A DNA stretch of 64,000 nt from an uncultured bacterium (lineage in GTDB: Bacteria > Babelota > Babeliae > Babelales > Vermiphilaceae). The stretch covers positions 512,001 to 576,000 of the forward strand of contig OY970172.1 of the NCBI GenBank assembly GCA_963707655.1, written 5' to 3'. The notes beneath the pieces were generated by a model. That model did no database searches. It had not been told where the DNA came from and saw nothing but the letters and a program-made list of their open reading frames with translations. A program made the position numbers and the translations under genes. Below are positions 1 through 64,000 of this stretch, piece after piece (positions within the stretch are counted from its first letter, which is position 1; each line of letters starts with the position of its first letter).

Positions 1-933
1 CAGGAATTATTTGATGCTATCAATGGAATGAACTTTGACGATGGTGGCTTTAAGGATGTCTATCTTGCGCAAAGCTACATCTATTTTTTTGGGTTGGGAG
101 TAGATCAAGACAAGCAAAAAGCGGTTGAGCTCATGAAGAAGGCAGATGACGAAACAAGCACAGATTTTATAATGGCTCCTACCAACATATTATTTCCTGC
201 ATTTGAACGATCGATGACAGAATATCAAGAGCAGACATTAAAAAACAAGCAAGATGAATTGTTAGCAGATATTTTGCGGGAAAAAGCAACAACGAGGCAG
301 CCTCGCGGGAAAAATAAGAGTAAGCGCAAAGATCTTGCGCCAAAAAATGAGGCAAGTCCTGTTGCATCATCAAGCAGCTCATCTGTACCGGTTTCTATCG
401 CGCAAGAACCAGAATTTTCTGCTATTGGCAAACCTGAACAATGGCAAGAATGGTATGGAAAGGCCGAAGATGGCAGTTTTGTAAGCGCTACTAACAGCGC
501 CGCTCAGACTATTACTATTGATTCTCCGGCACACGCAGAACAGCTGATCTTTTTTAATGTAAAAGATCCATTCAAAAAATATCGCATAGTAAAGCAGTTT
601 CAACATCATCCCCGCATAGCAGATCGTTCCGGCAAAGGGCCAGTGGCTGTTGATGCAACAACCGCGCACAATCACAATTTTGCACGCATGCTCGATTATG
701 TTATGCAGGAATTTGGTCGCTATGTGCCTTTTTTAAAATCTAACCAAGATAAAACCGAAACACTCGTAGCTGATGTTATTAGAAAAAGCAGTAACGGCAC
801 AGAAGTTGCCTGTAAGGCGGAATATGGATTTGGTCAGGATGCAAAGAACAATGTATATGTATACCATCGTTTATTGCGCCCGTTCAAAAATCAAAAACAA
901 GAACTTGCTCGCCTGCATGCACTAATGAAATGA
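1..933 (+). CDS. Sel1-like repeat protein, C-terminal part (5'-truncated); paralog of 1051..3096
   Basis: The frame is open from base 1. Contains a Sel1-like YFFGLGVDQDKQKA segment and aligns closely with the C-terminal ~305 aa of the next ORF. Confidence 0.8.
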   Translation, partial: QELFDAINGMNFDDGGFKDVYLAQSYIYFFGLGVDQDKQKAVELMKKADDETSTDFIMAPTNILFPAFERSMTEYQEQTLKNKQDELLADILREKATTRQPRGKNKSKRKDLAPKNEASPVASSSSSSVPVSIAQEPEFSAIGKPEQWQEWYGKAEDGSFVSATNSAAQTITIDSPAHAEQLIFFNVKDPFKKYRIVKQFQHHPRIADRSGKGPVAVDATTAHNHNFARMLDYVMQEFGRYVPFLKSNQDKTETLVADVIRKSSNGTEVACKAEYGFGQDAKNNVYVYHRLLRPFKNQKQELARLHALMK

Positions 934-1050
934 GTTATCTGATAATGAGATCAACATGAGTGCGCTATCACACGACTACGATCAGTTATTTTTTTAAGTA
1001 CACACGGTATATAATTGTCAAAGCTAGCCGATTAAAAACCTGGAGTACCT

Positions 1051-3096
1051 ATGAAACAAATCGGTTTATTTTTTATTGCCTATACAGCAGCACTCTTGTG
1101 TGCAGAGGCGCCATTGGTGCAGACAGAGCTTATTTCAACCATGATGTTTGAACAACTATTGGGGAAAAAAGAAAAGACGGCACAAGATTATCAAGAGATC
1201 TCAAGCTATGTCTATGAAACCCCGGAGGCAGAAAAGTTTGTTGATATCTATGCAGCGCAAGACCCACAATTATATACATCGTTACTCGCACTGACTGAAG
1301 AAAAACAAGACTTTCAAAAACTTGCTCTCTACGCGGAACAAGCAATTGAAAAAGGAATAACTGAAGGCTACTATTACGCGACTCACGCCAATCTGTGGCA
1401 ACATACACTAGGCTCTACAACCATACAGACATACCTAAATAAGGCAGCTTACGAGAAAAACTGTAAGCAAGATGAAGCAAAGTTATTATTGGCATATATA
1501 CTTAACCTGCAAGGCAGAACCCACAAGGCACTCCCTCTTATGAAGGAACTAGATGCAAAAAACATAAGTTTTGCCTCATCAATGTTGGGTGATCATTATG
1601 TGCTGCATTCACGCAATTACTCTGATCAGGTTAATACTCGAAAAGCATACGATTGCTTCACCAGGGCATTAAAGGGAAAAGTGTTTCCCTTAGACAATAG
1701 CTTAAACGGCTGTGACAGTCGTACTGTTGCTTGCGTAGCCCTAGGATCTATGTGGGAAGCAAATAAAGTGCCTCAGGATGCACGGGGAGCTCATGAAAAC
1801 TATCTGGAAAAAGCTTACCAATATTATAAACAAGCAAGTACTTCTACGGGCAAAACGCATATGGCCCGCTTGGTATGGATCGGAAAAATACAAGATCCCG
1901 CAATGAGTTCTGCTGATGCGGTAGAAGTTTTTAAAAATGAGGCTCAAAAATACAATTTAGCATCATTTTTGTACGCCACTATTTTATTTGAACAAGAAAA
2001 ACCACAAGAAGCGATACAAATATTGCAAAAAAGTGACACTGATGCAAGTCCCCTTGCAATGATGCAGTTAGGAATTGCTTGTTACTTTGGGTTGGGAATT
2101 GACCAAGACTTTGCAAGTGCAAAAAAAATATTTGATATTATTAATAAAATGAACTTTGAAATTGGGATCAAAGATGTTTACCTGGCGCAAAGCTATATCC
2201 ATTTTTTTGGGTTGGGTGTTGATCAAAACAAGCAAAAAGCGCTCAGTTTAATGAACAAGGTAAATGACGAGGCAAGCTTAAGCCTTATAATGGTTCCTGC
2301 CAACATATTATTTCCTGCATTCGATCAAGCAATTGCAGAGTATAAAGAAGAATTAGCCGAAAATGAACAAGCATTAAAAAATAGGCAAGATGCGCTTTTA
2401 GCGGAGCTTTCACGAGAAAAATCTTCAAGACAAGCGCAGCGAGGAAAAAAGACACCGTATAAGCGCACAAATCTTCTGCCAAAAAAGCCGGCACATCCTG
2501 TTGCAACATCAAGCGAGCCATTTTTACCCGCTGCAATGGCACAAAAACCGGAATTCTCTGCCATTGGGGAACCAAAGGACTGGCACGAATGGTATGGCTC
2601 GGCAGAAGATGGTAGCTTTGTAAGCGCGACTAATAGTACTGCTCAGGCTATTACCATTGATTCCCCGGCACATGCAGAACAACTGATCTTTTTTAATCAG
2701 AAAGATCCTCTAAAAAAATATCGCATAGTAAAATCATTTCAACACCATCCACGCATAGCGGATCGCTCTGGAGAAGGCGCAGATCCTGTTGATGCAGCAA
2801 CTGCGCACGATCACAATTTTGCACGCATGCTTGACTATGTTATGCAAGAGTTTGGTCGCTATGTGCCTTTGTTAAAATCGAATGCGGATAAAAAAGAGAC
2901 ACTCGTAGCCGATGTTATTAGAAGAAGTAATAATGGCACAGAAGTTGCCTGCCGATCGGAATATGGGCTTGGGCAGAACCCCGATAATACTATGTATGTG
3001 TATCACCGCTTATTGCGTCGATTGAAAAACCAAAAACAAGAGCTTGCTCGCCTGCATGCAATAATGAACGCTTCCGGCAACAAGATTAATAAATAA
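1051..3096 (+). CDS. Secreted Sel1-like repeat protein with His-rich C-terminal domain
   Basis: Signal-peptide-like N-terminus, GGAG RBS, Sel1-like motifs (AMMQLGIACYFGLGIDQDFASA; FFGLGVDQNKQKA). Confidence 0.85.
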   Translation: MKQIGLFFIAYTAALLCAEAPLVQTELISTMMFEQLLGKKEKTAQDYQEISSYVYETPEAEKFVDIYAAQDPQLYTSLLALTEEKQDFQKLALYAEQAIEKGITEGYYYATHANLWQHTLGSTTIQTYLNKAAYEKNCKQDEAKLLLAYILNLQGRTHKALPLMKELDAKNISFASSMLGDHYVLHSRNYSDQVNTRKAYDCFTRALKGKVFPLDNSLNGCDSRTVACVALGSMWEANKVPQDARGAHENYLEKAYQYYKQASTSTGKTHMARLVWIGKIQDPAMSSADAVEVFKNEAQKYNLASFLYATILFEQEKPQEAIQILQKSDTDASPLAMMQLGIACYFGLGIDQDFASAKKIFDIINKMNFEIGIKDVYLAQSYIHFFGLGVDQNKQKALSLMNKVNDEASLSLIMVPANILFPAFDQAIAEYKEELAENEQALKNRQDALLAELSREKSSRQAQRGKKTPYKRTNLLPKKPAHPVATSSEPFLPAAMAQKPEFSAIGEPKDWHEWYGSAEDGSFVSATNSTAQAITIDSPAHAEQLIFFNQKDPLKKYRIVKSFQHHPRIADRSGEGADPVDAATAHDHNFARMLDYVMQEFGRYVPLLKSNADKKETLVADVIRRSNNGTEVACRSEYGLGQNPDNTMYVYHRLLRRLKNQKQELARLHAIMNASGNKINK

Positions 3097-3110
3097 TATT
3101 TAACGCTTAC

Positions 3111-3155
3111 AAAATAAAACACCGCACGATTTCGAGTCATGCGGTGTTTTATTTT
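3111..3155. terminator. Bidirectional intrinsic terminator
   Basis: AAAATAAAACACCGCA...TGCGGTGTTTTATTTT inverted repeat between convergent genes. Confidence 0.8.
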
Positions 3156-3182
3156 TTTAAGATAAAGCATGCGCTCAAGGAG

Positions 3183-3686
3183 TTACTTGGCCACGCTCAC
3201 TTTTGCCGGTCGCAAAACAGTATCTTTGAACATAAATCCTTTTTGCAGGACCTGTACAATATCACCTGACTTATGTTCCGATGAATCAACATGCATGAGC
3301 GCTTCATGTTTTTCCGGATCAAAGACATGCTGATCTTTCATGGGAGAAACACCATATTTAGCTAACATTTTGTGCAATTCTTTTTCAATAAGCTCGCATC
3401 CTGACAGAAGAGCAGACGGGGTTTGCCCTTCTTTTTTTCCCGCCTCAAGCGCACGGTCAAAATCGTCAACAATGGCAAGTAAATCAGTCAAGATGGCGCT
3501 TTGCGCACTATTCATCCATGAATATTTTTCTTTTTCCATTCTGCGTTTATAATTCTCAAAATCTGAGCCTAAGCGAGCATATTTCTCTTTAAAATTATTG
3601 AGCTCGGTTACACATGAATCAAGTTCCTGATTATTCGTTTGCTCATTCATAGCTGATGCATTGTGCTGATTATTGTTTTCATCCAT
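3183..3686 (-). CDS. grpE: Nucleotide exchange factor GrpE
   Basis: DFENYKRR, DDFDRAL, FDPEKHEAL and QKGF...LRPAKVSV motifs. Confidence 0.95.
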   Translation of the reverse strand: MDENNNQHNASAMNEQTNNQELDSCVTELNNFKEKYARLGSDFENYKRRMEKEKYSWMNSAQSAILTDLLAIVDDFDRALEAGKKEGQTPSALLSGCELIEKELHKMLAKYGVSPMKDQHVFDPEKHEALMHVDSSEHKSGDIVQVLQKGFMFKDTVLRPAKVSVAK

Positions 3687-3755
3687 TTTAATTGATCCTC
3701 ATCTAGAAGAAATAAGTTTTTTATACTGCTCAGTATAGCAAAAGTTTCATTTTTT

Positions 3756-4304
3756 TTAAACGGTATCAGCGTGCGGCGCTGTCGCCGGATACGTAATGGT
3801 TGTTCCCTTGACCACGGCCCATGGAGTAAGGGTATGCGGCCTGCTCTCTGTCATGCTAAAAATATCATTCACTGTTCCTCCCCGCACCAGTAAAGCATCC
3901 CCGACCAATGATCGATGGCACCGCCAGGGTACCGCCTCGGCACACATAATGACAACGGTTTTTTCATGTGCGGTTTTAACTAATTCATCAATACCTTCTT
4001 GAAACTCTTTCGTTTGCATGTAATCGGCATAGCCACGAAACGAAGCATTGCGCCATGCCATATTAATTGAATCGGCATGCGCATGACGCAAGCCACCCAA
4101 ATTTTTTTGATGACGATAGCCAATGTGATGCGATCGTAGCACCTGTGCCAATTCGGGACCATTGAATTGTGGATTGTGGCGCGATTTGGCAATGGTGCGT
4201 ATATCAACCAGTTCATTAATATGATAATGCTTGAGCAATGCAACAAAATCTTCTATTGGTCTTGTTGAGTGTCCCACCGTAAAAACAACAAAATTGGTAT
4301 GCAT
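3756..4304 (-). CDS. DUF488 family protein
   Basis: TVGHSTR, LVDIR, LGG and MCAEAVPWRCHRSL motifs. Confidence 0.85.
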   Translation of the reverse strand: MHTNFVVFTVGHSTRPIEDFVALLKHYHINELVDIRTIAKSRHNPQFNGPELAQVLRSHHIGYRHQKNLGGLRHAHADSINMAWRNASFRGYADYMQTKEFQEGIDELVKTAHEKTVVIMCAEAVPWRCHRSLVGDALLVRGGTVNDIFSMTESRPHTLTPWAVVKGTTITYPATAPHADTV

Positions 4305-4407
4305 TACATTTCTCTCTTTTTTATTACTTCTCTTTTTATCTTTTTTTTTCTATAAGTAGAATAATGCTACTCATCTATTATGATTGTAGATTAAAAAGGA
4401 TCTATTA

Positions 4408-5709
4408 ATGAAGAAATCTATCGCGTTGCGCAGTCTTTTAATGCTTTGTTTTGTTTTTATACAAAGCATTTTCCCCATCGACAACCACCACTTTTATCGA
4501 GCAAGTAATTTTTTTTCTGTCTATGAAGAGCCCCGCTTTGAAGAGTGCTGGCTCAGCTCGTTTGATTTTACCATAGGAGCCGGTTCAACGCACCATAGCA
4601 AAATTGGTGGCAACTGCTGCAATGAAAAATGCACCCCGCTGCTCGACCTGTGTGGATTATACGATATGCAGGCGCTGGGCTATAATTTGCCTAATAAGAG
4701 TATAACCAACCCTGTTGATCTTGCCTTGATAAATCTTTCTCTTATACCTGAGCGACCAGATTTTGCCACTCTTTCATATCATGGCCAGTTCAATATTATA
4801 GAAGCAAATTTTTTCTTTACGCAAAACTTTGGCGACGGCATGTTTTTCCAAATGCATATTCCCGTGCGACACATGAGAATACATGACATCTATTTTGACG
4901 ATCTTTCACCCAATGATTCTGTGTACCCCAACGTTAATACACCGCAATGGCAGACATTTCTAGCATTGTATCCAACTGCTTTTGCTCAACGATTCGATCT
5001 CAATTTATGCGGCATGGATGAAACCGGTATCGGTGATTTGAGCCTGCTTTTGGGCTGGGCACGCAATTATGAAAATACCGAGACCCTTGATTTTGTTGAC
5101 TTCACGCTACGATTCGGCGTATTGGTCCCCACAGGAAGAAAAGCCAATATCAACTCCCCATTCTCATTACCTTTTGGGTACAACGGCCATGTAGGCATTC
5201 CCATAACTTTTGATGTTGCTCTGGGCTCATACGACTGGCTCACCATAGGATTACATTTGGGCGCAATGCCATTTGCCCACACAGAACAAAACATACGAGT
5301 CAAAACATCAGTACAACAAACGGGTCTCATCAGGCTCGACATTATTCGTGCCAAAATACATGGCGGCGTGTTGTGGGATGCGGTTGGGTATGTCAAAGCA
5401 GATCATGTGTGCGGGGGTCTTTCTCTGTTAGCGGGATATACGTATGCGCACAAACAGGGCAATACATTCAGACAACAATGTGAGAATGGCATAAACCCCA
5501 TTGTTAACTGTTTTGCCGAATGCGACCTGACAAATTCGGCATGGAACATGCAGACGGTAAATCTTCTGATCGAATATGATTTCCTGCGCGATTGTTCCGT
5601 AACTCCCCGTTTAGGTTTTTTTTATAATCAACCGGTAGGCGGAAAGCATATTTTTAAAACAGCCATGGTAGGCGGTACCGCCGGCATTGATTTTTCAGTT
5701 CAATTTTAA
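4408..5709 (+). CDS. Putative outer-membrane beta-barrel protein
   Basis: Signal peptide, GIGDLSLLLGW and FGVLVPTG strand motifs, C-terminal Phe (GIDFSVQF). Confidence 0.6.
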   Translation: MKKSIALRSLLMLCFVFIQSIFPIDNHHFYRASNFFSVYEEPRFEECWLSSFDFTIGAGSTHHSKIGGNCCNEKCTPLLDLCGLYDMQALGYNLPNKSITNPVDLALINLSLIPERPDFATLSYHGQFNIIEANFFFTQNFGDGMFFQMHIPVRHMRIHDIYFDDLSPNDSVYPNVNTPQWQTFLALYPTAFAQRFDLNLCGMDETGIGDLSLLLGWARNYENTETLDFVDFTLRFGVLVPTGRKANINSPFSLPFGYNGHVGIPITFDVALGSYDWLTIGLHLGAMPFAHTEQNIRVKTSVQQTGLIRLDIIRAKIHGGVLWDAVGYVKADHVCGGLSLLAGYTYAHKQGNTFRQQCENGINPIVNCFAECDLTNSAWNMQTVNLLIEYDFLRDCSVTPRLGFFYNQPVGGKHIFKTAMVGGTAGIDFSVQF

Positions 5710-5724
5710 AAAAGGCTCTTGATC

Positions 5725-8508
5725 ATGAATATAAAAAATAGAGTTATGTTGGGTATAGCTGCATGTTTTCTGATCATTAATAATGAATGGGCAACTACGG
5801 TAATAGAAGGAAACGGCACCCTTCCTTTTTCTTTTAATCAAACAATTAATGCTGCTGCTCTTGATAAAGCAACCGGCGCATTTTATGTTGGCCTTGCCGC
5901 AGGCGGCGGCAATAATGCAATTTCGAAAGCATTGCGCGGCGCCCCCATTTCAAGCCCCTCTTTCAATGGTATTGCAACCGATCCGGCAGTAAATAATCAG
6001 CCGATTGAAATGCTGACCATGAGCACAAGTACGGGAAACACCAATCCTAATATCGCCCTAGTTATAGAAAATGGTGTAACACCGTTCACGCAGACCATTG
6101 TTACCATCATGAATAATACGGGAAGTCCAACGCAACAGAGTAGCAGCCTGCTTGATGCAAGCGGCACGCTCAACAATAATGGTTCCGTGACATCAGGCAT
6201 TGTAGACTTGGCTGCCAGTGCCGCATATATTTTTGCAGCAGTGCGCCCATCGTCCACCTCTCCTAGTTTTAATGATTTTGGGGATACTAACAGCGGTATT
6301 GCAGTTGTCGGCATTAATCAATCAAATCTTGCCCTTATGCAAACTGAAGCGCAGCCGGGAGACGTAGGAATAAAAGCGGCAAAACTTGATCCCTCATCAA
6401 CACAAGTCGGCACACCAACACCAACCATTACGCCAAATCAGGCGGTCATGCTCTGGGACGATCAGTTACAAAGATTATACATTGGCCTCAGTGTTACGAG
6501 CGGTGGAACAGCGACCGATACGGCAAATTCTATTGTAGTCGGCTCTATTGACGACGGAACATTAACACTAGAAAATTTTTTCCCCGATTCAACACTCACA
6601 CCAGGCGACACCACAAAAATTGTGGGAGTAGAGGGAACAGACGAAACGGTCAGCGCACAAACTATACAAATAATGCACACCAGCACCGGCCCTTCGTATC
6701 TGATTTTAAATGGTGGCAATGGTGAAGATATCGATACCAACAATACCATATTTGCTCTGCCACTGGTTGATAGCGATAACCCTCTGAACGCGAGCCAAGG
6801 GTTGCTTGCAGACAAGACGCTTTTTAATAGCACCACTCATACTTTCCAAACACCGGTAACTACCAACGCGGGTCTTACTAATAGCACCGATGCGGCAGCG
6901 CAAGTAGGCGCGGGACCATTGCCAATTCAAACCACAACCCCAATATCTCAGTTGCTTGTTGCCGGCGATACGGTATATGCATCTCTTGGACAACAAGCAA
7001 ATACGCTCAATGATGCGGGTATTTTTTATTCACAAGCACTCTTTAATAATGTAGGACAAGTTATTAATTGGACCCCATGGACAAAGCGAGTTGCTCCTTT
7101 TAATAGCTTTCCCGATGCGGTACCGCAAGGACAAATCGCCTTTTTTGGTGTTGATGCGAATAATGGAGCAATATGGATGGTGAACGATACCAATAATCAG
7201 ACGGTGCGTGTTACTACATGGGATGAAGGAAGCAGCAATTCTTTGCCCTCAACTCTTAACATTGCTTTGCAAAGCGGTTGCTACAGCGTACTTGACCTCG
7301 ACCAGTCCACCGCAGGATTTGCCGGTGCAACAACAAGCCGTTACGCGTTGTTTGGCGGTGCGGCAAGAGTAGCATTTACACAAATCAGCCAGGCACAAAC
7401 AGCAACCATAAACAGCCCACAAACAGTAATAACCGATTTTTCCAATGCTGAAAATTTCTTGAATACCGCTTTGCCACAACCGGCAGGAGCCGTTGGTGCG
7501 ATAGAATACACCCGGCAGCCAACCGGAACGGCCAACAACTTTTTCTTTGCCGGAACCGACCGTGGTTTATATGCATTTGCCGATAGCAATGGCAGTGGAT
7601 TTGATGTAGCAGATTTGGGAGATTTAAATGCTGCACCGTTTCTTAGCTATGCGTGGCAAAAAGTTGGCGCCATAAAAGGTTCGGTTATTGATATTAAAAC
7701 AACGGGCAACGCCCTGTATATCATGTCAAACGAACCCAGTTCTTCGCAACCATTCAACTACACTATTTATCGTGTTCCTTTTGCGCCAACATTGAGCGCA
7801 ATGTTCGCCGCTCCCGTTATTATTGCGCAATCAGGAACAACCTCTTTAAGTTCTATTCTTGCCATGTATAACATGCAAATTATTTCAACCGCAGCTAATG
7901 GCAGCACAGAGCAGCTGGTGATCAGTACGAACAATGGCTTATATCAAAGTGCCCGGGTCGGCGGTGTGCAAGCTGCGGTCAGCCAGGCCGATGCAAATTG
8001 GAATTTAGTTGCCACCTCAAACGCGGAGCTGTTTAACGGTATTGGCTTCATAGATAATGCTGCAATTCCTACCACCCCCCCTTCAACAATTTGGCCCTTC
8101 AATCTTGCCGATCCTTCCGGATTTAAAATATACAATGGCGGAGAAACTAATCAGCTTGCCGGCAATAGCGACACTACTCCTTTCAGCTTTGTGCCGACAT
8201 TTTTTAATAGCAACAGTCCTAGTCCCTCATTTGCTACGACACCTCCCATTATTTATTTCTGGTCAGATGGCGCGCGTCGTTTTTTGATAACCCAAAATCT
8301 AGCAAATTTCACTCTTCCTACCACGATACAAAACAATTTGATAACCTTACCTTTTGATTCTACCGCGTGGGGAGCATATTCAGTAGGTGAGCAAGTGGTG
8401 GATAACAGCGTAGTTAATTCTGCCGGCGCATTGTATTGGATACGGCCCATTGGCGCCAGCGGCAGTATACTAATGGGGACAGATTTCGGCGTTGTTGCAT
8501 TTGAGTAA
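5725..8508 (+). CDS. Large secreted beta-rich (propeller-like) hypothetical protein
   Basis: About 927 aa, signal peptide, S/T/N/G-rich, repeated GTDRGLY/STNNGLY/GTDFGV blade-like motifs. Confidence 0.7.
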   Translation: MNIKNRVMLGIAACFLIINNEWATTVIEGNGTLPFSFNQTINAAALDKATGAFYVGLAAGGGNNAISKALRGAPISSPSFNGIATDPAVNNQPIEMLTMSTSTGNTNPNIALVIENGVTPFTQTIVTIMNNTGSPTQQSSSLLDASGTLNNNGSVTSGIVDLAASAAYIFAAVRPSSTSPSFNDFGDTNSGIAVVGINQSNLALMQTEAQPGDVGIKAAKLDPSSTQVGTPTPTITPNQAVMLWDDQLQRLYIGLSVTSGGTATDTANSIVVGSIDDGTLTLENFFPDSTLTPGDTTKIVGVEGTDETVSAQTIQIMHTSTGPSYLILNGGNGEDIDTNNTIFALPLVDSDNPLNASQGLLADKTLFNSTTHTFQTPVTTNAGLTNSTDAAAQVGAGPLPIQTTTPISQLLVAGDTVYASLGQQANTLNDAGIFYSQALFNNVGQVINWTPWTKRVAPFNSFPDAVPQGQIAFFGVDANNGAIWMVNDTNNQTVRVTTWDEGSSNSLPSTLNIALQSGCYSVLDLDQSTAGFAGATTSRYALFGGAARVAFTQISQAQTATINSPQTVITDFSNAENFLNTALPQPAGAVGAIEYTRQPTGTANNFFFAGTDRGLYAFADSNGSGFDVADLGDLNAAPFLSYAWQKVGAIKGSVIDIKTTGNALYIMSNEPSSSQPFNYTIYRVPFAPTLSAMFAAPVIIAQSGTTSLSSILAMYNMQIISTAANGSTEQLVISTNNGLYQSARVGGVQAAVSQADANWNLVATSNAELFNGIGFIDNAAIPTTPPSTIWPFNLADPSGFKIYNGGETNQLAGNSDTTPFSFVPTFFNSNSPSPSFATTPPIIYFWSDGARRFLITQNLANFTLPTTIQNNLITLPFDSTAWGAYSVGEQVVDNSVVNSAGALYWIRPIGASGSILMGTDFGVVAFE

Positions 8509-8527
8509 AACTAAAGGGACATTACCT

Positions 8528-9004
8528 ATGAAATTGATCGCATTGCTCTCATTCATGTGCTTTACTTTGGCCATGGAAGATATATCAGACAGAAATCAAT
8601 ATCTGATACTTGAAAATGAACTCGAAAGAGAAGCGGCTTTAGTTGATACTTGTAGAGATTTTCTCATTGATACTTTACTTATTGAACTGCAAGGTGAACT
8701 ACAAAACGAACAATCAATCGTGCACGAAGTAGAAAACGAAAAGCTCAGAAGAATAGTTAACGCCATCGCTGAAAGAAAACAGCACTGGGGACAATTGCCT
8801 TGCCACCAATTTTTAGACACTTTTAACGTCGTCGATCCAACCATGCCCAAGCCGCAATTATTGACATGCTTCAAAACTATATGCGATCAATACAAACGCA
8901 AAGAACCTTTTATAGATTTGGTGAAAGAAGAATGTATGAAAGAAAAGCCTTTAAGCTTTACACAGCTGCTTGAAAAAAAAGGGGCGCTTACAAAAGATCA
9001 ATAA
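8528..9004 (+). CDS. Secreted hypothetical protein
   Basis: ATG at 8528 after AAGGGA; leader MKLIALLSFMCFTLA-MED. Confidence 0.65.
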   Translation: MKLIALLSFMCFTLAMEDISDRNQYLILENELEREAALVDTCRDFLIDTLLIELQGELQNEQSIVHEVENEKLRRIVNAIAERKQHWGQLPCHQFLDTFNVVDPTMPKPQLLTCFKTICDQYKRKEPFIDLVKEECMKEKPLSFTQLLEKKGALTKDQ

Positions 9005-9410
9005 GCTGCTGTTTTATATTTTTTATTAAACCAAGAATTAAGCTTTCTTTGAAAAAAGCTTTTTCGTCAAATGCAGCCTGCTCTTCCTCCATGTAGGTAA
9101 GAATATCAATGAGATATGAAATATCACTGACCAAAATTTTTTGTTCTCCAGAGAATTGAACAAGCTTGTTTATACATTTCTGCATACGTGTTAAACGGCC
9201 AACAACAAGGTCGTGATACATAAAAAAATCATCTACCAATGGCTCTTCTTCCCGTATCATGCGGCTCTCGCCCCATGCCTGCATACCCAGATTAAGAATC
9301 AGGGCATACGGTGATTCAGGCAACGCGCCCCACATTTCACGAGAATAACTCGTTGAAAAACATACAAAAAACGAAAAAAAAACTACATAGAATGGTGCTT
9401 GAACACTCAT
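8988..9410 (-). CDS. Hypothetical protein with signal peptide
   Basis: 140-aa ORF with an AGGGGA RBS and a hydrophobic leader. Confidence 0.6.
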   Translation of the reverse strand: MSVQAPFYVVFFSFFVCFSTSYSREMWGALPESPYALILNLGMQAWGESRMIREEEPLVDDFFMYHDLVVGRLTRMQKCINKLVQFSGEQKILVSDISYLIDILTYMEEEQAAFDEKAFFKESLILGLIKNIKQQLIDLL

Positions 9411-9510
9411 TATTTCCCCTAATACTCAACGAGAGAACCGCCAAGATCCTCTTTATTGTAAGTATCAGTTAAAAATATTCTATTTGTCAATAATGCAGTG
9501 ATAGGGAGTA

Positions 9511-9546
9511 AAAAAAGAGGCTGCATGGTATAGTGCAGCCTCTTTT
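9511..9546 (-). terminator. Intrinsic terminator downstream of ssb
   Basis: AAAAGAGGCTGCA-tggtatag-TGCAGCCTCTTTT hairpin with a U-tract on the minus strand. Confidence 0.75.
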
Positions 9547-9600
9547 GTGATTCGTTAAACGGTTAAACCCCGTTGTATCGCGTAATTATTGGGATAGCTT

Positions 9601-9695
9601 GCCCTACTTCGCTCCTTACAGAGCTATGAAGGGCTAATTTCATCCCCAGACTAAAAATCCACTTGAGATTTTTCTAGCCGATAGGATGAAATTAG
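9601..9695. repeat. Two adjacent hairpins 3' of ssb (REP-like element plus a long stem-loop)
   Basis: GCCCTACTTCGCTC-cttaca-GAGCTATGAAGGGC (9601-9634) and CTAATTTCATCC...GGATGAAATTAG (9634-9695). Confidence 0.65.
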
Positions 9696-10285
9696 AAAGG
9701 AAGATCGTCTTGAAATGGCGGCGCATCTTTAAAATCAATTTCTCCGCCCGGCATAACATCTGAGTCAGCATCTTTCTTTCTGCGTGGTTTGGCAGAAACA
9801 GCATCTTCTGTATGCGCATCTTTAGTTGCATAGCCAGATTTACCGCGCCCTTTGATCTGATTAATTTGATTAAGAAGATCTTTTTCCATCTCGCCGGAGA
9901 CAGTGCTTTCTCCACCAAATTCTTTTTCATCAGAAATAGAGTCTGCGCCTTGGTTGGATGATAAAAAGACAACGCGGTCAGCAACAATAGAATGCTTGCT
10001 GCGTGTTTGACCATTGGCATCTTCCCAACTATCAAACTTCAAGCGCCCTTCAACCAATGCTGGACGTCCTTTTTGTAGATACTGGCGGCAACTTTCTGCC
10101 TGAGCACCCCACACATCAACATCGATGTAGCAGACTTCTTGAATCATGCTGCCCGACTGCTTATTTTTAAATTGACGATTGGTAGCCAGACCAATTCTGC
10201 AAACAGCTTGTCCTGATGCGAGCTGCTTGTAATCAGGATCTCGAGTCAAATTACCAATTATGATAATGCGATTAAAACTTGCCAT
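9692..10285 (-). CDS. ssb: Single-stranded DNA-binding protein
   Basis: FNRIIIIGNLTRDP, KGRPALVEGRL, acidic tail DDLPF. Confidence 0.95.
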   Translation of the reverse strand: MASFNRIIIIGNLTRDPDYKQLASGQAVCRIGLATNRQFKNKQSGSMIQEVCYIDVDVWGAQAESCRQYLQKGRPALVEGRLKFDSWEDANGQTRSKHSIVADRVVFLSSNQGADSISDEKEFGGESTVSGEMEKDLLNQINQIKGRGKSGYATKDAHTEDAVSAKPRRKKDADSDVMPGGEIDFKDAPPFQDDLPF

Positions 10286-10377
10286 AGTAAAAAACCTTTA
10301 TGTATATAAAAAAATTGTGCACAAATTTTAAGATTAACGAGAAAAAAAAATTTCTCAAATCACCGAATAAGCATCGA

Positions 10378-10704
10378 TTATTTTTTCTTCTTTTCTTTCA
10401 GCTTTGAAGGCATATATTGCAACGTATAATCAAGTTGTTTGGTGATAAACGTTAAATCATCCAACGCTGCCTCATAATCTGTCCTGCTCATCTTTTTTTC
10501 CCCTTCAATAATTGCAAGCTTCGTATTAGTAATCTGCGTGTTCAAAGTATTTATATTTTTTTCTGCGTAGACAGACTCAACAAAACAAGATTCTCTTAAT
10601 GCGCTAATTGAAGCAGTAGAGATTTTTGGTTTTGTTATTACAAAATCTTCTGCCATGCCATGATGCATAAGAAAACAAAATAATATGATTACTGTTTTTT
10701 TCAT
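10378..10704 (-). CDS. Small secreted hypothetical protein
   Basis: MKKTVIILFCFL leader; the start overlaps the pgsA stop. Confidence 0.6.
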   Translation of the reverse strand: MKKTVIILFCFLMHHGMAEDFVITKPKISTASISALRESCFVESVYAEKNINTLNTQITNTKLAIIEGEKKMSRTDYEAALDDLTFITKQLDYTLQYMPSKLKEKKKK

Positions 10705-11306
10705 ACTTTGCTTCCTTGCAATAAACCAAATCCTATACGAATGTATTGTATTAATGAAAGCAGCACCAAGCCCACTACTAGGGTAAAGGCTGCATAATAG
10801 GTTTTAAGCGGAAACCAATTTAAAAAATTACAGGCAAAAAGCCATGCAATAAAAAGAACTTGCATAAACGTGGTAATTTTACTGATAATCGTTGGCTGCA
10901 CCTGCATAAATCCACGCATAACATACAGCGCGCCAACCCCTACGACAATAATTACTTCACGAACAAAAATAATGGCGACGAACCAGAACGGTATATGCAA
11001 CAACGATCTATTTTGAAAAGCAAGAGTAAAAAAACACGCAAGGGTAAGCACTTTATCTGCAACAGGGTCGAGCCACGCACCAAGCAAGGTTTTTTCATTG
11101 CGCCAACGAGCCAAGTTGCCGTCGAGTGTATCGGTAATGGCGGCGCACACAAACAATAAAAATGCATAATTCCATTGTTCGGCAATCATGGTATACACAA
11201 TAACGGGCGTCATGATAATGCGCGCAATCGTGAGCCAGGTAGAAAGCGTGAGACGTCTTTCACGCTTGGGAAATTTTGTAAAAAAAGAAAATCTTAATTT
11301 CATCAT
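10701..11306 (-). CDS. pgsA: CDP-alcohol phosphatidyltransferase (PgsA-like)
   Basis: DTLDGNLARWRNEKTLLGAWLDPVADK signature. Start placed at ATG 11306 rather than 11420. Confidence 0.85.
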   Translation of the reverse strand: MMKLRFSFFTKFPKRERRLTLSTWLTIARIIMTPVIVYTMIAEQWNYAFLLFVCAAITDTLDGNLARWRNEKTLLGAWLDPVADKVLTLACFFTLAFQNRSLLHIPFWFVAIIFVREVIIVVGVGALYVMRGFMQVQPTIISKITTFMQVLFIAWLFACNFLNWFPLKTYYAAFTLVVGLVLLSLIQYIRIGFGLLQGSKV

Positions 11307-11380
11307 AAAAAACCAACATGGGTAAAAAGATAGATTGATGATACTCAAGTCAGTATACAACAAGAATATATTAGGTAAAA

Positions 11381-12442
11381 TTAGCTGTGCGATTGTGCAA
11401 TAATGCCGGCACCCAAACAAATATCCCCATCATAAAATACGGCAAACTGTCCGGGTGATATTCCTTGATCGCGCTCGCTCAAGACAACCTCTGCTTTACT
11501 GTCTGAAAGAGGTTTAAAGAGGCAATCATAAATCGCAGCACCATGACGCAATTTTACTTGTACATGTTTTTTTTCAGGAACTCCTGCGAACCAGCGGCAA
11601 TCTTCAACCACAAAACGGTCACGCATTTTATCTGAGGCATAATAATCGCGGGAAATAAAAAGAATATTGCGCTCCGCATCTTTGCTTACCACGTACCAGG
11701 GGCCGCCAGCCAAGCCCAGGCCTTGGCGCTGACCAATAGTGTGGTACCAAAAGCCTTTGTGTTCACCCAGAATTTTGCCCGTTTCATATTCTATGATGGC
11801 ACCGGGCTTTTCTCCCATATAATGGCCAATAAAATCGCTAAATTTAATTTTTCCTAAAAAACAGATGCCTTGGCTGTCTTTTCTGTTTTGATTGGACAAA
11901 TTATAATGCTTTGCCAATTCGCGCACCTGCTCTTTACGCAAGTGGCCAATAGGAAACAGTGCGCGAGAAAGTTGTCTTTGATTTAAAAAGGAGAGGAAAT
12001 AGGTTTGATCTTTTATAAGATCGGGTGCTTTGACAAGCTTGAAAAGAGCATTTTCTTGTACAACCTGTGCATAGTGACCGGTAGCAACTTTATCAAACGA
12101 TGCATCAATTTTATCGTAAAATATGCCAAACTTAATGCGCTGATTGCATAACACATCAGGATTTGGTGTGCGTCCCGCTTTAACTTCGGCTATGGTGTAA
12201 GAAACAACCTGCTCCCAATACTCTTTTTGTAGTGAAACTACTTCAAGCGGAACACCTACTTGTTCGCAAACCGAGCGCACATAGGCAAGATCATCTTCCC
12301 AAGGACACGTGCCCAAAAAAGATGTCTCGTCCTCGAGCCAAATTTTAAGATAAAAAGCGGTTAATTCATGCCCCTGCTCTTTTAAAAGCTGAAGAGCAAC
12401 CGAGCTATCAACACCGCCGGAAACTAATACTGCTATTTTCAT
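11381..12442 (-). CDS. mnmA: tRNA 2-thiouridylase MnmA
   Basis: SGGVDSS, TPNPDVLCN, ATGHYA, KDQTYFL, DSQGICF motifs. Confidence 0.97.
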   Translation of the reverse strand: MKIAVLVSGGVDSSVALQLLKEQGHELTAFYLKIWLEDETSFLGTCPWEDDLAYVRSVCEQVGVPLEVVSLQKEYWEQVVSYTIAEVKAGRTPNPDVLCNQRIKFGIFYDKIDASFDKVATGHYAQVVQENALFKLVKAPDLIKDQTYFLSFLNQRQLSRALFPIGHLRKEQVRELAKHYNLSNQNRKDSQGICFLGKIKFSDFIGHYMGEKPGAIIEYETGKILGEHKGFWYHTIGQRQGLGLAGGPWYVVSKDAERNILFISRDYYASDKMRDRFVVEDCRWFAGVPEKKHVQVKLRHGAAIYDCLFKPLSDSKAEVVLSERDQGISPGQFAVFYDGDICLGAGIIAQSHS

Positions 12443-12488
12443 GAAAAACTCTGATTTAAATTGAATTAGTTTTTAGTGTAGCAGATAT

Positions 12489-12533
12489 AAAAAAAGGGTC
12501 TATTAAAAGCACTTTTTAATGCTTAATAGACCC
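12489..12533 (-). terminator. Intrinsic terminator
   Basis: GGGTCTATTAA...TTAATAGACCC inverted repeat followed by a U-tract on the minus strand. Confidence 0.6.
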
Positions 12534-12561
12534 AAAATATTACGTAAAAAAATCTTATTGA

Positions 12562-13029
12562 TTATTTATTCGGATTAGAAGAAACTCTGCCAAGCCAGCG
12601 AGCAAAATTAACGGGAAAACAGACCAAATCAACAATTCCTTCTACTTCATATTCCTGCTTTACGGGACGACGTCGTATTGTTTCATTGTGATTATCATGC
12701 CTCTTGACTCTATATGAGGCGTTAATAATCTGCATAGTCTCTTGGTCAACTGATCCAGCGTTATCCGCAACACCGTGTGCTTTTAATATCGACAATCTGG
12801 CCTCGTCTAACTTGCCATTAAGCGAACAGCGTTCTTCGTTTTTTGCGATGCATTCTTTGCAAGCACTCCATATCTGCTCTGATGCTTCCAAATTCATCAT
12901 TCCTAAACTCTTCCACACGCCATCAACGCGCTCTTGATTTGCCTCAAAGCCAGTGCGTAATTGCACCGCATAAGAAGACAACGAGCACAATAAGGATAAA
13001 ACGAAAACACCCTTAAATACTTTTACCAT
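12562..13029 (-). CDS. Secreted hypothetical protein
   Basis: Leader MVKVFKGVFVLSLLCSLSSYA; AAGGAA RBS. Confidence 0.65.
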   Translation of the reverse strand: MVKVFKGVFVLSLLCSLSSYAVQLRTGFEANQERVDGVWKSLGMMNLEASEQIWSACKECIAKNEERCSLNGKLDEARLSILKAHGVADNAGSVDQETMQIINASYRVKRHDNHNETIRRRPVKQEYEVEGIVDLVCFPVNFARWLGRVSSNPNK

Positions 13030-13145
13030 ATCATAATTCCTTTATTTAAAACTCAATTATAAATTTATTTACTATTATACATAAGAATATCAATAATCAG
13101 CCAATGCGTCAATCGGGGAAAAACCCTTTATCCCGCCAAGAATTA

Positions 13146-13175
13146 TTGAATATACCACACAAGGATTGCTATTAT
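13146..13175 (+). promoter_or_regulatory. Putative sigma70 promoter (extended -10)
   Basis: TTGAAT-18 nt-TATTAT preceded by TGC. Confidence 0.5.
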
Positions 13176-13223
13176 TAATATGATATAGAGATAGAGATAT
13201 TTGAAGTAAAAATGGGAGAACTC

Positions 13224-13637
13224 ATGAATAAGATACAAATATTTGCCGTTGTTGCCGCTTTATTGGCATCAGGCAGTGCATTGGCCAACGTGCTCATATA
13301 TAACCAAACCCTCTACCCAATCAAAGCTATTGTGAAATGGGATGGTGGGTCGAAGACCATTGAGAATATACAACCAAATGCCAAACGCGACAATCCAACA
13401 AAAGAAGATGCCAAAATCACCGCTGACGTAGTGAATATCAAGAGACATTACATCATATTTGCCGAGTACAATGGAAAATATGTACAGGTGGCAGATGAAA
13501 AGGTAAGCGATGCCGGAAACAGAAGAGTGTTTGTTACCTACACAGGGGATAAACCTTTTGATGAAAATGCCGGAGCTTCTGAACTAGTACTTAATCCAAA
13601 AGGATTCAGGGTACGAACCGAGCCATATACTCGATAA
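13224..13637 (+). CDS. Small secreted protein, paralog of 13834..14214
   Basis: GGAGA RBS, signal peptide ending ALA, NxTxYPIK motif. Confidence 0.75.
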   Translation: MNKIQIFAVVAALLASGSALANVLIYNQTLYPIKAIVKWDGGSKTIENIQPNAKRDNPTKEDAKITADVVNIKRHYIIFAEYNGKYVQVADEKVSDAGNRRVFVTYTGDKPFDENAGASELVLNPKGFRVRTEPYTR

Positions 13638-13652
13638 AAAACCTTACATAAG

Positions 13653-13692
13653 AAAAAAACCCTGCATAGCTTAGTTGTGCAGGGTTTTTTTT
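13653..13692 (+). terminator. Intrinsic terminator
   Basis: AAAAAAACCCTGCA...TGCAGGGTTTTTTTT. Confidence 0.8.
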
Positions 13693-13754
13693 GTGTCTCT
13701 TTAATGCCCTTATGCGAATCAACTGCGTCTTCTTTTACTTTCCCGAATAAAATA

Positions 13755-13784
13755 TTGCATATCTGAATATTAAACTGCTATTCT
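13755..13784 (+). promoter_or_regulatory. Putative sigma70 promoter (extended -10)
   Basis: TTGCAT-18 nt-TATTCT preceded by TGC. Confidence 0.55.
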
Positions 13785-13833
13785 CTAACTAAATAGAATT
13801 AAAATGCTGTATCACAACAGAAAAGGAACAATA

Positions 13834-14214
13834 ATGAAAACACTAAAGCTTATGGCTACCCTGCTTGCCCTCTTGGCAACCGGACAGGCAATGGCTTGGA
13901 CGCGCATAGCAAATCACACCTCTTATCCCATTAAATTTCGTGCAGCGCTCAAAGGCGGCGATATTTTTGGTGGTAAAAAATACCCAAGCATTGACTCTAT
14001 ACCCACCATTGCTCCCAAAACCGACCTTTTCACCAATGAGGGTTTAATGAACCTAAGAACCCGCTATGATGTTTATGCAGATTTTGGCGATGGACATTTT
14101 GTGCAAGTCATTTCCCAAAGAGTCGGCAATGAGGGCGGAAACAGACAGCTCGATGTATACCGTGATGACGACGGAAACTGGAGAATCTCTTCTTTAGTAA
14201 GAGGCGCCAATTAA
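13834..14214 (+). CDS. Small secreted protein, paralog of 13224..13637
   Basis: AAGGA RBS, signal peptide ending AMA, NHTSYPIK and VQV...GNR motifs shared with the paralog. Confidence 0.75.
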   Translation: MKTLKLMATLLALLATGQAMAWTRIANHTSYPIKFRAALKGGDIFGGKKYPSIDSIPTIAPKTDLFTNEGLMNLRTRYDVYADFGDGHFVQVISQRVGNEGGNRQLDVYRDDDGNWRISSLVRGAN

Positions 14215-14221
14215 TTAAAAG

Positions 14222-14269
14222 ATAATAAAACCTCGCATGGTCGTTGCATCATGCGGGGTTTTTTATTAT
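14222..14269 (+). terminator. Intrinsic terminator
   Basis: AATAAAACCTCGCATG...CATGCGGGGTTTTTTATT. Confidence 0.75.
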
Positions 14270-14345
14270 GCCAGTCTCTTTCTTCATAAAGATTACTGCA
14301 GCAACCGCATTTTTTATATCATTGTTACTTTATTGAATGAAAATA

Positions 14346-14375
14346 TTGCATATTTGCATATTAAAATGATACTGT
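14346..14375 (+). promoter_or_regulatory. Putative sigma70 promoter (extended -10)
   Basis: TTGCAT-18 nt-TACTGT preceded by TGA; near copy of the 13755 promoter. Confidence 0.5.
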
Positions 14376-14452
14376 TGAAATGAAGTTAAATATGATAGCA
14401 AATGGTAAAAAATATAGTATTACTCTAAAACAGTAAAAAGGTCAGGAAAGTC

Positions 14453-15793
14453 ATGAAGTTATCAAATATAAAAATAGCAATTGCGTTGGCATTTGCGTTC
14501 ATGCTTGGCACAACACAAGGTACTGCCCATCTGATTGGGATCAGTAATAAAACGGGTCAGGGATTCCCTACTCCCCGCATAGCGATTAGTGGCACTACTA
14601 TTACCTCAATCCCCTACACGGCAAACAATGTGGGATTGCAAAACATAAAAGTAAATCTGCCCGTAGAAGTTACTTTGAACTATGACTCAACAATCAATGA
14701 GGGCAAACCCTATACGATTAGAATTGAAGAAAGCGGCAGCCTTGGCAACTGTCAGGGTAATAAAAAGATGATCGTGGCAAAGATTTTAGAAGGCGGCGCA
14801 CCACAACAAACGTGCTGCGTTACTTTGGCAAAAAACTCATTTTCACTCAGTAGTGATCCCTATGAATGGGAAAACGTTGTTTTAGCTATCGCTAACAATA
14901 CCGAATACAAGACAAATACTAAAGCTCTGCCTTTTAAGTTTGGCGTTGCCCCATGGACCACTACAAAATTACCCTGGAATAAAATGACCGTGGAAAAAAC
15001 CGCGGACACATCGAAAAACGCAGCCAAACAATTCACTCATGAATGGAGCTCGGGCCCAGAAAATGGATTAAAGGGATTAAAAGTAATGCAAGGCAATACC
15101 GCCTGGATGGGTGGAGACATTACACAAAACCTTATACCAAAAAAAGGTTTTGATCATATAACTCACATTTATAACAATACCCCATACGTGCTTAATGTAA
15201 CGAGAAACATTCGCAACAGCGCGCAGTCGGGATCAAACTTTAATCAGCTCATACCAGCGTGGAGTGCTGTTCCGTGGACCATGGCATGGATTCCAACCAT
15301 TCCTAAATCAGATTTTCATCCTGACCAGGATCAACAATTATCAGCAATTCAAATCTATGCACTCTATGCCCCCGACGCTGATCAACCAAAGCTGCCCGGA
15401 GCCGTGCCAATTCTTACCAAAACCGGCTCAACTGAGCATTCCGTAGGCAAAGATACCGACGATATTATTGCCGGCATGCAGGCGGGCCACTCCGAGTACA
15501 TCTCTGGGCTATTGGGTGAAACACCTATCAAAGATTTAATGCCCAACATAGACAAAGATCAATACGCTGTTGGTAATGAGTATTTCAGAATATTTACCAT
15601 TGATAATCAAAACGGCACTACCTATATACAAAAGTGCGATAATTCTACCCAGGAATGCCAAGATTATGCAACAGTGCCCGCACCAAAAACCAATCCACAA
15701 TTTGGTTACTTTAAATTAATAGTAAGTGAAGATAGAGACGACATAAAACTTAATCTTTCACCGGCTCCTTATGAAAAAGTGTTAGAAGATTAA
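14453..15793 (+). CDS. Secreted hypothetical protein
   Basis: 446 aa with signal peptide and AGGA RBS. Confidence 0.8.
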   Translation: MKLSNIKIAIALAFAFMLGTTQGTAHLIGISNKTGQGFPTPRIAISGTTITSIPYTANNVGLQNIKVNLPVEVTLNYDSTINEGKPYTIRIEESGSLGNCQGNKKMIVAKILEGGAPQQTCCVTLAKNSFSLSSDPYEWENVVLAIANNTEYKTNTKALPFKFGVAPWTTTKLPWNKMTVEKTADTSKNAAKQFTHEWSSGPENGLKGLKVMQGNTAWMGGDITQNLIPKKGFDHITHIYNNTPYVLNVTRNIRNSAQSGSNFNQLIPAWSAVPWTMAWIPTIPKSDFHPDQDQQLSAIQIYALYAPDADQPKLPGAVPILTKTGSTEHSVGKDTDDIIAGMQAGHSEYISGLLGETPIKDLMPNIDKDQYAVGNEYFRIFTIDNQNGTTYIQKCDNSTQECQDYATVPAPKTNPQFGYFKLIVSEDRDDIKLNLSPAPYEKVLED

Positions 15794-15806
15794 TCAGGAG
15801 AAGACT

Positions 15807-17462
15807 ATGAAACGAATACAAATACTAAGCATATTATTACTGGCCACTGGCCAGCAAACATTACCGGTTGTGCCCAAAGGGGTTAAAGCGCCCGCACGAG
15901 CAATAACCGCTATCGGTGATGCGCCAACACAATACACCGTGGTTTATACCAAAATAACCAAAGATCCTAAAGATCAAGAAGGAAAGCCGGTCGTTATACG
16001 CACACAAAAGAGCACCAAACCCGCCGGAGCCGGATCCGCGCCAATCAATGAAGAACTGGCTATCCCACAAGCTGATATTATTTTAAGCGCCGGCGCATTG
16101 CCTGACGCAGCAGCAAAAATTGCCGGGTTTATAGATCCTCGCGCAGGAGCGGCAGTCAAAGCAGGTTCAGCCATTCTTGATCAAGCACTTAATTTCGCGG
16201 GTCAGGAATTAAGTAAAAAGTATAAACTTAATTCTTTTGAAATAAAGCTTATAGAGCTTTTGCCTACCCAATATTATGAATTTGATGATTCCAACAACTC
16301 GATAAAAGTGAAACCTGCCTTTTTACCTGCTTTAGAAAAATATACCCAGATTTTGGCCAACTATGATGCTGTAGCAAAACCGTATAATAAGGCAGCAGTA
16401 AAATATAATAAACTGAAAAATGCATTACCGGAACAACGCCCACCTCCTAATAAACCAAAAGAACGCGCAGATTGGGATAAACAATATCAAGAAGCACTGA
16501 ATGTATATAATAATGAGTTGATGCCAGAATTAAAGAAAAAAGTTGGCATAGAATCACAATTAACCGAGTATGCACTCCATCGCGTTGCTTTAATGGCGAG
16601 CCAGGATGAACCGGGCGATGGCTGTAAAGCGACAGGAGAAAAAGGATGGGAAGGCCCATGGTCTCTTTACCTCTACTACTTCCTTGGTAGCAAGCAAACC
16701 AATAGAATTAAAGTGGATTTCTGCGCGCAAAAAGGGGTGACGCAAGATTTTGCTATTCGATTGAATCGCAATGATCAGGACGACAAAGGAAATTTTGTTG
16801 CCGGCGGCGTTAATCTGGAAGCAACAAGCAACAATACTATTAAATTCCCGGTAGAAATAGCGGCCGGAAAAATGAATTGGAACAGCAAGCAATCTGCAAA
16901 ATACAGCTGGTTCGATGATATGATTACCAATGAAAACGGTGGGGATATTGCAACCTATCTATATCCATATGACCTTTTCAACCTTGAGCAAAAACGTTTG
17001 AAAGAGCAAGCTGACAAAAACGATGCCCGCACCAAAGAAAACGTTGATAAGTTTAATGGCGCACTTGACGAATTAGACAAAGCAATGAAAGACATAAAAG
17101 ACAAAAAAGGCATAGTAGATAAAGTCTTAGGCGGCAGCGACAAAGATAAGGATAAAGACAAAGGCTCTGAAACGCCTGCTCCCGGGGGAGAAAAAGTTGC
17201 TGACAACTCTTTGATACCAAAAGGCAACAATGGGGCAAAAGAGTCAAAAAAAAACTACTATGCGATCTTAGGAGTAAGCAAAACAGCAACTGCGGCCGAG
17301 ATAAAAAAAGTATATTATGCGCTGGCAAAGACCAAGCATCCTGACAAACAGCTAGACAACCCAAACGCAGAAGCAGAATGGAAAGAAATTGGCGAAGCGT
17401 ATAGCGTATTATCAGATCCGGATAAAAGAAAAGCTTACGATCTAGCCGTTGCAGCAGGATAA
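15807..17462 (+). CDS. Secreted protein with C-terminal DnaJ (J) domain
   Basis: Signal-peptide-like leader; NYYAILGVSKTA...KHPDK...EAYSVLSDPDKRKAYD. Confidence 0.85.
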   Translation: MKRIQILSILLLATGQQTLPVVPKGVKAPARAITAIGDAPTQYTVVYTKITKDPKDQEGKPVVIRTQKSTKPAGAGSAPINEELAIPQADIILSAGALPDAAAKIAGFIDPRAGAAVKAGSAILDQALNFAGQELSKKYKLNSFEIKLIELLPTQYYEFDDSNNSIKVKPAFLPALEKYTQILANYDAVAKPYNKAAVKYNKLKNALPEQRPPPNKPKERADWDKQYQEALNVYNNELMPELKKKVGIESQLTEYALHRVALMASQDEPGDGCKATGEKGWEGPWSLYLYYFLGSKQTNRIKVDFCAQKGVTQDFAIRLNRNDQDDKGNFVAGGVNLEATSNNTIKFPVEIAAGKMNWNSKQSAKYSWFDDMITNENGGDIATYLYPYDLFNLEQKRLKEQADKNDARTKENVDKFNGALDELDKAMKDIKDKKGIVDKVLGGSDKDKDKDKGSETPAPGGEKVADNSLIPKGNNGAKESKKNYYAILGVSKTATAAEIKKVYYALAKTKHPDKQLDNPNAEAEWKEIGEAYSVLSDPDKRKAYDLAVAAG

Positions 17463-17468
17463 CCACCC

Positions 17469-17516
17469 AAGAAAAGAGAGACGCAGAATATTTCCTCGTC
17501 TCTCTTTTCTTTTTTT
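17469..17516 (+). terminator. Intrinsic terminator
   Basis: AAGAAAAGAGAGACG...CGTCTCTCTTTTCTTTTTTT. Confidence 0.8.
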
Positions 17517-17602
17517 AACAGCTAAAAGGTGACAAAAAAGCGACTCTATAGTAATTTTTAAACCATAGAGTGTCACCCTTAACTATTTCAGGCTTTTTTT
17601 AT

Positions 17603-19249
17603 ATGAACCTTATCGAACAGATTCAGCAAGCATTTATTACCCATCTATCTTCTTTATACGCACTATCCCCCGATCAGCTTCGCGAACATTCGTTAAGCAT
17701 TAATACCGATGATAACAAACAAGATTTTGGTGATTTAAACAGTGCGGCAGCTTTAGCTTTGGCCAAAGAGCTCAAGCGCAACCCTCGCCACATTGCCGAA
17801 GAAATAAAAAATTCATTTACCCATAGCGCCATAGAAAAAATAGATGTTGCCGGTGCAGGATTTATCAATCTTTTTTTTACAAAAAATGCGTTACATGAGA
17901 TTGCCCGGGAGCTCTTTACCCAAAAAGCGCTCTTCTTTAAGCCCGCGCAACTCCTGCCAAAAAAATTTAACATAGAATTCGTGAGCGCCAATCCAACCGG
18001 CCCCCTGCACTTTGGCCATGGCCGCAGCGGCATTATTGGCGATGTTTTGGCCAACGCTCTCCGCTTTCTGGGCCACGCGGTGACTAAAGAATTTTATATC
18101 AATGACGCAGGATCACAAATTCAAAAACTCGGCGCATCATTCAAAGCACGCGTCGCCCAGGCCGCAGGTATCGAAAGCCCTGTTCCTGAAGATGGTTATC
18201 AGGGAGAATATTTAGTTGCCCTCGCAGAGGAATGCCTAGCAACTCATGACAAAACAGTGCTTGAAAACAATGATCAGTTCTTTGAAGATTACGCAAAAAA
18301 CAAACTGCTCGAACGCATTAAAAATACTCTCATCAATTATGGTATCACGTTTGATGTCTGGTTCTCTGAAAAAACATTACACGTAAACAAATCAATAGAA
18401 GAAGCGATCGCAAAACTTAAAGAACAGGGCCATCTTTTTGAACAAGAGGGAGCGCTTTGGTTCCGCTCTACTGATTTTGGTGATGATAAAGATCGCGTAC
18501 TGCAAAAATCAAATGGCCAATGGACCTATATTGCAGCCGATATCGCCTATTTATTGAATAAAGTAAATCGCGGCTTTGATAAGTTGGCAGTGGTCCTTGG
18601 GCACGATCATCATAGCTATGCGGTCCGCCTGCAAGGCATTCGCACATCGCTGAATTTAAAGCCGACGCTGGACATTATACTCTATCAGTTGGTACGCATG
18701 AAAGAAGGTGGCGAGCTGGTGCAAATGTCTAAACGCACCGGCGTTATGATTACCTTGCAAGATGTTATCGATGCGGTCGGCACCGATGTTGCCCGCTTTT
18801 TCTATCTTCACCGCAAGGCCGATGCCCAGTTGGAATTTGATCTTGAGCTGGCTAAAAAAAGAACCGACGAAAATCCTGTTTATTATGTGCAATATGCCTA
18901 CGTGCGCATCCTTTCGATTGTAAACAAGGCAAACCAAGAAGCAGAGCTTGGCCAAATCAGCGCGGCCGATGCAGCGTATCTGGGCGCTGAAGAAGCGCTG
19001 CTCTTGAAAAAAATCGTCTCTTTAAAACATCTTCTTGAGACGATAGGCAGCAACCACCAAACCCACCTGCTCACCTACTACAGCATTGAGCTCGCCGATG
19101 CTTTTCATCGCTATTATAGCAAGCACCGGGTAGTCGATCTTACCGAGCCAAAACGCAGCCGGGGCAGACTGCTACTCCTTGAAACCCTCAAGACAACCTT
19201 TGGAACAGTTCTCGACATTCTGGGCATTAGCAAACCAGAAAAAATGTAA
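17603..19249 (+). CDS. argS: Arginine--tRNA ligase
   Basis: EFVSANPTGPLHFGH, YINDAG, MSKRTG, NPVYYVQYA motifs. Confidence 0.97.
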   Translation: MNLIEQIQQAFITHLSSLYALSPDQLREHSLSINTDDNKQDFGDLNSAAALALAKELKRNPRHIAEEIKNSFTHSAIEKIDVAGAGFINLFFTKNALHEIARELFTQKALFFKPAQLLPKKFNIEFVSANPTGPLHFGHGRSGIIGDVLANALRFLGHAVTKEFYINDAGSQIQKLGASFKARVAQAAGIESPVPEDGYQGEYLVALAEECLATHDKTVLENNDQFFEDYAKNKLLERIKNTLINYGITFDVWFSEKTLHVNKSIEEAIAKLKEQGHLFEQEGALWFRSTDFGDDKDRVLQKSNGQWTYIAADIAYLLNKVNRGFDKLAVVLGHDHHSYAVRLQGIRTSLNLKPTLDIILYQLVRMKEGGELVQMSKRTGVMITLQDVIDAVGTDVARFFYLHRKADAQLEFDLELAKKRTDENPVYYVQYAYVRILSIVNKANQEAELGQISAADAAYLGAEEALLLKKIVSLKHLLETIGSNHQTHLLTYYSIELADAFHRYYSKHRVVDLTEPKRSRGRLLLLETLKTTFGTVLDILGISKPEKM

Positions 19250-19329
19250 TTGATAAAAATAGAAGATATGGCAAACTTAAAGAATTAATTCATAATTCAG
19301 ATTAAAAAATTAGCACAAAAGGACACACT

Positions 19330-19929
19330 ATGGCTAAAGTAGATATGGCACTCATCCAAAAACTACGAGATATTACCGGCCTTGGTATGATGGATTGCAA
19401 AAAGGCTCTGGAAGAAACAGACGGGGATGTAGAAAAAGCAGTTGAACTACTCCGCAAAAAAGGGGCTGCCATTGCATCTAAAAGATCTGACAAGAGCACT
19501 GCTGAAGGCCTTGTTCACGCTTACATTCATCCCGGCGCACGCGTTGGTGTTATGATTGAAGTAAATTGTGAAACTGATTTTGTTGCCAATACCGATGCCA
19601 TTAAACAATTCGCTAGCGACATATGCATGCATATTGCTGCATTAAAACCACTCTACCTTGCACCTGAAAATGTTGATGCCAAGTTTGTTGAGCTTGAAAA
19701 AAATATTTTTGCCGAGCAACTCAAAACATCAGGAAAACCTGAAAAAGTTATCAATCAAATTCTTGAAGGCAAGATCAATAAGCTTTATGATGACATTTGC
19801 CTACTCAGACAAAAATTTGTAAAAAATGATCAATTGACCGTACAAGATTTGTTAAACGACTTGATGGCAAAAACAGGCGAGCGCATTCAAATTAAACGCT
19901 TTGCACGTTATGAAATTGGTGCCTATTAA
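19330..19929 (+). CDS. tsf: Elongation factor Ts (short form)
   Basis: LRDITGLGMMDCKKAL and EVNCETDFVA motifs. Confidence 0.96.
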   Translation: MAKVDMALIQKLRDITGLGMMDCKKALEETDGDVEKAVELLRKKGAAIASKRSDKSTAEGLVHAYIHPGARVGVMIEVNCETDFVANTDAIKQFASDICMHIAALKPLYLAPENVDAKFVELEKNIFAEQLKTSGKPEKVINQILEGKINKLYDDICLLRQKFVKNDQLTVQDLLNDLMAKTGERIQIKRFARYEIGAY

Positions 19930-19950
19930 TTTTCAAAAAAAGGATTTGTC

Positions 19951-20544
19951 ATGGCAATACAACCTATTACACTCGTTGAAAACGATATAAAATCTTTTCA
20001 AACTCCTATGGAAGTTGAAATGGCAAAAGCCATTAAACATTTCGAAGGAGAATTAATCAAAATAAGAACCGGACGTGCGCACACATCTATGGTAGAAGAT
20101 TTACCAATCTCCTGCTATGGACAACCGCCAATGGCCCTTAAATCATACGCTGCCATTGCAGCTCCTGATGTTCGCCTTATTACTATTCAACCGTGGGACC
20201 TTACTCTGATTGATGAAATAGAAAAAGCTATTAAAAACTCAGATTTAGGCATTAATCCAACCAATGATGGCAAGGTTATCAAATTAGTTTTGCCTGAAAT
20301 GAGCAGCTCTCGCCGCGATGATTTGGTAAAAATATTGGGCAAAAAGCTTGAGGAATGCAAAATCTCTATTCGCAACGTGCGCAAAGATTTTCACAATATC
20401 ATGCGCGATGCAAAAAAAGATAAAAAGATATCAGAAAACTTTTATAGCCGGCTTGATGATACATTACAAAAAGTTACCGACAACTACACATCAAAAGCTG
20501 ATGCTTTAAATGATAAAAAAGAAAAAGAAATAAGATCTTTTTAA
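19951..20544 (+). CDS. frr: Ribosome recycling factor
   Basis: IRTGRA, IQPWD, LGINPTNDG motifs. Confidence 0.95.
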   Translation: MAIQPITLVENDIKSFQTPMEVEMAKAIKHFEGELIKIRTGRAHTSMVEDLPISCYGQPPMALKSYAAIAAPDVRLITIQPWDLTLIDEIEKAIKNSDLGINPTNDGKVIKLVLPEMSSSRRDDLVKILGKKLEECKISIRNVRKDFHNIMRDAKKDKKISENFYSRLDDTLQKVTDNYTSKADALNDKKEKEIRSF

Positions 20545-20622
20545 GATTATCTGATTAATATCTTTATTTTCTCTCTTCTTTTGTTAGACTATTGTGCAGT
20601 AATAGAAAGCATTGAAATACAC

Positions 20623-20698
20623 GGGCTGCTAGCTCAATTGGCAGAGCAACAGACTCTTAATCTGTGGGTTCTTGGTTCGATTCCAAGGCAGCCCACCA
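20623..20698 (+). tRNA. tRNA-Lys(CTT)
   Basis: 76-nt cloverleaf; anticodon arm ACAGA-CTCTTAA-TCTGT; GTTCGA T-loop; encoded CCA. Confidence 0.95.
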
Positions 20699-21026
20699 GC
20701 CTACGCCGAGGCTACGGCTGGCAGAGCCATTTCTTCTGAGGAAGAAAATTGACATTTATAGCAAAATCGTAGGCTGTCCGCCGAAGCTTGCCGAGTCTAA
20801 AATAGTGCTCCTTCAAAGAGCACCAGACCCGGATAAGCGAAGGCTGGACCTGAACGCCAAGGCTTCGTATGGCAGGCCAGTTCCTTTAGATGAAAAATTA
20901 GCCTCAAAAAAAATGAAGCAGGCTTGTTCTTCGTAGCTCTGTACTTTTGTACATCAAAGGTGTTTACTGGTCATAGCCCATATAAACAACCGCTGGCTTA
21001 GTTAAAGCGGAAAGAGCGAAGTAGAA
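20699..21026. repeat. Cluster of REP-like imperfect palindromes in the tRNA spacer
   Basis: CCTACGCCGAGGCTACGGCTGGCAG; TCCGCCGAAGCTT...AAGCGAAGGCTGGA; ACGCCAAGGCTTCGTATGGCAG; CTTCGTAGCTCT...AGAGCGAAGTAG. Confidence 0.6.
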
Positions 21027-21051
21027 AGAGCAGATTTATTAGTCCACCTAA

Positions 21052-21138
21052 GCAAGAGTGGCGAAATTGGTAGACGCGCTGGACTTAGGATCCAGTTCCC
21101 GAAAGGGAGTGGGGGTTCGATTCCCTTCTCTTGCACCA
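21052..21138 (+). tRNA. tRNA-Leu(TAG)
   Basis: 87-nt type II tRNA; anticodon arm CTGGA-CTTAGGA-TCCAG; long variable arm; encoded CCA. Confidence 0.95.
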
Positions 21139-21154
21139 AAAAAAGGAAGAGAGC

Positions 21155-22480
21155 ATGGAGATATTAATGAAGCAAGGCCACCATGAAGCAGAAGCATTGG
21201 AATTTAATTTTCATCAGCAAACCCCTACTCTGTGGTATGCGCAGATCAATGCACCGCGCGAATTAGTCAGCTTTATCTATCATGAAGCAATTAAAAATCA
21301 GCAACATGATATGCACACTGCCGGCTTTGCCAAAGGCACCGTTCCTTTTGAATATATAGAACAGGCATTAAAAGCAACCCTTGTTTCTCATGTTAAAGAT
21401 TTCCTTCTCTCTTTTTGCGTAAGTAGTTCACTCTATGAAGAGCTGCGCAATCGCAAAATTATCGTCGCCGGCACACCCCGTTTACATTCACTTGATATAA
21501 ATCCGCCGCATCACGCATCATTTACCTTTGAATTATCTACGATAGCCCCTATCGCTTTGCATGATTGGCAATATTTTCCTTTCAAGACCCCAAAAAGAAA
21601 AAATTACAAAGATCTGGATCGGCAAGTAGAACTCTTTATCAAAGAAGAAAAAGACAATCTCAAAGATTATATGATCACTACCATAGATGTTGGTGACTGG
21701 GTATGTTGTGATATTGCTCTTGCGAAAAACAATGAAGCCGCATCATTTTTGCCTCATATTAAAGAAACTGTATGGCTTCGTCTGGGTGATGAAGAGGCTG
21801 ACGCACCATTAAGAGATGTTTTTCTTAATAAACAATTACATCAACAATTCATATCACACAGCCCTGCCCTACAGGAATATTTTAGCCCGCATCTTGCCAC
21901 AAAATATAATTTTATTGTCACCATTAAAGAAATAGTGAAAAATTCATTTTTCTGCCTGGAAGAATTTAAGCGTCATTTTAAGCTTAAAACCAATAAAGAT
22001 GTAAATCTTAAATTAATTGAAGTTTTTTCTTATCGTAATGATTTATCGCTGCGCCGCACCATAGCAGAAGAATCGTTGAAATTGATGCTCACAAAACATA
22101 AATTTGAAGCCCCTCTCCATTCTATTTTGCGCCAGCAACAACTCTTGCTTGAAACCATTCAGATGAATCCTGATTATCATGTATATCGGGTACAGAAAGA
22201 TTTTCAATCGTGCGTCAGGCAACTGGCAGAAAAACAGGCTAAAGAAGCATTGTTCATTGATCATGTCGCCTACCAAGATACTATCAACGTCAACAGTGCC
22301 GACATCAAAAGCTACCTTACCCTAACGCAACGACCACGCATGAAAGAATTTATTTATTTTGAATTGATGTCGACCAAGTATCAAGGTCGCGAAACCCCTA
22401 TTACTTCGCAGGCCCTTAAACAAATCTGCCTCAGAGAAAAGACATTAAATCATATTATCCATTATCTCACTAAAAAATAG
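21155..22480 (+). CDS. tig: Divergent trigger factor-like protein
   Basis: GFAKGTVP resembles the GFRxGxxP ribosome-binding loop; GDWV; typical size; common tRNA-Leu-tig order. Confidence 0.65.
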   Translation: MEILMKQGHHEAEALEFNFHQQTPTLWYAQINAPRELVSFIYHEAIKNQQHDMHTAGFAKGTVPFEYIEQALKATLVSHVKDFLLSFCVSSSLYEELRNRKIIVAGTPRLHSLDINPPHHASFTFELSTIAPIALHDWQYFPFKTPKRKNYKDLDRQVELFIKEEKDNLKDYMITTIDVGDWVCCDIALAKNNEAASFLPHIKETVWLRLGDEEADAPLRDVFLNKQLHQQFISHSPALQEYFSPHLATKYNFIVTIKEIVKNSFFCLEEFKRHFKLKTNKDVNLKLIEVFSYRNDLSLRRTIAEESLKLMLTKHKFEAPLHSILRQQQLLLETIQMNPDYHVYRVQKDFQSCVRQLAEKQAKEALFIDHVAYQDTINVNSADIKSYLTLTQRPRMKEFIYFELMSTKYQGRETPITSQALKQICLREKTLNHIIHYLTKK

Positions 22481-22490
22481 GAGCCTTTTT

Positions 22491-23423
22491 ATGGATAATA
22501 CAACCCATCATCCCCTTATTATTATCGGTTCCGGTCCTGCCGGCTTAACTGCCGCAATCTACGCCGGACGTGCCAATGTATCTCCCCTGGTTATTGACGG
22601 TGACGATCCTGGTGGGCAACTTATGGGTACTTCGATTGTTGAAAATTGGCCCGGAGAGAAAAGCATTTTGGGCCCCCAGCTCATAATGAATATGCGAGAA
22701 CAGGCAGAAATCAATGGTGCCTCTTTTATGGGAGACATGGTCACCGCCGTTGATCTAAGCACAAAGCCCTTTATCTTACAGACACGTAACAACAAGCAAC
22801 TTACTGCCGATTCGATCCTGATTGCAACGGGAGCCCGCCCAAAAAAAATTGGCTGCTCTGGGGAAAATGAATATTGGGGCAAGGGAGTAACCACCTGCGC
22901 CGTTTGTGATGGCAATTTTTATAAAGACAAAGCGGTTATTGTAGTTGGTGGCGGGGATACCGCCATGGAAAATGCCTCATTTTTAACAAAATTTACCGAT
23001 AAAATCACTATTATCCACCTTCGTGACAAGCTAACCGCTTCAATGGCCATGCAAGAAAAGGTGATTAACAACCCTCACATCAAAATAATCTATAATAGCA
23101 CCGTGCAAGCAATCACCGGTAACGGAAGTCATGTAACCGGCGCACGCATCATTAATCAGCAAACCGGTGCCGCACATGATATGGCGGTTGATGGGGTCTT
23201 TGTATCGGTCGGCCTGAGTCCCAATACTAAAATCTTCGAAAATCAGCTTGAAACGACCCCATACGGCTTCCTGAAAATCACTGATGAAACCAAAACATCG
23301 GTCGCCGGGGTGTTCGCCGCCGGGGATGTCTTTGACTGCAAATACCGTCAAGCAATAGTGGCCGCCGGTTCAGGGTGCAAGGCTGCTCTTGATGCCGAAC
23401 ATTACCTGAAAAATATTATTTGA
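22491..23423 (+). CDS. trxB: Thioredoxin reductase
   Basis: GSGPAG, CAVCDG, GGGDTAMEN, GVFAAGD motifs. Confidence 0.97.
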   Translation: MDNTTHHPLIIIGSGPAGLTAAIYAGRANVSPLVIDGDDPGGQLMGTSIVENWPGEKSILGPQLIMNMREQAEINGASFMGDMVTAVDLSTKPFILQTRNNKQLTADSILIATGARPKKIGCSGENEYWGKGVTTCAVCDGNFYKDKAVIVVGGGDTAMENASFLTKFTDKITIIHLRDKLTASMAMQEKVINNPHIKIIYNSTVQAITGNGSHVTGARIINQQTGAAHDMAVDGVFVSVGLSPNTKIFENQLETTPYGFLKITDETKTSVAGVFAAGDVFDCKYRQAIVAAGSGCKAALDAEHYLKNII

Positions 23424-23587
23424 ACACTCATATTGAAAAAAAGCGATTTTAGCGTAAAATAAGGTAAGAGTTTATCTTGTTTTCAATTTCCCCCGCACAC
23501 TCACTGGTGTATTAGGGATAAAAATGAGTGGTAATTTCAAATTTTCATAATAACAATATATCTGATAGCATTTTATAGGGAAACATC

Positions 23588-23731
23588 ATGTCAGTTACTT
23601 TTTTTAGAAAGAGCCGTAAAAAAAGAAATAAAAAACACGGTTTTCGTAAAAGAATGGCAACACGTCACGGAAGAAAAATTCTTAATAAGCGTCGCGCCAA
23701 GGGTAAAAAACGTTTGGCAGTTAGTGCTTAA
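23588..23731 (+). CDS. rpmH: 50S ribosomal protein L34 (not in the ORF track)
   Basis: Translates as [47 protein letters not shown]; directly upstream of rnpA. Confidence 0.95.
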
Positions 23732-23771
23732 TCACTAATTCTACCTCCAAACAGATACAGCTTAATATTCA

Positions 23772-24140
23772 ATGAAATCAATCCCCAAAAGATTATCTCA
23801 TTTTGGTAAAAACGAGGTTTCGCGATTTTTTAAAACGGCAAAGCGCGGTTTTAAGAATCCAAACCTCGATATTTTACTTCTTCCCCAAGCGCACGATTCA
23901 GGAAGAATCTTGGCAGTCATTTCTGCTAAAATCGCTCCGGCACACTTACGCAATTTTATACGCAGAAGATTGAAAGCGATCTTCTATGAAGAAAAACTAT
24001 TCCTGCTGGGATATGATTTTATCATCATCACCAAAACAGCGGGTCTCCATCTCCCCTTCCAAAAACTTAAAGAAGTAACGCTTCTTGGCGTGGCCCGCGC
24101 TGTTGCTTCAATGAATAATCACAAAGAATTATCACAATAA
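23772..24140 (+). CDS. rnpA: Ribonuclease P protein component
   Basis: AHLRNFIRRRLK RNR-like motif; follows rpmH. Confidence 0.9.
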   Translation: MKSIPKRLSHFGKNEVSRFFKTAKRGFKNPNLDILLLPQAHDSGRILAVISAKIAPAHLRNFIRRRLKAIFYEEKLFLLGYDFIIITKTAGLHLPFQKLKEVTLLGVARAVASMNNHKELSQ

Positions 24141-25541
24141 ATCCCCTGCCAATCTACTCAGCTCGCTGCGCTCGCTTGTTTCAAGATATACGCTGCCAAA
24201 AAGCTTTTGATTTTTAAATTTCTCACTCGTTACCACCAATCCATTGCTGCTAAAATCAAGATACGGAGAATCTATCTGATAAGGGTCACCGGCAAGAATA
24301 ATTTTACTGCCCTCTCCTACACGGCTCACCAGAGTTTTTACTTCGTGAGGAGTTAAATTTTGCACTTCATCAATAAGAATAAATTGATATGGTATGGAGC
24401 GGCCACGCATATACGTAATCGCTTCGAGGCTTAATTTGTCGTGACGGACAAGATCCTGAATCGGCCCAAGGCCGGCAGCATCAACATGGCGATCTTGTTT
24501 AAAAAAGCGTTTTTTGCCGTTGCCATTGCGCCGATGTTTGTTTTCGTGGTACTCGTCTTCAACATGTTGCATATGCTCATTTGCTTGGCCCGCATGTACA
24601 ATAAAATCGATATTGTCATAAATAGGCAGCATCCAGCTTTGCAATTTTTCTTCAAGCGTACCGGGCAAATAGCCAATATCTTTACCAAGAGGAACAATGG
24701 GGCGCGATATTAAAATTTTTCTATAAATATCTTCAACCAATACTTTGTGTAACCCTGCTAAAAGCGCCAAGAATGTTTTTCCTGTTCCGGCAGGACCAAA
24801 CAGACTCACAAAAGGAATGGAATCATCGAGCAATAAATGGAGCGCCATTAACTGCTGTGGGTTACGTGACTTTAAGGACCATTTAAAAAGTGGCTCCTCA
24901 ACCGATTCAAAATGATTGTTTCCTTTGTAGCAAAAAATACGGTAGTTGTAAGGATTGTTCTGACTTTCAACCAACACAAATTCATTCATGGTGAATTTGT
25001 AATCCTGAGCAAATTCTTTGAGCATATCAGGAACATCTTTTTTCAGCTGTATAGAAGGAACAGATACCTTGACCCATCCTCTATAAAAACTATCTTGCGA
25101 AATATGCTCTTTAACATAATCCTCGGCAGCCAGACCCAATGTATCTGCCTTTACCCGCGCATTTAAATCTTTAGAGATAAAAATAACTTCATAACCGCTG
25201 CTTTTATATTCCAATGCGGTGAGTAGAATGCGATTATCGGCAATATTCATTTTAAAAGGAAGCGCAACTGTTTCAAGCGAGTGAGAGAATAATACTTTGA
25301 TCATGCCGCCGTTATCAAGCTGCACTCCGATGCCCAAACAACCCTGTGCACGCAGCGCATCAAGTTGACGAATTGCTTCACGCGTATTGCGGCCACGATC
25401 AGTGGTATCTTTTTTAAATTCATCAAGCTCTTCCAGCACTGTGGCGGGAATGCCAACAAACGCTCCTTCAAAAGCAAACATGGCGTGTGGATCATGCATT
25501 AATACATTAGTATCAAGAATATATAATTTTCGATTTACCAT
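24132..25541 (-). CDS. PIN-PhoH (PhoH2/YlaK-like) ATPase
   Basis: N-terminal PIN LDTNVL; Walker A GPAGTGKT; YMRGRS, DEVQN, AGDPYQID. Confidence 0.92.
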   Translation of the reverse strand: MVNRKLYILDTNVLMHDPHAMFAFEGAFVGIPATVLEELDEFKKDTTDRGRNTREAIRQLDALRAQGCLGIGVQLDNGGMIKVLFSHSLETVALPFKMNIADNRILLTALEYKSSGYEVIFISKDLNARVKADTLGLAAEDYVKEHISQDSFYRGWVKVSVPSIQLKKDVPDMLKEFAQDYKFTMNEFVLVESQNNPYNYRIFCYKGNNHFESVEEPLFKWSLKSRNPQQLMALHLLLDDSIPFVSLFGPAGTGKTFLALLAGLHKVLVEDIYRKILISRPIVPLGKDIGYLPGTLEEKLQSWMLPIYDNIDFIVHAGQANEHMQHVEDEYHENKHRRNGNGKKRFFKQDRHVDAAGLGPIQDLVRHDKLSLEAITYMRGRSIPYQFILIDEVQNLTPHEVKTLVSRVGEGSKIILAGDPYQIDSPYLDFSSNGLVVTSEKFKNQKLFGSVYLETSERSELSRLAGDLL

Positions 25542-25828
25542 TATTCTGCTCTTCTTTTTTTTGTAAGTTTTATGGTTTCTGCTTCACCTACTTACCTGCA
25601 TCCTACCATACCACTAGTGGTCAATCAACGAATGAAGACAATGATAAAAATAGACCTATAACAACGGGAAAAATGATGAAAAATCATGCCGTTTGGCGAA
25701 GGTCAAGCATATCATTATGTGTAGGCATTTGATTCTGCAAATCCGCTACAAAAAGTTTGCACGACCAAGAAAAACAAGCTAATCTGTTTTCAATTTTTTA
25801 TTCAACACTCTATAAAAAGGATCGAGCA

Positions 25829-26266
25829 ATGAAGAAAATTATATCTGCTTTAGTTATTTTGCAGACTACTACCACGCTTGGCATGCATTTCGTTCCCGCG
25901 CTCGTAGCAGGAACAACACCGCTCACCATACCGGCAGCCTATTATTGGAAAAAGAACTTGAACAATACTGACCCGGCTAAAGATACCTGGAGACCCTTTG
26001 TACAAGCCGCAGTTTATGGGATGGTCCCGGGGATCAATATAGGCTTGGCACTAATTCTTGGTGTCGGTGGTGCACTATACGCGGCAGAAGATAGATTAAA
26101 CCACTGGGCAGCATACGAAGAAGCGCGCCCCTTATTTCTCGAAGAAAAAGAGAAAGCTACGGCCATAGGATTTCTTAGTGGCATTTCACTGTATGCGGCC
26201 ATTCCTCTTGCGTTGAAGGCATTTAAAAAAGAAGCACTCAATGCCGCCATGAAACCAAAATTATAA
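25829..26266 (+). CDS. Hypothetical membrane or secreted protein
   Basis: AAGGA RBS, signal-like leader, hydrophobic segments. Confidence 0.6.
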   Translation: MKKIISALVILQTTTTLGMHFVPALVAGTTPLTIPAAYYWKKNLNNTDPAKDTWRPFVQAAVYGMVPGINIGLALILGVGGALYAAEDRLNHWAAYEEARPLFLEEKEKATAIGFLSGISLYAAIPLALKAFKKEALNAAMKPKL

Positions 26267-26375
26267 GAGAAAAATTGAGCGACAATAAAAAACTCTAGAC
26301 AAGTTTTTAGCCAATTACATATTTTAAACAGCAGTGTGTAAAAAGAGTTACGAGTAGTTGCAAGGAGAAAAAAGT

Positions 26376-27245
26376 ATGAACAATACTCTACAATATCATC
26401 ATATGATACGTACATTGCGTCATTTCTTTCAAGACAAAAAAGGATTTATAGAAGTTCCCGCCCAATCGCGCGTCTCTATTCTAGCCGCCTGCGAACAACC
26501 AAAAACAATCACTCCGTATACCATCGGAGGTAAAACATACCCACTGCCACAGACAGGACAAATGTGGCTGGAATACGAATTATTAAAACACCCGGAATTT
26601 CTGGGTGTTTTTTGTATAACCACCAGTTATCGCGATGAACCGAATCCCATTGAAGGGCGCCATCAGCGTGTTTTCCCCATGTTTGAATTTGAATCACATG
26701 GGGGTTTTGAGGAGCTCAAAAAACTGGAAGAAGAACTATTGTTGCATTTAGGCTTTGAAATGCCTATCAATATAGAATATTCTTTTGCTGCGCAGCGCTA
26801 TGAAACTGAGATCTTAGAAGCAATTCATGAAACGGCACTTGAAAAAGAATATTCCAGCGTTATCAGCCTTGAGCATTTTCCCGAATATACCAACCCTTTC
26901 TGGAACATGAAGCGGGGCACATCAGGTTTATACAATAAAATTGATGTGTTGCTCCACGGTATGGAAACCATCGGCTCTGCCGAACGCGAAACCGATGTCC
27001 AGTGGATGAGAGAGCGCTTCTTCACTATTGAGCAGGGAGAATACGCCCATCTATTGTTCAGCAAATTTGGTAAAGAACGGGTAATGGCAGAACTTGATGC
27101 ATACCTTGCATTGCCCATGATATCACGCTTTGGCGGTGGCATTGGACTCACCCGTCTTGCGCGTGCTATGGAACTGTCTGGATTGTTTAATAAATCAAAA
27201 ACTATTTACAAAACACAAATAATCGGATCACAAATCTCATTGTAA
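26376..27245 (+). CDS. Catalytic-domain-only Asn/Asp-tRNA synthetase paralog (AsnRS-like asparagine synthetase candidate)
   Basis: Class IIb motifs: GFIEV, SYRDE...RH...F.MFEFE, IDVLLHGMETIGSAERE, FGGGIGLTRL; no N-terminal OB domain. Confidence 0.8.
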   Translation: MNNTLQYHHMIRTLRHFFQDKKGFIEVPAQSRVSILAACEQPKTITPYTIGGKTYPLPQTGQMWLEYELLKHPEFLGVFCITTSYRDEPNPIEGRHQRVFPMFEFESHGGFEELKKLEEELLLHLGFEMPINIEYSFAAQRYETEILEAIHETALEKEYSSVISLEHFPEYTNPFWNMKRGTSGLYNKIDVLLHGMETIGSAERETDVQWMRERFFTIEQGEYAHLLFSKFGKERVMAELDAYLALPMISRFGGGIGLTRLARAMELSGLFNKSKTIYKTQIIGSQISL

Positions 27246-27276
27246 TACAGGAATTTTGGGTCATAGAATTTTTATT

Positions 27277-28404
27277 CTATGACCCGGATGCATCTGCCTG
27301 TTCAGAGAGATAGCGCGAGGCAAGATATGGGTCGTGCATCGCACCGGTACCGCTCAAAACAATATCGGCACCCAGATCAAAAAATTCTTTAAAATGTTCT
27401 GTGCTTGTTATACCGCCGGTAGCAAGAATGATCAGATCAAGATTATCTTGCATAATAATCTCACGAGCATCAACAATAAATTGTTTTGCCAGGGTGCGAA
27501 TTGGCGCACCGGAAAGGCCACTCGTAATACGACCGGTCCCAAAAAACGGTACGCCCTGAGCAGTGACAATTTTTACCGGCACAGAATTAATCCCACATAT
27601 TGCCCGCGCACCGGCTTGGGCAGAGCTCTTTAAAATTTCTCTCATTTGTTCTTTGCTGTCAAAAACCCCAACTTTAATAATGATAGGAAGGGGAACAACA
27701 CGCTGCACGCACTGTATGATAGTATGAACCATAGCAGCATTTTTATAAAAAAATCCGTGCACAACATTGGGGCAGGAAAGATTCAATTCAATAATCTGTG
27801 CACCCGCCTCATATGCTAGCTGAGCAGCAGCAGCAAAATCATGGGCGATGGTGTGCTCATCGGCCCCTCGACCAAACACAGAAACAATCAGCACTTGTCC
27901 TTCATGCAATGTCGCACGAGCCTGCGCAATATCATGCATTATTCCTTCAGGAGAATCTGAAGGATTACCCAGCGAATTGCTTATCGCGATCATGCTGGCA
28001 TCTTCCGGCGGTGTATCGGTTGCATAAAATGGTGCGCCAATATCATGATTACCGATCTGCCGGTTGCATGAAACATAGCAGATATTGGGCAATGGATGAC
28101 TGCGCACTTTACCGCTACAGATTGTTTTATAGGTGAGTACATCAAAGCCGAGCCCGGCTGCCAGCGCTATTCCTCTACTCGTCATTATGGCACAGGCGGG
28201 AATCCCTATTGGTGATATGATCGGGTATCCCAATAAAGAGCCCCATTGCGATCTTGGCGGCACATATCGTTGCGAAATAGAGCAATCAAGAGAAGATGTC
28301 TGTTTATAATTTTCCTCAAATGATTTGGTTATGTCATACAAATGAGCAGTGGCAGCAGTTGATGAAAGGCAAAGAATTATGCACAGAAAAAATAGCGGTA
28401 TCAT
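27277..28404 (-). CDS. pyrD: Dihydroorotate dehydrogenase-like protein with signal-peptide-like leader
   Basis: PIGIPA, TYKT, ELNLSCPN, GLSGAPI, ATGGI motifs. Confidence 0.8.
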   Translation of the reverse strand: MIPLFFLCIILCLSSTAATAHLYDITKSFEENYKQTSSLDCSISQRYVPPRSQWGSLLGYPIISPIGIPACAIMTSRGIALAAGLGFDVLTYKTICSGKVRSHPLPNICYVSCNRQIGNHDIGAPFYATDTPPEDASMIAISNSLGNPSDSPEGIMHDIAQARATLHEGQVLIVSVFGRGADEHTIAHDFAAAAQLAYEAGAQIIELNLSCPNVVHGFFYKNAAMVHTIIQCVQRVVPLPIIIKVGVFDSKEQMREILKSSAQAGARAICGINSVPVKIVTAQGVPFFGTGRITSGLSGAPIRTLAKQFIVDAREIIMQDNLDLIILATGGITSTEHFKEFFDLGADIVLSGTGAMHDPYLASRYLSEQADASGS

Positions 28405-28411
28405 AATTTCC

Positions 28412-29878
28412 TTATGCCGCTTTGTTTATACGCTCTTGGTATGCGTGCCACGCGCGATTTTTGTATTCATGGGCCACAACAGATGGCTGCGTTGTCTGAT
28501 AAATAGCGCGGCCCACAATAACAATATCGCTTTTTTGTTCACTAATCGCATATTCAGGAGTGTTATAACGTTGATTTAGCACGTCTTGCTGCAGTGTGCC
28601 ATGAATGCCGGGGGTACAGACGATAAAGAAAGGGTTATCATTTAACGCTTCCTGTGCTATAAAGCCAACAACAAAATCATCATACAGATTTGCCATTTCA
28701 ACTACCCGCTGCGTGTAAGTATCATCAATCATATTGTTACGGCTACTCAATTGTGCAACCAAAAGCAAGCCGCATTCATTGTTTGGTGCCGCTTCTGCCA
28801 ACGCCTTGATTGTTTCCGGACCGGCAATCGCATGCGCAATCACGATGTCTGCCCATTGGCTAATGTGATACGTGCCACCAGTATATTGGTGTTGCACGGT
28901 GGAACCGATATCGGCAAATTTGCGATCTTCAACAATCAGAAAATTATGCTTGCGGGCAAGAGATTGTAATTGCTCAATAAGCTCATCATCAAAATCTTCG
29001 ATCATATCAATGTGAGTTTTTAAAAAACAAATTTCAGATCCCACTGCATCGGCAAGAGCGAGCAAAGCTGCTTTGGTAGTAACATCTGCAGCAACGGCAA
29101 GATTGCTTTGTTTGTCGTGCATGATAGTAAATAATTTTTTTGCGGTGCGATTATGCGCCAATGCAGCGCGCTGATCATAGGTAAGTATGGTATTCGCGGC
29201 AATACGGTGACTAGCGCAAAATTGTTTAATTTCGGCAGCTTTCTCATACGTAATGTATCCTTGGCCGGCGAGTGCCTGTAATATTTCTGACATCGTGAAC
29301 AAGACATGTACTCGATAGCCATGTTGTTGTATATGAGCAACACCCCCCTGCTCTCGATCAATCACCACAAATACATCATGTACGATTAATCCCTCAGCCT
29401 CGAGCCCTTTTACCGATTCCAAAATACTGCCACCGGTAGTCACCACATCTTCAACCAACGCGCATCTGTTGCCGGGGGCGAACATCCCTTCAATTAATTT
29501 TTTTGTGCCATATGCCTTTGCTTCTTTGCGCTGCATGATCATAGGACAATTGCTTTTCAACGCAATTGCTGTTGTTAACGGCACCGCAGCGTAAGGCACA
29601 CCGCAGAGCAGATCAAAAGATCTATTCACCATTTTTTCTTCCATAAGATGCGCAAGAAGGCGCAATGCTTCCGTATCGGAAATAATCATACGCATGTCAA
29701 AATAAATGGGAGAAACGGAACCGTTTTTAAGCGCAACATCTTGTATTTTTATTGCACCCATCTGATACAGCTCTTTTATTAAATCTTTTTTTAACTGGTG
29801 ATGAGAGCGAGAATAATCAAAACTGCTTGCCTGCAATGAAAGAGAACACAACACTAAGAGCATTATTCGACAGATCAT
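28412..29878 (-). CDS. Bifunctional UMP synthase (OPRTase-OMP decarboxylase, PyrE-PyrF fusion) with signal-peptide-like leader
   Basis: OPRT motifs SPIYFDMR, RKEAKAYG, VEDVVTTGGS; ODC motifs KTHID, EDRKFADIGST, IVGRAI. Start ATG 29878 follows AAAGGTGA. Confidence 0.9.
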   Translation of the reverse strand: MICRIMLLVLCSLSLQASSFDYSRSHHQLKKDLIKELYQMGAIKIQDVALKNGSVSPIYFDMRMIISDTEALRLLAHLMEEKMVNRSFDLLCGVPYAAVPLTTAIALKSNCPMIMQRKEAKAYGTKKLIEGMFAPGNRCALVEDVVTTGGSILESVKGLEAEGLIVHDVFVVIDREQGGVAHIQQHGYRVHVLFTMSEILQALAGQGYITYEKAAEIKQFCASHRIAANTILTYDQRAALAHNRTAKKLFTIMHDKQSNLAVAADVTTKAALLALADAVGSEICFLKTHIDMIEDFDDELIEQLQSLARKHNFLIVEDRKFADIGSTVQHQYTGGTYHISQWADIVIAHAIAGPETIKALAEAAPNNECGLLLVAQLSSRNNMIDDTYTQRVVEMANLYDDFVVGFIAQEALNDNPFFIVCTPGIHGTLQQDVLNQRYNTPEYAISEQKSDIVIVGRAIYQTTQPSVVAHEYKNRAWHAYQERINKAA

Positions 29879-30065
29879 AGCTTCACCTTTTTTTGTAGTA
29901 TGGTTATTAAAAATCTGTGATGAAAATACCAAATTTGTAGAAAAATAAAAATTACTTGTTATGGGTTTATAAGTAAATAAAAGTGTAGCAATCAAAAATG
30001 GACGCTTTGTATAATAGGAAATGCATCTGCTTCTTGCGATTTGATTATTGTGTATAAGGCTAAAG

Positions 30066-30950
30066 ATGAATATTTTTCTTTTTATCGTGCTTATAATGAG
30101 CACATCTCTTGGCGCCATTTCAAATAAAGAAGGGTATGCTATGCAAATCCATGAAGGTAATTTGTTGCTACCCATTTCCCAGCGCCCAACTCCCTTCTAT
30201 TCTTTCGGTCAAACCATAGCAGATACAAACGATTTTTTGTTTTTTGAATCAATTACCGCTTTGGAAGGCAAACAGAGAGAAAAAGAATATATCAATTCGA
30301 TACCACAATTTCTCTATGCCCCGACTGATGATCTCGCGCTTTTAATCGTTCCCATGCAAGCGCTGAATTATAGGTTGAATAACTGCTCTTCATCAGGATT
30401 TGCCGATACCTTGGTACAACTCGAATATGCCTATACAAAACAATATAAGGAAACAAGTACAAAACGAGCGACTATTATTGGCGCTATTCAATTGCCAACT
30501 GGGTCGGCCCACAAAAACCCGCCAACCGGCTTTGGTTCACCGAGTTTCTTCTTCGGACTTACGGGTTATCGCACTGCAATTAATTGGTACTGCTATGCTT
30601 CTCCCGGCTGTTATCTGACCACGCCACGCAATGGCACTAAATTTGGCAATCAATTTTTGTATCAAGTAGGCGTTGGTCATAATCTTCATCATTTTAAAAA
30701 ATGGATCTTATTGCTTCTGATTGAAGGCAACGGCATTTATTCACAACGCGATAAAATTGATGGATGCATTAATCCCAATTCCGGCGGCAATATTTTTTAT
30801 GTTGGCCCCACCTTATTTCTTTCAAACAAACGTTTTATTTTCAAAGTCGGCATACAATGCCCAGTGGCTCAACATCTCTATGGGGCACAACCTCAAAACA
30901 GAATTTTAGCCGGTATAAGAATTGGGATTAAATTTACCAATGTTAACTAA
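30066..30950 (+). CDS. Putative outer-membrane beta-barrel transporter-family protein
   Basis: Signal peptide; SGFADTLVQLEY, LPTG, NPNSGG...VGP motifs; amphipathic strands. Confidence 0.6.
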   Translation: MNIFLFIVLIMSTSLGAISNKEGYAMQIHEGNLLLPISQRPTPFYSFGQTIADTNDFLFFESITALEGKQREKEYINSIPQFLYAPTDDLALLIVPMQALNYRLNNCSSSGFADTLVQLEYAYTKQYKETSTKRATIIGAIQLPTGSAHKNPPTGFGSPSFFFGLTGYRTAINWYCYASPGCYLTTPRNGTKFGNQFLYQVGVGHNLHHFKKWILLLLIEGNGIYSQRDKIDGCINPNSGGNIFYVGPTLFLSNKRFIFKVGIQCPVAQHLYGAQPQNRILAGIRIGIKFTNVN

Positions 30951-30971
30951 TATCGTTTATGGCTATGTGCA

Positions 30972-31538
30972 TTATTTGCGTATACTCTTTGCCGCGAGTG
31001 AAAGCATGATCCATGTCCAACCGGTAAAAATCATATCAACGCCCAGCAGCAATCCGAGAGCCCAAACTCCTGACACCGGCCACTGTTGCCAAATAAGAAT
31101 GCCCAAAATAGTGGTACAAATACCATTTATCAAAAGCCATAATCTGTGCGGCATCTGATTTAAAAGAGCAAAGATAACTTTTAAAATTCCCGATACAATG
31201 AAAAATATTGAGAGTACAAAGGTTAAACTAATGGCGTTTATCACCGGGTTATATATCATGTAACAACCGGCAACAAGAGAGAGTACGCTTAAAAACATAT
31301 GAAGAAAAAAATTACTCCAGCGATTTAATTTAAACGCCTGAATTCCTTCAAAAACCCCCAGAATTATGAGCGCAACGCCAAGGTATATGACAGAAAAAAT
31401 AGTCGCCGTATATGCGTAATAAATTGCCAGACTTCCTAAAATTACCAGCCCTATGCCCAGAGCCAGATACCAGCCCCAATTTTCTTTTAATTGCTTAAGT
31501 GATAATGGATTTTTTTCTGCTGCAAAAATATTTTTCAT
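30972..31538 (-). CDS. HdeD/DUF308 family membrane protein
   Basis: NWGWYLALGI, about six TM segments, WPVSGVWALGLLLGVD. Confidence 0.85.
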   Translation of the reverse strand: MKNIFAAEKNPLSLKQLKENWGWYLALGIGLVILGSLAIYYAYTATIFSVIYLGVALIILGVFEGIQAFKLNRWSNFFLHMFLSVLSLVAGCYMIYNPVINAISLTFVLSIFFIVSGILKVIFALLNQMPHRLWLLINGICTTILGILIWQQWPVSGVWALGLLLGVDMIFTGWTWIMLSLAAKSIRK

Positions 31539-31852
31539 GATGATTTTTTCCTCACGATAATGGGGATAAACTTTATTCATATCATCTTATGAAAAATCAG
31601 GCACCATAATCAATACATGAGCGGTAACTAGCTGTTCTTGCCACTCATCCAGGCTTAAAATCTTGGAGAGGTTTCTCTGGAGAGTAGAATACCCTGCAAA
31701 CATCACCCCAAGAAAACCACGCTCTTTAGCTTGTTCTGTTGCGGTTTCCTTTTTATTGTTTGCCACAGTATTTACCACAGTAGTAGTCACCGAAAAATTA
31801 ATATTATATTTATAAGTAATGCTTTATTCATCATGTTTTTCACCACAATTTA

Positions 31853-32410
31853 TTATAGAGTTGATTGTATTTGAACATTAATTTCATTAATTTTATTGGT
31901 ACCCAATACCCAAACGGAAATCAGAGTGATCAATCGCATTTTCTCATATAACCTTCTAATACAATAAAATTTAATTAATGCTGTATCAAAACACTCATCC
32001 TCTTGTAGATTTTTCATAAACTCTTCGAAAAGCAAATTCTTTGCATCCGAATGTTTCATGAACATCTTTGTGTGATAAGCCAATTCCAAGTCGCTTCGCT
32101 CACGGGCTAATTCTTTACTAACTTGAGATTGAAGTTCCATTTTTTTCTCTTCATTATTTTTAATGTTAGCGGCAGCAACTTTTGCATTAATATATGCAAG
32201 AGAAAGATCATTAATTTTCTTTTCGATCAATGCAATCAGTGCCTCTTGTTCAGTTATTTTATTACCGAGATCAGTAAGTTGCTCCAATTTTATTACTAAT
32301 GTTTTAGTCAATTCTAATCTTTTAGTTGATTCTTCAATACGATCGGCGCTTTCATTTGCCGACACAGAGCTAGCACATAAAAGAACGATTAGAACCATTT
32401 TAAGATTCAT
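31853..32410 (-). CDS. Secreted coiled-coil hypothetical protein
   Basis: GAGG RBS, signal peptide, heptad-like K/E/L composition. Confidence 0.65.
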   Translation of the reverse strand: MNLKMVLIVLLCASSVSANESADRIEESTKRLELTKTLVIKLEQLTDLGNKITEQEALIALIEKKINDLSLAYINAKVAAANIKNNEEKKMELQSQVSKELARERSDLELAYHTKMFMKHSDAKNLLFEEFMKNLQEDECFDTALIKFYCIRRLYEKMRLITLISVWVLGTNKINEINVQIQSTL

Positions 32411-32802
32411 ATATATACCTCAAAAAATTATTTGTTGATTTAAAAAGAGTATGGATAAAAAACAAATCTATCGCATACGAAAAATTACTCGCATGTCGCA
32501 ATGAAAATGAGAGTAATAAATAATAAAATTTATGTTATGAAAGAATGTTCATAGAAAGCCCCTTTATGGATATTACTAAGTTGGATTAATACACTGCTTG
32601 CTTTCATCCACCGGCTCAATTTTTTGACGATTTATTGTAACACAAGAAAGAATAACGTGAAACAATAACAAATAACATTGAATAAGAAAAAATTAACAGC
32701 CCACAATCCCACAATTAATGTCAAAATGAGTTTATTAATTGCAATTTTTGCACTTCTTGTTAGTATGAATATATGATTATTCAACATTTTTGAAGGGAAA
32801 AT

Positions 32803-33267
32803 ATGTTCAAAAAAATAACACTGTTCATACTACTAACAAGCAGCATTTCATCAGTTGTGCATGCTATGGATGATTCTGTAAAACAAAAGGGCACAAACTG
32901 GATAAGCAAAGAGCTCCGTTATACCCAACACGCTCTAGAGAGAATGGAACAGCGTAAAATAACCGCGAAACAAATTAAACGTGTTTTACGAAACGGCAAA
33001 AGAAGCTGGGAAGATGACGGTTCTCGAAGGTTTACCGAAAGAAAAAATAAATTAAATCCTTTGATTGTTATTGCAAATACAAAAGTAATACCCAACATCG
33101 TAATAACGGCCTTCAAAAACGATCTTACTGTTACAAAAGGGATGGCTGTATACAATTCTTTAGTCGATCAAGAATATCGCCAAAAACAAAAAGCCGGAAA
33201 GAATAAAGATCTCATGCGCCAACACACTGCTAAAACCAAATCGCTCGGCAATTTCAAAAAAAGATAA
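32803..33267 (+). CDS. Secreted DUF4258-like protein
   Basis: Signal peptide followed by YTQHALERMEQRKIT...VLRNG...IVITAF. Confidence 0.75.
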   Translation: MFKKITLFILLTSSISSVVHAMDDSVKQKGTNWISKELRYTQHALERMEQRKITAKQIKRVLRNGKRSWEDDGSRRFTERKNKLNPLIVIANTKVIPNIVITAFKNDLTVTKGMAVYNSLVDQEYRQKQKAGKNKDLMRQHTAKTKSLGNFKKR

Positions 33268-33299
33268 ATCAATTTAAAAGATATCACTTCTATGTAATT

Positions 33300-33324
33300 A
33301 AAGGCTCCACACGGAGCCTTTTTT
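33300..33324. terminator. Intrinsic terminator
   Basis: AAAGGCTCC-acac-GGAGCCTTTTTT. Confidence 0.75.
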
Positions 33325-33336
33325 CTTTCTTGGTAA

Positions 33337-33444
33337 TTACTGTTTTGGTGAAAGTACTGCGAGCATCATTATGATGAACCCAATAATAAGACATGGTACC
33401 ACCACCATACAAAAACAGATCAAACTCGTATAAAAATTTGCCAT
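33337..33444 (-). CDS. Small single-pass membrane protein (35 aa)
   Basis: Translates as MANFYTSLICFCMVVVPCLIIGFIIMMLAVLSPKQ with a strong TAAGGAG RBS. Confidence 0.55.
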   Translation of the reverse strand: MANFYTSLICFCMVVVPCLIIGFIIMMLAVLSPKQ

Positions 33445-33596
33445 AGTGTTTGCTCCTTACTCTCTTCTTTTGTATATATGCTTCATTTGAGGTTGATTAT
33501 AGGCATAGCCATGGGCACGATGTCAACAACAAAAATTATTGTTGCATAATAATTATCGGCGCAGGCTATTCTTGTATACGTAAACAAGGAGAAATC

Positions 33597-34250
33597 ATGA
33601 ATTTTTTTAAGCGTATTTGGTCGATTATTATTTTATTTTTTCAATTAACAAAAGTTGCGTGGCAAATTATTTTTGGCGCATGGAGACTTGAGAAAGTGCC
33701 ACAACCAATTGTTACTATTTTTGGCGGGGCACATCTTGAAAGTAAAAATCCCTATCTGCTTTTAGCGCAACGCGTTGCCTCTCGTTTAATTGAGCTGAAT
33801 ATATCTGTCATTACCGGTGGCGGTTCCGGTGTGATGTGGGCAGCAAGCTGCATTATTCCTCCCGATGGCAACAAAGCTACTATTCTTGGCATTGGCGTGC
33901 GCGGGCTCAAAGAAGAGCGCAATGAGTGCGTGAAAGAGTTTTGGGTTCTTGATTATCTTTTTGCGCGCAAATGGCTCATGGTGCATTATGCGTCAGGATT
34001 TATCGCATTTCCCGGCGGCTTTGGCACCCTTGATGAAATTACCGAGATATTTACTTTAATATACGCTAAAGAAATTCCACGCGTTCCCATTGTTTTGGTT
34101 GGCGTGGAATATTGGAAAGATTTTATGATCTGGGCCAGAGGTGACGCAGTGCGTGCAAAGCTCATTGAGCCGGAGCAACTTGATCTTTTTATAGTGACCG
34201 ATGATATTGATACTATCGTTTCTCACATCACTACATTTTACGGCCGATAA
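33597..34250 (+). CDS. LOG-family nucleotide phosphoribohydrolase
   Basis: ITGGGSGVM, RK, PGGFGTLDE motifs; AAGGAG RBS. Confidence 0.9.
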   Translation: MNFFKRIWSIIILFFQLTKVAWQIIFGAWRLEKVPQPIVTIFGGAHLESKNPYLLLAQRVASRLIELNISVITGGGSGVMWAASCIIPPDGNKATILGIGVRGLKEERNECVKEFWVLDYLFARKWLMVHYASGFIAFPGGFGTLDEITEIFTLIYAKEIPRVPIVLVGVEYWKDFMIWARGDAVRAKLIEPEQLDLFIVTDDIDTIVSHITTFYGR

Positions 34251-35571
34251 GATAGCCAATGGCAGATAGGCACAGCGCAACGATCTCTTTTGGTACATAC
34301 ACCGGATACGTTTTTCCTAAAACAAACCCTACCAATCCACCAATCATTGCCCCCCATGCAGCATTTTTATTCAGATCTTGATAAAAATAACTTATCAAAA
34401 GCGGTATCAACAAGCAGCTGACAGAGATCTCATAGCTGCCAATAATAATGCCAATAATATTTTGTGGCACAAAATAAGAACTCACCAGAGCACCGGTACC
34501 AATCACGAGGGTGATCATTTTTGATATGGTTAATTTGTTGGTAAAGCCCAACGCTGAAAAATCAAAGTCTTGCGCAACATTTGAGCTGATGGCACACAGG
34601 AGTGAATCGGCCGTTGAGCATATCGCAGCAATAATACCGCATAAGGCAAATGCCACGACCACCTCATTGGTAAGATATTTTATAAAAGGAATCAAAGGAC
34701 TTGCATCTGGATTGACCACAATGCCCAAAATACGTGCTTGAATACCAAAATAAATAGGTATGAGTGCAAAGCACAACATAAAAATACTGGCGCCAAATGC
34801 AGATAACGCGGCAATGCGACCGGAACGTGCTGCAAAAAAGCGTTGGGCCAGATCTTGCTCAATTAAAGAAAAAAGAGCAGGCATGATTAAAATGCCAAAC
34901 ATACTTTTAAAGCCCAGAGAAGGCACGGCAACTGAAGGACCCGGAGTAAACAGATTGAATAGGGAAGCAGGATCTTGCCAGAGTGCATAGGCAAAAATGA
35001 GGACAAACACCATCATAATATAAAAAACCTGATAACGGTCAGTTTCTGCTACCGCATATAATCCACCCAAAGCAGCTCCGCCAATAACAAAGAGCCAGAA
35101 AAGAGCAAAAACATATTCGTTTGAAAAGCCCAAGCCGGCAATAATAGTGCGCGAGGCAACAATTTGGCCCACAAAAAGACCGCACAGGGTAACGATAGAA
35201 AGAAATGATGCTATTTTTTTGAGCGTCACAGAGTTATAGCGGGTCTCAAAGAGCTGGGCAGTGGTCTCTACACCAAGTGAGCGCAGACGCGAAGCCAATC
35301 CGCAACCCAGTATTACAAAGCCAATACTCATGCCCAGGGTATACAATATACCCCAAATACCTATCTGGTATGCCTCTTGACTGGTGCCCAAAAGCATGCC
35401 CCCCCCAAGCTGGGTTGCTATCAGGGTAAAAGTAACGGCGGTGAGGGATAAAGAGCGGCCGGCAAGGAAGTAATCGGTTGATGTTTGCACTTTTCTTGAG
35501 GCCAAAATGCCCAGAATAAAATAAATAACAGTAAAAACAACCAAAATAGAGATAAAAAGAAGAGAATTCAT
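34231..35571 (-). CDS. Sodium:solute symporter family protein
   Basis: DYFLAGRSL, QDLAQRFFAA, AAICSTADS motifs; many TM segments. Confidence 0.9.
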   Translation of the reverse strand: MNSLLFISILVVFTVIYFILGILASRKVQTSTDYFLAGRSLSLTAVTFTLIATQLGGGMLLGTSQEAYQIGIWGILYTLGMSIGFVILGCGLASRLRSLGVETTAQLFETRYNSVTLKKIASFLSIVTLCGLFVGQIVASRTIIAGLGFSNEYVFALFWLFVIGGAALGGLYAVAETDRYQVFYIMMVFVLIFAYALWQDPASLFNLFTPGPSVAVPSLGFKSMFGILIMPALFSLIEQDLAQRFFAARSGRIAALSAFGASIFMLCFALIPIYFGIQARILGIVVNPDASPLIPFIKYLTNEVVVAFALCGIIAAICSTADSLLCAISSNVAQDFDFSALGFTNKLTISKMITLVIGTGALVSSYFVPQNIIGIIIGSYEISVSCLLIPLLISYFYQDLNKNAAWGAMIGGLVGFVLGKTYPVYVPKEIVALCLSAIGYLIGRKM

Positions 35572-35828
35572 GCTATTCCTGACGTATAAAAACGGTAACT
35601 ATCATTATGACAAAAGTAGGGGAAGGGTATTATAGGGTACAATGACCATGATGGGCATGATGAAAGCGTGTGATTATATGGGATAAAATCAGGTCTACGC
35701 AGTGCCAAAAATATAGCATAAAAGCCCTTTTTAAGGTTTCTTAAAGAATCTTAACACCATGATAATATAAAAAACCTGCCATGAAAAGAAAGATTTTAGC
35801 CCATTCTACGACAAAGATTGTGCTTAAA

Positions 35829-35857
35829 TTGACCTAAAAAGCTTTTTAGGCTAGTAT
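35829..35857 (+). promoter_or_regulatory. Putative sigma70 promoter with palindromic operator
   Basis: TTGACC-17 nt-TAGTAT; perfect palindrome CCTAAAAAGCTTTTTAGG at 35833-35850. Confidence 0.5.
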
Positions 35858-35981
35858 TGTAATATGTTTGTTGTTTATACATTTCTTTTTTTAAGGGCCG
35901 TATCGAAATAAAAATTTAAATAAGCGGATGTACCGCTCGTTGTTGTCTAATAAACCTATTTTAATTTTAAAGTGATTTTTT

Positions 35982-36350
35982 ATGAATATTTACGTTGGAA
36001 GACTGAATCCCTCAGCTACAGAAGAAACCTTAAGAGAAATGTTTGAAGTATACGGCCAAGTAACCTCAATCAAATTGATTAAAGACAAATTTACCGGCAA
36101 CCCTCGTGGCTTTGGCTTTGTTGAAATGCCAAATGCTGACGAAGCACAAAACGCAATTGCTGAACTAAACGGCAAAGAAATGGGCGGCAGCCGCATTATC
36201 GTTAACGAAGCTCGTCCTCAAGAAGCTCGTGAAAATCGCGCTCCTCGCACAGGTGGCTTTGGTGGCAACCGTAGTGGCAGTGGCTTCGGTGGAAACCGTA
36301 GCGGCAGCGGCTTCGGCGGCGGACCTCGCTCCGGTGGTAACCGTTGGTAA
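35982..36350 (+). CDS. RRM RNA-binding protein with Gly-rich tail
   Basis: RNP2 IYVGRL, RNP1 RGFGFVEM, VNEARP, GFGGNRSGS repeats. Confidence 0.93.
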   Translation: MNIYVGRLNPSATEETLREMFEVYGQVTSIKLIKDKFTGNPRGFGFVEMPNADEAQNAIAELNGKEMGGSRIIVNEARPQEARENRAPRTGGFGGNRSGSGFGGNRSGSGFGGGPRSGGNRW

Positions 36351-36372
36351 GCTAAATCAGCTGAAAACTAAG

Positions 36373-36406
36373 AAAAGCCCTAGGAATTTATTCCTGGGGC
36401 TTTTTT
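36373..36406. terminator. Intrinsic terminator
   Basis: AAAAGCCCTAGGAA-ttta-TTCCTGGGGCTTTTTT. Confidence 0.75.
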
Positions 36407-36735
36407 ATTTGATTCGTATGGGAAAAATTGCTTTGCTCATGCTGATTCGTCTGCTGCTGGTTGTTGGATTGTCCCTGATGTTCCTGAGCGCTTCTTGGCT
36501 GTTGCTGATGCTGCTCTTTCATTGACTCTTCTTTGAGTCTGGCAAGAATAGCTTTATTTTTTGGATCTAAAAGCCATTGCTCGTCTCGAGAAACCTCTTG
36601 CACCGGCTCCAGAATTATTCTGCCATCTTTTTCATAGACTTTATAAAGATGGGACGCACCCTGCGCCAACTTTTTTGGAATAGTAATACGATTGCGGGAA
36701 TCAACTTTAACGTACATTGTTTCTTCTTTTTTCAT
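36388..36735 (-). CDS. AbrB/MazE/SpoVT-type DNA-binding protein with Gln-rich tail
   Basis: VKVDSRNRITIPKKL...DGRIILEP; GAGGTG RBS. Confidence 0.7.
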   Translation of the reverse strand: MKKEETMYVKVDSRNRITIPKKLAQGASHLYKVYEKDGRIILEPVQEVSRDEQWLLDPKNKAILARLKEESMKEQHQQQPRSAQEHQGQSNNQQQTNQHEQSNFSHTNQIKKPQE

Positions 36736-36820
36736 ACAACACCTCTTTTTTTCTATTAGTATATCTTAAGTGGGTAAGAAAAAATAAGAAAACACGGCAA
36801 TGCATGAAAAAAGATTGTAT

Positions 36821-37504
36821 TTACGCCGTTTTTTGCGCATCGATCCGGATGAGATCAATGAGAGGAATCTCATGATACCCACTAATTTTCAGATGGGCTT
36901 CTTTGACATGGTCCGGGTTGCGCGAGGTATTGATTCCTATGCAAAACATCCCCGCCGCCTTGGCGGCCGCTATGCCATGGGCAGAATCCTCTATGGCTAT
37001 ACAATGGGCCGGATCTATTTCAAGCTGTTTTGCCGCATGCAGATAAATTGCGGGATTAGGCTTTGCAACGTTGTTCACATGAGAGATGTTATACATGTGG
37101 CTGCCAAAAAAATTATCCAGCTTAAGCAGCTGGTTGGTGATGGTCAAAGTGGCATCGTTGGCGTTAGTTGCAATACTCACTTTCAAGTCAAGGGCAAGTA
37201 CCTGTTTATGGAACTCAACAAATCCTTCGATAAACTGTATGCCATTCGCATACAAATCACAGGCAAGACGTGTTTTTTCATGCATGAGCTCTTCAACCGA
37301 TTCGCTCAGATTAGCCATTTCTTTAATGATTTTGCAGCTTTGAGGCAATGCCATTCCGTTAAGCCTTGCTTGGAGCTCGGTCACCATTTCACTAGTCAGG
37401 TGGATACCGCGATTACTGATCAGTTTTTGCGTGCTGGAATTCCAAATATGTTCAGTATCGACAATCGTACCGTCCATATCAAAAATTATTGCTTTATATT
37501 TCAT
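36821..37504 (-). CDS. HAD-superfamily phosphatase (beta-PGM/CbbY-like)
   Basis: FDMDGT, ATN, KPNPAIY, IEDSAHGI motifs. Confidence 0.9.
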   Translation of the reverse strand: MKYKAIIFDMDGTIVDTEHIWNSSTQKLISNRGIHLTSEMVTELQARLNGMALPQSCKIIKEMANLSESVEELMHEKTRLACDLYANGIQFIEGFVEFHKQVLALDLKVSIATNANDATLTITNQLLKLDNFFGSHMYNISHVNNVAKPNPAIYLHAAKQLEIDPAHCIAIEDSAHGIAAAKAAGMFCIGINTSRNPDHVKEAHLKISGYHEIPLIDLIRIDAQKTA

Positions 37505-37605
37505 CTTTCTTCTCCTCTGGTAGACTAAGTAAGATGTTGCCTTTTGGTAAATCCATAGTATTGTAGTCTTCTATAAAGATTATTAAATTGTTATAAGGTT
37601 ATTAT

Positions 37606-38274
37606 ATGCTTAACAAGTTTCTCAACATTCGTAACTGCTCTTTTACCGTCCTCTTTACCAGCTTAATTAAATTTTCTTCTCTTTTTAAAGTAAGTTTTGT
37701 TGTTGGCTCTGCAGCAGCCTTTTTTTCAGCTACTCCTCTGCTCCAACCTCTTGCGGGTGTGTGGGGCGGTATACTTGGTAGTGGTATGGTGTTCTGTGCA
37801 AGCGCAGCTTTGCGCATGTTTATAGGTGGGTGGTCTCCATTCATACTTCTAGCATACCATGTTCCCGGCCTTTTTGCATCTCTTGCCTTGGCCTCGCGCC
37901 ATTGGGCCCTGCATCTTGTAGTGCCATCGCTGTGTATGCTCTTGTTTATTGCGCACCCGGTTGGCATGGGCGCATTTCCCTATGCTTTTTATTGGTTCAT
38001 TCCCATGATTCTCTATACCGTTCGCAAAGAAATCTTTTTCTTGCACGCTCTTTCAAGCACTTTTATTGCCCATGGTGTTGGCTCCGTGGTCTGGATTTGG
38101 GCACGGCCAATGACATCTGGCGCGTGGCTCGCGCTTATTCCTGTTGTTTTTGTTGAGCGGTTTATTTTTGCTCTTGGTATGACATTAATCTATGTAATGG
38201 TCACCTCCGTTCAGCGATATGCACAAAAAACAATAGCTCAAGGGAGCACCTCTCCCTTGAAAACAATGGAATAA
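37606..38274 (+). CDS. Integral membrane protein (possible ECF S-component-like)
   Basis: About six hydrophobic segments; FIAHPVG, STFIAHGVG and VFVERF motifs. Confidence 0.65.
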   Translation: MLNKFLNIRNCSFTVLFTSLIKFSSLFKVSFVVGSAAAFFSATPLLQPLAGVWGGILGSGMVFCASAALRMFIGGWSPFILLAYHVPGLFASLALASRHWALHLVVPSLCMLLFIAHPVGMGAFPYAFYWFIPMILYTVRKEIFFLHALSSTFIAHGVGSVVWIWARPMTSGAWLALIPVVFVERFIFALGMTLIYVMVTSVQRYAQKTIAQGSTSPLKTME

Positions 38275-38278
38275 GGTT

Positions 38279-38967
38279 ATGATAAACCATCTTGCCTGTA
38301 TTATGGATGGCAATCGCCGATGGGCACAAAAAAAGGTATGATGCCCTGGTACGGTCATGGTCAGGGAGCTGAATCGGTAAGAACCGTGATTCAGTTTTGT
38401 ATAGAAAATTCTATATCATATCTTTCTTTATACGCCTTTTCACTAGAAAATTTTAATCGCTCGGCATTGGAAAAAGAATATATCTTTTCTTATCTCATTA
38501 ACGAGGCAAGCAAGCAGCTTCCTGATTTTATTGCTCACGGCGTGCGGATACGCTTTGTAGGTGACCGCTCATTGTTTCCTGCACATGTGTTACCGGTATG
38601 CGAATCAATTGAACAGGCAACAGCATTGGGAGAAAAATTAACCGTACATGTTCTATTTTGCTATGGCGCGCGGCAAGAATTACTTGCTGCAACCAAAGAA
38701 ATTGCGCAGCGTGTTGCAGATGGACACATTAAAGCTGAAGATATCTCAGAGAACATGCTCAAAGAGCATTTATGGACCGGCGCTATTCCCGAGCCTGATT
38801 TAATTATACGCACCGGTGGCTTTAAGCGTTTGAGTAATTTTTTACTCTATCAGTCTGCCTATAGTGAATTATATTTTACCGATTGCTTATGGCCCGAGAT
38901 CACTGCCCAGCATTTGCATGATGCAATGGATAGCTATCACAACTATACAAGAAATTTTGGCGTATGA
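38279..38967 (+). CDS. uppS: Undecaprenyl diphosphate synthase, split by a -1 frameshift near 38329-38335
   Basis: 5' frame MINHLACIMDGNRRWAQK stops at TGA 38339; the -1 frame continues with YAFSLENFNRS, YGARQE, PDLIIRTGG.RLSNFLLYQSAYSE. Confidence 0.88.
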
Positions 38968-39941
38968 GCACAGCTGTTGCGTTACTCGGCGACGGTGCAT
39001 GGGGAACTGCCGTGGCTACCCTGCTGGCGCATAATGGCTATGAAGTCAGATTGTGGTGCAATACGCTGAGCGTAGCGCAAGCAATTAAACAAACAAGAAT
39101 CAACCAACGCTATCTGCCTGATACCCTACTCTCCCCTTTAATCAAACCAACTGCCGATTTAGGTGCAGCACTCGACGATGTAGAATGGATATTTGAAGCC
39201 GTTCCCGTGCGCCATATGCGCGCTGTTATTACCCAAGCAAAGCCGTTTATTCATAAAGATCAACGCTGGGTGATATTGAGTAAAGGTATGGAGCAAAATA
39301 GTCTTATGCTACCAAGTCAGATTATTGATGATGTACTTGGCTATACCAGCACAACGGCGATTCTTGCCGGGCCAACTTTTGCACAAGAATTGGCAGCAGA
39401 AAAAATTTCAGCTGTCGATATAGCGGCACCAACAGCCAAATGCGGCAATGAATTGCAAACTTTGGTTAATAACAGTTATTTCAATTCATACGTTTCATCA
39501 GACATGATTGGTGTTCAAATCTGCAGCGCTTTGAAAAATGTGATAGCGCTCGCGTTGGGCATGCTCGATGGTGCCGGTTATGCGCAAAACACCAAAGCCT
39601 TTATGCTTACGCGTGGATTGCACGATATGGCTACCTTGTCTGTTGCCTTGGGCGGCACAAGCGAAACAGTCTACGGCTTGTGCGGTGTTGGGGATCTTGT
39701 CCTGACCGCAACAAGCGCCGTGAGCAAAAATATGCGTCTTGGTCAGCAACTGGGTCGGGGCGAAAAACTTGATGCTTTAGAAGCGGAATTAGGTGTGCTT
39801 CCTGAGGGAATCAACACGGTTCAATCGGTGCATCAATTAATGCAAAGGCATAATATAGATTTGCCGGTGTGCCAAGGCATGTATCAAGTGCTATTTCAAA
39901 ACATGCCAGTGGCAAAGTTTGTATCGTGTTTAATTGAATAA
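38964..39941 (+). CDS. gpsA: NAD(P)H-dependent glycerol-3-phosphate dehydrogenase
   Basis: GDGAWGTA, SKG, GPTFA, ALKNVIA, GVGDLVLT motifs. Confidence 0.95.
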   Translation: MSTAVALLGDGAWGTAVATLLAHNGYEVRLWCNTLSVAQAIKQTRINQRYLPDTLLSPLIKPTADLGAALDDVEWIFEAVPVRHMRAVITQAKPFIHKDQRWVILSKGMEQNSLMLPSQIIDDVLGYTSTTAILAGPTFAQELAAEKISAVDIAAPTAKCGNELQTLVNNSYFNSYVSSDMIGVQICSALKNVIALALGMLDGAGYAQNTKAFMLTRGLHDMATLSVALGGTSETVYGLCGVGDLVLTATSAVSKNMRLGQQLGRGEKLDALEAELGVLPEGINTVQSVHQLMQRHNIDLPVCQGMYQVLFQNMPVAKFVSCLIE

Positions 39942-41300
39942 AAGTCGTCTTGCAGCCGCATAAGATGACTCTGCGTTTGTAGGAATTGCTTCTTCATCGT
40001 CACTATCATCACCTTCTTTTAATAGACTTAATTGCCGCCCGCTTTCTTCATTATACAGGGAGTCATTTAATAAGTACCGAGCCCTAGAAGCAAAAGGACT
40101 ATTTCCTAATAATGGGTGTGCTGCCGTAGTCAAATATTTTATGCTATCCTCGCTTGTCAAAGAATGGTGACTGGCTAACATAAGACCTGCGAAAGATGCT
40201 TTTTTAGGACTTTTATTTGAAGTGTGCACATGTTTTAGTGATTTTTCCGTTCTATCTTTTAGCTTTTCAAGTTCTTCCAGGCTAAGTTTATGAAAATCAA
40301 CGGAATTTTCTATGCAAACCAGCAACGTTAAAGCGCGATCTCGTAACAACGTGTTATGCTTTTGCCGAACCAGAACTTCTAAATTGGTAGTTAAACTAGA
40401 TCGCAAGATTCCTTGGTCAACTGCTTGCCGCTGGGCGCCAGGTGATGGCACCAGATCCAACCGATTTAACACTTTACTGTACTCATAAATCGCAAGGACA
40501 CGAGCATAGGGATTGCAACCGTCAATATTAATCGCTTCTTCCAGCCGCTTCATTCCTTTGCGCACATCTGCTGAACATTCTTCGCTCTTGCCCTGAGCGA
40601 TCCACTTGAGTGCATTATGAAGCAGCGCAGTTGATTGTATATAAGGATCAGCGTCATGAATCAAGGCCTCTGCTCCATCTAAAAGCAGTTCTTTCCTCTC
40701 GGGATCAGCCAATCTTAAGATATTGCTAATTCTGCCACTTGGGTCTCTGATTACATCTACATCGGAGCCAAGGCGAACATAAGGGATAGTGTTGTCTTCT
40801 CCAAGCTTTGCAAGATATATATCAATTTCGCCTATTGGCTTGAGTTGATTGAGAGGATTTGTCTTACCGGCACCTTTAACAATTTCAGGAAAATCTTGCC
40901 CATAAAACCAATGCAATATGCTTGTAGAGAAAAAATGTTTGTGCATGTTGTTTTTATCTGGGGTTGCAGTAGTGACCCTGCAAACAAGAAGCGGTAAGCC
41001 GGCAGCAGCTTTTTCTCTCCACAAATCTCTGAATCTTTGTCCGGTTATTGCCTCATTAGCTTCCAATTCCAGAGATCCGCCTTGTCGCTTTGCATTGATG
41101 CCGTTTGCTCCAAGAATAACCTGCTGAGGATTTAGATTATCTATTGCTGGTATAATGCCATCATAATTATCACGGATCGCATAAACTTCTGGCACTGTTA
41201 TATCGGCCTCTTCAACAAAATCCATACCATAGGCGCATGGTTTCGCTGCTGTAAGCATAAAAATGGTGAATAATATTTTTTTTGATGATAGAAATTTCAT
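39930..41300 (-). CDS. Secreted hypothetical protein, helical C-terminal half
   Basis: 456 aa; leader ending AYG-MD; acidic tail. Confidence 0.7.
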   Translation of the reverse strand: MKFLSSKKILFTIFMLTAAKPCAYGMDFVEEADITVPEVYAIRDNYDGIIPAIDNLNPQQVILGANGINAKRQGGSLELEANEAITGQRFRDLWREKAAAGLPLLVCRVTTATPDKNNMHKHFFSTSILHWFYGQDFPEIVKGAGKTNPLNQLKPIGEIDIYLAKLGEDNTIPYVRLGSDVDVIRDPSGRISNILRLADPERKELLLDGAEALIHDADPYIQSTALLHNALKWIAQGKSEECSADVRKGMKRLEEAINIDGCNPYARVLAIYEYSKVLNRLDLVPSPGAQRQAVDQGILRSSLTTNLEVLVRQKHNTLLRDRALTLLVCIENSVDFHKLSLEELEKLKDRTEKSLKHVHTSNKSPKKASFAGLMLASHHSLTSEDSIKYLTTAAHPLLGNSPFASRARYLLNDSLYNEESGRQLSLLKEGDDSDDEEAIPTNAESSYAAARRLLFN

Positions 41301-41350
41301 GAATATAACTCGAGATTTTTTTGTTTGTTACTTTGTTATCTATAAAGGAC

Positions 41351-42769
41351 TTAAGAAGTAATGCAAGAGGATACATCAACGGAAGAAAGCATCTTATTCC
41401 ACAGACCATCATATCGTCTTGACACCGCATCTTTTATGTTTGCATTGTTTGATTGTTTTAATTGAGCCATAAGCTCATCGGGAATAGCTTCGCGCTGAGA
41501 ATAATTTTTTTCTGCTAAAAGGAGTGCCACGATATCTCCAAGCGAAGCAGTGTTTGTTAGTGCTCGATGGGTATAATAAATATGCGGGTAAAGCTTGTCC
41601 AATCCATTTGTTCTGATGACTCCATTCACTAACACAAAGGTTGCATCGGGAGATAGTTGATGCCCACACCAGCGCGGATTCTTTCCTTTGTAAGACCGTA
41701 AAGTTATTTGTTTGTTACAATCAAATAATTCATCAGGTATATAACTACAGTCTGTACTCGGTACGTGTTGCGTGCCAACGAGAAACGCTGCATCATCACT
41801 CAATTCATAAGGCAAAGAGACGCGTCGCGCAAGAATTTTATAATCACCGGTAGTGCAATCAGTGAGCAAAAGATCACATGTGCGACCGTCAAACAAATAT
41901 TGGTCCCAATTATTCGCGACGGATGCAATAAAAGAATGTTTATTCACAAACTTTATATCTCCCACTGTATTACCATAGGAAATTGCTCTGATCGTTTCGC
42001 CGCTTTGCGCATCATCAAGATACACCGTTTTGCTATCTCTTCGTATTTTTATTTTTTCATCAAAAGAAACTATTTCTGTAGGGTTTTCTTCTTCTGCAGG
42101 CGATATCTGATCGAGCCGGCACGGAGAAAGTGTTTTACTGGGAATATGGTATTGCCAAGCTAGCTGAGTAGTTTGAGGATTTGCGCTTTTGAATAGTATT
42201 GATGCGCTGTCTTGCGAGAACATAAAATCAGAAGTGAAAAAGCCACGATCACCCCACTGGTATCCAAGCTCGGAAGAATAAACAGTTTCTTCTTCTCCTG
42301 TTGGTACATGAATGACAACCAGAGTGTCATGAGGCAAGTTAAAACGATTATTGTGAAATCTTTTTTGTGCAATATATGCTACATATGATGAATCAGGACT
42401 TATCTTTACAAATTCTGGATGCATTTCTAGAGCCGATAGACTAATTGCCTGTGCATCATTAATAGTTTCAAGAATATTAGCATGTTCTAAGACAATCTCT
42501 TTTTTTAATATGTCTTGTATACCTTGGGGAATATTTGCAATATTTGATCTCAAGTGTGACAGATTTTTTATTGCGCTGCGCGCTGCGATTTGTTGCAATG
42601 TTAGGATTGGAGGGAATTGTCTTTCTTGGGCAGGAATAATGGGGAATGATTTTTGCACTGCCCCTTGATCCATGGCGTAGCAGACCGATGCGATTGATAC
42701 AAAAAATATAAGATTGACCACCGACTTGGGTGCTAATCTGTGCAAAAATGATAATTTCATATGAAACAA
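41351..42769 (-). CDS. Secreted beta-propeller-like protein with N-terminal BC-box-like helix
   Basis: Leader ending CYA-MD; ILTLQQIAARSAI; ISPDSSYVA, FSQDSASI and LSPDATFV blade motifs. Confidence 0.65.
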   Translation of the reverse strand: MFHMKLSFLHRLAPKSVVNLIFFVSIASVCYAMDQGAVQKSFPIIPAQERQFPPILTLQQIAARSAIKNLSHLRSNIANIPQGIQDILKKEIVLEHANILETINDAQAISLSALEMHPEFVKISPDSSYVAYIAQKRFHNNRFNLPHDTLVVIHVPTGEEETVYSSELGYQWGDRGFFTSDFMFSQDSASILFKSANPQTTQLAWQYHIPSKTLSPCRLDQISPAEEENPTEIVSFDEKIKIRRDSKTVYLDDAQSGETIRAISYGNTVGDIKFVNKHSFIASVANNWDQYLFDGRTCDLLLTDCTTGDYKILARRVSLPYELSDDAAFLVGTQHVPSTDCSYIPDELFDCNKQITLRSYKGKNPRWCGHQLSPDATFVLVNGVIRTNGLDKLYPHIYYTHRALTNTASLGDIVALLLAEKNYSQREAIPDELMAQLKQSNNANIKDAVSRRYDGLWNKMLSSVDVSSCITS

Positions 42770-42893
42770 TTTTCCGATGTTGTGTATTGTTTTATTATGA
42801 GCTCCCCCGTACTCATCAATGTATCATTTTTTTGCTCAACGGCAAATTTTAGCCTGGTGAATGTATGAAAAAACGCTTCGAGTAAAGGGGTTT

Positions 42894-43724
42894 TTATCGT
42901 TTTTTTGCCTGGCGCGCCTTGGCATGGGCTATCGCCGTAGCTTTAGGCACAGTTCGCTTGCGCAGGCTTGCCTGCAGCATTGTGCTGAGTGTTGTTTTTT
43001 TCGTTTGTATCGATTTCTTTTTTTTGACGGTTGTTTTTGGTTTTCTTTTTTTGCTTTCTTGAATTGCCTGTTCCAAGCGTTGCTCAAAGGTATCTTTGTA
43101 TTTTTTCAAATCAAATTTCTTTTTAGAAAATTGCTCAATAAGCTGTTTTGCCAATTTTAATTCTATGCTACTGAGTTTTGGTTTGCTGTCCAATTCATGT
43201 ATGGTTTCCATATTTTTGATTTCATAGGCATAATTGATCGTGGTGAGCAGCAAGCCTTTTTCATAGGGAGCAATGGCGCATACATGCTCTTTGTCATGCA
43301 TAACAAAATTACCAATTGCTACTTTGCCCGACGCGCTGAGCGCCTGCTGAAAAAGGAAAAATTCCTTCTCATTCATTTTAGAAGGAGCAAGATAATAATG
43401 TGCATCAAAATAAATAGTTTGTAGATTGTCCCTATCAACAAACTCCATGAGAGCGATAGTATCGGATCGTTCAGGCTTTAATTTCTTTAGATTCTCTTGC
43501 GTTAAGATAAAGTAACTGCCATCCGGTTGTTTTAATCCTTTGACCGTATCCTGCCAAGAAACTTGTTTGTTGCAATCGCGGCACCAGCGTTCATAGACAA
43601 TAGGTGAATGGCATTTTGCGCAGAGGAGCGTAAAGCCGGGAGTGCGGGGAGCAATGGCAGAATAAAGTTTTACCGTAATATTTACTAAACCAAATGAGAG
43701 TGATCCGCTCCAGATTGCTTTCAT
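42894..43724 (-). CDS. ku: NHEJ protein Ku
   Basis: MKAIWSGSLSFGLVNITVKLYSA, YYLAP, ELKLAKQLIE, YKDTF motifs; basic tail. Confidence 0.93.
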   Translation of the reverse strand: MKAIWSGSLSFGLVNITVKLYSAIAPRTPGFTLLCAKCHSPIVYERWCRDCNKQVSWQDTVKGLKQPDGSYFILTQENLKKLKPERSDTIALMEFVDRDNLQTIYFDAHYYLAPSKMNEKEFFLFQQALSASGKVAIGNFVMHDKEHVCAIAPYEKGLLLTTINYAYEIKNMETIHELDSKPKLSSIELKLAKQLIEQFSKKKFDLKKYKDTFEQRLEQAIQESKKRKPKTTVKKKKSIQTKKTTLSTMLQASLRKRTVPKATAIAHAKARQAKKR

Positions 43725-43743
43725 TATTTTTCCTCTATGTTTC

Positions 43744-43807
43744 AAAAAAAATCTCTTGCTTTTTCATCATGCGGTGAACAGGTGATGAGAAGCAAGAGAT
43801 TTTTTTA
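43744..43807. terminator. Long hairpin terminator after the giant gene
   Basis: AAAAAAATCTCTTGCTT...TCATCA / TGATGA...AAGCAAGAGATTTTTTT. Confidence 0.7.
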
Positions 43808-43818
43808 TAATCGGTTTA

Positions 43819-46800
43819 TTAACTCATCATTTTTTCTACACATTTCTCCAGATCGAGGCAGCGTTTGCAGAGCTCCTCTATTCGCTGTTGCTGCAATTCA
43901 ATTTTCTGCTGCTGCTCCTGCCAGCCCTTGAGAAGTAGTGCATGCAATTGACTGTAACGGACAGCCTCAATTTCCCCCGCCAAATTATGAACTACCAATT
44001 CTGGATAAATTTCATAAACATCTTCTGCGATCAATCCATATTGTTTTCTTTTTTCATCGTCGCTCTTATAAGTAAACTGCACCGGATCCAATTGCATTAG
44101 TTGATTGCTCGTAGCAGACAAAGGCTGAATGTTATCTTTATGGCGTCTGGAGGATGTCGGATTGGTTAATTGACCAGAAGTAGTGATATCAACTGCGGTT
44201 CCAGTGGTAGTATTGCCATGGATCCCCGCAATAAAGCATGTGGTTTGCGTTCCTTGAGTACCAATGTAAATGCTGGTTGTTGTCGCGGACACAGGTGTAG
44301 TCGAACCAATAACGATATTGTTTGAACCTGTAGTCATCGCACTGCCGGCATTATAACCAATAGCAATATTGTTAGTACCTGTGGTAATGGCCGCACCGGC
44401 TTGATAGCCGATGGCGGTGTTTTCAGTGCCCGTCGTATTTGCTGTTAAGCTGTTGTAACCAATCGCCGTATTATTGGCACCCGTGGTGTTTGCCTTAAGA
44501 GCTTGATAACCCACGGCAGTATTATCGGCGCCAGTAGTGTTTGCTGTCAATGCCTGATACCCAACCGCAGTATTTGAAGCACCCGTCGTATTTGCTTTTA
44601 ATGTTTCATAGCCAATAGCTGTGTCGCCAGTACCGGTTGTATTATTTTGCAATGCAGCATAACCAAACGCACTGTTTGGACTTGCGGTATTCTTGTTCAG
44701 CGCTTGCCAACCAATAGCCGTATTGTTTGAACTGGTAACATTTGCTTGCAATGCCTGATACCCTTCAGCCACATTGCCAGAACCGGTAGTATTCGCTTGC
44801 AATGTTTCATAGCCGATAGCGGTATTTTGCACACCCGTTGTATTACTTTGCAATGCCGCGTAACCAACAGCCGTGTTGGGAGAGCCGGTGTTAGCAGCCA
44901 GAGCATTGTTGCCGATAGCAACACTATTTGAAGCAGTGACGTTTGCGCCCAAGGCATTGTTACCAACTGCGACGTTGGCAGAACCGGTCGTGTTTGCATC
45001 AAGAGTTTGATAACCCAGAGCAACGTTATTTATACCGGTGTTGTTGACCAGCAATGCCTGATAACCAACAGCGGTGTTGGGAGTGCCGGTAGAATTTGCT
45101 GCTAAAGCACTGGTACCAACGGCGGTATTGTTTGCTGCGGTGTTAGCGGCCAGAGCACTGTTACCAACAGCAACACTATTTGAAGCAGTGGTATTGGCAA
45201 CCAAGGCACTATTCCCTATCGCGACATTTGCAGAACCAGTTGTATTTGCAACAAGGGCATTGTAGCCGACAGCAACGTTATTCGCACCGGTGGTGTTGAC
45301 AAACAATGCATTGTAACCAATAGCGGTGTTCAGAGTTCCGGTGGTATTGAACAACATGGCATTAGTACCAACAGCAGTATTGTTTGATGCGGTATTCAAA
45401 GTAAGGGCACCGTAGCCAATAGCGGTATTGTTTGATCCGCCAGTATTCACAGACAAAGCCTGATAACCAAAAGCGGTATTATCCGTACCTGAAGCTAATT
45501 TATTTAATGCTTGATAACCAACACCCGTATTGTCAGAACCGGTTACACTACTATTACCTGCACCTAAACCGATGAGCGTGTTGAGCAGTGTTGGTGAGGT
45601 TGTATACAATGCCATTGTTGAACTATTGGTTGGTGAGAACATCACCGTTGACCCGGCAGTAGAAAGTGCCTTGAATGCTATTATACCTGAAGCAGGGGTG
45701 ATTGATCCGGCATCGCCATTAACACTCGTAACTGCTCCTAAAGAACTCAATGATTGAAATGTTGGTGATGTTGATGCGCCGGTGCTCGCAAATACATAAC
45801 CACTATTTGCTATGCCGCTTGTGGCACTTAAAAGAGCGCTTGTTGAAGTAGCGCCGGCGATAATGGGCGCATATGGGGTAAAGCTTGTTTGACCGGTTCC
45901 GCCATTGGCAACTGAAACGGTATTAGTCGCGCCAAGCTGTCCCGTTGATGAATTGATAGTAGCAATGTTGGTATTGGCAGTGGTCACTCCGGTGATACCA
46001 CTAATATAGCACGATGTTTGAGTTCCTTGAGTACCAATGCGTGTGGTGTTTGATTCAGCCGCTACACCGCCATTGCCGATATCAATATTGTTAGATCCGG
46101 TTGTCAAAGCAAGACCTGCTTGATAGCCCAAAGCAACGTTATTGCTGCCGACATTATTTTGGAGTGCATTGTTCCCTATAGCAACATTGCTAGAGCCGGT
46201 GGTATTGGAAAACAAGCTAGCGTATCCTACGGCGGTATTGGAAGAGCCGGTGTTGTTGTTGTTCAAAGCAGCGTATCCTATAGCGGTATTACCACCACCG
46301 GTATTGGAAGTCATGGTAGAGTATCCTACTGCGGTATTGCCGGATCCGGTGGTATTGGAAAGCAACGCCTCGTATCCCATGGCAGTATTACCAGAGCCGG
46401 TGTTGCTGTTCAAGGCAGCATACCCTACGGCTGTGTTATTGACCGACGATGGTGAACTATTATTTCCTGCAGCAAGACCTATGAATGTGCTTTTTGTCGT
46501 CGGGCTGGTGACCAAAAGATCTATCGTAGAACCTGAGCCGGAGAATTTTACCGTTGAGCCGGCATTGGAATTCGCGTTAAAAGTAATTACTCCCGAAGAT
46601 GGTGTTGCAGCACCTATATCGCCATCAAAGGTTATAGGTACGCTCCCCGATGTTGCTATGGTAATAGAGTGGGAACCGGGAGTAATAGTAACTCCTGTTC
46701 CTGCTGTTAAGCTAGCCGCTGCCGGTGCTCCACCGGTACTGCCAATGACTAATTGACCATTGGACAACTGGATGCCGCTTAACGCCGATGTTGGAGTTGC

Positions 46801-49800
46801 CCCCGAAATTACAACACTATTGGCTGTAAACGAAGTTGCGCCGGTACCGCCACCTGCTACAACTGCAGTGCCAAATGCAGGATTCGCAGATCCGCCATTT
46901 GAAATTAACGGAACGCCGGCTGTAGATGAAGGGGTTATAGAATTAATTGTATTGCTTGTACCGCCCACCAATACATCATATTGCGTTACTGGATTGCCGG
47001 TAACTGCTGACGTGCCATTGCCAATCAGAACACCAGTAAGAGTTGTTGCGCCAGTGCCGCCGCCGGCTACTGATGCGGTGCCGAATGATGGATTAGCTGC
47101 AGAACCGTTTGAAATCAATGGAACGCCCGTTGTCGCAGAAGGGGCTACGGTTGTTATGGCAGAAGTACCGTTGCCGACTAATACATCGTATTGCGTAAGA
47201 GTTGTTGCACCGGTACCACCATGAGCAACAGTAACCGGTACAAGATCAATAGATAATGAATTTGCGCCGGTTGTGTAGCTGATCGTGCCGCTTGTAGAAG
47301 TTAAGGTGCCAAATGCAGGATACGCGCCGGTTGCCCCAATAAGTACTTGACCATTGGTACCGACCGGTAATGAATGCAAGGCCCCATCGGGAGAACCAAC
47401 CTGTACCGCATTTGGTGTTGTTCCGGCAACATTTACTATTGGCGCCGTTGCGGTGCCGGTAATTGCTATATTATTTCCCGCACTAACTGAAGTTACAATG
47501 CCGCCACCTGCGGTAACTGCTTGCCATGTTGGCAGAGAGGTTGTACCGGTGCTGGTGAGCACATAACCCACATTGCTTTGTCCTGAAGAAGCGCTTTGTA
47601 AATTTCCTGTGGATGTCGAACCACCGGTAATTGGTGCATAGGCAGTAAAGCTCGTATCGCCGGTGCCGCCGCCGGGTACCGTCGCGGTGCCAAAGATTGG
47701 ATCACTTGAAGCCCCATTTGATATTAATGGTATGCCTGCAGATCCGGGTGCAACAAAGCCTACATTTGAAGTGCCTTCACCAAGAAGAACATTGTGCGCG
47801 GTGAGTGTTGGCAAACCGGTGCCGCCATTGGCTACTGAGACCGGTGTAGATAATGAGATTGTTGTTGATCCACCCAAATTCAACGTCCCGCCGCCGGTTA
47901 AGCCGGTGCCAGCAGTGATGGTGAATGGATTTGAAGTTACAGCTCCCAAGGCTACCGTGAACTCGGTTAAATTGAACGATGCGATACCTTTTTGTGTTGA
48001 TGTCGCATTAATGCCACTGATAGTAACGGTTGATCCGCTCCCCGCAGTGGTAATGCCTTGAGTAGGTGATCCGATAATATTTAAGTTGTTGCTTGCCGGG
48101 GTTGCGGTACCTGAATTTTCAGTGAACGTTGTAGGAACTGCTCCAGAAGCTGCAATGGTAATAGAGTTGGCCGCATTGGCAATAGAAATACCAGTTCCCG
48201 GGGTTAAGGTAGCTGCTGCAGGAGCTGCTCCGGTGCTTCCAATTACCACTTGTCCGTTAGTCAAGCTGAGCGAACTCAATGCTGAAGCTCCCGTTGTGCC
48301 TGAAATCACTACTCCATTAGTATTGAATGAAGTTGCGCCCGTGCCACCGCCCGCTACCGATGCGGTGCCAAATGATGGATTAGCTGCAGAACCGTTTGAA
48401 ATCAATGGAACGCCTGTTGCTGCAGAAGGGGCCACGGTTGTTATGGCAGAAGTACCGTTGCCGACCAATACATCGTATTGGGTAAGAGTTGTTGCACCGG
48501 TACCACCATGAGCAACAGTAACAGGTACAAGATCAATAGATAATGAATTTGCGCCGGTTGTGTAGCTGATCGTGCCGCTTGTAGAAGTTAAGGTGCCAAA
48601 TGCAGGATACGCGCCGGTTGCCCCAATAAGTACTTGACCATTGCTACCGACCGGTAATGAATGCAACGCCCCATCGGGAGAACCAACCTGTACCGCATTT
48701 GGTGTTGTTCCGGCAACATTTACTATTGGCGCCGTTGCGGTGCCGGTAATTGCTATGTTATTTCCCGCACTAACTGAAGTTACAATGCCGCCACCTGCGG
48801 TAACTGCTTGCCATGTTGGCAGAGAGGTTGTACCGGTGCTGGTGAGCACATAACCCACATTGCTTTGTCCTGAAGAAGCGCTTTGTAAATTTCCTGTGGA
48901 TGTCGAACCACCGGTAATTGGTGCATAGGCAGTAAAGCTCGTATCGCCGGTGCCGCCGCCGGGTACCGTCGCGGTGCCAAAGATTGGATCACTTGAAGCC
49001 CCATTTGATATTAATGGTATGCCTGCAGATCCGGGTGCAACAAAGCCTACATTTGAAGTGCCTTCACCAAGAAGAACATTGTGCGCGGTGAGTGTTGGCA
49101 AACCGGTGCCGCCATTGGCTACTGAGACCGGTGTAGATAATGAGATAGTGGTTGAGCCACCCAAGGTCAGTGGGCCACCACCGGTTAATCCGGTTCCTGC
49201 GGTGATAGTGAAGTTTTTTGAAGTCACATTGCCATTAGTCACCGCAAAATTGGTTGGACTAAATGAGGCGATACCTTTTTGTGTTGATGTCGCATTAATG
49301 CCAGTGATAGTAACGGTTGATCCGCTCCCCGCAGTGGTAATGCCTTGAGTAGGTGATCCGATAATATTTAAGTTGTTGCTTGCCGGGGTTGCGGTACCTG
49401 AATTTTCAGTGAAAGTTGTAGGAACTGCTCCAGAAGCTGCAATGGTAATAGAGTTGGCCGCATTGGCAATAGAAATACCAGTTCCCGGGGTTAAGGTAGC
49501 TGCTGCAGGAGCTGCTCCGGTGCTTCCAATTACCACTTGTCCGTTGGTCAAACTGAGCGAACTCAATGCTGAAGCTCCCGTTGTTCCTGAAATCACTACT
49601 CCATTAGTATTGAATGAAGTTGCACCCGTGCCACCGCCCGCTACCGATGCGGTGCCAAATGATGGATTAGCTGCAGAACCGTTTGAAATCAATGGAACGC
49701 CTGTTGCTGCAGAAGGGGCCACGGTTGTTATGGCAGAAGTACCGTTGCCGACCAATACATCGTATTGGGTAAGAGTTGTTGCACCGGTACCACCATGAGC

Positions 49801-52800
49801 AACAGTAACAGGTACAAGATCAATAGATAATGAATTTGCGCCGGTTGTGTAGCTGATCGTGCCGCTTGTAGAAGTTAAGGTGCCAAATGCAGGATACGCG
49901 CCGGTTGCCCCAATAAGTACTTGACCATTGCTACCGACCGGTAATGAATGCAACGCCCCATCGGGAGAACCAACCTGTACCGCATTTGGTGTTGTTCCGG
50001 CAACATTTACTATTGGCGCCGTTGCGGTGCCGGTAATTGCTATGTTATTTCCCGCACTAACTGAAGTTACAATGCCGCCACCTGCGGTAACTGCTTGCCA
50101 TGTTGGCAGAGAGGTTGTACCGGTGCTGGTGAGCACATAACCCACATTGCTTTGTCCTGAAGAAGCGCTTTGTAAATTTCCTGTGGATGTCGAACCACCG
50201 GTAATTGGTGCATAGGCAGTAAAGCTCGTATCGCCGGTGCCGCCGCCGGGTACCGTCGCGGTGCCAAAGATTGGATCACTTGAAGCCCCATTTGATATTA
50301 ATGGTATGCCTGCAGATCCGGGTGCAACAAAGCCTACATTTGAAGTGCCTTCACCAAGAAGAACATTGTGCGCGGTGAGTGTTGGCAAACCGGTGCCGCC
50401 ATTGGCTACTGAGACCGGTGTAGATAATGAGATAGTGGTTGAGCCACCCAAGGTCAGTGGGCCACCACCGGTTAATCCGGTTCCTGCGGTGATAGTGAAG
50501 TTTTTTGAAGTCACATTGCCATTAGTCACCGCAAAATTGGTTGGACTAAATGAGGCGATACCTTTTTGTGTTGATGTCGCATTAATGCCAGTGATAGTAA
50601 CGGTTGATCCGCTCCCCGCAGTGGTAATGCCTTGAGTAGGTGATCCGATAATATTTAAGTTGTTGCTTGCCGGGGTTGCGGTACCTGAATTTTCAGTGAA
50701 AGTTGTAGGAACTGCTCCAGAAGCTGCAATGGTAATAGAGTTGGCCGCATTGGCAATAGAAATACCAGTTCCCGGGGTTAAGGTAGCTGCTGCAGGAGCT
50801 GCTCCGGTGCTTCCAATTACCACTTGTCCGTTGGTCAAACTGAGCGAACTCAATGCTGAAGCTCCCGTTGTTCCTGAAATCACTACTCCATTAGTATTGA
50901 ATGAAGTTGCACCCGTGCCACCGCCCGCTACCGATGCGGTGCCAAATGATGGATTAGCTGCAGAACCGTTTGAAATCAATGGAACGCCTGTTGCTGCAGA
51001 AGGGGCCACGGTTGTTATGGCAGAAGTACCGTTGCCGACCAATACATCGTATTGGGTAAGAGTTGTTGCACCGGTACCACCATGAGCAACAGTAACAGGT
51101 ACAAGATCAATAGATAATGAATTTGCGCCGGTTGTGTAGCTGATCGTGCCGCTTGTAGAAGTTAAGGTGCCAAATGCAGGATACGCGCCGGTTGCCCCGA
51201 GTAGAACTTGGCCATTGGTGCCGACCGGTAATGAATGCAATGCGCCGTTTGGAGAGCCAACTTGTACCGCATTGGTTGTTGTGCCTGAAACATTGACAGT
51301 TAATGTTGAGCCGGAGCCGGAAGTGGTTATATTATTACCACCTTCAATAGTTACCGTGGAACCACTGACCGATCCTGAATTGCCATCAATAGTGGTAATT
51401 GCACCACTTGCACTTACTGGCTGGAATGTTGGGGCATTACCTGAACCGTTAGATGTTAATACATAATTGGCTGTTCCGGCATTGGTTGTTACCAACTTTG
51501 TTCCATTATAATAAACAACACCATCAGGTGATGAAAAGCTTGTCGCGCCGGTACCGCCATTGGCGATTGATACGGGTGTTGATAATGCATATTGCAGCGT
51601 TGATGCATTGCTAGTCACAGTCAATCCTGTTCCCGCCGTAGGAGTGACGAATGCGGGATCGGCCGATGCTCCGGCTGCTAGCAACAATTGTCCTGCGCTT
51701 CCCGGACCAACGGCTACAATTGGATTTGAAGCTTCACCAACCAAAACACCATGTGCAGCAAGAGGCGTAACGGTGAGTGAGCCGCCCACAACCATGTTAC
51801 CAGTCGTTTCGAGCGTATTGGCAGCGCTTCTATACAAGTAAGTGTCGCCACCCAACACTATTTCTGTTGCAGTATTCGGCAATTGCAATTGATTGTTTAC
51901 CCCATCCAACTCCATAACAATATATTCGGGAATAACCGCTGCTCCGTCACCGGTATCACTATTCTGATAACTGAAGGTAAGTTTCGCATCGCTGCCGCCA
52001 ATTTTATTAATGTCCCAACCGCGAAGCGCGCTTGTGCCGCCAACAGTTGCACCTTCATCTGAAACAAGCCGCAAGCCGGCAACATCTGTTCTATTGGTAG
52101 TAATTGCAGTGAGGCTGACATTGTTTTCTGAGAGAACAAAAAGCGATGCGGGACTTGTTGCTTGATTTTGATAACCTATTGCCTCGGTAGAATAAATTGA
52201 TGGATTATATATTATTGCCGGATTATTTGTGTCACCATTGGCAACTTCTACCAACGTATTAGCAACATTCGATAGATTGCCAATCACAATTGAGTTATCT
52301 TCTTGGTCGAAGTAGGCTAAACTTACGTTGGCAGAATTATTAATGCTTATTTTATCGCTGTTAGCAGTACCCGCACTTAAATCAAGTGTTGTCGATCCAT
52401 TTTGTATAACATCATTCGTTTGATTAGCAAGATCTGTTGATGTTACCAATACAGATGTAGATGAGGTGTCGCTAGATAAACCATCTCTAATTCCCGTGAT
52501 ATAATCAATGATTTGCGCCGATGAAATCATTGCAGTTGCCTCGCCCGTTACTTGAATAGCGGTTCCTTGTGGCGACCCCAATGCATTGAGACCATTAAAA
52601 TAACAACCGATAATTTCAGTTATGGTCCCCGCTCCGGACGCTTGGATAGAGATACCCGAATCAGGATTAATTTGAAACGTGCAAGCGCTAATTTGTGCTG
52701 TTGACGAGCTGGCTTGCAGGACAGAATTTGTATTGTTTCTAAATCCGGCCCCTCGCGTGTTAAAATCAGCGCCATTACTTAGGCTGACGCCCGTCGCACA

Positions 52801-55800
52801 GTTTTGTATGATGCCCCCGGCGAGAAGTACTGCGGCAGTTGAGCCGGTTGCAGAGAGACCAGTATTTGCTATTGATGCCGCACTGCCGGTAATAGAACAA
52901 TTATTACAGAATACAGTAACAGCATTAATAGATAATCCGGTACCATTTCCGGTCAAGAGACAATAGTTTAAAAGATACGTGGAATTAGTGCCGCCGCATG
53001 ATATACCGGTCTGAAAATTCAATACCCGTACATTGGAGAAAGATGAGGTGTTGGCGGTGCCAGAAAGCGCGATGCCGGCTGCCGTTGATGAACCGATCGC
53101 CTCAAAAGTGAGCTCAATAAAACGTGTACCTGTTGTTGTTGCAATAAGATTTTGTGACAAGGTGTTTGCTATGATGAAAGTAGAATTTGCTGAGGCTCCT
53201 ACAATCGAAATTCCGGCAGCAGTAACGGTTATAGGACCGGCGCTATTATTTTCTGTGTAAGTACCGGCACCGACTATAATTAAGATAGGATTGGTAGCGG
53301 TGGAAAGAGTATTGGCAACACTGACCGCTTTGGCAAGGCTCGCATACGGATATACGAAAGAGCCATTACCGGTTGTATCATTACCAAATTCGGCAACATA
53401 AATAGATCTGCCGACAGATGGACTTATATCTCCTCCAATATTGGTCCACTGCAAATTGGTCGGGGTTAATGAATTAGCCTGTAATATCTGATTTGCTGTT
53501 GGTAATGCTGCAGGCAATGATAAGGTGTAGCTTGTCGGTACGGTTGCCGGGGCATTCAGCCCAACATAATTGGCGCTTCCCGTTCCATCTTGCAAGCGAA
53601 TTGCATTTTGCAATGCCATATTAAGGTTGCCGGTCATGGTATCACCGGCTTTTAGAACGTTGAGAGAGGCTGCACCGGTAACATTGCCAATTAATGAGGC
53701 AGTAATAGTGCCGGCGCTAAAATTGCCCGAAGCATCACGGGAAACAATAGCATTTGGCGTATCTAAGTTCGTAGCGGTAGTGGCCGAATTGGCTACAAGA
53801 CCGGGTGTAACAAGGGTAGCAAGTTTACCATTAGCTATCGCAGCATTCGATGCAATATCAGCATTAACAATTAACGAGCTTGTTAAGTTGCCGGAGGCAT
53901 CATTATGAACAACGCCCGGGCTGGTGAAGCCGGCGATAGAAACTGTTCCTCCTGATGATATTCCCATCCTTTGCGAGCCGCTGGTGCTAAAATTTAAAGC
54001 GCCGGTATTGGCAGAAAGTCCTGTGCCGGCACTGCCGGTAAAGGTGAGCGAAGGGGCCGATGTGCTTCCTGCGGGCAGAGTGAGTGTGCCGGTCATGGTG
54101 CCGCCCGTTAGCGAAAGTTTGTTGTTAAGTTGAGTTTGCACAGAAGATGTTGTTCCGGATAAATAACTCAGTTCAGTCGCGGTGGTAATACTTGATGCGA
54201 GTTCATTGCTTGCGTTCGTAATGGTAGCGGTGCTTGGATTTAAGGTCCCAACAATAAAGTTGCCACTCGTCTCAAGAGTATTGGCAGAATTTCTATACAA
54301 ATACGTATCGCCCCCAAAAACAATTTTAGTTGGGGCGGAAGGTGAAATGTTTGGTAATTGAAGCTGATTTGCTACGCCATCCAATTGCATGAGTGTATAT
54401 TCGGGGATAGCAGCCTGCCCAACGGTATCACTATTTTGATAGTTGAATGCAAGTTGTGCGCCGGTGCCAAGTTTATTAATATCCCAACCACGCAGAGCAG
54501 TGGTGCCGCCGACGGGCGTGCCTTCATCAGATACTAAGCGCACGCCGGCAGTTTTTGTGCGATCAGTAGTAATCGCCGTGAGATTAGCATTTGCCTGCGA
54601 AAGCATAAACAGAGAAGACGGGCTTGCCTCATAATTTTGATAGCCAATTGCTTGCGTAGAATAAAGAGATGGCTCGTACATAAGCACATGATCATCCGCA
54701 GTGCTCAGTGCGACTTCCAATAGACGAGTGCTTGTATTGGAATAATTGCCGATTGCAAGAGCTCCCGCATCATCCAAATCAAAGAAAGCAAATGTTAAAT
54801 TGGTGGAATTATTGATGGCGAAGGTATCGTCGCTTGCAGAGCCAGCGGTGAAAAGAATTGATGACGTGCCATATTGCGCGATATCGTTGGTCAATGAATC
54901 AAGAATGACGACTGAGGAAGCAGTGAGGCTTGTTGATGCAGTATCAGTATTGCTGGTAGCACCAACTTGAAGTCCTGTTATATAATTTTGAATTGTGCAG
55001 CCATCTATATTAATCGTACCCTCACCGGTCACGGCCACTGCTGTTCCTTGAGGATTTCCTGATGAATCGCGACCATCAAAATAGCAAGCGATAATGTTCG
55101 CTTGAGTTCCGGCGCCACTCACCTGAATATCAAAACTTCCCGGTTCATTTATTTGAAAGGTACAACCGTCAAGCACTGATTCTGCCGCACCTGATTGAAC
55201 AACATCATACATATTATTGCTAAATACGGTTGCCAGTATATTGATATCCGCACTATTAGTTAAGGTGACACCGGTGGCACAATTTTGTATAGAACAGGTT
55301 GCAAATAGTAGCCGTGCGGAACTGCCTGTTCCGGAAATACCGGTATTGGCAATTGATGTTTCACTGCCAACGATAAAACACCCGTTAGAGGCAATCGCAG
55401 CATTATTGCACAAAATTCCTGTTCCATTATTTGCTAAGAAACAATCATCGATAAAATTTTGAGTATTTGTTCCTGCGCATGATATGGCTGTTTGAAATCC
55501 TACAATTTTTAAACTAGAGATGTAAAAAAGATTATTGGATCCTGAAAAAGTTAAAGCCGCTGCGCTTGATGTCCCTGCCGTTGCAAAAGTTAATTGGGTG
55601 ATTTGCGTGCTGGCAACAGCTGAAATAAAATCATTTGACAATGTGTTTGGCATAACAATAGTTGCTTGAGCTGCTGCTCCTGTAATTGAAATGCCGTTAG
55701 CAGTAATGGCAAGAGGGCCGGCACTATTATTTTCTGTATAAGTACCCGCTGCGATCGAAATTACTACCGGATCAGTAATAGTTGCAATAGCATTGGCAAC

Positions 55801-58800
55801 TCCAACCGCTTTGGCAAGGCTCGCATACGGATAGGCAAATGAACCGTTTCCTGTCGTATCATTACCAAAGGTTGCAACATAAATTGTTCTGCTTGATGTA
55901 GGGCTTGTGCTGCCGCTTTGCGAGACCCATTGCAAATTAGTTGGTATTGAAGGGCTCGCTTCTAATATTTGATTGGCGGTCGGTAACGTTGAGGGGAGTG
56001 ATAAGGTGTAGCTTGTTGGTACGGTGGTAGGTGCTTTTAAACCAACATAATTTCCACTACCGGTGCTGTCTTGCAAATCGATAGCATTTTGTAAGGTAAG
56101 GTTCAGTGTGTTATTTAAGGTGGTAATGCCCGTTACGCCAAGCGTGCCACCAACTGTTTCATTTCCAGTTACGGTCATGTTGGCTGCGGTAATAGTACCC
56201 GCAGCAAAATTACCAGAACTATCACGAGCAACAATCGTAGAATCTGTATTAAGAGGAGTTGCATCACTGGTGATGCTTACCGCGGTTGGGCTGGTAGTAA
56301 CCGCTATATAAGGATCACCAAAAATTGTTCTGAAATTTAAAGTGAGCCCTGTTTTTCCTTGGTAGATTTGCCCGGTACCTGAGCCCACATTTGCTCCTTG
56401 CACCTGGCTTGGAAGAGAAAATTCCTGGAAGAAAATAGGACTTGTTCCGATTGTTGCAAGCGGCGTGCTGCATAACCAGCTTGAACCGGCATAATTTGTA
56501 CCTTCAAGGATAAGTACATAGGCATTGCCAGCCTCTGAACCATTAGCAAAATCAGTTGGCCTGTACCACGGACTGCCTGCGCCCACCGCGGCAACCCAAA
56601 GACCATTTTCCACCGGCGTTGTTTGATCCGTTAAAAGAACACGATTACCTGAAGCGAGAGCTACCCCATCAATGGTTTGCTCTCCGTAAGGAGAATAATT
56701 GGTAACACCAACAACTTCTGCAGGAGTATGAACAACAATACCGGTGCCCACAACAGAATTTACATAGGCAACCGTGGCAACATCAGTATTGGCGGACGGT
56801 GTGCCGGCGATGGTAATCATATTTGTTGCAAAATCACCCGAATTATCTCGTACCACAATGTCTCCGGGAACATTCGAGCTTGAAATATCGGCCAATTTAT
56901 CATTGGTGATTGTCGCAGTTGTAATATCTGCATCAACAATGAGTGATGTTGATAAAAGCCCGGCGGCGGAATTGTGCACCACACCGACAGAAGACAAGTC
57001 ATCAATCGTCACTTGCCCCGAACTATTAATGTTCATAGCCTCTGAGCCATTAACATCAAATGAAAGTGTATTGGTACTCGGTGCTGACAGACCGGTATTG
57101 GTGCTGCCGGTAAATTGTAGTGACGGCACTGAGCTGCTTCCGGCAGGGAGTACAAGTGTCCCGGTTAAGGTGCCGCCGGTTAATGGCAAATCACCCGATG
57201 CCGTACCGGTAACTGTGCCAATGAGATTAGCAGTAATGGTGCCGGCGCTAAAATTGCCTGAAGAGTCACGAGAAACAATAGCGTTTGGGGTATTCGTATT
57301 GGTAGCTGTTGTGGCTGAATTTGCTACAAGGCCCGGAGTAGTGAGAGTAGCAAGTTTACCGTTGGCAATCGCAGCAGTATTAGAAATATCAGCATTGACA
57401 ATTAATGAACTTGATAAATTGCCGGAGGCATCATTATGAACAACTCCTGCAGAGGTAAAACCATCAATGGAAATCGTGCCGCCGTTTGATATTGCCATGC
57501 GCTCAAGGCCATTGGTATCGAAAGATAAAGCGCTCGCACTGGCAGAAAGTCCGCTATTCGTATTACCGGTAAAGGTGAGTGATGGCGCTGATGTGCTTCC
57601 CGCAGGTAGTTGCAATGTGCCGGTCATGGTATCGCCCGCTTTGGAAACTTTACCATTAAGTTGAGTTTGCACAGAAGATGTTGTTCCGGATAAATAACTG
57701 AGTTCAGTTGCGGTGGTAATGCTTGATGCGAGTTCATTGCTTGCATTAGTAATGGTAGCGGTGCTTGGATTTAAGGTTCCAACAATGAAGTTGCCGCTTG
57801 TCTCGAGTGTGTTGGCAGAGTTTCTATACAAATACGTATCGCCGCCAAAAACAATTTTAGTTGGCGCAGAAGGTGAAGTATTTGGTAATTGAAGTTGGTT
57901 GGCTACGCCATCCAATTGCATGAGCGTATATTCAGGAATAGCAGACTGCCCAACGGTATCACTATTTTGATAGTTGAATGCAAGCTGCGCGCCGCTGCCA
58001 ATTTTCTCAATATCCCAGCCACGTAGTGCAGTTGTGCCTCCAACGGGCGTACCTTCATCAGACACTAATCGTACGCCGGCAATTTGTGTGCGATCAGTAG
58101 TAATTGCGGTAAGAGTTGCCGGAGCAGCTGATAAAACAAATAGTGATGCAGGGCTCGTCATCTGATTCTGATAGCCAATCGCCTGCGTAGAATAAAGTGA
58201 CGAATTATATGCTATTTCAGGATTGTTTGCACTTCCCAGTGATGCAGCCACTAAAGGGGTATCTGTGTCACTGAAATGGCCAATCGAAAGTGCATTATTA
58301 TTACTTTGGTCAAAATAGGCAAGTGTTACATTAGTAGAATTGTTGACCGATATTGCGCTACTGCTCAGGGTTCCTGCAGTGAAGTTAACTGTTGCTGTTC
58401 CATTTTGTACTAGATCGGTGGTTGAAGTAAATACGCCTACTGCAGCCGCAATTAATGTGGTGGACGCGGTATCGCCGGGGTTACCAATTTGAATACCGGT
58501 TATGTAATTTTGAATCCTGGTACTTTTCATGCCGGCAGAAGCTTCATCGGTAATGATGATAGCCGTTCCTTGAGGATTTCCTGATGAATCGCGGCCATCA
58601 AAATAGCAGGCGATAATGTTTGCTTGAGTTCCGGCGCCGCTCACCTGAATATCCAAGCTTCCCGGTTCATTTATTTGAAAGGTACAACCATCAAGAACTG
58701 ACTGTGCCGCACCTGATTGCACAACATCATACAGATTATTGCTAAATGCTGTTGCCAGTATATTGATATCAGCGTTATTAGTTAAGGTGACGCCGGTTGT

Positions 58801-61800
58801 ACAGTTTTGTACCACGCCACTCTGATAAATTATTGTGGCTCCTGATCCTGTTGCATTCAGACCAACATTGGCCGGTGATCCGGTGATTGTTCCCTGTATG
58901 CCACAGCCCACACAAAAAACGGTCGCATCATTAATGCTTAATCCCGTACCATTCTCCCTGAAAATACAATAATCAAGCGCATAGGTAGAATCAGTACCGG
59001 CACACAAGATTCCGGTACCAAAATTTAATAGTTGCACAGCGGACAAAGATGAGGTATTGCCGGAACCGGAAAGCGCTATACCATTTGCTGTTGATGCGCC
59101 ACCCGAATTCAAGGTGAGCTCAATAAATCGACTGTTCACCGTTGCTGCCAGAAGATCATTAGATAAGGTAGTTGGTACAATGATAGTAGAAATTGCCGAT
59201 TCACCTACTACCGACACGCCACTGGCAGTAATAGTAATGGGGCCAGCGCTATTATTTTCTGTATAAGTGCCGGCTGCAATCGATATCACCACGGGATCAG
59301 TGATGGTTGAAATAGCATTGGCAACAGTAACTGCCTTTGCAAGGCTCGCATACGGATATGTAAATGAACCGTTCCCCGTTGTATCATTACCATATGTGGA
59401 AACATAAATAATTCTGCTTGATGTAGGGCTTGTGCTGCCGCTTTGTGAAACCCATTGCAAATTAGTTGGTGTTGAAGGGTTTGCCTGTAATATTTGATTG
59501 GCGGTTGGCGGCGTTGATGGGAATGATACGGTGTAGCTTGTTGGCACCGTGGCGGGCGCATTCAAACCAACATAATTCCCGGTGCCTGTTCCGTCTTGCA
59601 AGCGAATTGCATTTTGTAGGGCCATATTGAGATTGCCGGTCATAGTGTCACCAGCTTTAAGCACATTTAATGAAGCTGCGCCGGTAACATTGCCAACTAA
59701 TGAGGCAGTGATAGTGCCGGCGCTAAAATTGCCTGAAGCATCGCGAGAAACAATGGCGTTTGCTGTATTGGTACTGGTTGCCGTGGTGGCTGAATTTGCT
59801 ACAAGACCTGGAGTAGTCAGAGTCGCAAGCTTACCATTAGCTATTGCAGCGTTGACAGCAATATCAGCATTAACAATTAATGAACTTGATAAATTGCCCG
59901 AGGCATCATTATGCACAACACCTGCGGTAGCAAAGCCATCAATATAGACAGTGCCGCCGGTTGTTATGCCCATACGCTCGACCCCATTTGTGTTAAAAGA
60001 TAAGGCACTTGCACTCGCAGAAAGTCCGCTGTTGGTATTGCCGGTAAAGGTGAGCGATGGCGCGGCATGTGTGCCTGCAGGTAATTGTAAGGTGCCAACA
60101 GGATTGGTCAGAGTAACATCGCCGGCAATATTGGTATTTCCTTGATAATCAACAGTAAAATCGTTGCCATTTACCGTGATGGCATTACCTGACACAGGAT
60201 TCAAATTGATAGTATCGGCCATAATAGTATTGGCTGCGAAATTGCCGCTGCCATCACGCAATACGAGAGTATCGGGAATATCTGAAGAGCTAAATGAGAC
60301 AGATGATGGGGAATTTCCGGCTCCGTTAGAGGCCAATACAGAAGAAGCGGGACCGGTATCGGCAGTCACTAATTGAGTGCCATTATAATAGACAATGCCA
60401 TAAGGAGATGAAAAACTCTTAGCATTGGTTCCACCATTGGCGATGGAAACAGGTGAAGTTAAATTGATTACGGGAGAAGTTGCCGTTCCGGTAATATTGA
60501 TGCCATTGCCGCCTGTGACTGAAGTTACTGCGCCGCTTGCACTTACTGGCTCCCAGGTTGGTGCCAAGCCTGAACCGTTACTGGTGAAAACAGAGCCAGC
60601 TATTAATTGACCAGTGGACGCACTTTGCAAGGCTCCTTGAGTTGTTACGCCACCAATCACCGGTGCATATGGCGCAAAATTTATTGTCCCCGTACCGCCA
60701 TTTGAAACAGCCAACGTACCACCCAATGTTTCTGTTGTTCCTGTGCCGTTAAATTTTAATCCTGTTGTGCCGCCGGTAAAAGTGAAGCTATTTCCCGTTA
60801 ACGCACCTCCCGTATCACCGGTAATGCTAAAGCTTTGCCATGATGGAGAATTGCCTGAACCATTTGATGTTAATACTTGACCACTTGTACCCAATGATAA
60901 TGAATGGAGCGCGCCGTTTGAACTGCCAATCTGCACCGCATTTGTTGTGGTACCTGCAACATTAACCACCGGAGATGTTGTAGTACCGGTAATTGATATA
61001 TTATTTCCTTGATTAACAGCAGTTACTGCACCGCTTGTGCTCACCGCTTGGAATGAAGGAGCATTGCCCGCGCCATTTGAGGTTAATACATAATTTGTAG
61101 TGCCAACAGCAGTAGTATTTAATTTGGTGCCATCAAAATAGACAACTCCATCAGTATTGGCCATAGATGTTGCATTGGTTCCGCCGCTGGCGATAGCAAC
61201 AGGAACAGACAATGAATATTGCAATGTTGTTGAATTGGAACTTAAAGATAATCCGGTGCCCACGGTTGGTGTTACAAATGCAGGATCGGCCGATGCGCCG
61301 GCAGCTACCAATATCTGGCCAGCATTTCCCGGACCGGCAGAAGCGATAGATGAGGCTCCTTCACCAAGCAAAACACTATGCGCAGTAAAACTGGTTTGCC
61401 CGGTACCGCCGCCGGGAACGGTTGCTGTGCCAAATGAAGGATCTGCGCTTGCACCGTTGGACATTAATACTTGGCCCGCTGTTCCGGGGGCAATGAGTGC
61501 AACTTGTGCGGTTCCCTCACCGACTAAAAGATTATGGGCAGCAAGTGATGATAATCCGGTGCCACCATGAATAACCGAGACGGGCGACGTTAAATTTACC
61601 ACCGGAGAATTGGTTGTGCCGGTAATATTTATACCGGTGCCACCGACAACCGTGGTTACTGCACCACTTGCGCTAACCGGTTGCCATGTTGGTACAGATG
61701 ATGAGCCGGTGCTGGTAAATACATAGTTAACATTAGATTGTCCTGTTGATGCACTTTGGAGTGCTCCTGTGCCCGTTGTTCCGCCAACAATTGGTGCGTA

Positions 61801-64000
61801 CGAAGTGAAGCTTGTCTCACCCGTGCCGCCACCTGCTACTACGGCCGTGCCAAATGAAGGTTGTGCTGCAACGCCATTGGAAATCAACGGAATGCCGCTT
61901 GTTGATGAAGGGGCAATTGTTGCGACTGCTGAAGTGCCATTGCCGGCGACAAGACTATATTGAGGGATGCTTGTTAGTCCCGTTCCGCCATAAGAAACGC
62001 TCAAAGGTTCGGCTACATCAATGTTTAACGAATTGACTCCGGGAGTAAACGTGAGTGTGCCGCCGATAGAGGTGAGCGCAGCAAAAGCAGGTGCTGTTCC
62101 TGTTGCGCCCAACAACACTTGACCATTTGTGCCAAGTGGCAATGAATGCAACGCCCCATTTGGAGAGCCAACTTGCACAGCATTGGTCGTAGTGTTTGCA
62201 ACATTAACCACCGGAGATATTGCAGTACCCGTGATTGATATATTATTGCCGGCGTTTACCATGGTAACAACGCCGATCGTGCTTACGGGCTGAAATGATG
62301 GAGCATTGCCCGCGCCATTTGAGGTTAATACATAATCAGCAAGGCCAACATTCGTAGTATTTAATTTGGTACCGTCAAAATAAACAACCCCATCAGTGTT
62401 GCTCATAGATGTTGCATTGGTACCACCACTGGCGATAGCAACAGGAATTGATAAAGAATATTGCAATGTTGTTGAATTGGAACTTAAAGATAATCCGGTG
62501 CCCACCGTTGGTGTTACAAATGCAGGATCGGCCGATGGGCCGGCTGCTACCAATATCTGACCGGCATTTCCCGGACCGGTAGAAGCGATATTTGATGTTC
62601 CCTCGCCGAGCAAAATGCTATGAGCCGTGAAACTTGTTTCTCCTGTTCCCCCGCCGGGAACGGTTGCTACGCCAAATGAAGGGTCAACGTTTGCACCGTT
62701 AGACATTAATACTTGGCCCGCTGTTCCGGGAGCAATCAGAGCAACCTGTGCAGTGCCTTCACCGACTAAAAGATTATGGGCAGTAAGTGATGATAAGCCG
62801 GTGCCACCATGAATAACCGAGACAGGCGACGTTAAATTTACCACCGGAGAATTGGTTGTGCCGGTAATATTTATACCGGTGCCACCGACAACCGTGGTTA
62901 CTGCACCACTTGCGCTAACCGGTTGCCATGTTGGTACAGATGATGAGCCGGTGCTGGTAAATACATAGTTAACATTAGATTGTCCTGTTGATGCACTTTG
63001 GAGTGCTCCTGTGCCCGTTGTTCCGCCAACAATTGGTGCGTACGAAGTGAAGCTTGTCTCACCCGTGCCGCCACCTGCTACTACGGCCGTGCCAAATGAA
63101 GGTTGTGCTGCAACGCCATTAGAAATTAATGGAATGCCGCTTGTTGATGAAGGGGCAATTGTTGCGACTGCTGAAGTGCCATTACCGGCGACAAGACTAT
63201 ATTGAGGTATGCTTGTTAGTCCCGTTCCGCCATAAGAAACGCTCAAAGGAGCGGTTACGTCAATACTCAATGAATTTGTACCGGGAGTAAACGTGAGTGT
63301 GCCGCCGGTAGAGGTAAGCGCGGCAAAAGCAGGTGCTGTTCCTGTTGCGCCCAACAACACTTGACCATTTGTGCCAAGTGGCAATGAATGCAACGCCCCA
63401 TTTGGAGAGCCAACTTGCACAGCATTGGTCGTAGTGTTTGCAACATTAACCACCGGAGATATTGCAGTACCCGTGATTGATATATTATTGCCGGCGTTTA
63501 CCATGGTAACAACGCCGATCGTGCTTACGGGCTGAAATGATGGAGCATTGCCCGCGCCATTTGAGGTTAATACATAATCAGCAAGGCCAACATTGGTTGT
63601 ATTTAATTTGGTACCGTCAAAATAAACAACCCCATCAGTGTTGCTCATTGATGTTGCATTGGTACCACCACTGGCGATAGCAACAGGAATTGATAAAGAA
63701 TATTGCAATGTTGTTGAATTGGAACTTAAAGATAATCCGGTGCCCACCGTTGGTGTTACAAATGCAGGATCGGCCGATGGGCCGGCTGCTACCAATATCT
63801 GACCGGCATTTCCCGGACCGGTAGAAGCGATATTTGATGTTCCCTCGCCGAGCAAAATGCTATGAGCCGTGAAACTTGTTTCTCCTGTTCCCCCGCCGGG
63901 AACGGTTGCTGTGCCAAATGAAGGGTCAACGTTTGCACCGTTAGACATTAATACTTGGCCCGCTGTTCCGGGAGCAATCAGAGCAACCTGTGCAGTGCCT
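43819..64000 (-). CDS. Giant fibre/adhesin-like protein (>6,700 aa, 5'-truncated) with C-terminal peptidase S74 chaperone domain
   Basis: The frame stays open to the window end. G/S/T/A/N-rich, with xGGTG repeats, NTAVGYQAL-type repeats and C-terminal SSRRHKDNI...YGLIAEDV..IYPELV...VRY plus a coiled coil. Confidence 0.9.
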   Translation of the reverse strand, partial: GTAQVALIAPGTAGQVLMSNGANVDPSFGTATVPGGGTGETSFTAHSILLGEGTSNIASTGPGNAGQILVAAGPSADPAFVTPTVGTGLSLSSNSTTLQYSLSIPVAIASGGTNATSMSNTDGVVYFDGTKLNTTNVGLADYVLTSNGAGNAPSFQPVSTIGVVTMVNAGNNISITGTAISPVVNVANTTTNAVQVGSPNGALHSLPLGTNGQVLLGATGTAPAFAALTSTGGTLTFTPGTNSLSIDVTAPLSVSYGGTGLTSIPQYSLVAGNGTSAVATIAPSSTSGIPLISNGVAAQPSFGTAVVAGGGTGETSFTSYAPIVGGTTGTGALQSASTGQSNVNYVFTSTGSSSVPTWQPVSASGAVTTVVGGTGINITGTTNSPVVNLTSPVSVIHGGTGLSSLTAHNLLVGEGTAQVALIAPGTAGQVLMSNGANVDPSFGVATVPGGGTGETSFTAHSILLGEGTSNIASTGPGNAGQILVAAGPSADPAFVTPTVGTGLSLSSNSTTLQYSLSIPVAIASGGTNATSMSNTDGVVYFDGTKLNTTNVGLADYVLTSNGAGNAPSFQPVSTIGVVTMVNAGNNISITGTAISPVVNVANTTTNAVQVGSPNGALHSLPLGTNGQVLLGATGTAPAFAALTSIGGTLTFTPGVNSLNIDVAEPLSVSYGGTGLTSIPQYSLVAGNGTSAVATIAPSSTSGIPLISNGVAAQPSFGTAVVAGGGTGETSFTSYAPIVGGTTGTGALQSASTGQSNVNYVFTSTGSSSVPTWQPVSASGAVTTVVGGTGINITGTTNSPVVNLTSPVSVIHGGTGLSSLAAHNLLVGEGTAQVALIAPGTAGQVLMSNGASADPSFGTATVPGGGTGQTSFTAHSVLLGEGASSIASAGPGNAGQILVAAGASADPAFVTPTVGTGLSLSSNSTTLQYSLSVPVAIASGGTNATSMANTDGVVYFDGTKLNTTAVGTTNYVLTSNGAGNAPSFQAVSTSGAVTAVNQGNNISITGTTTSPVVNVAGTTTNAVQIGSSNGALHSLSLGTSGQVLTSNGSGNSPSWQSFSITGDTGGALTGNSFTFTGGTTGLKFNGTGTTETLGGTLAVSNGGTGTINFAPYAPVIGGVTTQGALQSASTGQLIAGSVFTSNGSGLAPTWEPVSASGAVTSVTGGNGINITGTATSPVINLTSPVSIANGGTNAKSFSSPYGIVYYNGTQLVTADTGPASSVLASNGAGNSPSSVSFSSSDIPDTLVLRDGSGNFAANTIMADTINLNPVSGNAITVNGNDFTVDYQGNTNIAGDVTLTNPVGTLQLPAGTHAAPSLTFTGNTNSGLSASASALSFNTNGVERMGITTGGTVYIDGFATAGVVHNDASGNLSSSLIVNADIAVNAAIANGKLATLTTPGLVANSATTATSTNTANAIVSRDASGNFSAGTITASLVGNVTGAASLNVLKAGDTMTGNLNMALQNAIRLQDGTGTGNYVGLNAPATVPTSYTVSFPSTPPTANQILQANPSTPTNLQWVSQSGSTSPTSSRIIYVSTYGNDTTGNGSFTYPYASLAKAVTVANAISTITDPVVISIAAGTYTENNSAGPITITASGVSVVGESAISTIIVPTTLSNDLLAATVNSRFIELTLNSGGASTANGIALSGSGNTSSLSAVQLLNFGTGILCAGTDSTYALDYCIFRENGTGLSINDATVFCVGCGIQGTITGSPANVGLNATGSGATIIYQSGVVQNCTTGVTLTNNADINILATAFSNNLYDVVQSGAAQSVLDGCTFQINEPGSLDIQVSGAGTQANIIACYFDGRDSSGNPQGTAIIITDEASAGMKSTRIQNYITGIQIGNPGDTASTTLIAAAVGVFTSTTDLVQNGTATVNFTAGTLSSSAISVNNSTNVTLAYFDQSNNNALSIGHFSDTDTPLVAASLGSANNPEIAYNSSLYSTQAIGYQNQMTSPASLFVLSAAPATLTAITTDRTQIAGVRLVSDEGTPVGGTTALRGWDIEKIGSGAQLAFNYQNSDTVGQSAIPEYTLMQLDGVANQLQLPNTSPSAPTKIVFGGDTYLYRNSANTLETSGNFIVGTLNPSTATITNASNELASSITTATELSYLSGTTSSVQTQLNGKVSKAGDTMTGTLQLPAGSTSAPSLTFTGNTNSGLSASASALSFDTNGLERMAISNGGTISIDGFTSAGVVHNDASGNLSSSLIVNADISNTAAIANGKLATLTTPGLVANSATTATNTNTPNAIVSRDSSGNFSAGTITANLIGTVTGTASGDLPLTGGTLTGTLVLPAGSSSVPSLQFTGSTNTGLSAPSTNTLSFDVNGSEAMNINSSGQVTIDDLSSVGVVHNSAAGLLSTSLIVDADITTATITNDKLADISSSNVPGDIVVRDNSGDFATNMITIAGTPSANTDVATVAYVNSVVGTGIVVHTPAEVVGVTNYSPYGEQTIDGVALASGNRVLLTDQTTPVENGLWVAAVGAGSPWYRPTDFANGSEAGNAYVLILEGTNYAGSSWLCSTPLATIGTSPIFFQEFSLPSQVQGANVGSGTGQIYQGKTGLTLNFRTIFGDPYIAVTTSPTAVSITSDATPLNTDSTIVARDSSGNFAAGTITAANMTVTGNETVGGTLGVTGITTLNNTLNLTLQNAIDLQDSTGSGNYVGLKAPTTVPTSYTLSLPSTLPTANQILEASPSIPTNLQWVSQSGSTSPTSSRTIYVATFGNDTTGNGSFAYPYASLAKAVGVANAIATITDPVVISIAAGTYTENNSAGPLAITANGISITGAAAQATIVMPNTLSNDFISAVASTQITQLTFATAGTSSAAALTFSGSNNLFYISSLKIVGFQTAISCAGTNTQNFIDDCFLANNGTGILCNNAAIASNGCFIVGSETSIANTGISGTGSSARLLFATCSIQNCATGVTLTNSADINILATVFSNNMYDVVQSGAAESVLDGCTFQINEPGSFDIQVSGAGTQANIIACYFDGRDSSGNPQGTAVAVTGEGTINIDGCTIQNYITGLQVGATSNTDTASTSLTASSVVILDSLTNDIAQYGTSSILFTAGSASDDTFAINNSTNLTFAFFDLDDAGALAIGNYSNTSTRLLEVALSTADDHVLMYEPSLYSTQAIGYQNYEASPSSLFMLSQANANLTAITTDRTKTAGVRLVSDEGTPVGGTTALRGWDINKLGTGAQLAFNYQNSDTVGQAAIPEYTLMQLDGVANQLQLPNISPSAPTKIVFGGDTYLYRNSANTLETSGNFIVGTLNPSTATITNASNELASSITTATELSYLSGTTSSVQTQLNNKLSLTGGTMTGTLTLPAGSTSAPSLTFTGSAGTGLSANTGALNFSTSGSQRMGISSGGTVSIAGFTSPGVVHNDASGNLTSSLIVNADIASNAAIANGKLATLVTPGLVANSATTATNLDTPNAIVSRDASGNFSAGTITASLIGNVTGAASLNVLKAGDTMTGNLNMALQNAIRLQDGTGSANYVGLNAPATVPTSYTLSLPAALPTANQILQANSLTPTNLQWTNIGGDISPSVGRSIYVAEFGNDTTGNGSFVYPYASLAKAVSVANTLSTATNPILIIVGAGTYTENNSAGPITVTAAGISIVGASANSTFIIANTLSQNLIATTTGTRFIELTFEAIGSSTAAGIALSGTANTSSFSNVRVLNFQTGISCGGTNSTYLLNYCLLTGNGTGLSINAVTVFCNNCSITGSAASIANTGLSATGSTAAVLLAGGIIQNCATGVSLSNGADFNTRGAGFRNNTNSVLQASSSTAQISACTFQINPDSGISIQASGAGTITEIIGCYFNGLNALGSPQGTAIQVTGEATAMISSAQIIDYITGIRDGLSSDTSSTSVLVTSTDLANQTNDVIQNGSTTLDLSAGTANSDKISINNSANVSLAYFDQEDNSIVIGNLSNVANTLVEVANGDTNNPAIIYNPSIYSTEAIGYQNQATSPASLFVLSENNVSLTAITTNRTDVAGLRLVSDEGATVGGTSALRGWDINKIGGSDAKLTFSYQNSDTGDGAAVIPEYIVMELDGVNNQLQLPNTATEIVLGGDTYLYRSAANTLETTGNMVVGGSLTVTPLAAHGVLVGEASNPIVAVGPGSAGQLLLAAGASADPAFVTPTAGTGLTVTSNASTLQYALSTPVSIANGGTGATSFSSPDGVVYYNGTKLVTTNAGTANYVLTSNGSGNAPTFQPVSASGAITTIDGNSGSVSGSTVTIEGGNNITTSGSGSTLTVNVSGTTTNAVQVGSPNGALHSLPVGTNGQVLLGATGAYPAFGTLTSTSGTISYTTGANSLSIDLVPVTVAHGGTGATTLTQYDVLVGNGTSAITTVAPSAATGVPLISNGSAANPSFGTASVAGGGTGATSFNTNGVVISGTTGASALSSLSLTNGQVVIGSTGAAPAAATLTPGTGISIANAANSITIAASGAVPTTFTENSGTATPASNNLNIIGSPTQGITTAGSGSTVTITGINATSTQKGIASFSPTNFAVTNGNVTSKNFTITAGTGLTGGGPLTLGGSTTISLSTPVSVANGGTGLPTLTAHNVLLGEGTSNVGFVAPGSAGIPLISNGASSDPIFGTATVPGGGTGDTSFTAYAPITGGSTSTGNLQSASSGQSNVGYVLTSTGTTSLPTWQAVTAGGGIVTSVSAGNNIAITGTATAPIVNVAGTTPNAVQVGSPDGALHSLPVGSNGQVLIGATGAYPAFGTLTSTSGTISYTTGANSLSIDLVPVTVAHGGTGATTLTQYDVLVGNGTSAITTVAPSAATGVPLISNGSAANPSFGTASVAGGGTGATSFNTNGVVISGTTGASALSSLSLTNGQVVIGSTGAAPAAATLTPGTGISIANAANSITIAASGAVPTTFTENSGTATPASNNLNIIGSPTQGITTAGSGSTVTITGINATSTQKGIASFSPTNFAVTNGNVTSKNFTITAGTGLTGGGPLTLGGSTTISLSTPVSVANGGTGLPTLTAHNVLLGEGTSNVGFVAPGSAGIPLISNGASSDPIFGTATVPGGGTGDTSFTAYAPITGGSTSTGNLQSASSGQSNVGYVLTSTGTTSLPTWQAVTAGGGIVTSVSAGNNIAITGTATAPIVNVAGTTPNAVQVGSPDGALHSLPVGSNGQVLIGATGAYPAFGTLTSTSGTISYTTGANSLSIDLVPVTVAHGGTGATTLTQYDVLVGNGTSAITTVAPSAATGVPLISNGSAANPSFGTASVAGGGTGATSFNTNGVVISGTTGASALSSLSLTNGQVVIGSTGAAPAAATLTPGTGISIANAANSITIAASGAVPTTFTENSGTATPASNNLNIIGSPTQGITTAGSGSTVTISGINATSTQKGIASFNLTEFTVALGAVTSNPFTITAGTGLTGGGTLNLGGSTTISLSTPVSVANGGTGLPTLTAHNVLLGEGTSNVGFVAPGSAGIPLISNGASSDPIFGTATVPGGGTGDTSFTAYAPITGGSTSTGNLQSASSGQSNVGYVLTSTGTTSLPTWQAVTAGGGIVTSVSAGNNIAITGTATAPIVNVAGTTPNAVQVGSPDGALHSLPVGTNGQVLIGATGAYPAFGTLTSTSGTISYTTGANSLSIDLVPVTVAHGGTGATTLTQYDVLVGNGTSAITTVAPSATTGVPLISNGSAANPSFGTASVAGGGTGATTLTGVLIGNGTSAVTGNPVTQYDVLVGGTSNTINSITPSSTAGVPLISNGGSANPAFGTAVVAGGGTGATSFTANSVVISGATPTSALSGIQLSNGQLVIGSTGGAPAAASLTAGTGVTITPGSHSITIATSGSVPITFDGDIGAATPSSGVITFNANSNAGSTVKFSGSGSTIDLLVTSPTTKSTFIGLAAGNNSSPSSVNNTAVGYAALNSNTGSGNTAMGYEALLSNTTGSGNTAVGYSTMTSNTGGGNTAIGYAALNNNNTGSSNTAVGYASLFSNTTGSSNVAIGNNALQNNVGSNNVALGYQAGLALTTGSNNIDIGNGGVAAESNTTRIGTQGTQTSCYISGITGVTTANTNIATINSSTGQLGATNTVSVANGGTGQTSFTPYAPIIAGATSTSALLSATSGIANSGYVFASTGASTSPTFQSLSSLGAVTSVNGDAGSITPASGIIAFKALSTAGSTVMFSPTNSSTMALYTTSPTLLNTLIGLGAGNSSVTGSDNTGVGYQALNKLASGTDNTAFGYQALSVNTGGSNNTAIGYGALTLNTASNNTAVGTNAMLFNTTGTLNTAIGYNALFVNTTGANNVAVGYNALVANTTGSANVAIGNSALVANTTASNSVAVGNSALAANTAANNTAVGTSALAANSTGTPNTAVGYQALLVNNTGINNVALGYQTLDANTTGSANVAVGNNALGANVTASNSVAIGNNALAANTGSPNTAVGYAALQSNTTGVQNTAIGYETLQANTTGSGNVAEGYQALQANVTSSNNTAIGWQALNKNTASPNSAFGYAALQNNTTGTGDTAIGYETLKANTTGASNTAVGYQALTANTTGADNTAVGYQALKANTTGANNTAIGYNSLTANTTGTENTAIGYQAGAAITTGTNNIAIGYNAGSAMTTGSNNIVIGSTTPVSATTTSIYIGTQGTQTTCFIAGIHGNTTTGTAVDITTSGQLTNPTSSRRHKDNIQPLSATSNQLMQLDPVQFTYKSDDEKRKQYGLIAEDVYEIYPELVVHNLAGEIEAVRYSQLHALLLKGWQEQQQKIELQQQRIEELCKRCLDLEKCVEKMMS
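47045..51270. repeat. Intragenic tandem repeat, 1287-bp unit (429 aa), about 3.3 copies
   Basis: Identical shadow ORFs at 47493, 48780 and 50067 (offset 1287); the DNA copies are nearly identical. Confidence 0.9.
60880..64000. repeat. Intragenic tandem repeat, 1242-bp unit (414 aa), at least 2.5 copies
   Basis: Identical shadow ORFs at 61769 and 63011 (offset 1242); the repeat runs off the window end. Confidence 0.88.

Follow-up and report, generated by a model that had tools for sequence, protein, structure and literature searches.

A 22-kb chromosomal gene of a Dependentiae bacterium encodes a giant S74-terminated protein proposed to form a trimeric fibre

The minus strand of the window (the whole stretch of 64,000 nucleotides analyzed here) carries one frame that has its stop at position 43819, runs to 63999, and is still open at the edge, where it codes for 6,726 aa. 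The single open frame of more than 20 kb recognized in the initial annotation proved intact in the whole genome: the gene extends 1,919 nt past the window edge, its stop-to-stop frame measures 7,397 codons, and the first ATG preceding a hydrophobic leader gives a fibre protein of 7,366 aa (genome positions 555822-577919). A 22-kb open frame cannot be due to chance, and we take the fibre gene to be chromosomal and intact, in a bacterium of the Dependentiae (Babeliales-type). Thr, Gly, Ser, Ala, and Asn make up 60% of the protein, and charged residues account for just 5.6%. Its N terminus, which is invisible within the window, reads MKKMCLFFTILLFS.., a signal-peptide-like leader. A crude hydrophobic-leader test was passed by all 20 N termini of the family (with start codons chosen by eye) and also by 226 of 481 background ORFs. 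The features of the gene (Table 1), namely, the xGGTG repeats, the linker units, the beta-helix-like modules, the NTAVGY blocks, the SSRRHK motif, and the S74 domain, were each found where the initial annotation had placed them.

Table 1. Features of the fibre gene and its downstream neighbour (window positions unless stated otherwise)
Feature	Position	Strand	Basis or remark
Giant fibre gene, window part (residues 641-7366 of 7,366)	43819..64000	-	
Fibre gene, start codon and first 640 codons	genome 576001-577919		outside the window
Region A, xGGTG shaft (residues ~190-1900; window part)	60220..63999	-	~70-aa units in 414-aa super-repeats
Linker unit	59659..60342	-	motif IV.RD.SGNF.A
Beta-helix module 1 (residues 2088-2770)	57610..59658	-	predicted right-handed parallel beta-helix
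Small inserted domain (residues 3051-3166)	56422..56769	-	in the extra 350 aa before module 2
Beta-helix module 2 (residues ~3263-3947)	54079..56133	-	boundaries placed by offset from motif positions
Beta-helix module 3 (residues ~4090-4768)	51616..53652	-	
Region B, xGGTG shaft	46720..51612	-	429-aa (1,287-nt) tandem super-repeats
NTAVGY repeat block 1	46090..46437	-	seven 16/17-residue units
Internal neck	45955..46092	-	copy of the stretch ahead of the terminal S74 domain
NTAVGY repeat block 2	44275..45480	-	about 24 17-residue units; predicted trimeric beta-helix
Peptidase_S74 intramolecular chaperone domain (PF13884)	43993..44154	-	Pfam E 6e-15
C-terminal coiled coil of the chaperone domain	43822..43953	-	trimer-model contacts, fragment residues 284-326
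Ku gene, downstream neighbour (context only)	42894..43745	-	PF02735, E 1.6e-38

The S74 domain reaches 55.7 bits where the cut-off is 22 (61.4 bits in a six-frame search of the genome) and is the only PF13884 match within the gene. No other Pfam family exceeded its cut-off over the whole fibre protein, the sole further match being a sub-threshold one to DUF7592 (23.9 bits, cut-off 27). The S-S-R-R-H-K motif at window positions 44137-44154 places the putative nucleophile at Ser7256 and the lysine at Lys7261 (Ser217 and Lys222 of the modelled fragment, five residues apart). Both are unchanged in all 20 of the family's aligned C termini, and the residue that follows the nucleophile is Ser in 18 of them and Asp in 2. 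The Pfam score and the invariant Ser-Lys dyad bear out the S74 chaperone proposed at first. A profile of the family's C termini matches the solved S74 chains 8hqz (an L-shaped tail fibre, E 4.8e-12), 6f45, and 8jov and, at E 3.9e-7, PDB 7dc3, the S74-type ICA domain of the myelin regulatory factor MYRF, a eukaryotic membrane-bound transcription factor which has no fibre. When the last 327 residues were modelled as a trimer, the ipSAE was 0.94 versus 0.00 for the best control, with a contact agreement of at least 96% and a partner pLDDT of at least 92 over the runs, and with contacts spaced every 17 residues in the repeats and 3 to 4 residues apart in the coiled coil. The mark used in this test was reached by 20 of 30 solved pairs and by 1 of 23 single chains in calibration, and part of the score may stem from solved S74 trimers on which the model had been trained. 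The earlier proposal of trimeric C-terminal repeats capped by S74 agrees with this model, and we regard the trimer formed by the last 327 residues as a confident prediction.

The protein contains 36 GGTG motifs. At the DNA level, successive copies of the region A super-repeat are 97.8% and 82% identical; in region B, copies 1 and 2 do not differ, and copy 3 shows 96.1% identity to copy 2. Four RD[A/S]SGNF[S/A]AG units are present together with two looser variants, and linker-type units recur between the modules and are common to relatives in other genera. The NTAVGY repeats have a period of 17 residues, some units having 16 (autocorrelation peak of 0.53 at lag 17), and the contact spacing of the trimer model agrees; the 14-residue NTAVGYQAL period first assigned to them was wrong. 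The likeness to the 14-residue beta-roll heads of trimeric autotransporters, also put forward initially, is not sustained, given the period of 17 and the lack of a Pfam match at E ≤ 1. At that threshold neither module 1 nor any of the other pieces searched (linker, insert, region B unit, and repeat block 1) had a Pfam match, and phmmer against the PDB returned 0 matches with the C-terminal 926 aa and with the region B unit. The xGGTG unit was also considered as DUF5907 of Bdellovibrionota (an Atlas lead with a score of 0.86), a candidate rejected after 0 genome matches at E ≤ 1. The internal neck shares the motif ..IGTQGTQT.C[YF]I.GI.G.....SGQL.. with the stretch ahead of the S74 domain and continues into shaft without such a domain; it is probably a relic of the fusion of two fibre genes.

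The three central modules, of ~680 aa each, start near Y[VI]..GNDTTGNG and end near GDTYLYR. Their beta-helix-like nature, suggested in the initial annotation, is supported by an AF2 model of module 1 (mean pLDDT of 77.6, core mostly above 90) and by Foldseek, which returned 148 PDB matches at E ≤ 1e-3 with modest TM-scores of 0.25 to 0.54. The top matches are a Geobacillus virus E2 protein, a GH87 glucanase, the Dettilon and HK620 tailspikes, and AlgE epimerases; PL6 lyases and the adhesin PfbA are also matched. We therefore describe the modules as predicted right-handed beta-helices resembling phage tailspikes and polysaccharide enzymes. Between the module copies the flanks are 84 to 95% identical and the cores 44 to 62%, and no catalytic residues or motif were identified in the modules. 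The inserted domain matches PDB 9nx3_A, a "Capsid decoration protein" (phmmer E 1e-8), and is common to the relatives G231, G247, G255, and G254.

The giant length could in part be a product of assembly, with repeats over-counted or paralogous fibre genes concatenated, a reading that the two 100% identical 1,287-nt copies would permit and that the internal neck, which looks like a fibre-gene end fused to a further fibre gene, would also favour. The public reads bridge nothing: four soil/wetland runs, drawn from two studies, contain no more than 0.24 of the words sampled and yield contigs of 150 to 440 nt, mostly without differences, none of which spans a module or repeat junction. Other frames of the genome (tolB and paralogues A and B) are split, which suggests indel errors. 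Against this stand the remaining repeat copies, which are placeable because they differ by 28 to 218 nt, the recovery of the genome on a single 1.09-Mb contig, and the rarity with which a chance join would stay in frame over 22 kb. In addition, independent genomes hold S74-ending frames of 7,403, 6,614, and 5,700 aa, and the protein library includes module-bearing proteins of 7,500 and 6,021 aa. We consider an assembly origin of the giant length improbable; the precise length may still be an estimate of the assembler, as two adjacent repeat copies match at 100%.

Both flanks of the gene consist of housekeeping genes, with Ku, GPDH, and UPPS downstream and tolQ, tolR, a tolA-like gene, and tolB upstream, and phage genes are absent from the 20 kb on either side. 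A prophage or tailocin module was looked for upstream, and the tol genes were found instead. No neighbour gene matches a phage family in PHROG or Pfam, and the models for sheath (PF04984), Baseplate_J (PF04865), HK97 capsid (PF05065), and Terminase_6N (PF03237) gave 0 matches in the whole genome, a single contig with an estimated completeness of 88.6%. The absence of phage context noted at the outset thus holds on both flanks and, for four models, genome-wide; context was examined in this one of the 70 S74-bearing genomes. The possibility that the fibre belongs to a phage, a prophage remnant, a tailocin, or an extracellular contractile injection system particle rather than to the cell nevertheless has to be weighed, as the nearest named relatives of every recognizable part are phage virion proteins. 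NTAVGY block 2 matches virion and tailspike families of PHROG (E from 1e-102 to 1e-80), the PHROG matches include phrog_6002 (1.5e-102), phrog_23837, and the tailspike family phrog_4636, and S74 chains from phage fibres, tailspike folds, and a capsid decoration protein domain are all among the fibre's matches. Besides the lack of phage genes, the signal-peptide-like leader of 20 out of 20 family members argues against a particle-borne fibre, phage fibres normally having no such leader to our knowledge. We judge this origin very unlikely.

The bacterium has a tiny genome and is a parasite of protists. Across its phylum, PF13884 is matched by 70 of 261 genomes (48 of 189 high-quality ones), with 289 matches in total and up to 17 per genome, and here the fibre genes occupy 4.7% of the genome. 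The fibre modules recur in relatives in differing combinations. At E ≤ 1e-3, module 1 matches 1,168 representative proteins. In a separate search with a single protein, its named relatives came solely from Babeliales or TM6 MAGs, and the others from unnamed MAGs. The fibre appears to belong to a multigene family that spans the phylum, recombines, and is apparently undescribed. Not all members are intact: a paralogous giant 120 kb away is split by frameshifts into 5 frames and a mid-size paralogue into 3, which points either to decay of genes of this kind or to indel errors in the assembly. The frameshift sites lie outside long homopolymer runs and do not discriminate between phase variation and sequencing error. 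None of the public runs holding fibre sequence is an RNA run. The broken sisters raise the question of whether our gene is itself a silent or decaying relic that has lost its expression. Its 22 kb are nonetheless stop-free, its dyad is intact, the family features are conserved, and the same genus contains an orthologue-like copy (S74 region 58% identical, with a matching ..CKRCL.LE.. tail), all of which makes a relic highly improbable.

The N-terminal region is peculiar to this protein. For residues 1-230, tblastn (E < 0.01) detected no paralogue in the genome; they matched only themselves among the longer proteins of a 5.8-billion library and gave only Atlas leads below 0.9; the N termini of 14 family members are mutually 15 to 28% identical. 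The model places helices over residues 36-118 at pLDDT 60 to 72, and because it is poor overall (mean pLDDT of 46), a role of this domain as an anchor is a guess. The initial annotation saw no autotransporter barrel, and indeed no YadA-type anchor (YadA_anchor, PF03895) was found in the protein or the genome, the E. coli control being positive. A search for ShlB of two-partner secretion gave no match in the genome, nor in the controls, and so carries no information. Two secretins are encoded. The Sec-type leader, with the two secretins as candidates, partly narrows the export route, and we know of no route across the outer membrane for a fibre of such size.

The closest known system is the MAT (mosaic adhesive trimer) fibre family of Bdellovibrio bacteriovorus, in particular its S74 subgroup, such as Bd3182 (PMC10769870). 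MAT fibres carry a signal peptide, lie on the predator surface, and recognize prey glycans; S74 ends 13 of 21 of them, and all 21 have in common a conserved domain, rich in beta structure and ~130 aa long, after the signal peptide (PMC10769870). Judging from that account, our fibre resembles MATs in being encoded by the cell and not by a phage, in having a signal peptide, in its predicted long trimeric beta-helical fibre, in ending in an S74 chaperone-protease that carries a Ser..Lys motif, in its many paralogues with shuffled modules, and in that the producer must recognize another cell for invasion. Two of the MAT traits, a chromosomal location without phage context and, by the crude test, a signal peptide, are found here, and a surface location would follow by analogy. 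By the same description there are also differences: another phylum, a protist host instead of bacterial prey as the target, 7,366 aa instead of ~1,000 aa, three tailspike-type right-handed beta-helix modules predicted in series, SSRRHK in place of the SDxxxK of MATs (PMC10769870), and a unique N-terminal domain, weakly predicted to be helical, in contrast to the beta-rich MAT domain known by its description. We found no sequence-level link to MAT-specific parts, the DUF5907 lead having given 0 matches. Two supplementary text files of PMC10769870 do not name Dependentiae, TM6, or Babel; the MAT-like proteins found in other bacteria are tabulated in Supplementary Tables 3-4 of that paper, to which this statement does not extend, and may affect how novel the fibre is.

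Phage tailspikes and tail fibres share with our protein an S74 domain at the profile level (8hqz, 6f45, 8jov), the tailspike-like module fold, and 17-residue repeats, which also occur in PHROG virion families; K1F endosialidase and T5 pb1 are phage proteins with a C-terminal intramolecular chaperone, as cited in PMC10769870 and PMC4690869. Unlike tailspikes, the fibre has a signal peptide, a several-fold greater length, and three beta-helix modules per chain, in a genome where the four models found no virion or tail genes. Trimeric autotransporter adhesins of the YadA family are similar in combining a long trimeric fibre, short Gly/Asn-rich repeats, and a signal peptide. They differ in having a YadA_anchor barrel, a period of 14 and not 17, and Hep_Hag/YadA heads, for which no match at E ≤ 1 was obtained here, and they trimerize by their membrane anchor, whereas we assign trimerization of the fibre to the presumably cleavable S74 domain.

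Our working hypothesis, to which we give a probability of roughly 0.6, is that the gene encodes the precursor of a homotrimeric fibre that is Sec-exported, chaperoned by S74, bound to the cell surface, and used for MAT-like recognition of host glycans; surface location and host attachment are proposed by analogy with the Bdellovibrio fibres. The chain would pass the inner membrane via Sec, and the C-terminal S74 domain would align three chains in register and nucleate folding of the beta-helical shaft before cleaving itself off at Ser7256. Extrapolated from Bd3182 (922 residues, ~550 Å long; PMC10769870), the mature fibre might measure a few hundred nanometres. It could arrive at the surface via one of the two secretins and be held to the cell by the unique, putatively helical N-terminal domain, while the three diverged beta-helix modules would bind, and perhaps cut, protist surface glycans, leading to attachment and uptake. 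The fibre family would then function like the MAT fibres of Bdellovibrio.

A secreted S74 trimer could also serve a non-adhesive purpose, as a scaffold for three beta-helix enzymes that degrade or modify polysaccharides, as a dense fibrous coat shielding an extracellular stage, or in mimicry of prey that invites engulfment by a protist, a role also proposed for giant-virus fibrils. The module fold, which also matches GH87 alpha-1,3-glucanase, mannuronan C5-epimerases, and PL6 lyases, would suit an enzyme, and the composition of the protein and the share of the genome devoted to fibre genes, both given above, would likewise be compatible with such a job. The failure to identify a catalytic motif in the modules counts against it, and the combination of diverged cores with conserved flanks in a mosaic multi-copy family fits a recognition repertoire better than a coat. 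The closest characterized system is moreover adhesive (PMC10769870). We hold a non-adhesive job to be unlikely and retain host-glycan recognition as the preferred function.

A more tentative proposal, which we put forward as a possibility short of even odds, is that Dependentiae infect eukaryotic cells by means of a phage-style receptor-binding repertoire, a recombining set of Sec-exported, S74-chaperoned trimeric fibres that takes up to ~5% of a 1-Mb genome, the largest reaching ~0.5 micron and carrying several serial tailspike-type modules for binding or cutting glycans, and that this repertoire determines host range in the phylum. If this is true, the repertoire decides which protists a lineage attaches to and enters. 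In the literature searched, we found no account of how this phylum finds or enters its protist hosts; the paper on the Chromulinavorax genome goes no further than type IV pili and "surface antigens of unknown function" (PMC6561590). The S74 fibre family is a concrete, testable candidate for host recognition in the phylum, and it would carry the MAT principle, in which a cell recognizes another cell by phage-like S74 fibres, over from a predatory bacterium to bacteria that parasitize eukaryotes. For fibre biology, three predicted tailspike-type modules per chain are an unusual architecture, and the passage of a giant fibre over the outer membrane poses a general question of secretion.

The giant fibre gene occupies a single open frame on the minus strand, which covers 6,726 codons between a stop at window position 43819 and the edge of the window; in the source genome, a single contig of 1,091,075 nt with an estimated completeness of 88.6% (window, G000:C1:512001-576000), its stop-to-stop length is 7,397 codons. 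Counted from the first ATG that a leader (MKKMCLFFTILLFSHTTY..) follows, the protein has 7,366 residues (genome 555822-577919). All elements listed in the initial annotation were found at their positions, and only the period of the NTAVGY repeats, put at 14 residues, had to be corrected: it is 17 (some units being of 16), as seen from an autocorrelation of 0.53 at lag 17 and from the 17-residue spacing of contacts within these repeats in the trimer model discussed below. Of the protein's residues, 60% are Thr, Gly, Ser, Ala, or Asn and only 5.6% are charged; GGTG occurs 36 times, and the shaft parts have no Pfam match even at E up to 1. The linker units between the modules carry IV.RD.SGNF.A motifs, with an extra 350 aa ahead of module 2. 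The unique N-terminal domain has no paralogue in its own genome, and its sole match among the longer proteins of a 5.8-billion-sequence library was the giant fibre itself.

Features of the giant fibre and of its neighborhood
Feature	Position	Strand	Remark
Leader	residues 1 to about 20
Unique domain	residues about 20-190		weakly modelled as helices
xGGTG shaft	residues about 190-1900		units as 414-aa super-repeats
Three modules	residues about 1900-4770		each about 680 aa, spaced by linker units
Module 1	window 57610-59658	minus
Second xGGTG shaft	residues about 4770-6400		429-aa super-repeats
Two 17-residue repeat blocks	residues 6495-6610 and 6814-7215
Internal neck copy	window 45955-46092
S74 domain	residues 7256-7309
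Coiled coil	residues from about 7323
ORF beside Ku, 456 aa	window 39930-41300	minus	leader-like N-terminus
ORF beside Ku, 472 aa	window 41351-42769	minus	leader-like N-terminus

Two repeat copies have the same DNA sequence and public reads do not resolve the assembly, so some uncertainty attaches to the exact length of the gene. That the giant scale is real is argued by similar-sized giants in independent genomes, where S74-ended frames reach 7,403, 6,614, and 5,700 aa. The two 17-residue blocks enclose a copy of the neck, the stretch that normally precedes S74, but no S74 follows this copy, the gene containing a single PF13884 match; the copy is probably a scar left by the joining of two ancestral fibre genes. 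Of note, a small domain of ∼115 aa within the additional stretch ahead of module 2 (window 56422-56769) matches 9nx3_A, a "Capsid decoration protein" (E of 1e-8), and a similar domain closes the first frame of paralogue A. At low depth, soil and wetland metagenome runs of two studies contain short contigs that match parts of window 52000-60000 with no or very few differences, so those runs include this strain or one nearly identical to it.

Of 1.84 billion representative proteins, 1,168 match module 1 at E up to 1e-3, and 160 do so at E up to 1e-30; many of these matching proteins measure 2,000 to 7,500 aa. In the AlphaFold2 model of this module, built from 30 sequences, short strands pile up into a long stack; the mean pLDDT is 77.6, and the core lies mostly above 90. 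A Foldseek search of the PDB with this model gave 148 matches at E up to 1e-3, with modest TM-scores (0.25 to 0.54), led by a Geobacillus virus E2 protein (5e-9) and including GH87 alpha-1,3-glucanase, the Dettilon and HK620 tailspikes, AlgE mannuronan epimerases, PL6 lyases, and the pneumococcal adhesin PfbA. These matches identify the modelled fold as a right-handed parallel beta-helix like that in tailspikes and polysaccharide-active proteins, a role in binding or cutting sugars being putative. When the three module copies are compared, their flanks are 84 to 95% identical and their beta-helix cores only 44 to 62%, a pattern from which we infer that the modules may represent three different specificities in a homogenised frame.

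The S74 domain proposed earlier is borne out by a Pfam Peptidase_S74 score of 55.7 bits (cut-off, 22), with the Ser-Lys dyad kept. When the final 327 residues of the giant fibre are aligned with 19 relatives, one of them a paralogue and 18 encoded in other genomes of the phylum, both dyad residues of the S-S-R-R-H-K motif are invariant in 20/20 sequences. Searched with a profile of these C-termini, solved structures gave four chains at E up to 0.01, each of which carries S74: 8hqz (L-shaped tail fibre, 4.8e-12), 6f45, 8jov, and MyRF 7dc3. Modelled in three copies, the last 327 residues are predicted to form a trimer, with an ipSAE of 0.94 versus 0.00 for the best control, contact agreement of at least 96% between runs, and a partner pLDDT of at least 92. 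In calibration, 20 of the 30 solved pairs reached the mark, as did 1 of the 23 single chains, counts that apply only roughly to the three-copy case since the calibration used two copies with their own alignments; part of the pass may also be recall, as S74 trimers have already been solved.

The absence of a phage context, noted initially from the window, extends to the whole genome, which gave no match to phage sheath, Baseplate_J, HK97-type capsid, or Terminase_6N models, all four of which found matches in control genomes. Upstream, where a prophage or tailocin tail module had been envisaged as the alternative, tolQ, tolR, a tolA-like gene, and tolB diverge from the giant gene; downstream, its own strand also carries Ku, the two leader-bearing ORFs of the table (without a Pfam or PHROG family), and then glycerol-3-phosphate dehydrogenase and undecaprenyl-diphosphate synthase. 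None of the tested neighbours has a PHROG family, except for a weak match of unknown function on TolQ. The YadA anchor was not found in the genome, in agreement with the reported lack of a trimeric-autotransporter anchor; two secretins and one BamA gene are present. Elsewhere in the window (28412-30175, minus), a 587-aa ORF fuses a phosphoribosyltransferase domain to OMP decarboxylase, as in a UMP synthase.

Three further S74 ends occur in the genome, and all fibre genes together account for 4.7% of it. The intact paralogue (543 aa) lies ∼2.4 kb from the BamA gene (L016:477-3182 and 5553-7184), a nearness that is probably coincidence. A second fibre locus outside the window (L014 and L015; genome 430889-458497, plus strand) holds two split paralogues, a mid-size one of ∼2,300 aa in 3 frames and a second giant of ∼6,900 aa in 5 frames, both with a leader and an S74 end; none of their frameshift sites falls in a long homopolymer run. 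tolB is likewise split, into two overlapping frames of 254 aa (no family) and 191 aa (PD40 repeats) (L013:4760-6063; genome 580760-582063), which may reflect assembly indels or decay of the gene and bears on how the broken paralogues are read.

Six-frame searches found PF13884 in 70 of 261 genomes of the phylum (48/189 of those at least 90% complete), with 289 matches in total and up to 17 in one genome. In genome G244, an island of about 80 kb (C1:1135643-1215994) carries at least 13 S74-ended frames of 515 to 5,700 aa on one strand. Eighteen relatives were fetched, two ORFs of which (G254 and G231) run off the locus or contig. Leader-like N-termini were seen in all 16 others and in 4/4 fibre genes of the source genome, by a crude test that 226 of 481 background ORFs also pass and with starts picked by eye. 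S74 is present in 17 and the 17-residue repeats in 13 of the 19 ORF pieces from relatives; beta-helix modules, linkers, and the small insert domain are common to the giant fibre and genomes G254, G255, and G231, and xGGTG units to the giant fibre and G097 and G105. The family shares its modules in differing combinations. By HMM, only 12 of 151 module-bearing library proteins, many of which may be truncated, have an S74 end. Of eight genome_contigs loci with module 1 relatives, five belong to Candidatus Babeliales or TM6 MAGs and three are labelled just "bacterium"; the naming of the phylum rests in part on these loci. The S74 member L046 (G195:C1:561400-568400) has a long collagen-like G-x-T repeat right after its helical N-domain, and the module-bearing library proteins P0004 and P0087 have a hydrophobic start followed by G-P-P-type repeats.

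The closest described system is the superfamily of mosaic adhesive trimers (MATs) of Bdellovibrio bacteriovorus. Its description (PMC10769870) reports 21 proteins of about 1,000 aa with a signal peptide and a conserved beta-rich N-domain, which form trimeric fibres on the predator surface; 13 end in a self-cleaving S74 domain, and one member binds a prey glycan. The giant fibre shares this logic but is about seven times longer, carries serial tailspike-type modules, and, as far as the comparison reached, lacks the MAT N-domain. The papers retrieved on "mosaic adhesive trimer" all concern Bdellovibrio-like predators. Searches combining Dependentiae with intramolecular chaperone found nothing, and with tail fiber just one virome preprint, apparently unrelated; the Chromulinavorax genome paper (PMC6561590) does not contain the words fiber, fibr, or tail, and no mention of Dependentiae was counted in a "giant genes" preprint.

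Computation thus establishes the gene, its S74 domain and dyad, the beta-helix fold, the missing phage context, and how large the family is, and it predicts the trimer. Our working model is that the giant chain would be exported by Sec and that its C-terminus would nucleate folding before self-cleavage. The fibre would then pass through a secretin, be anchored by its N-domain, and may serve to attach the bacterium to its protist host via glycans.
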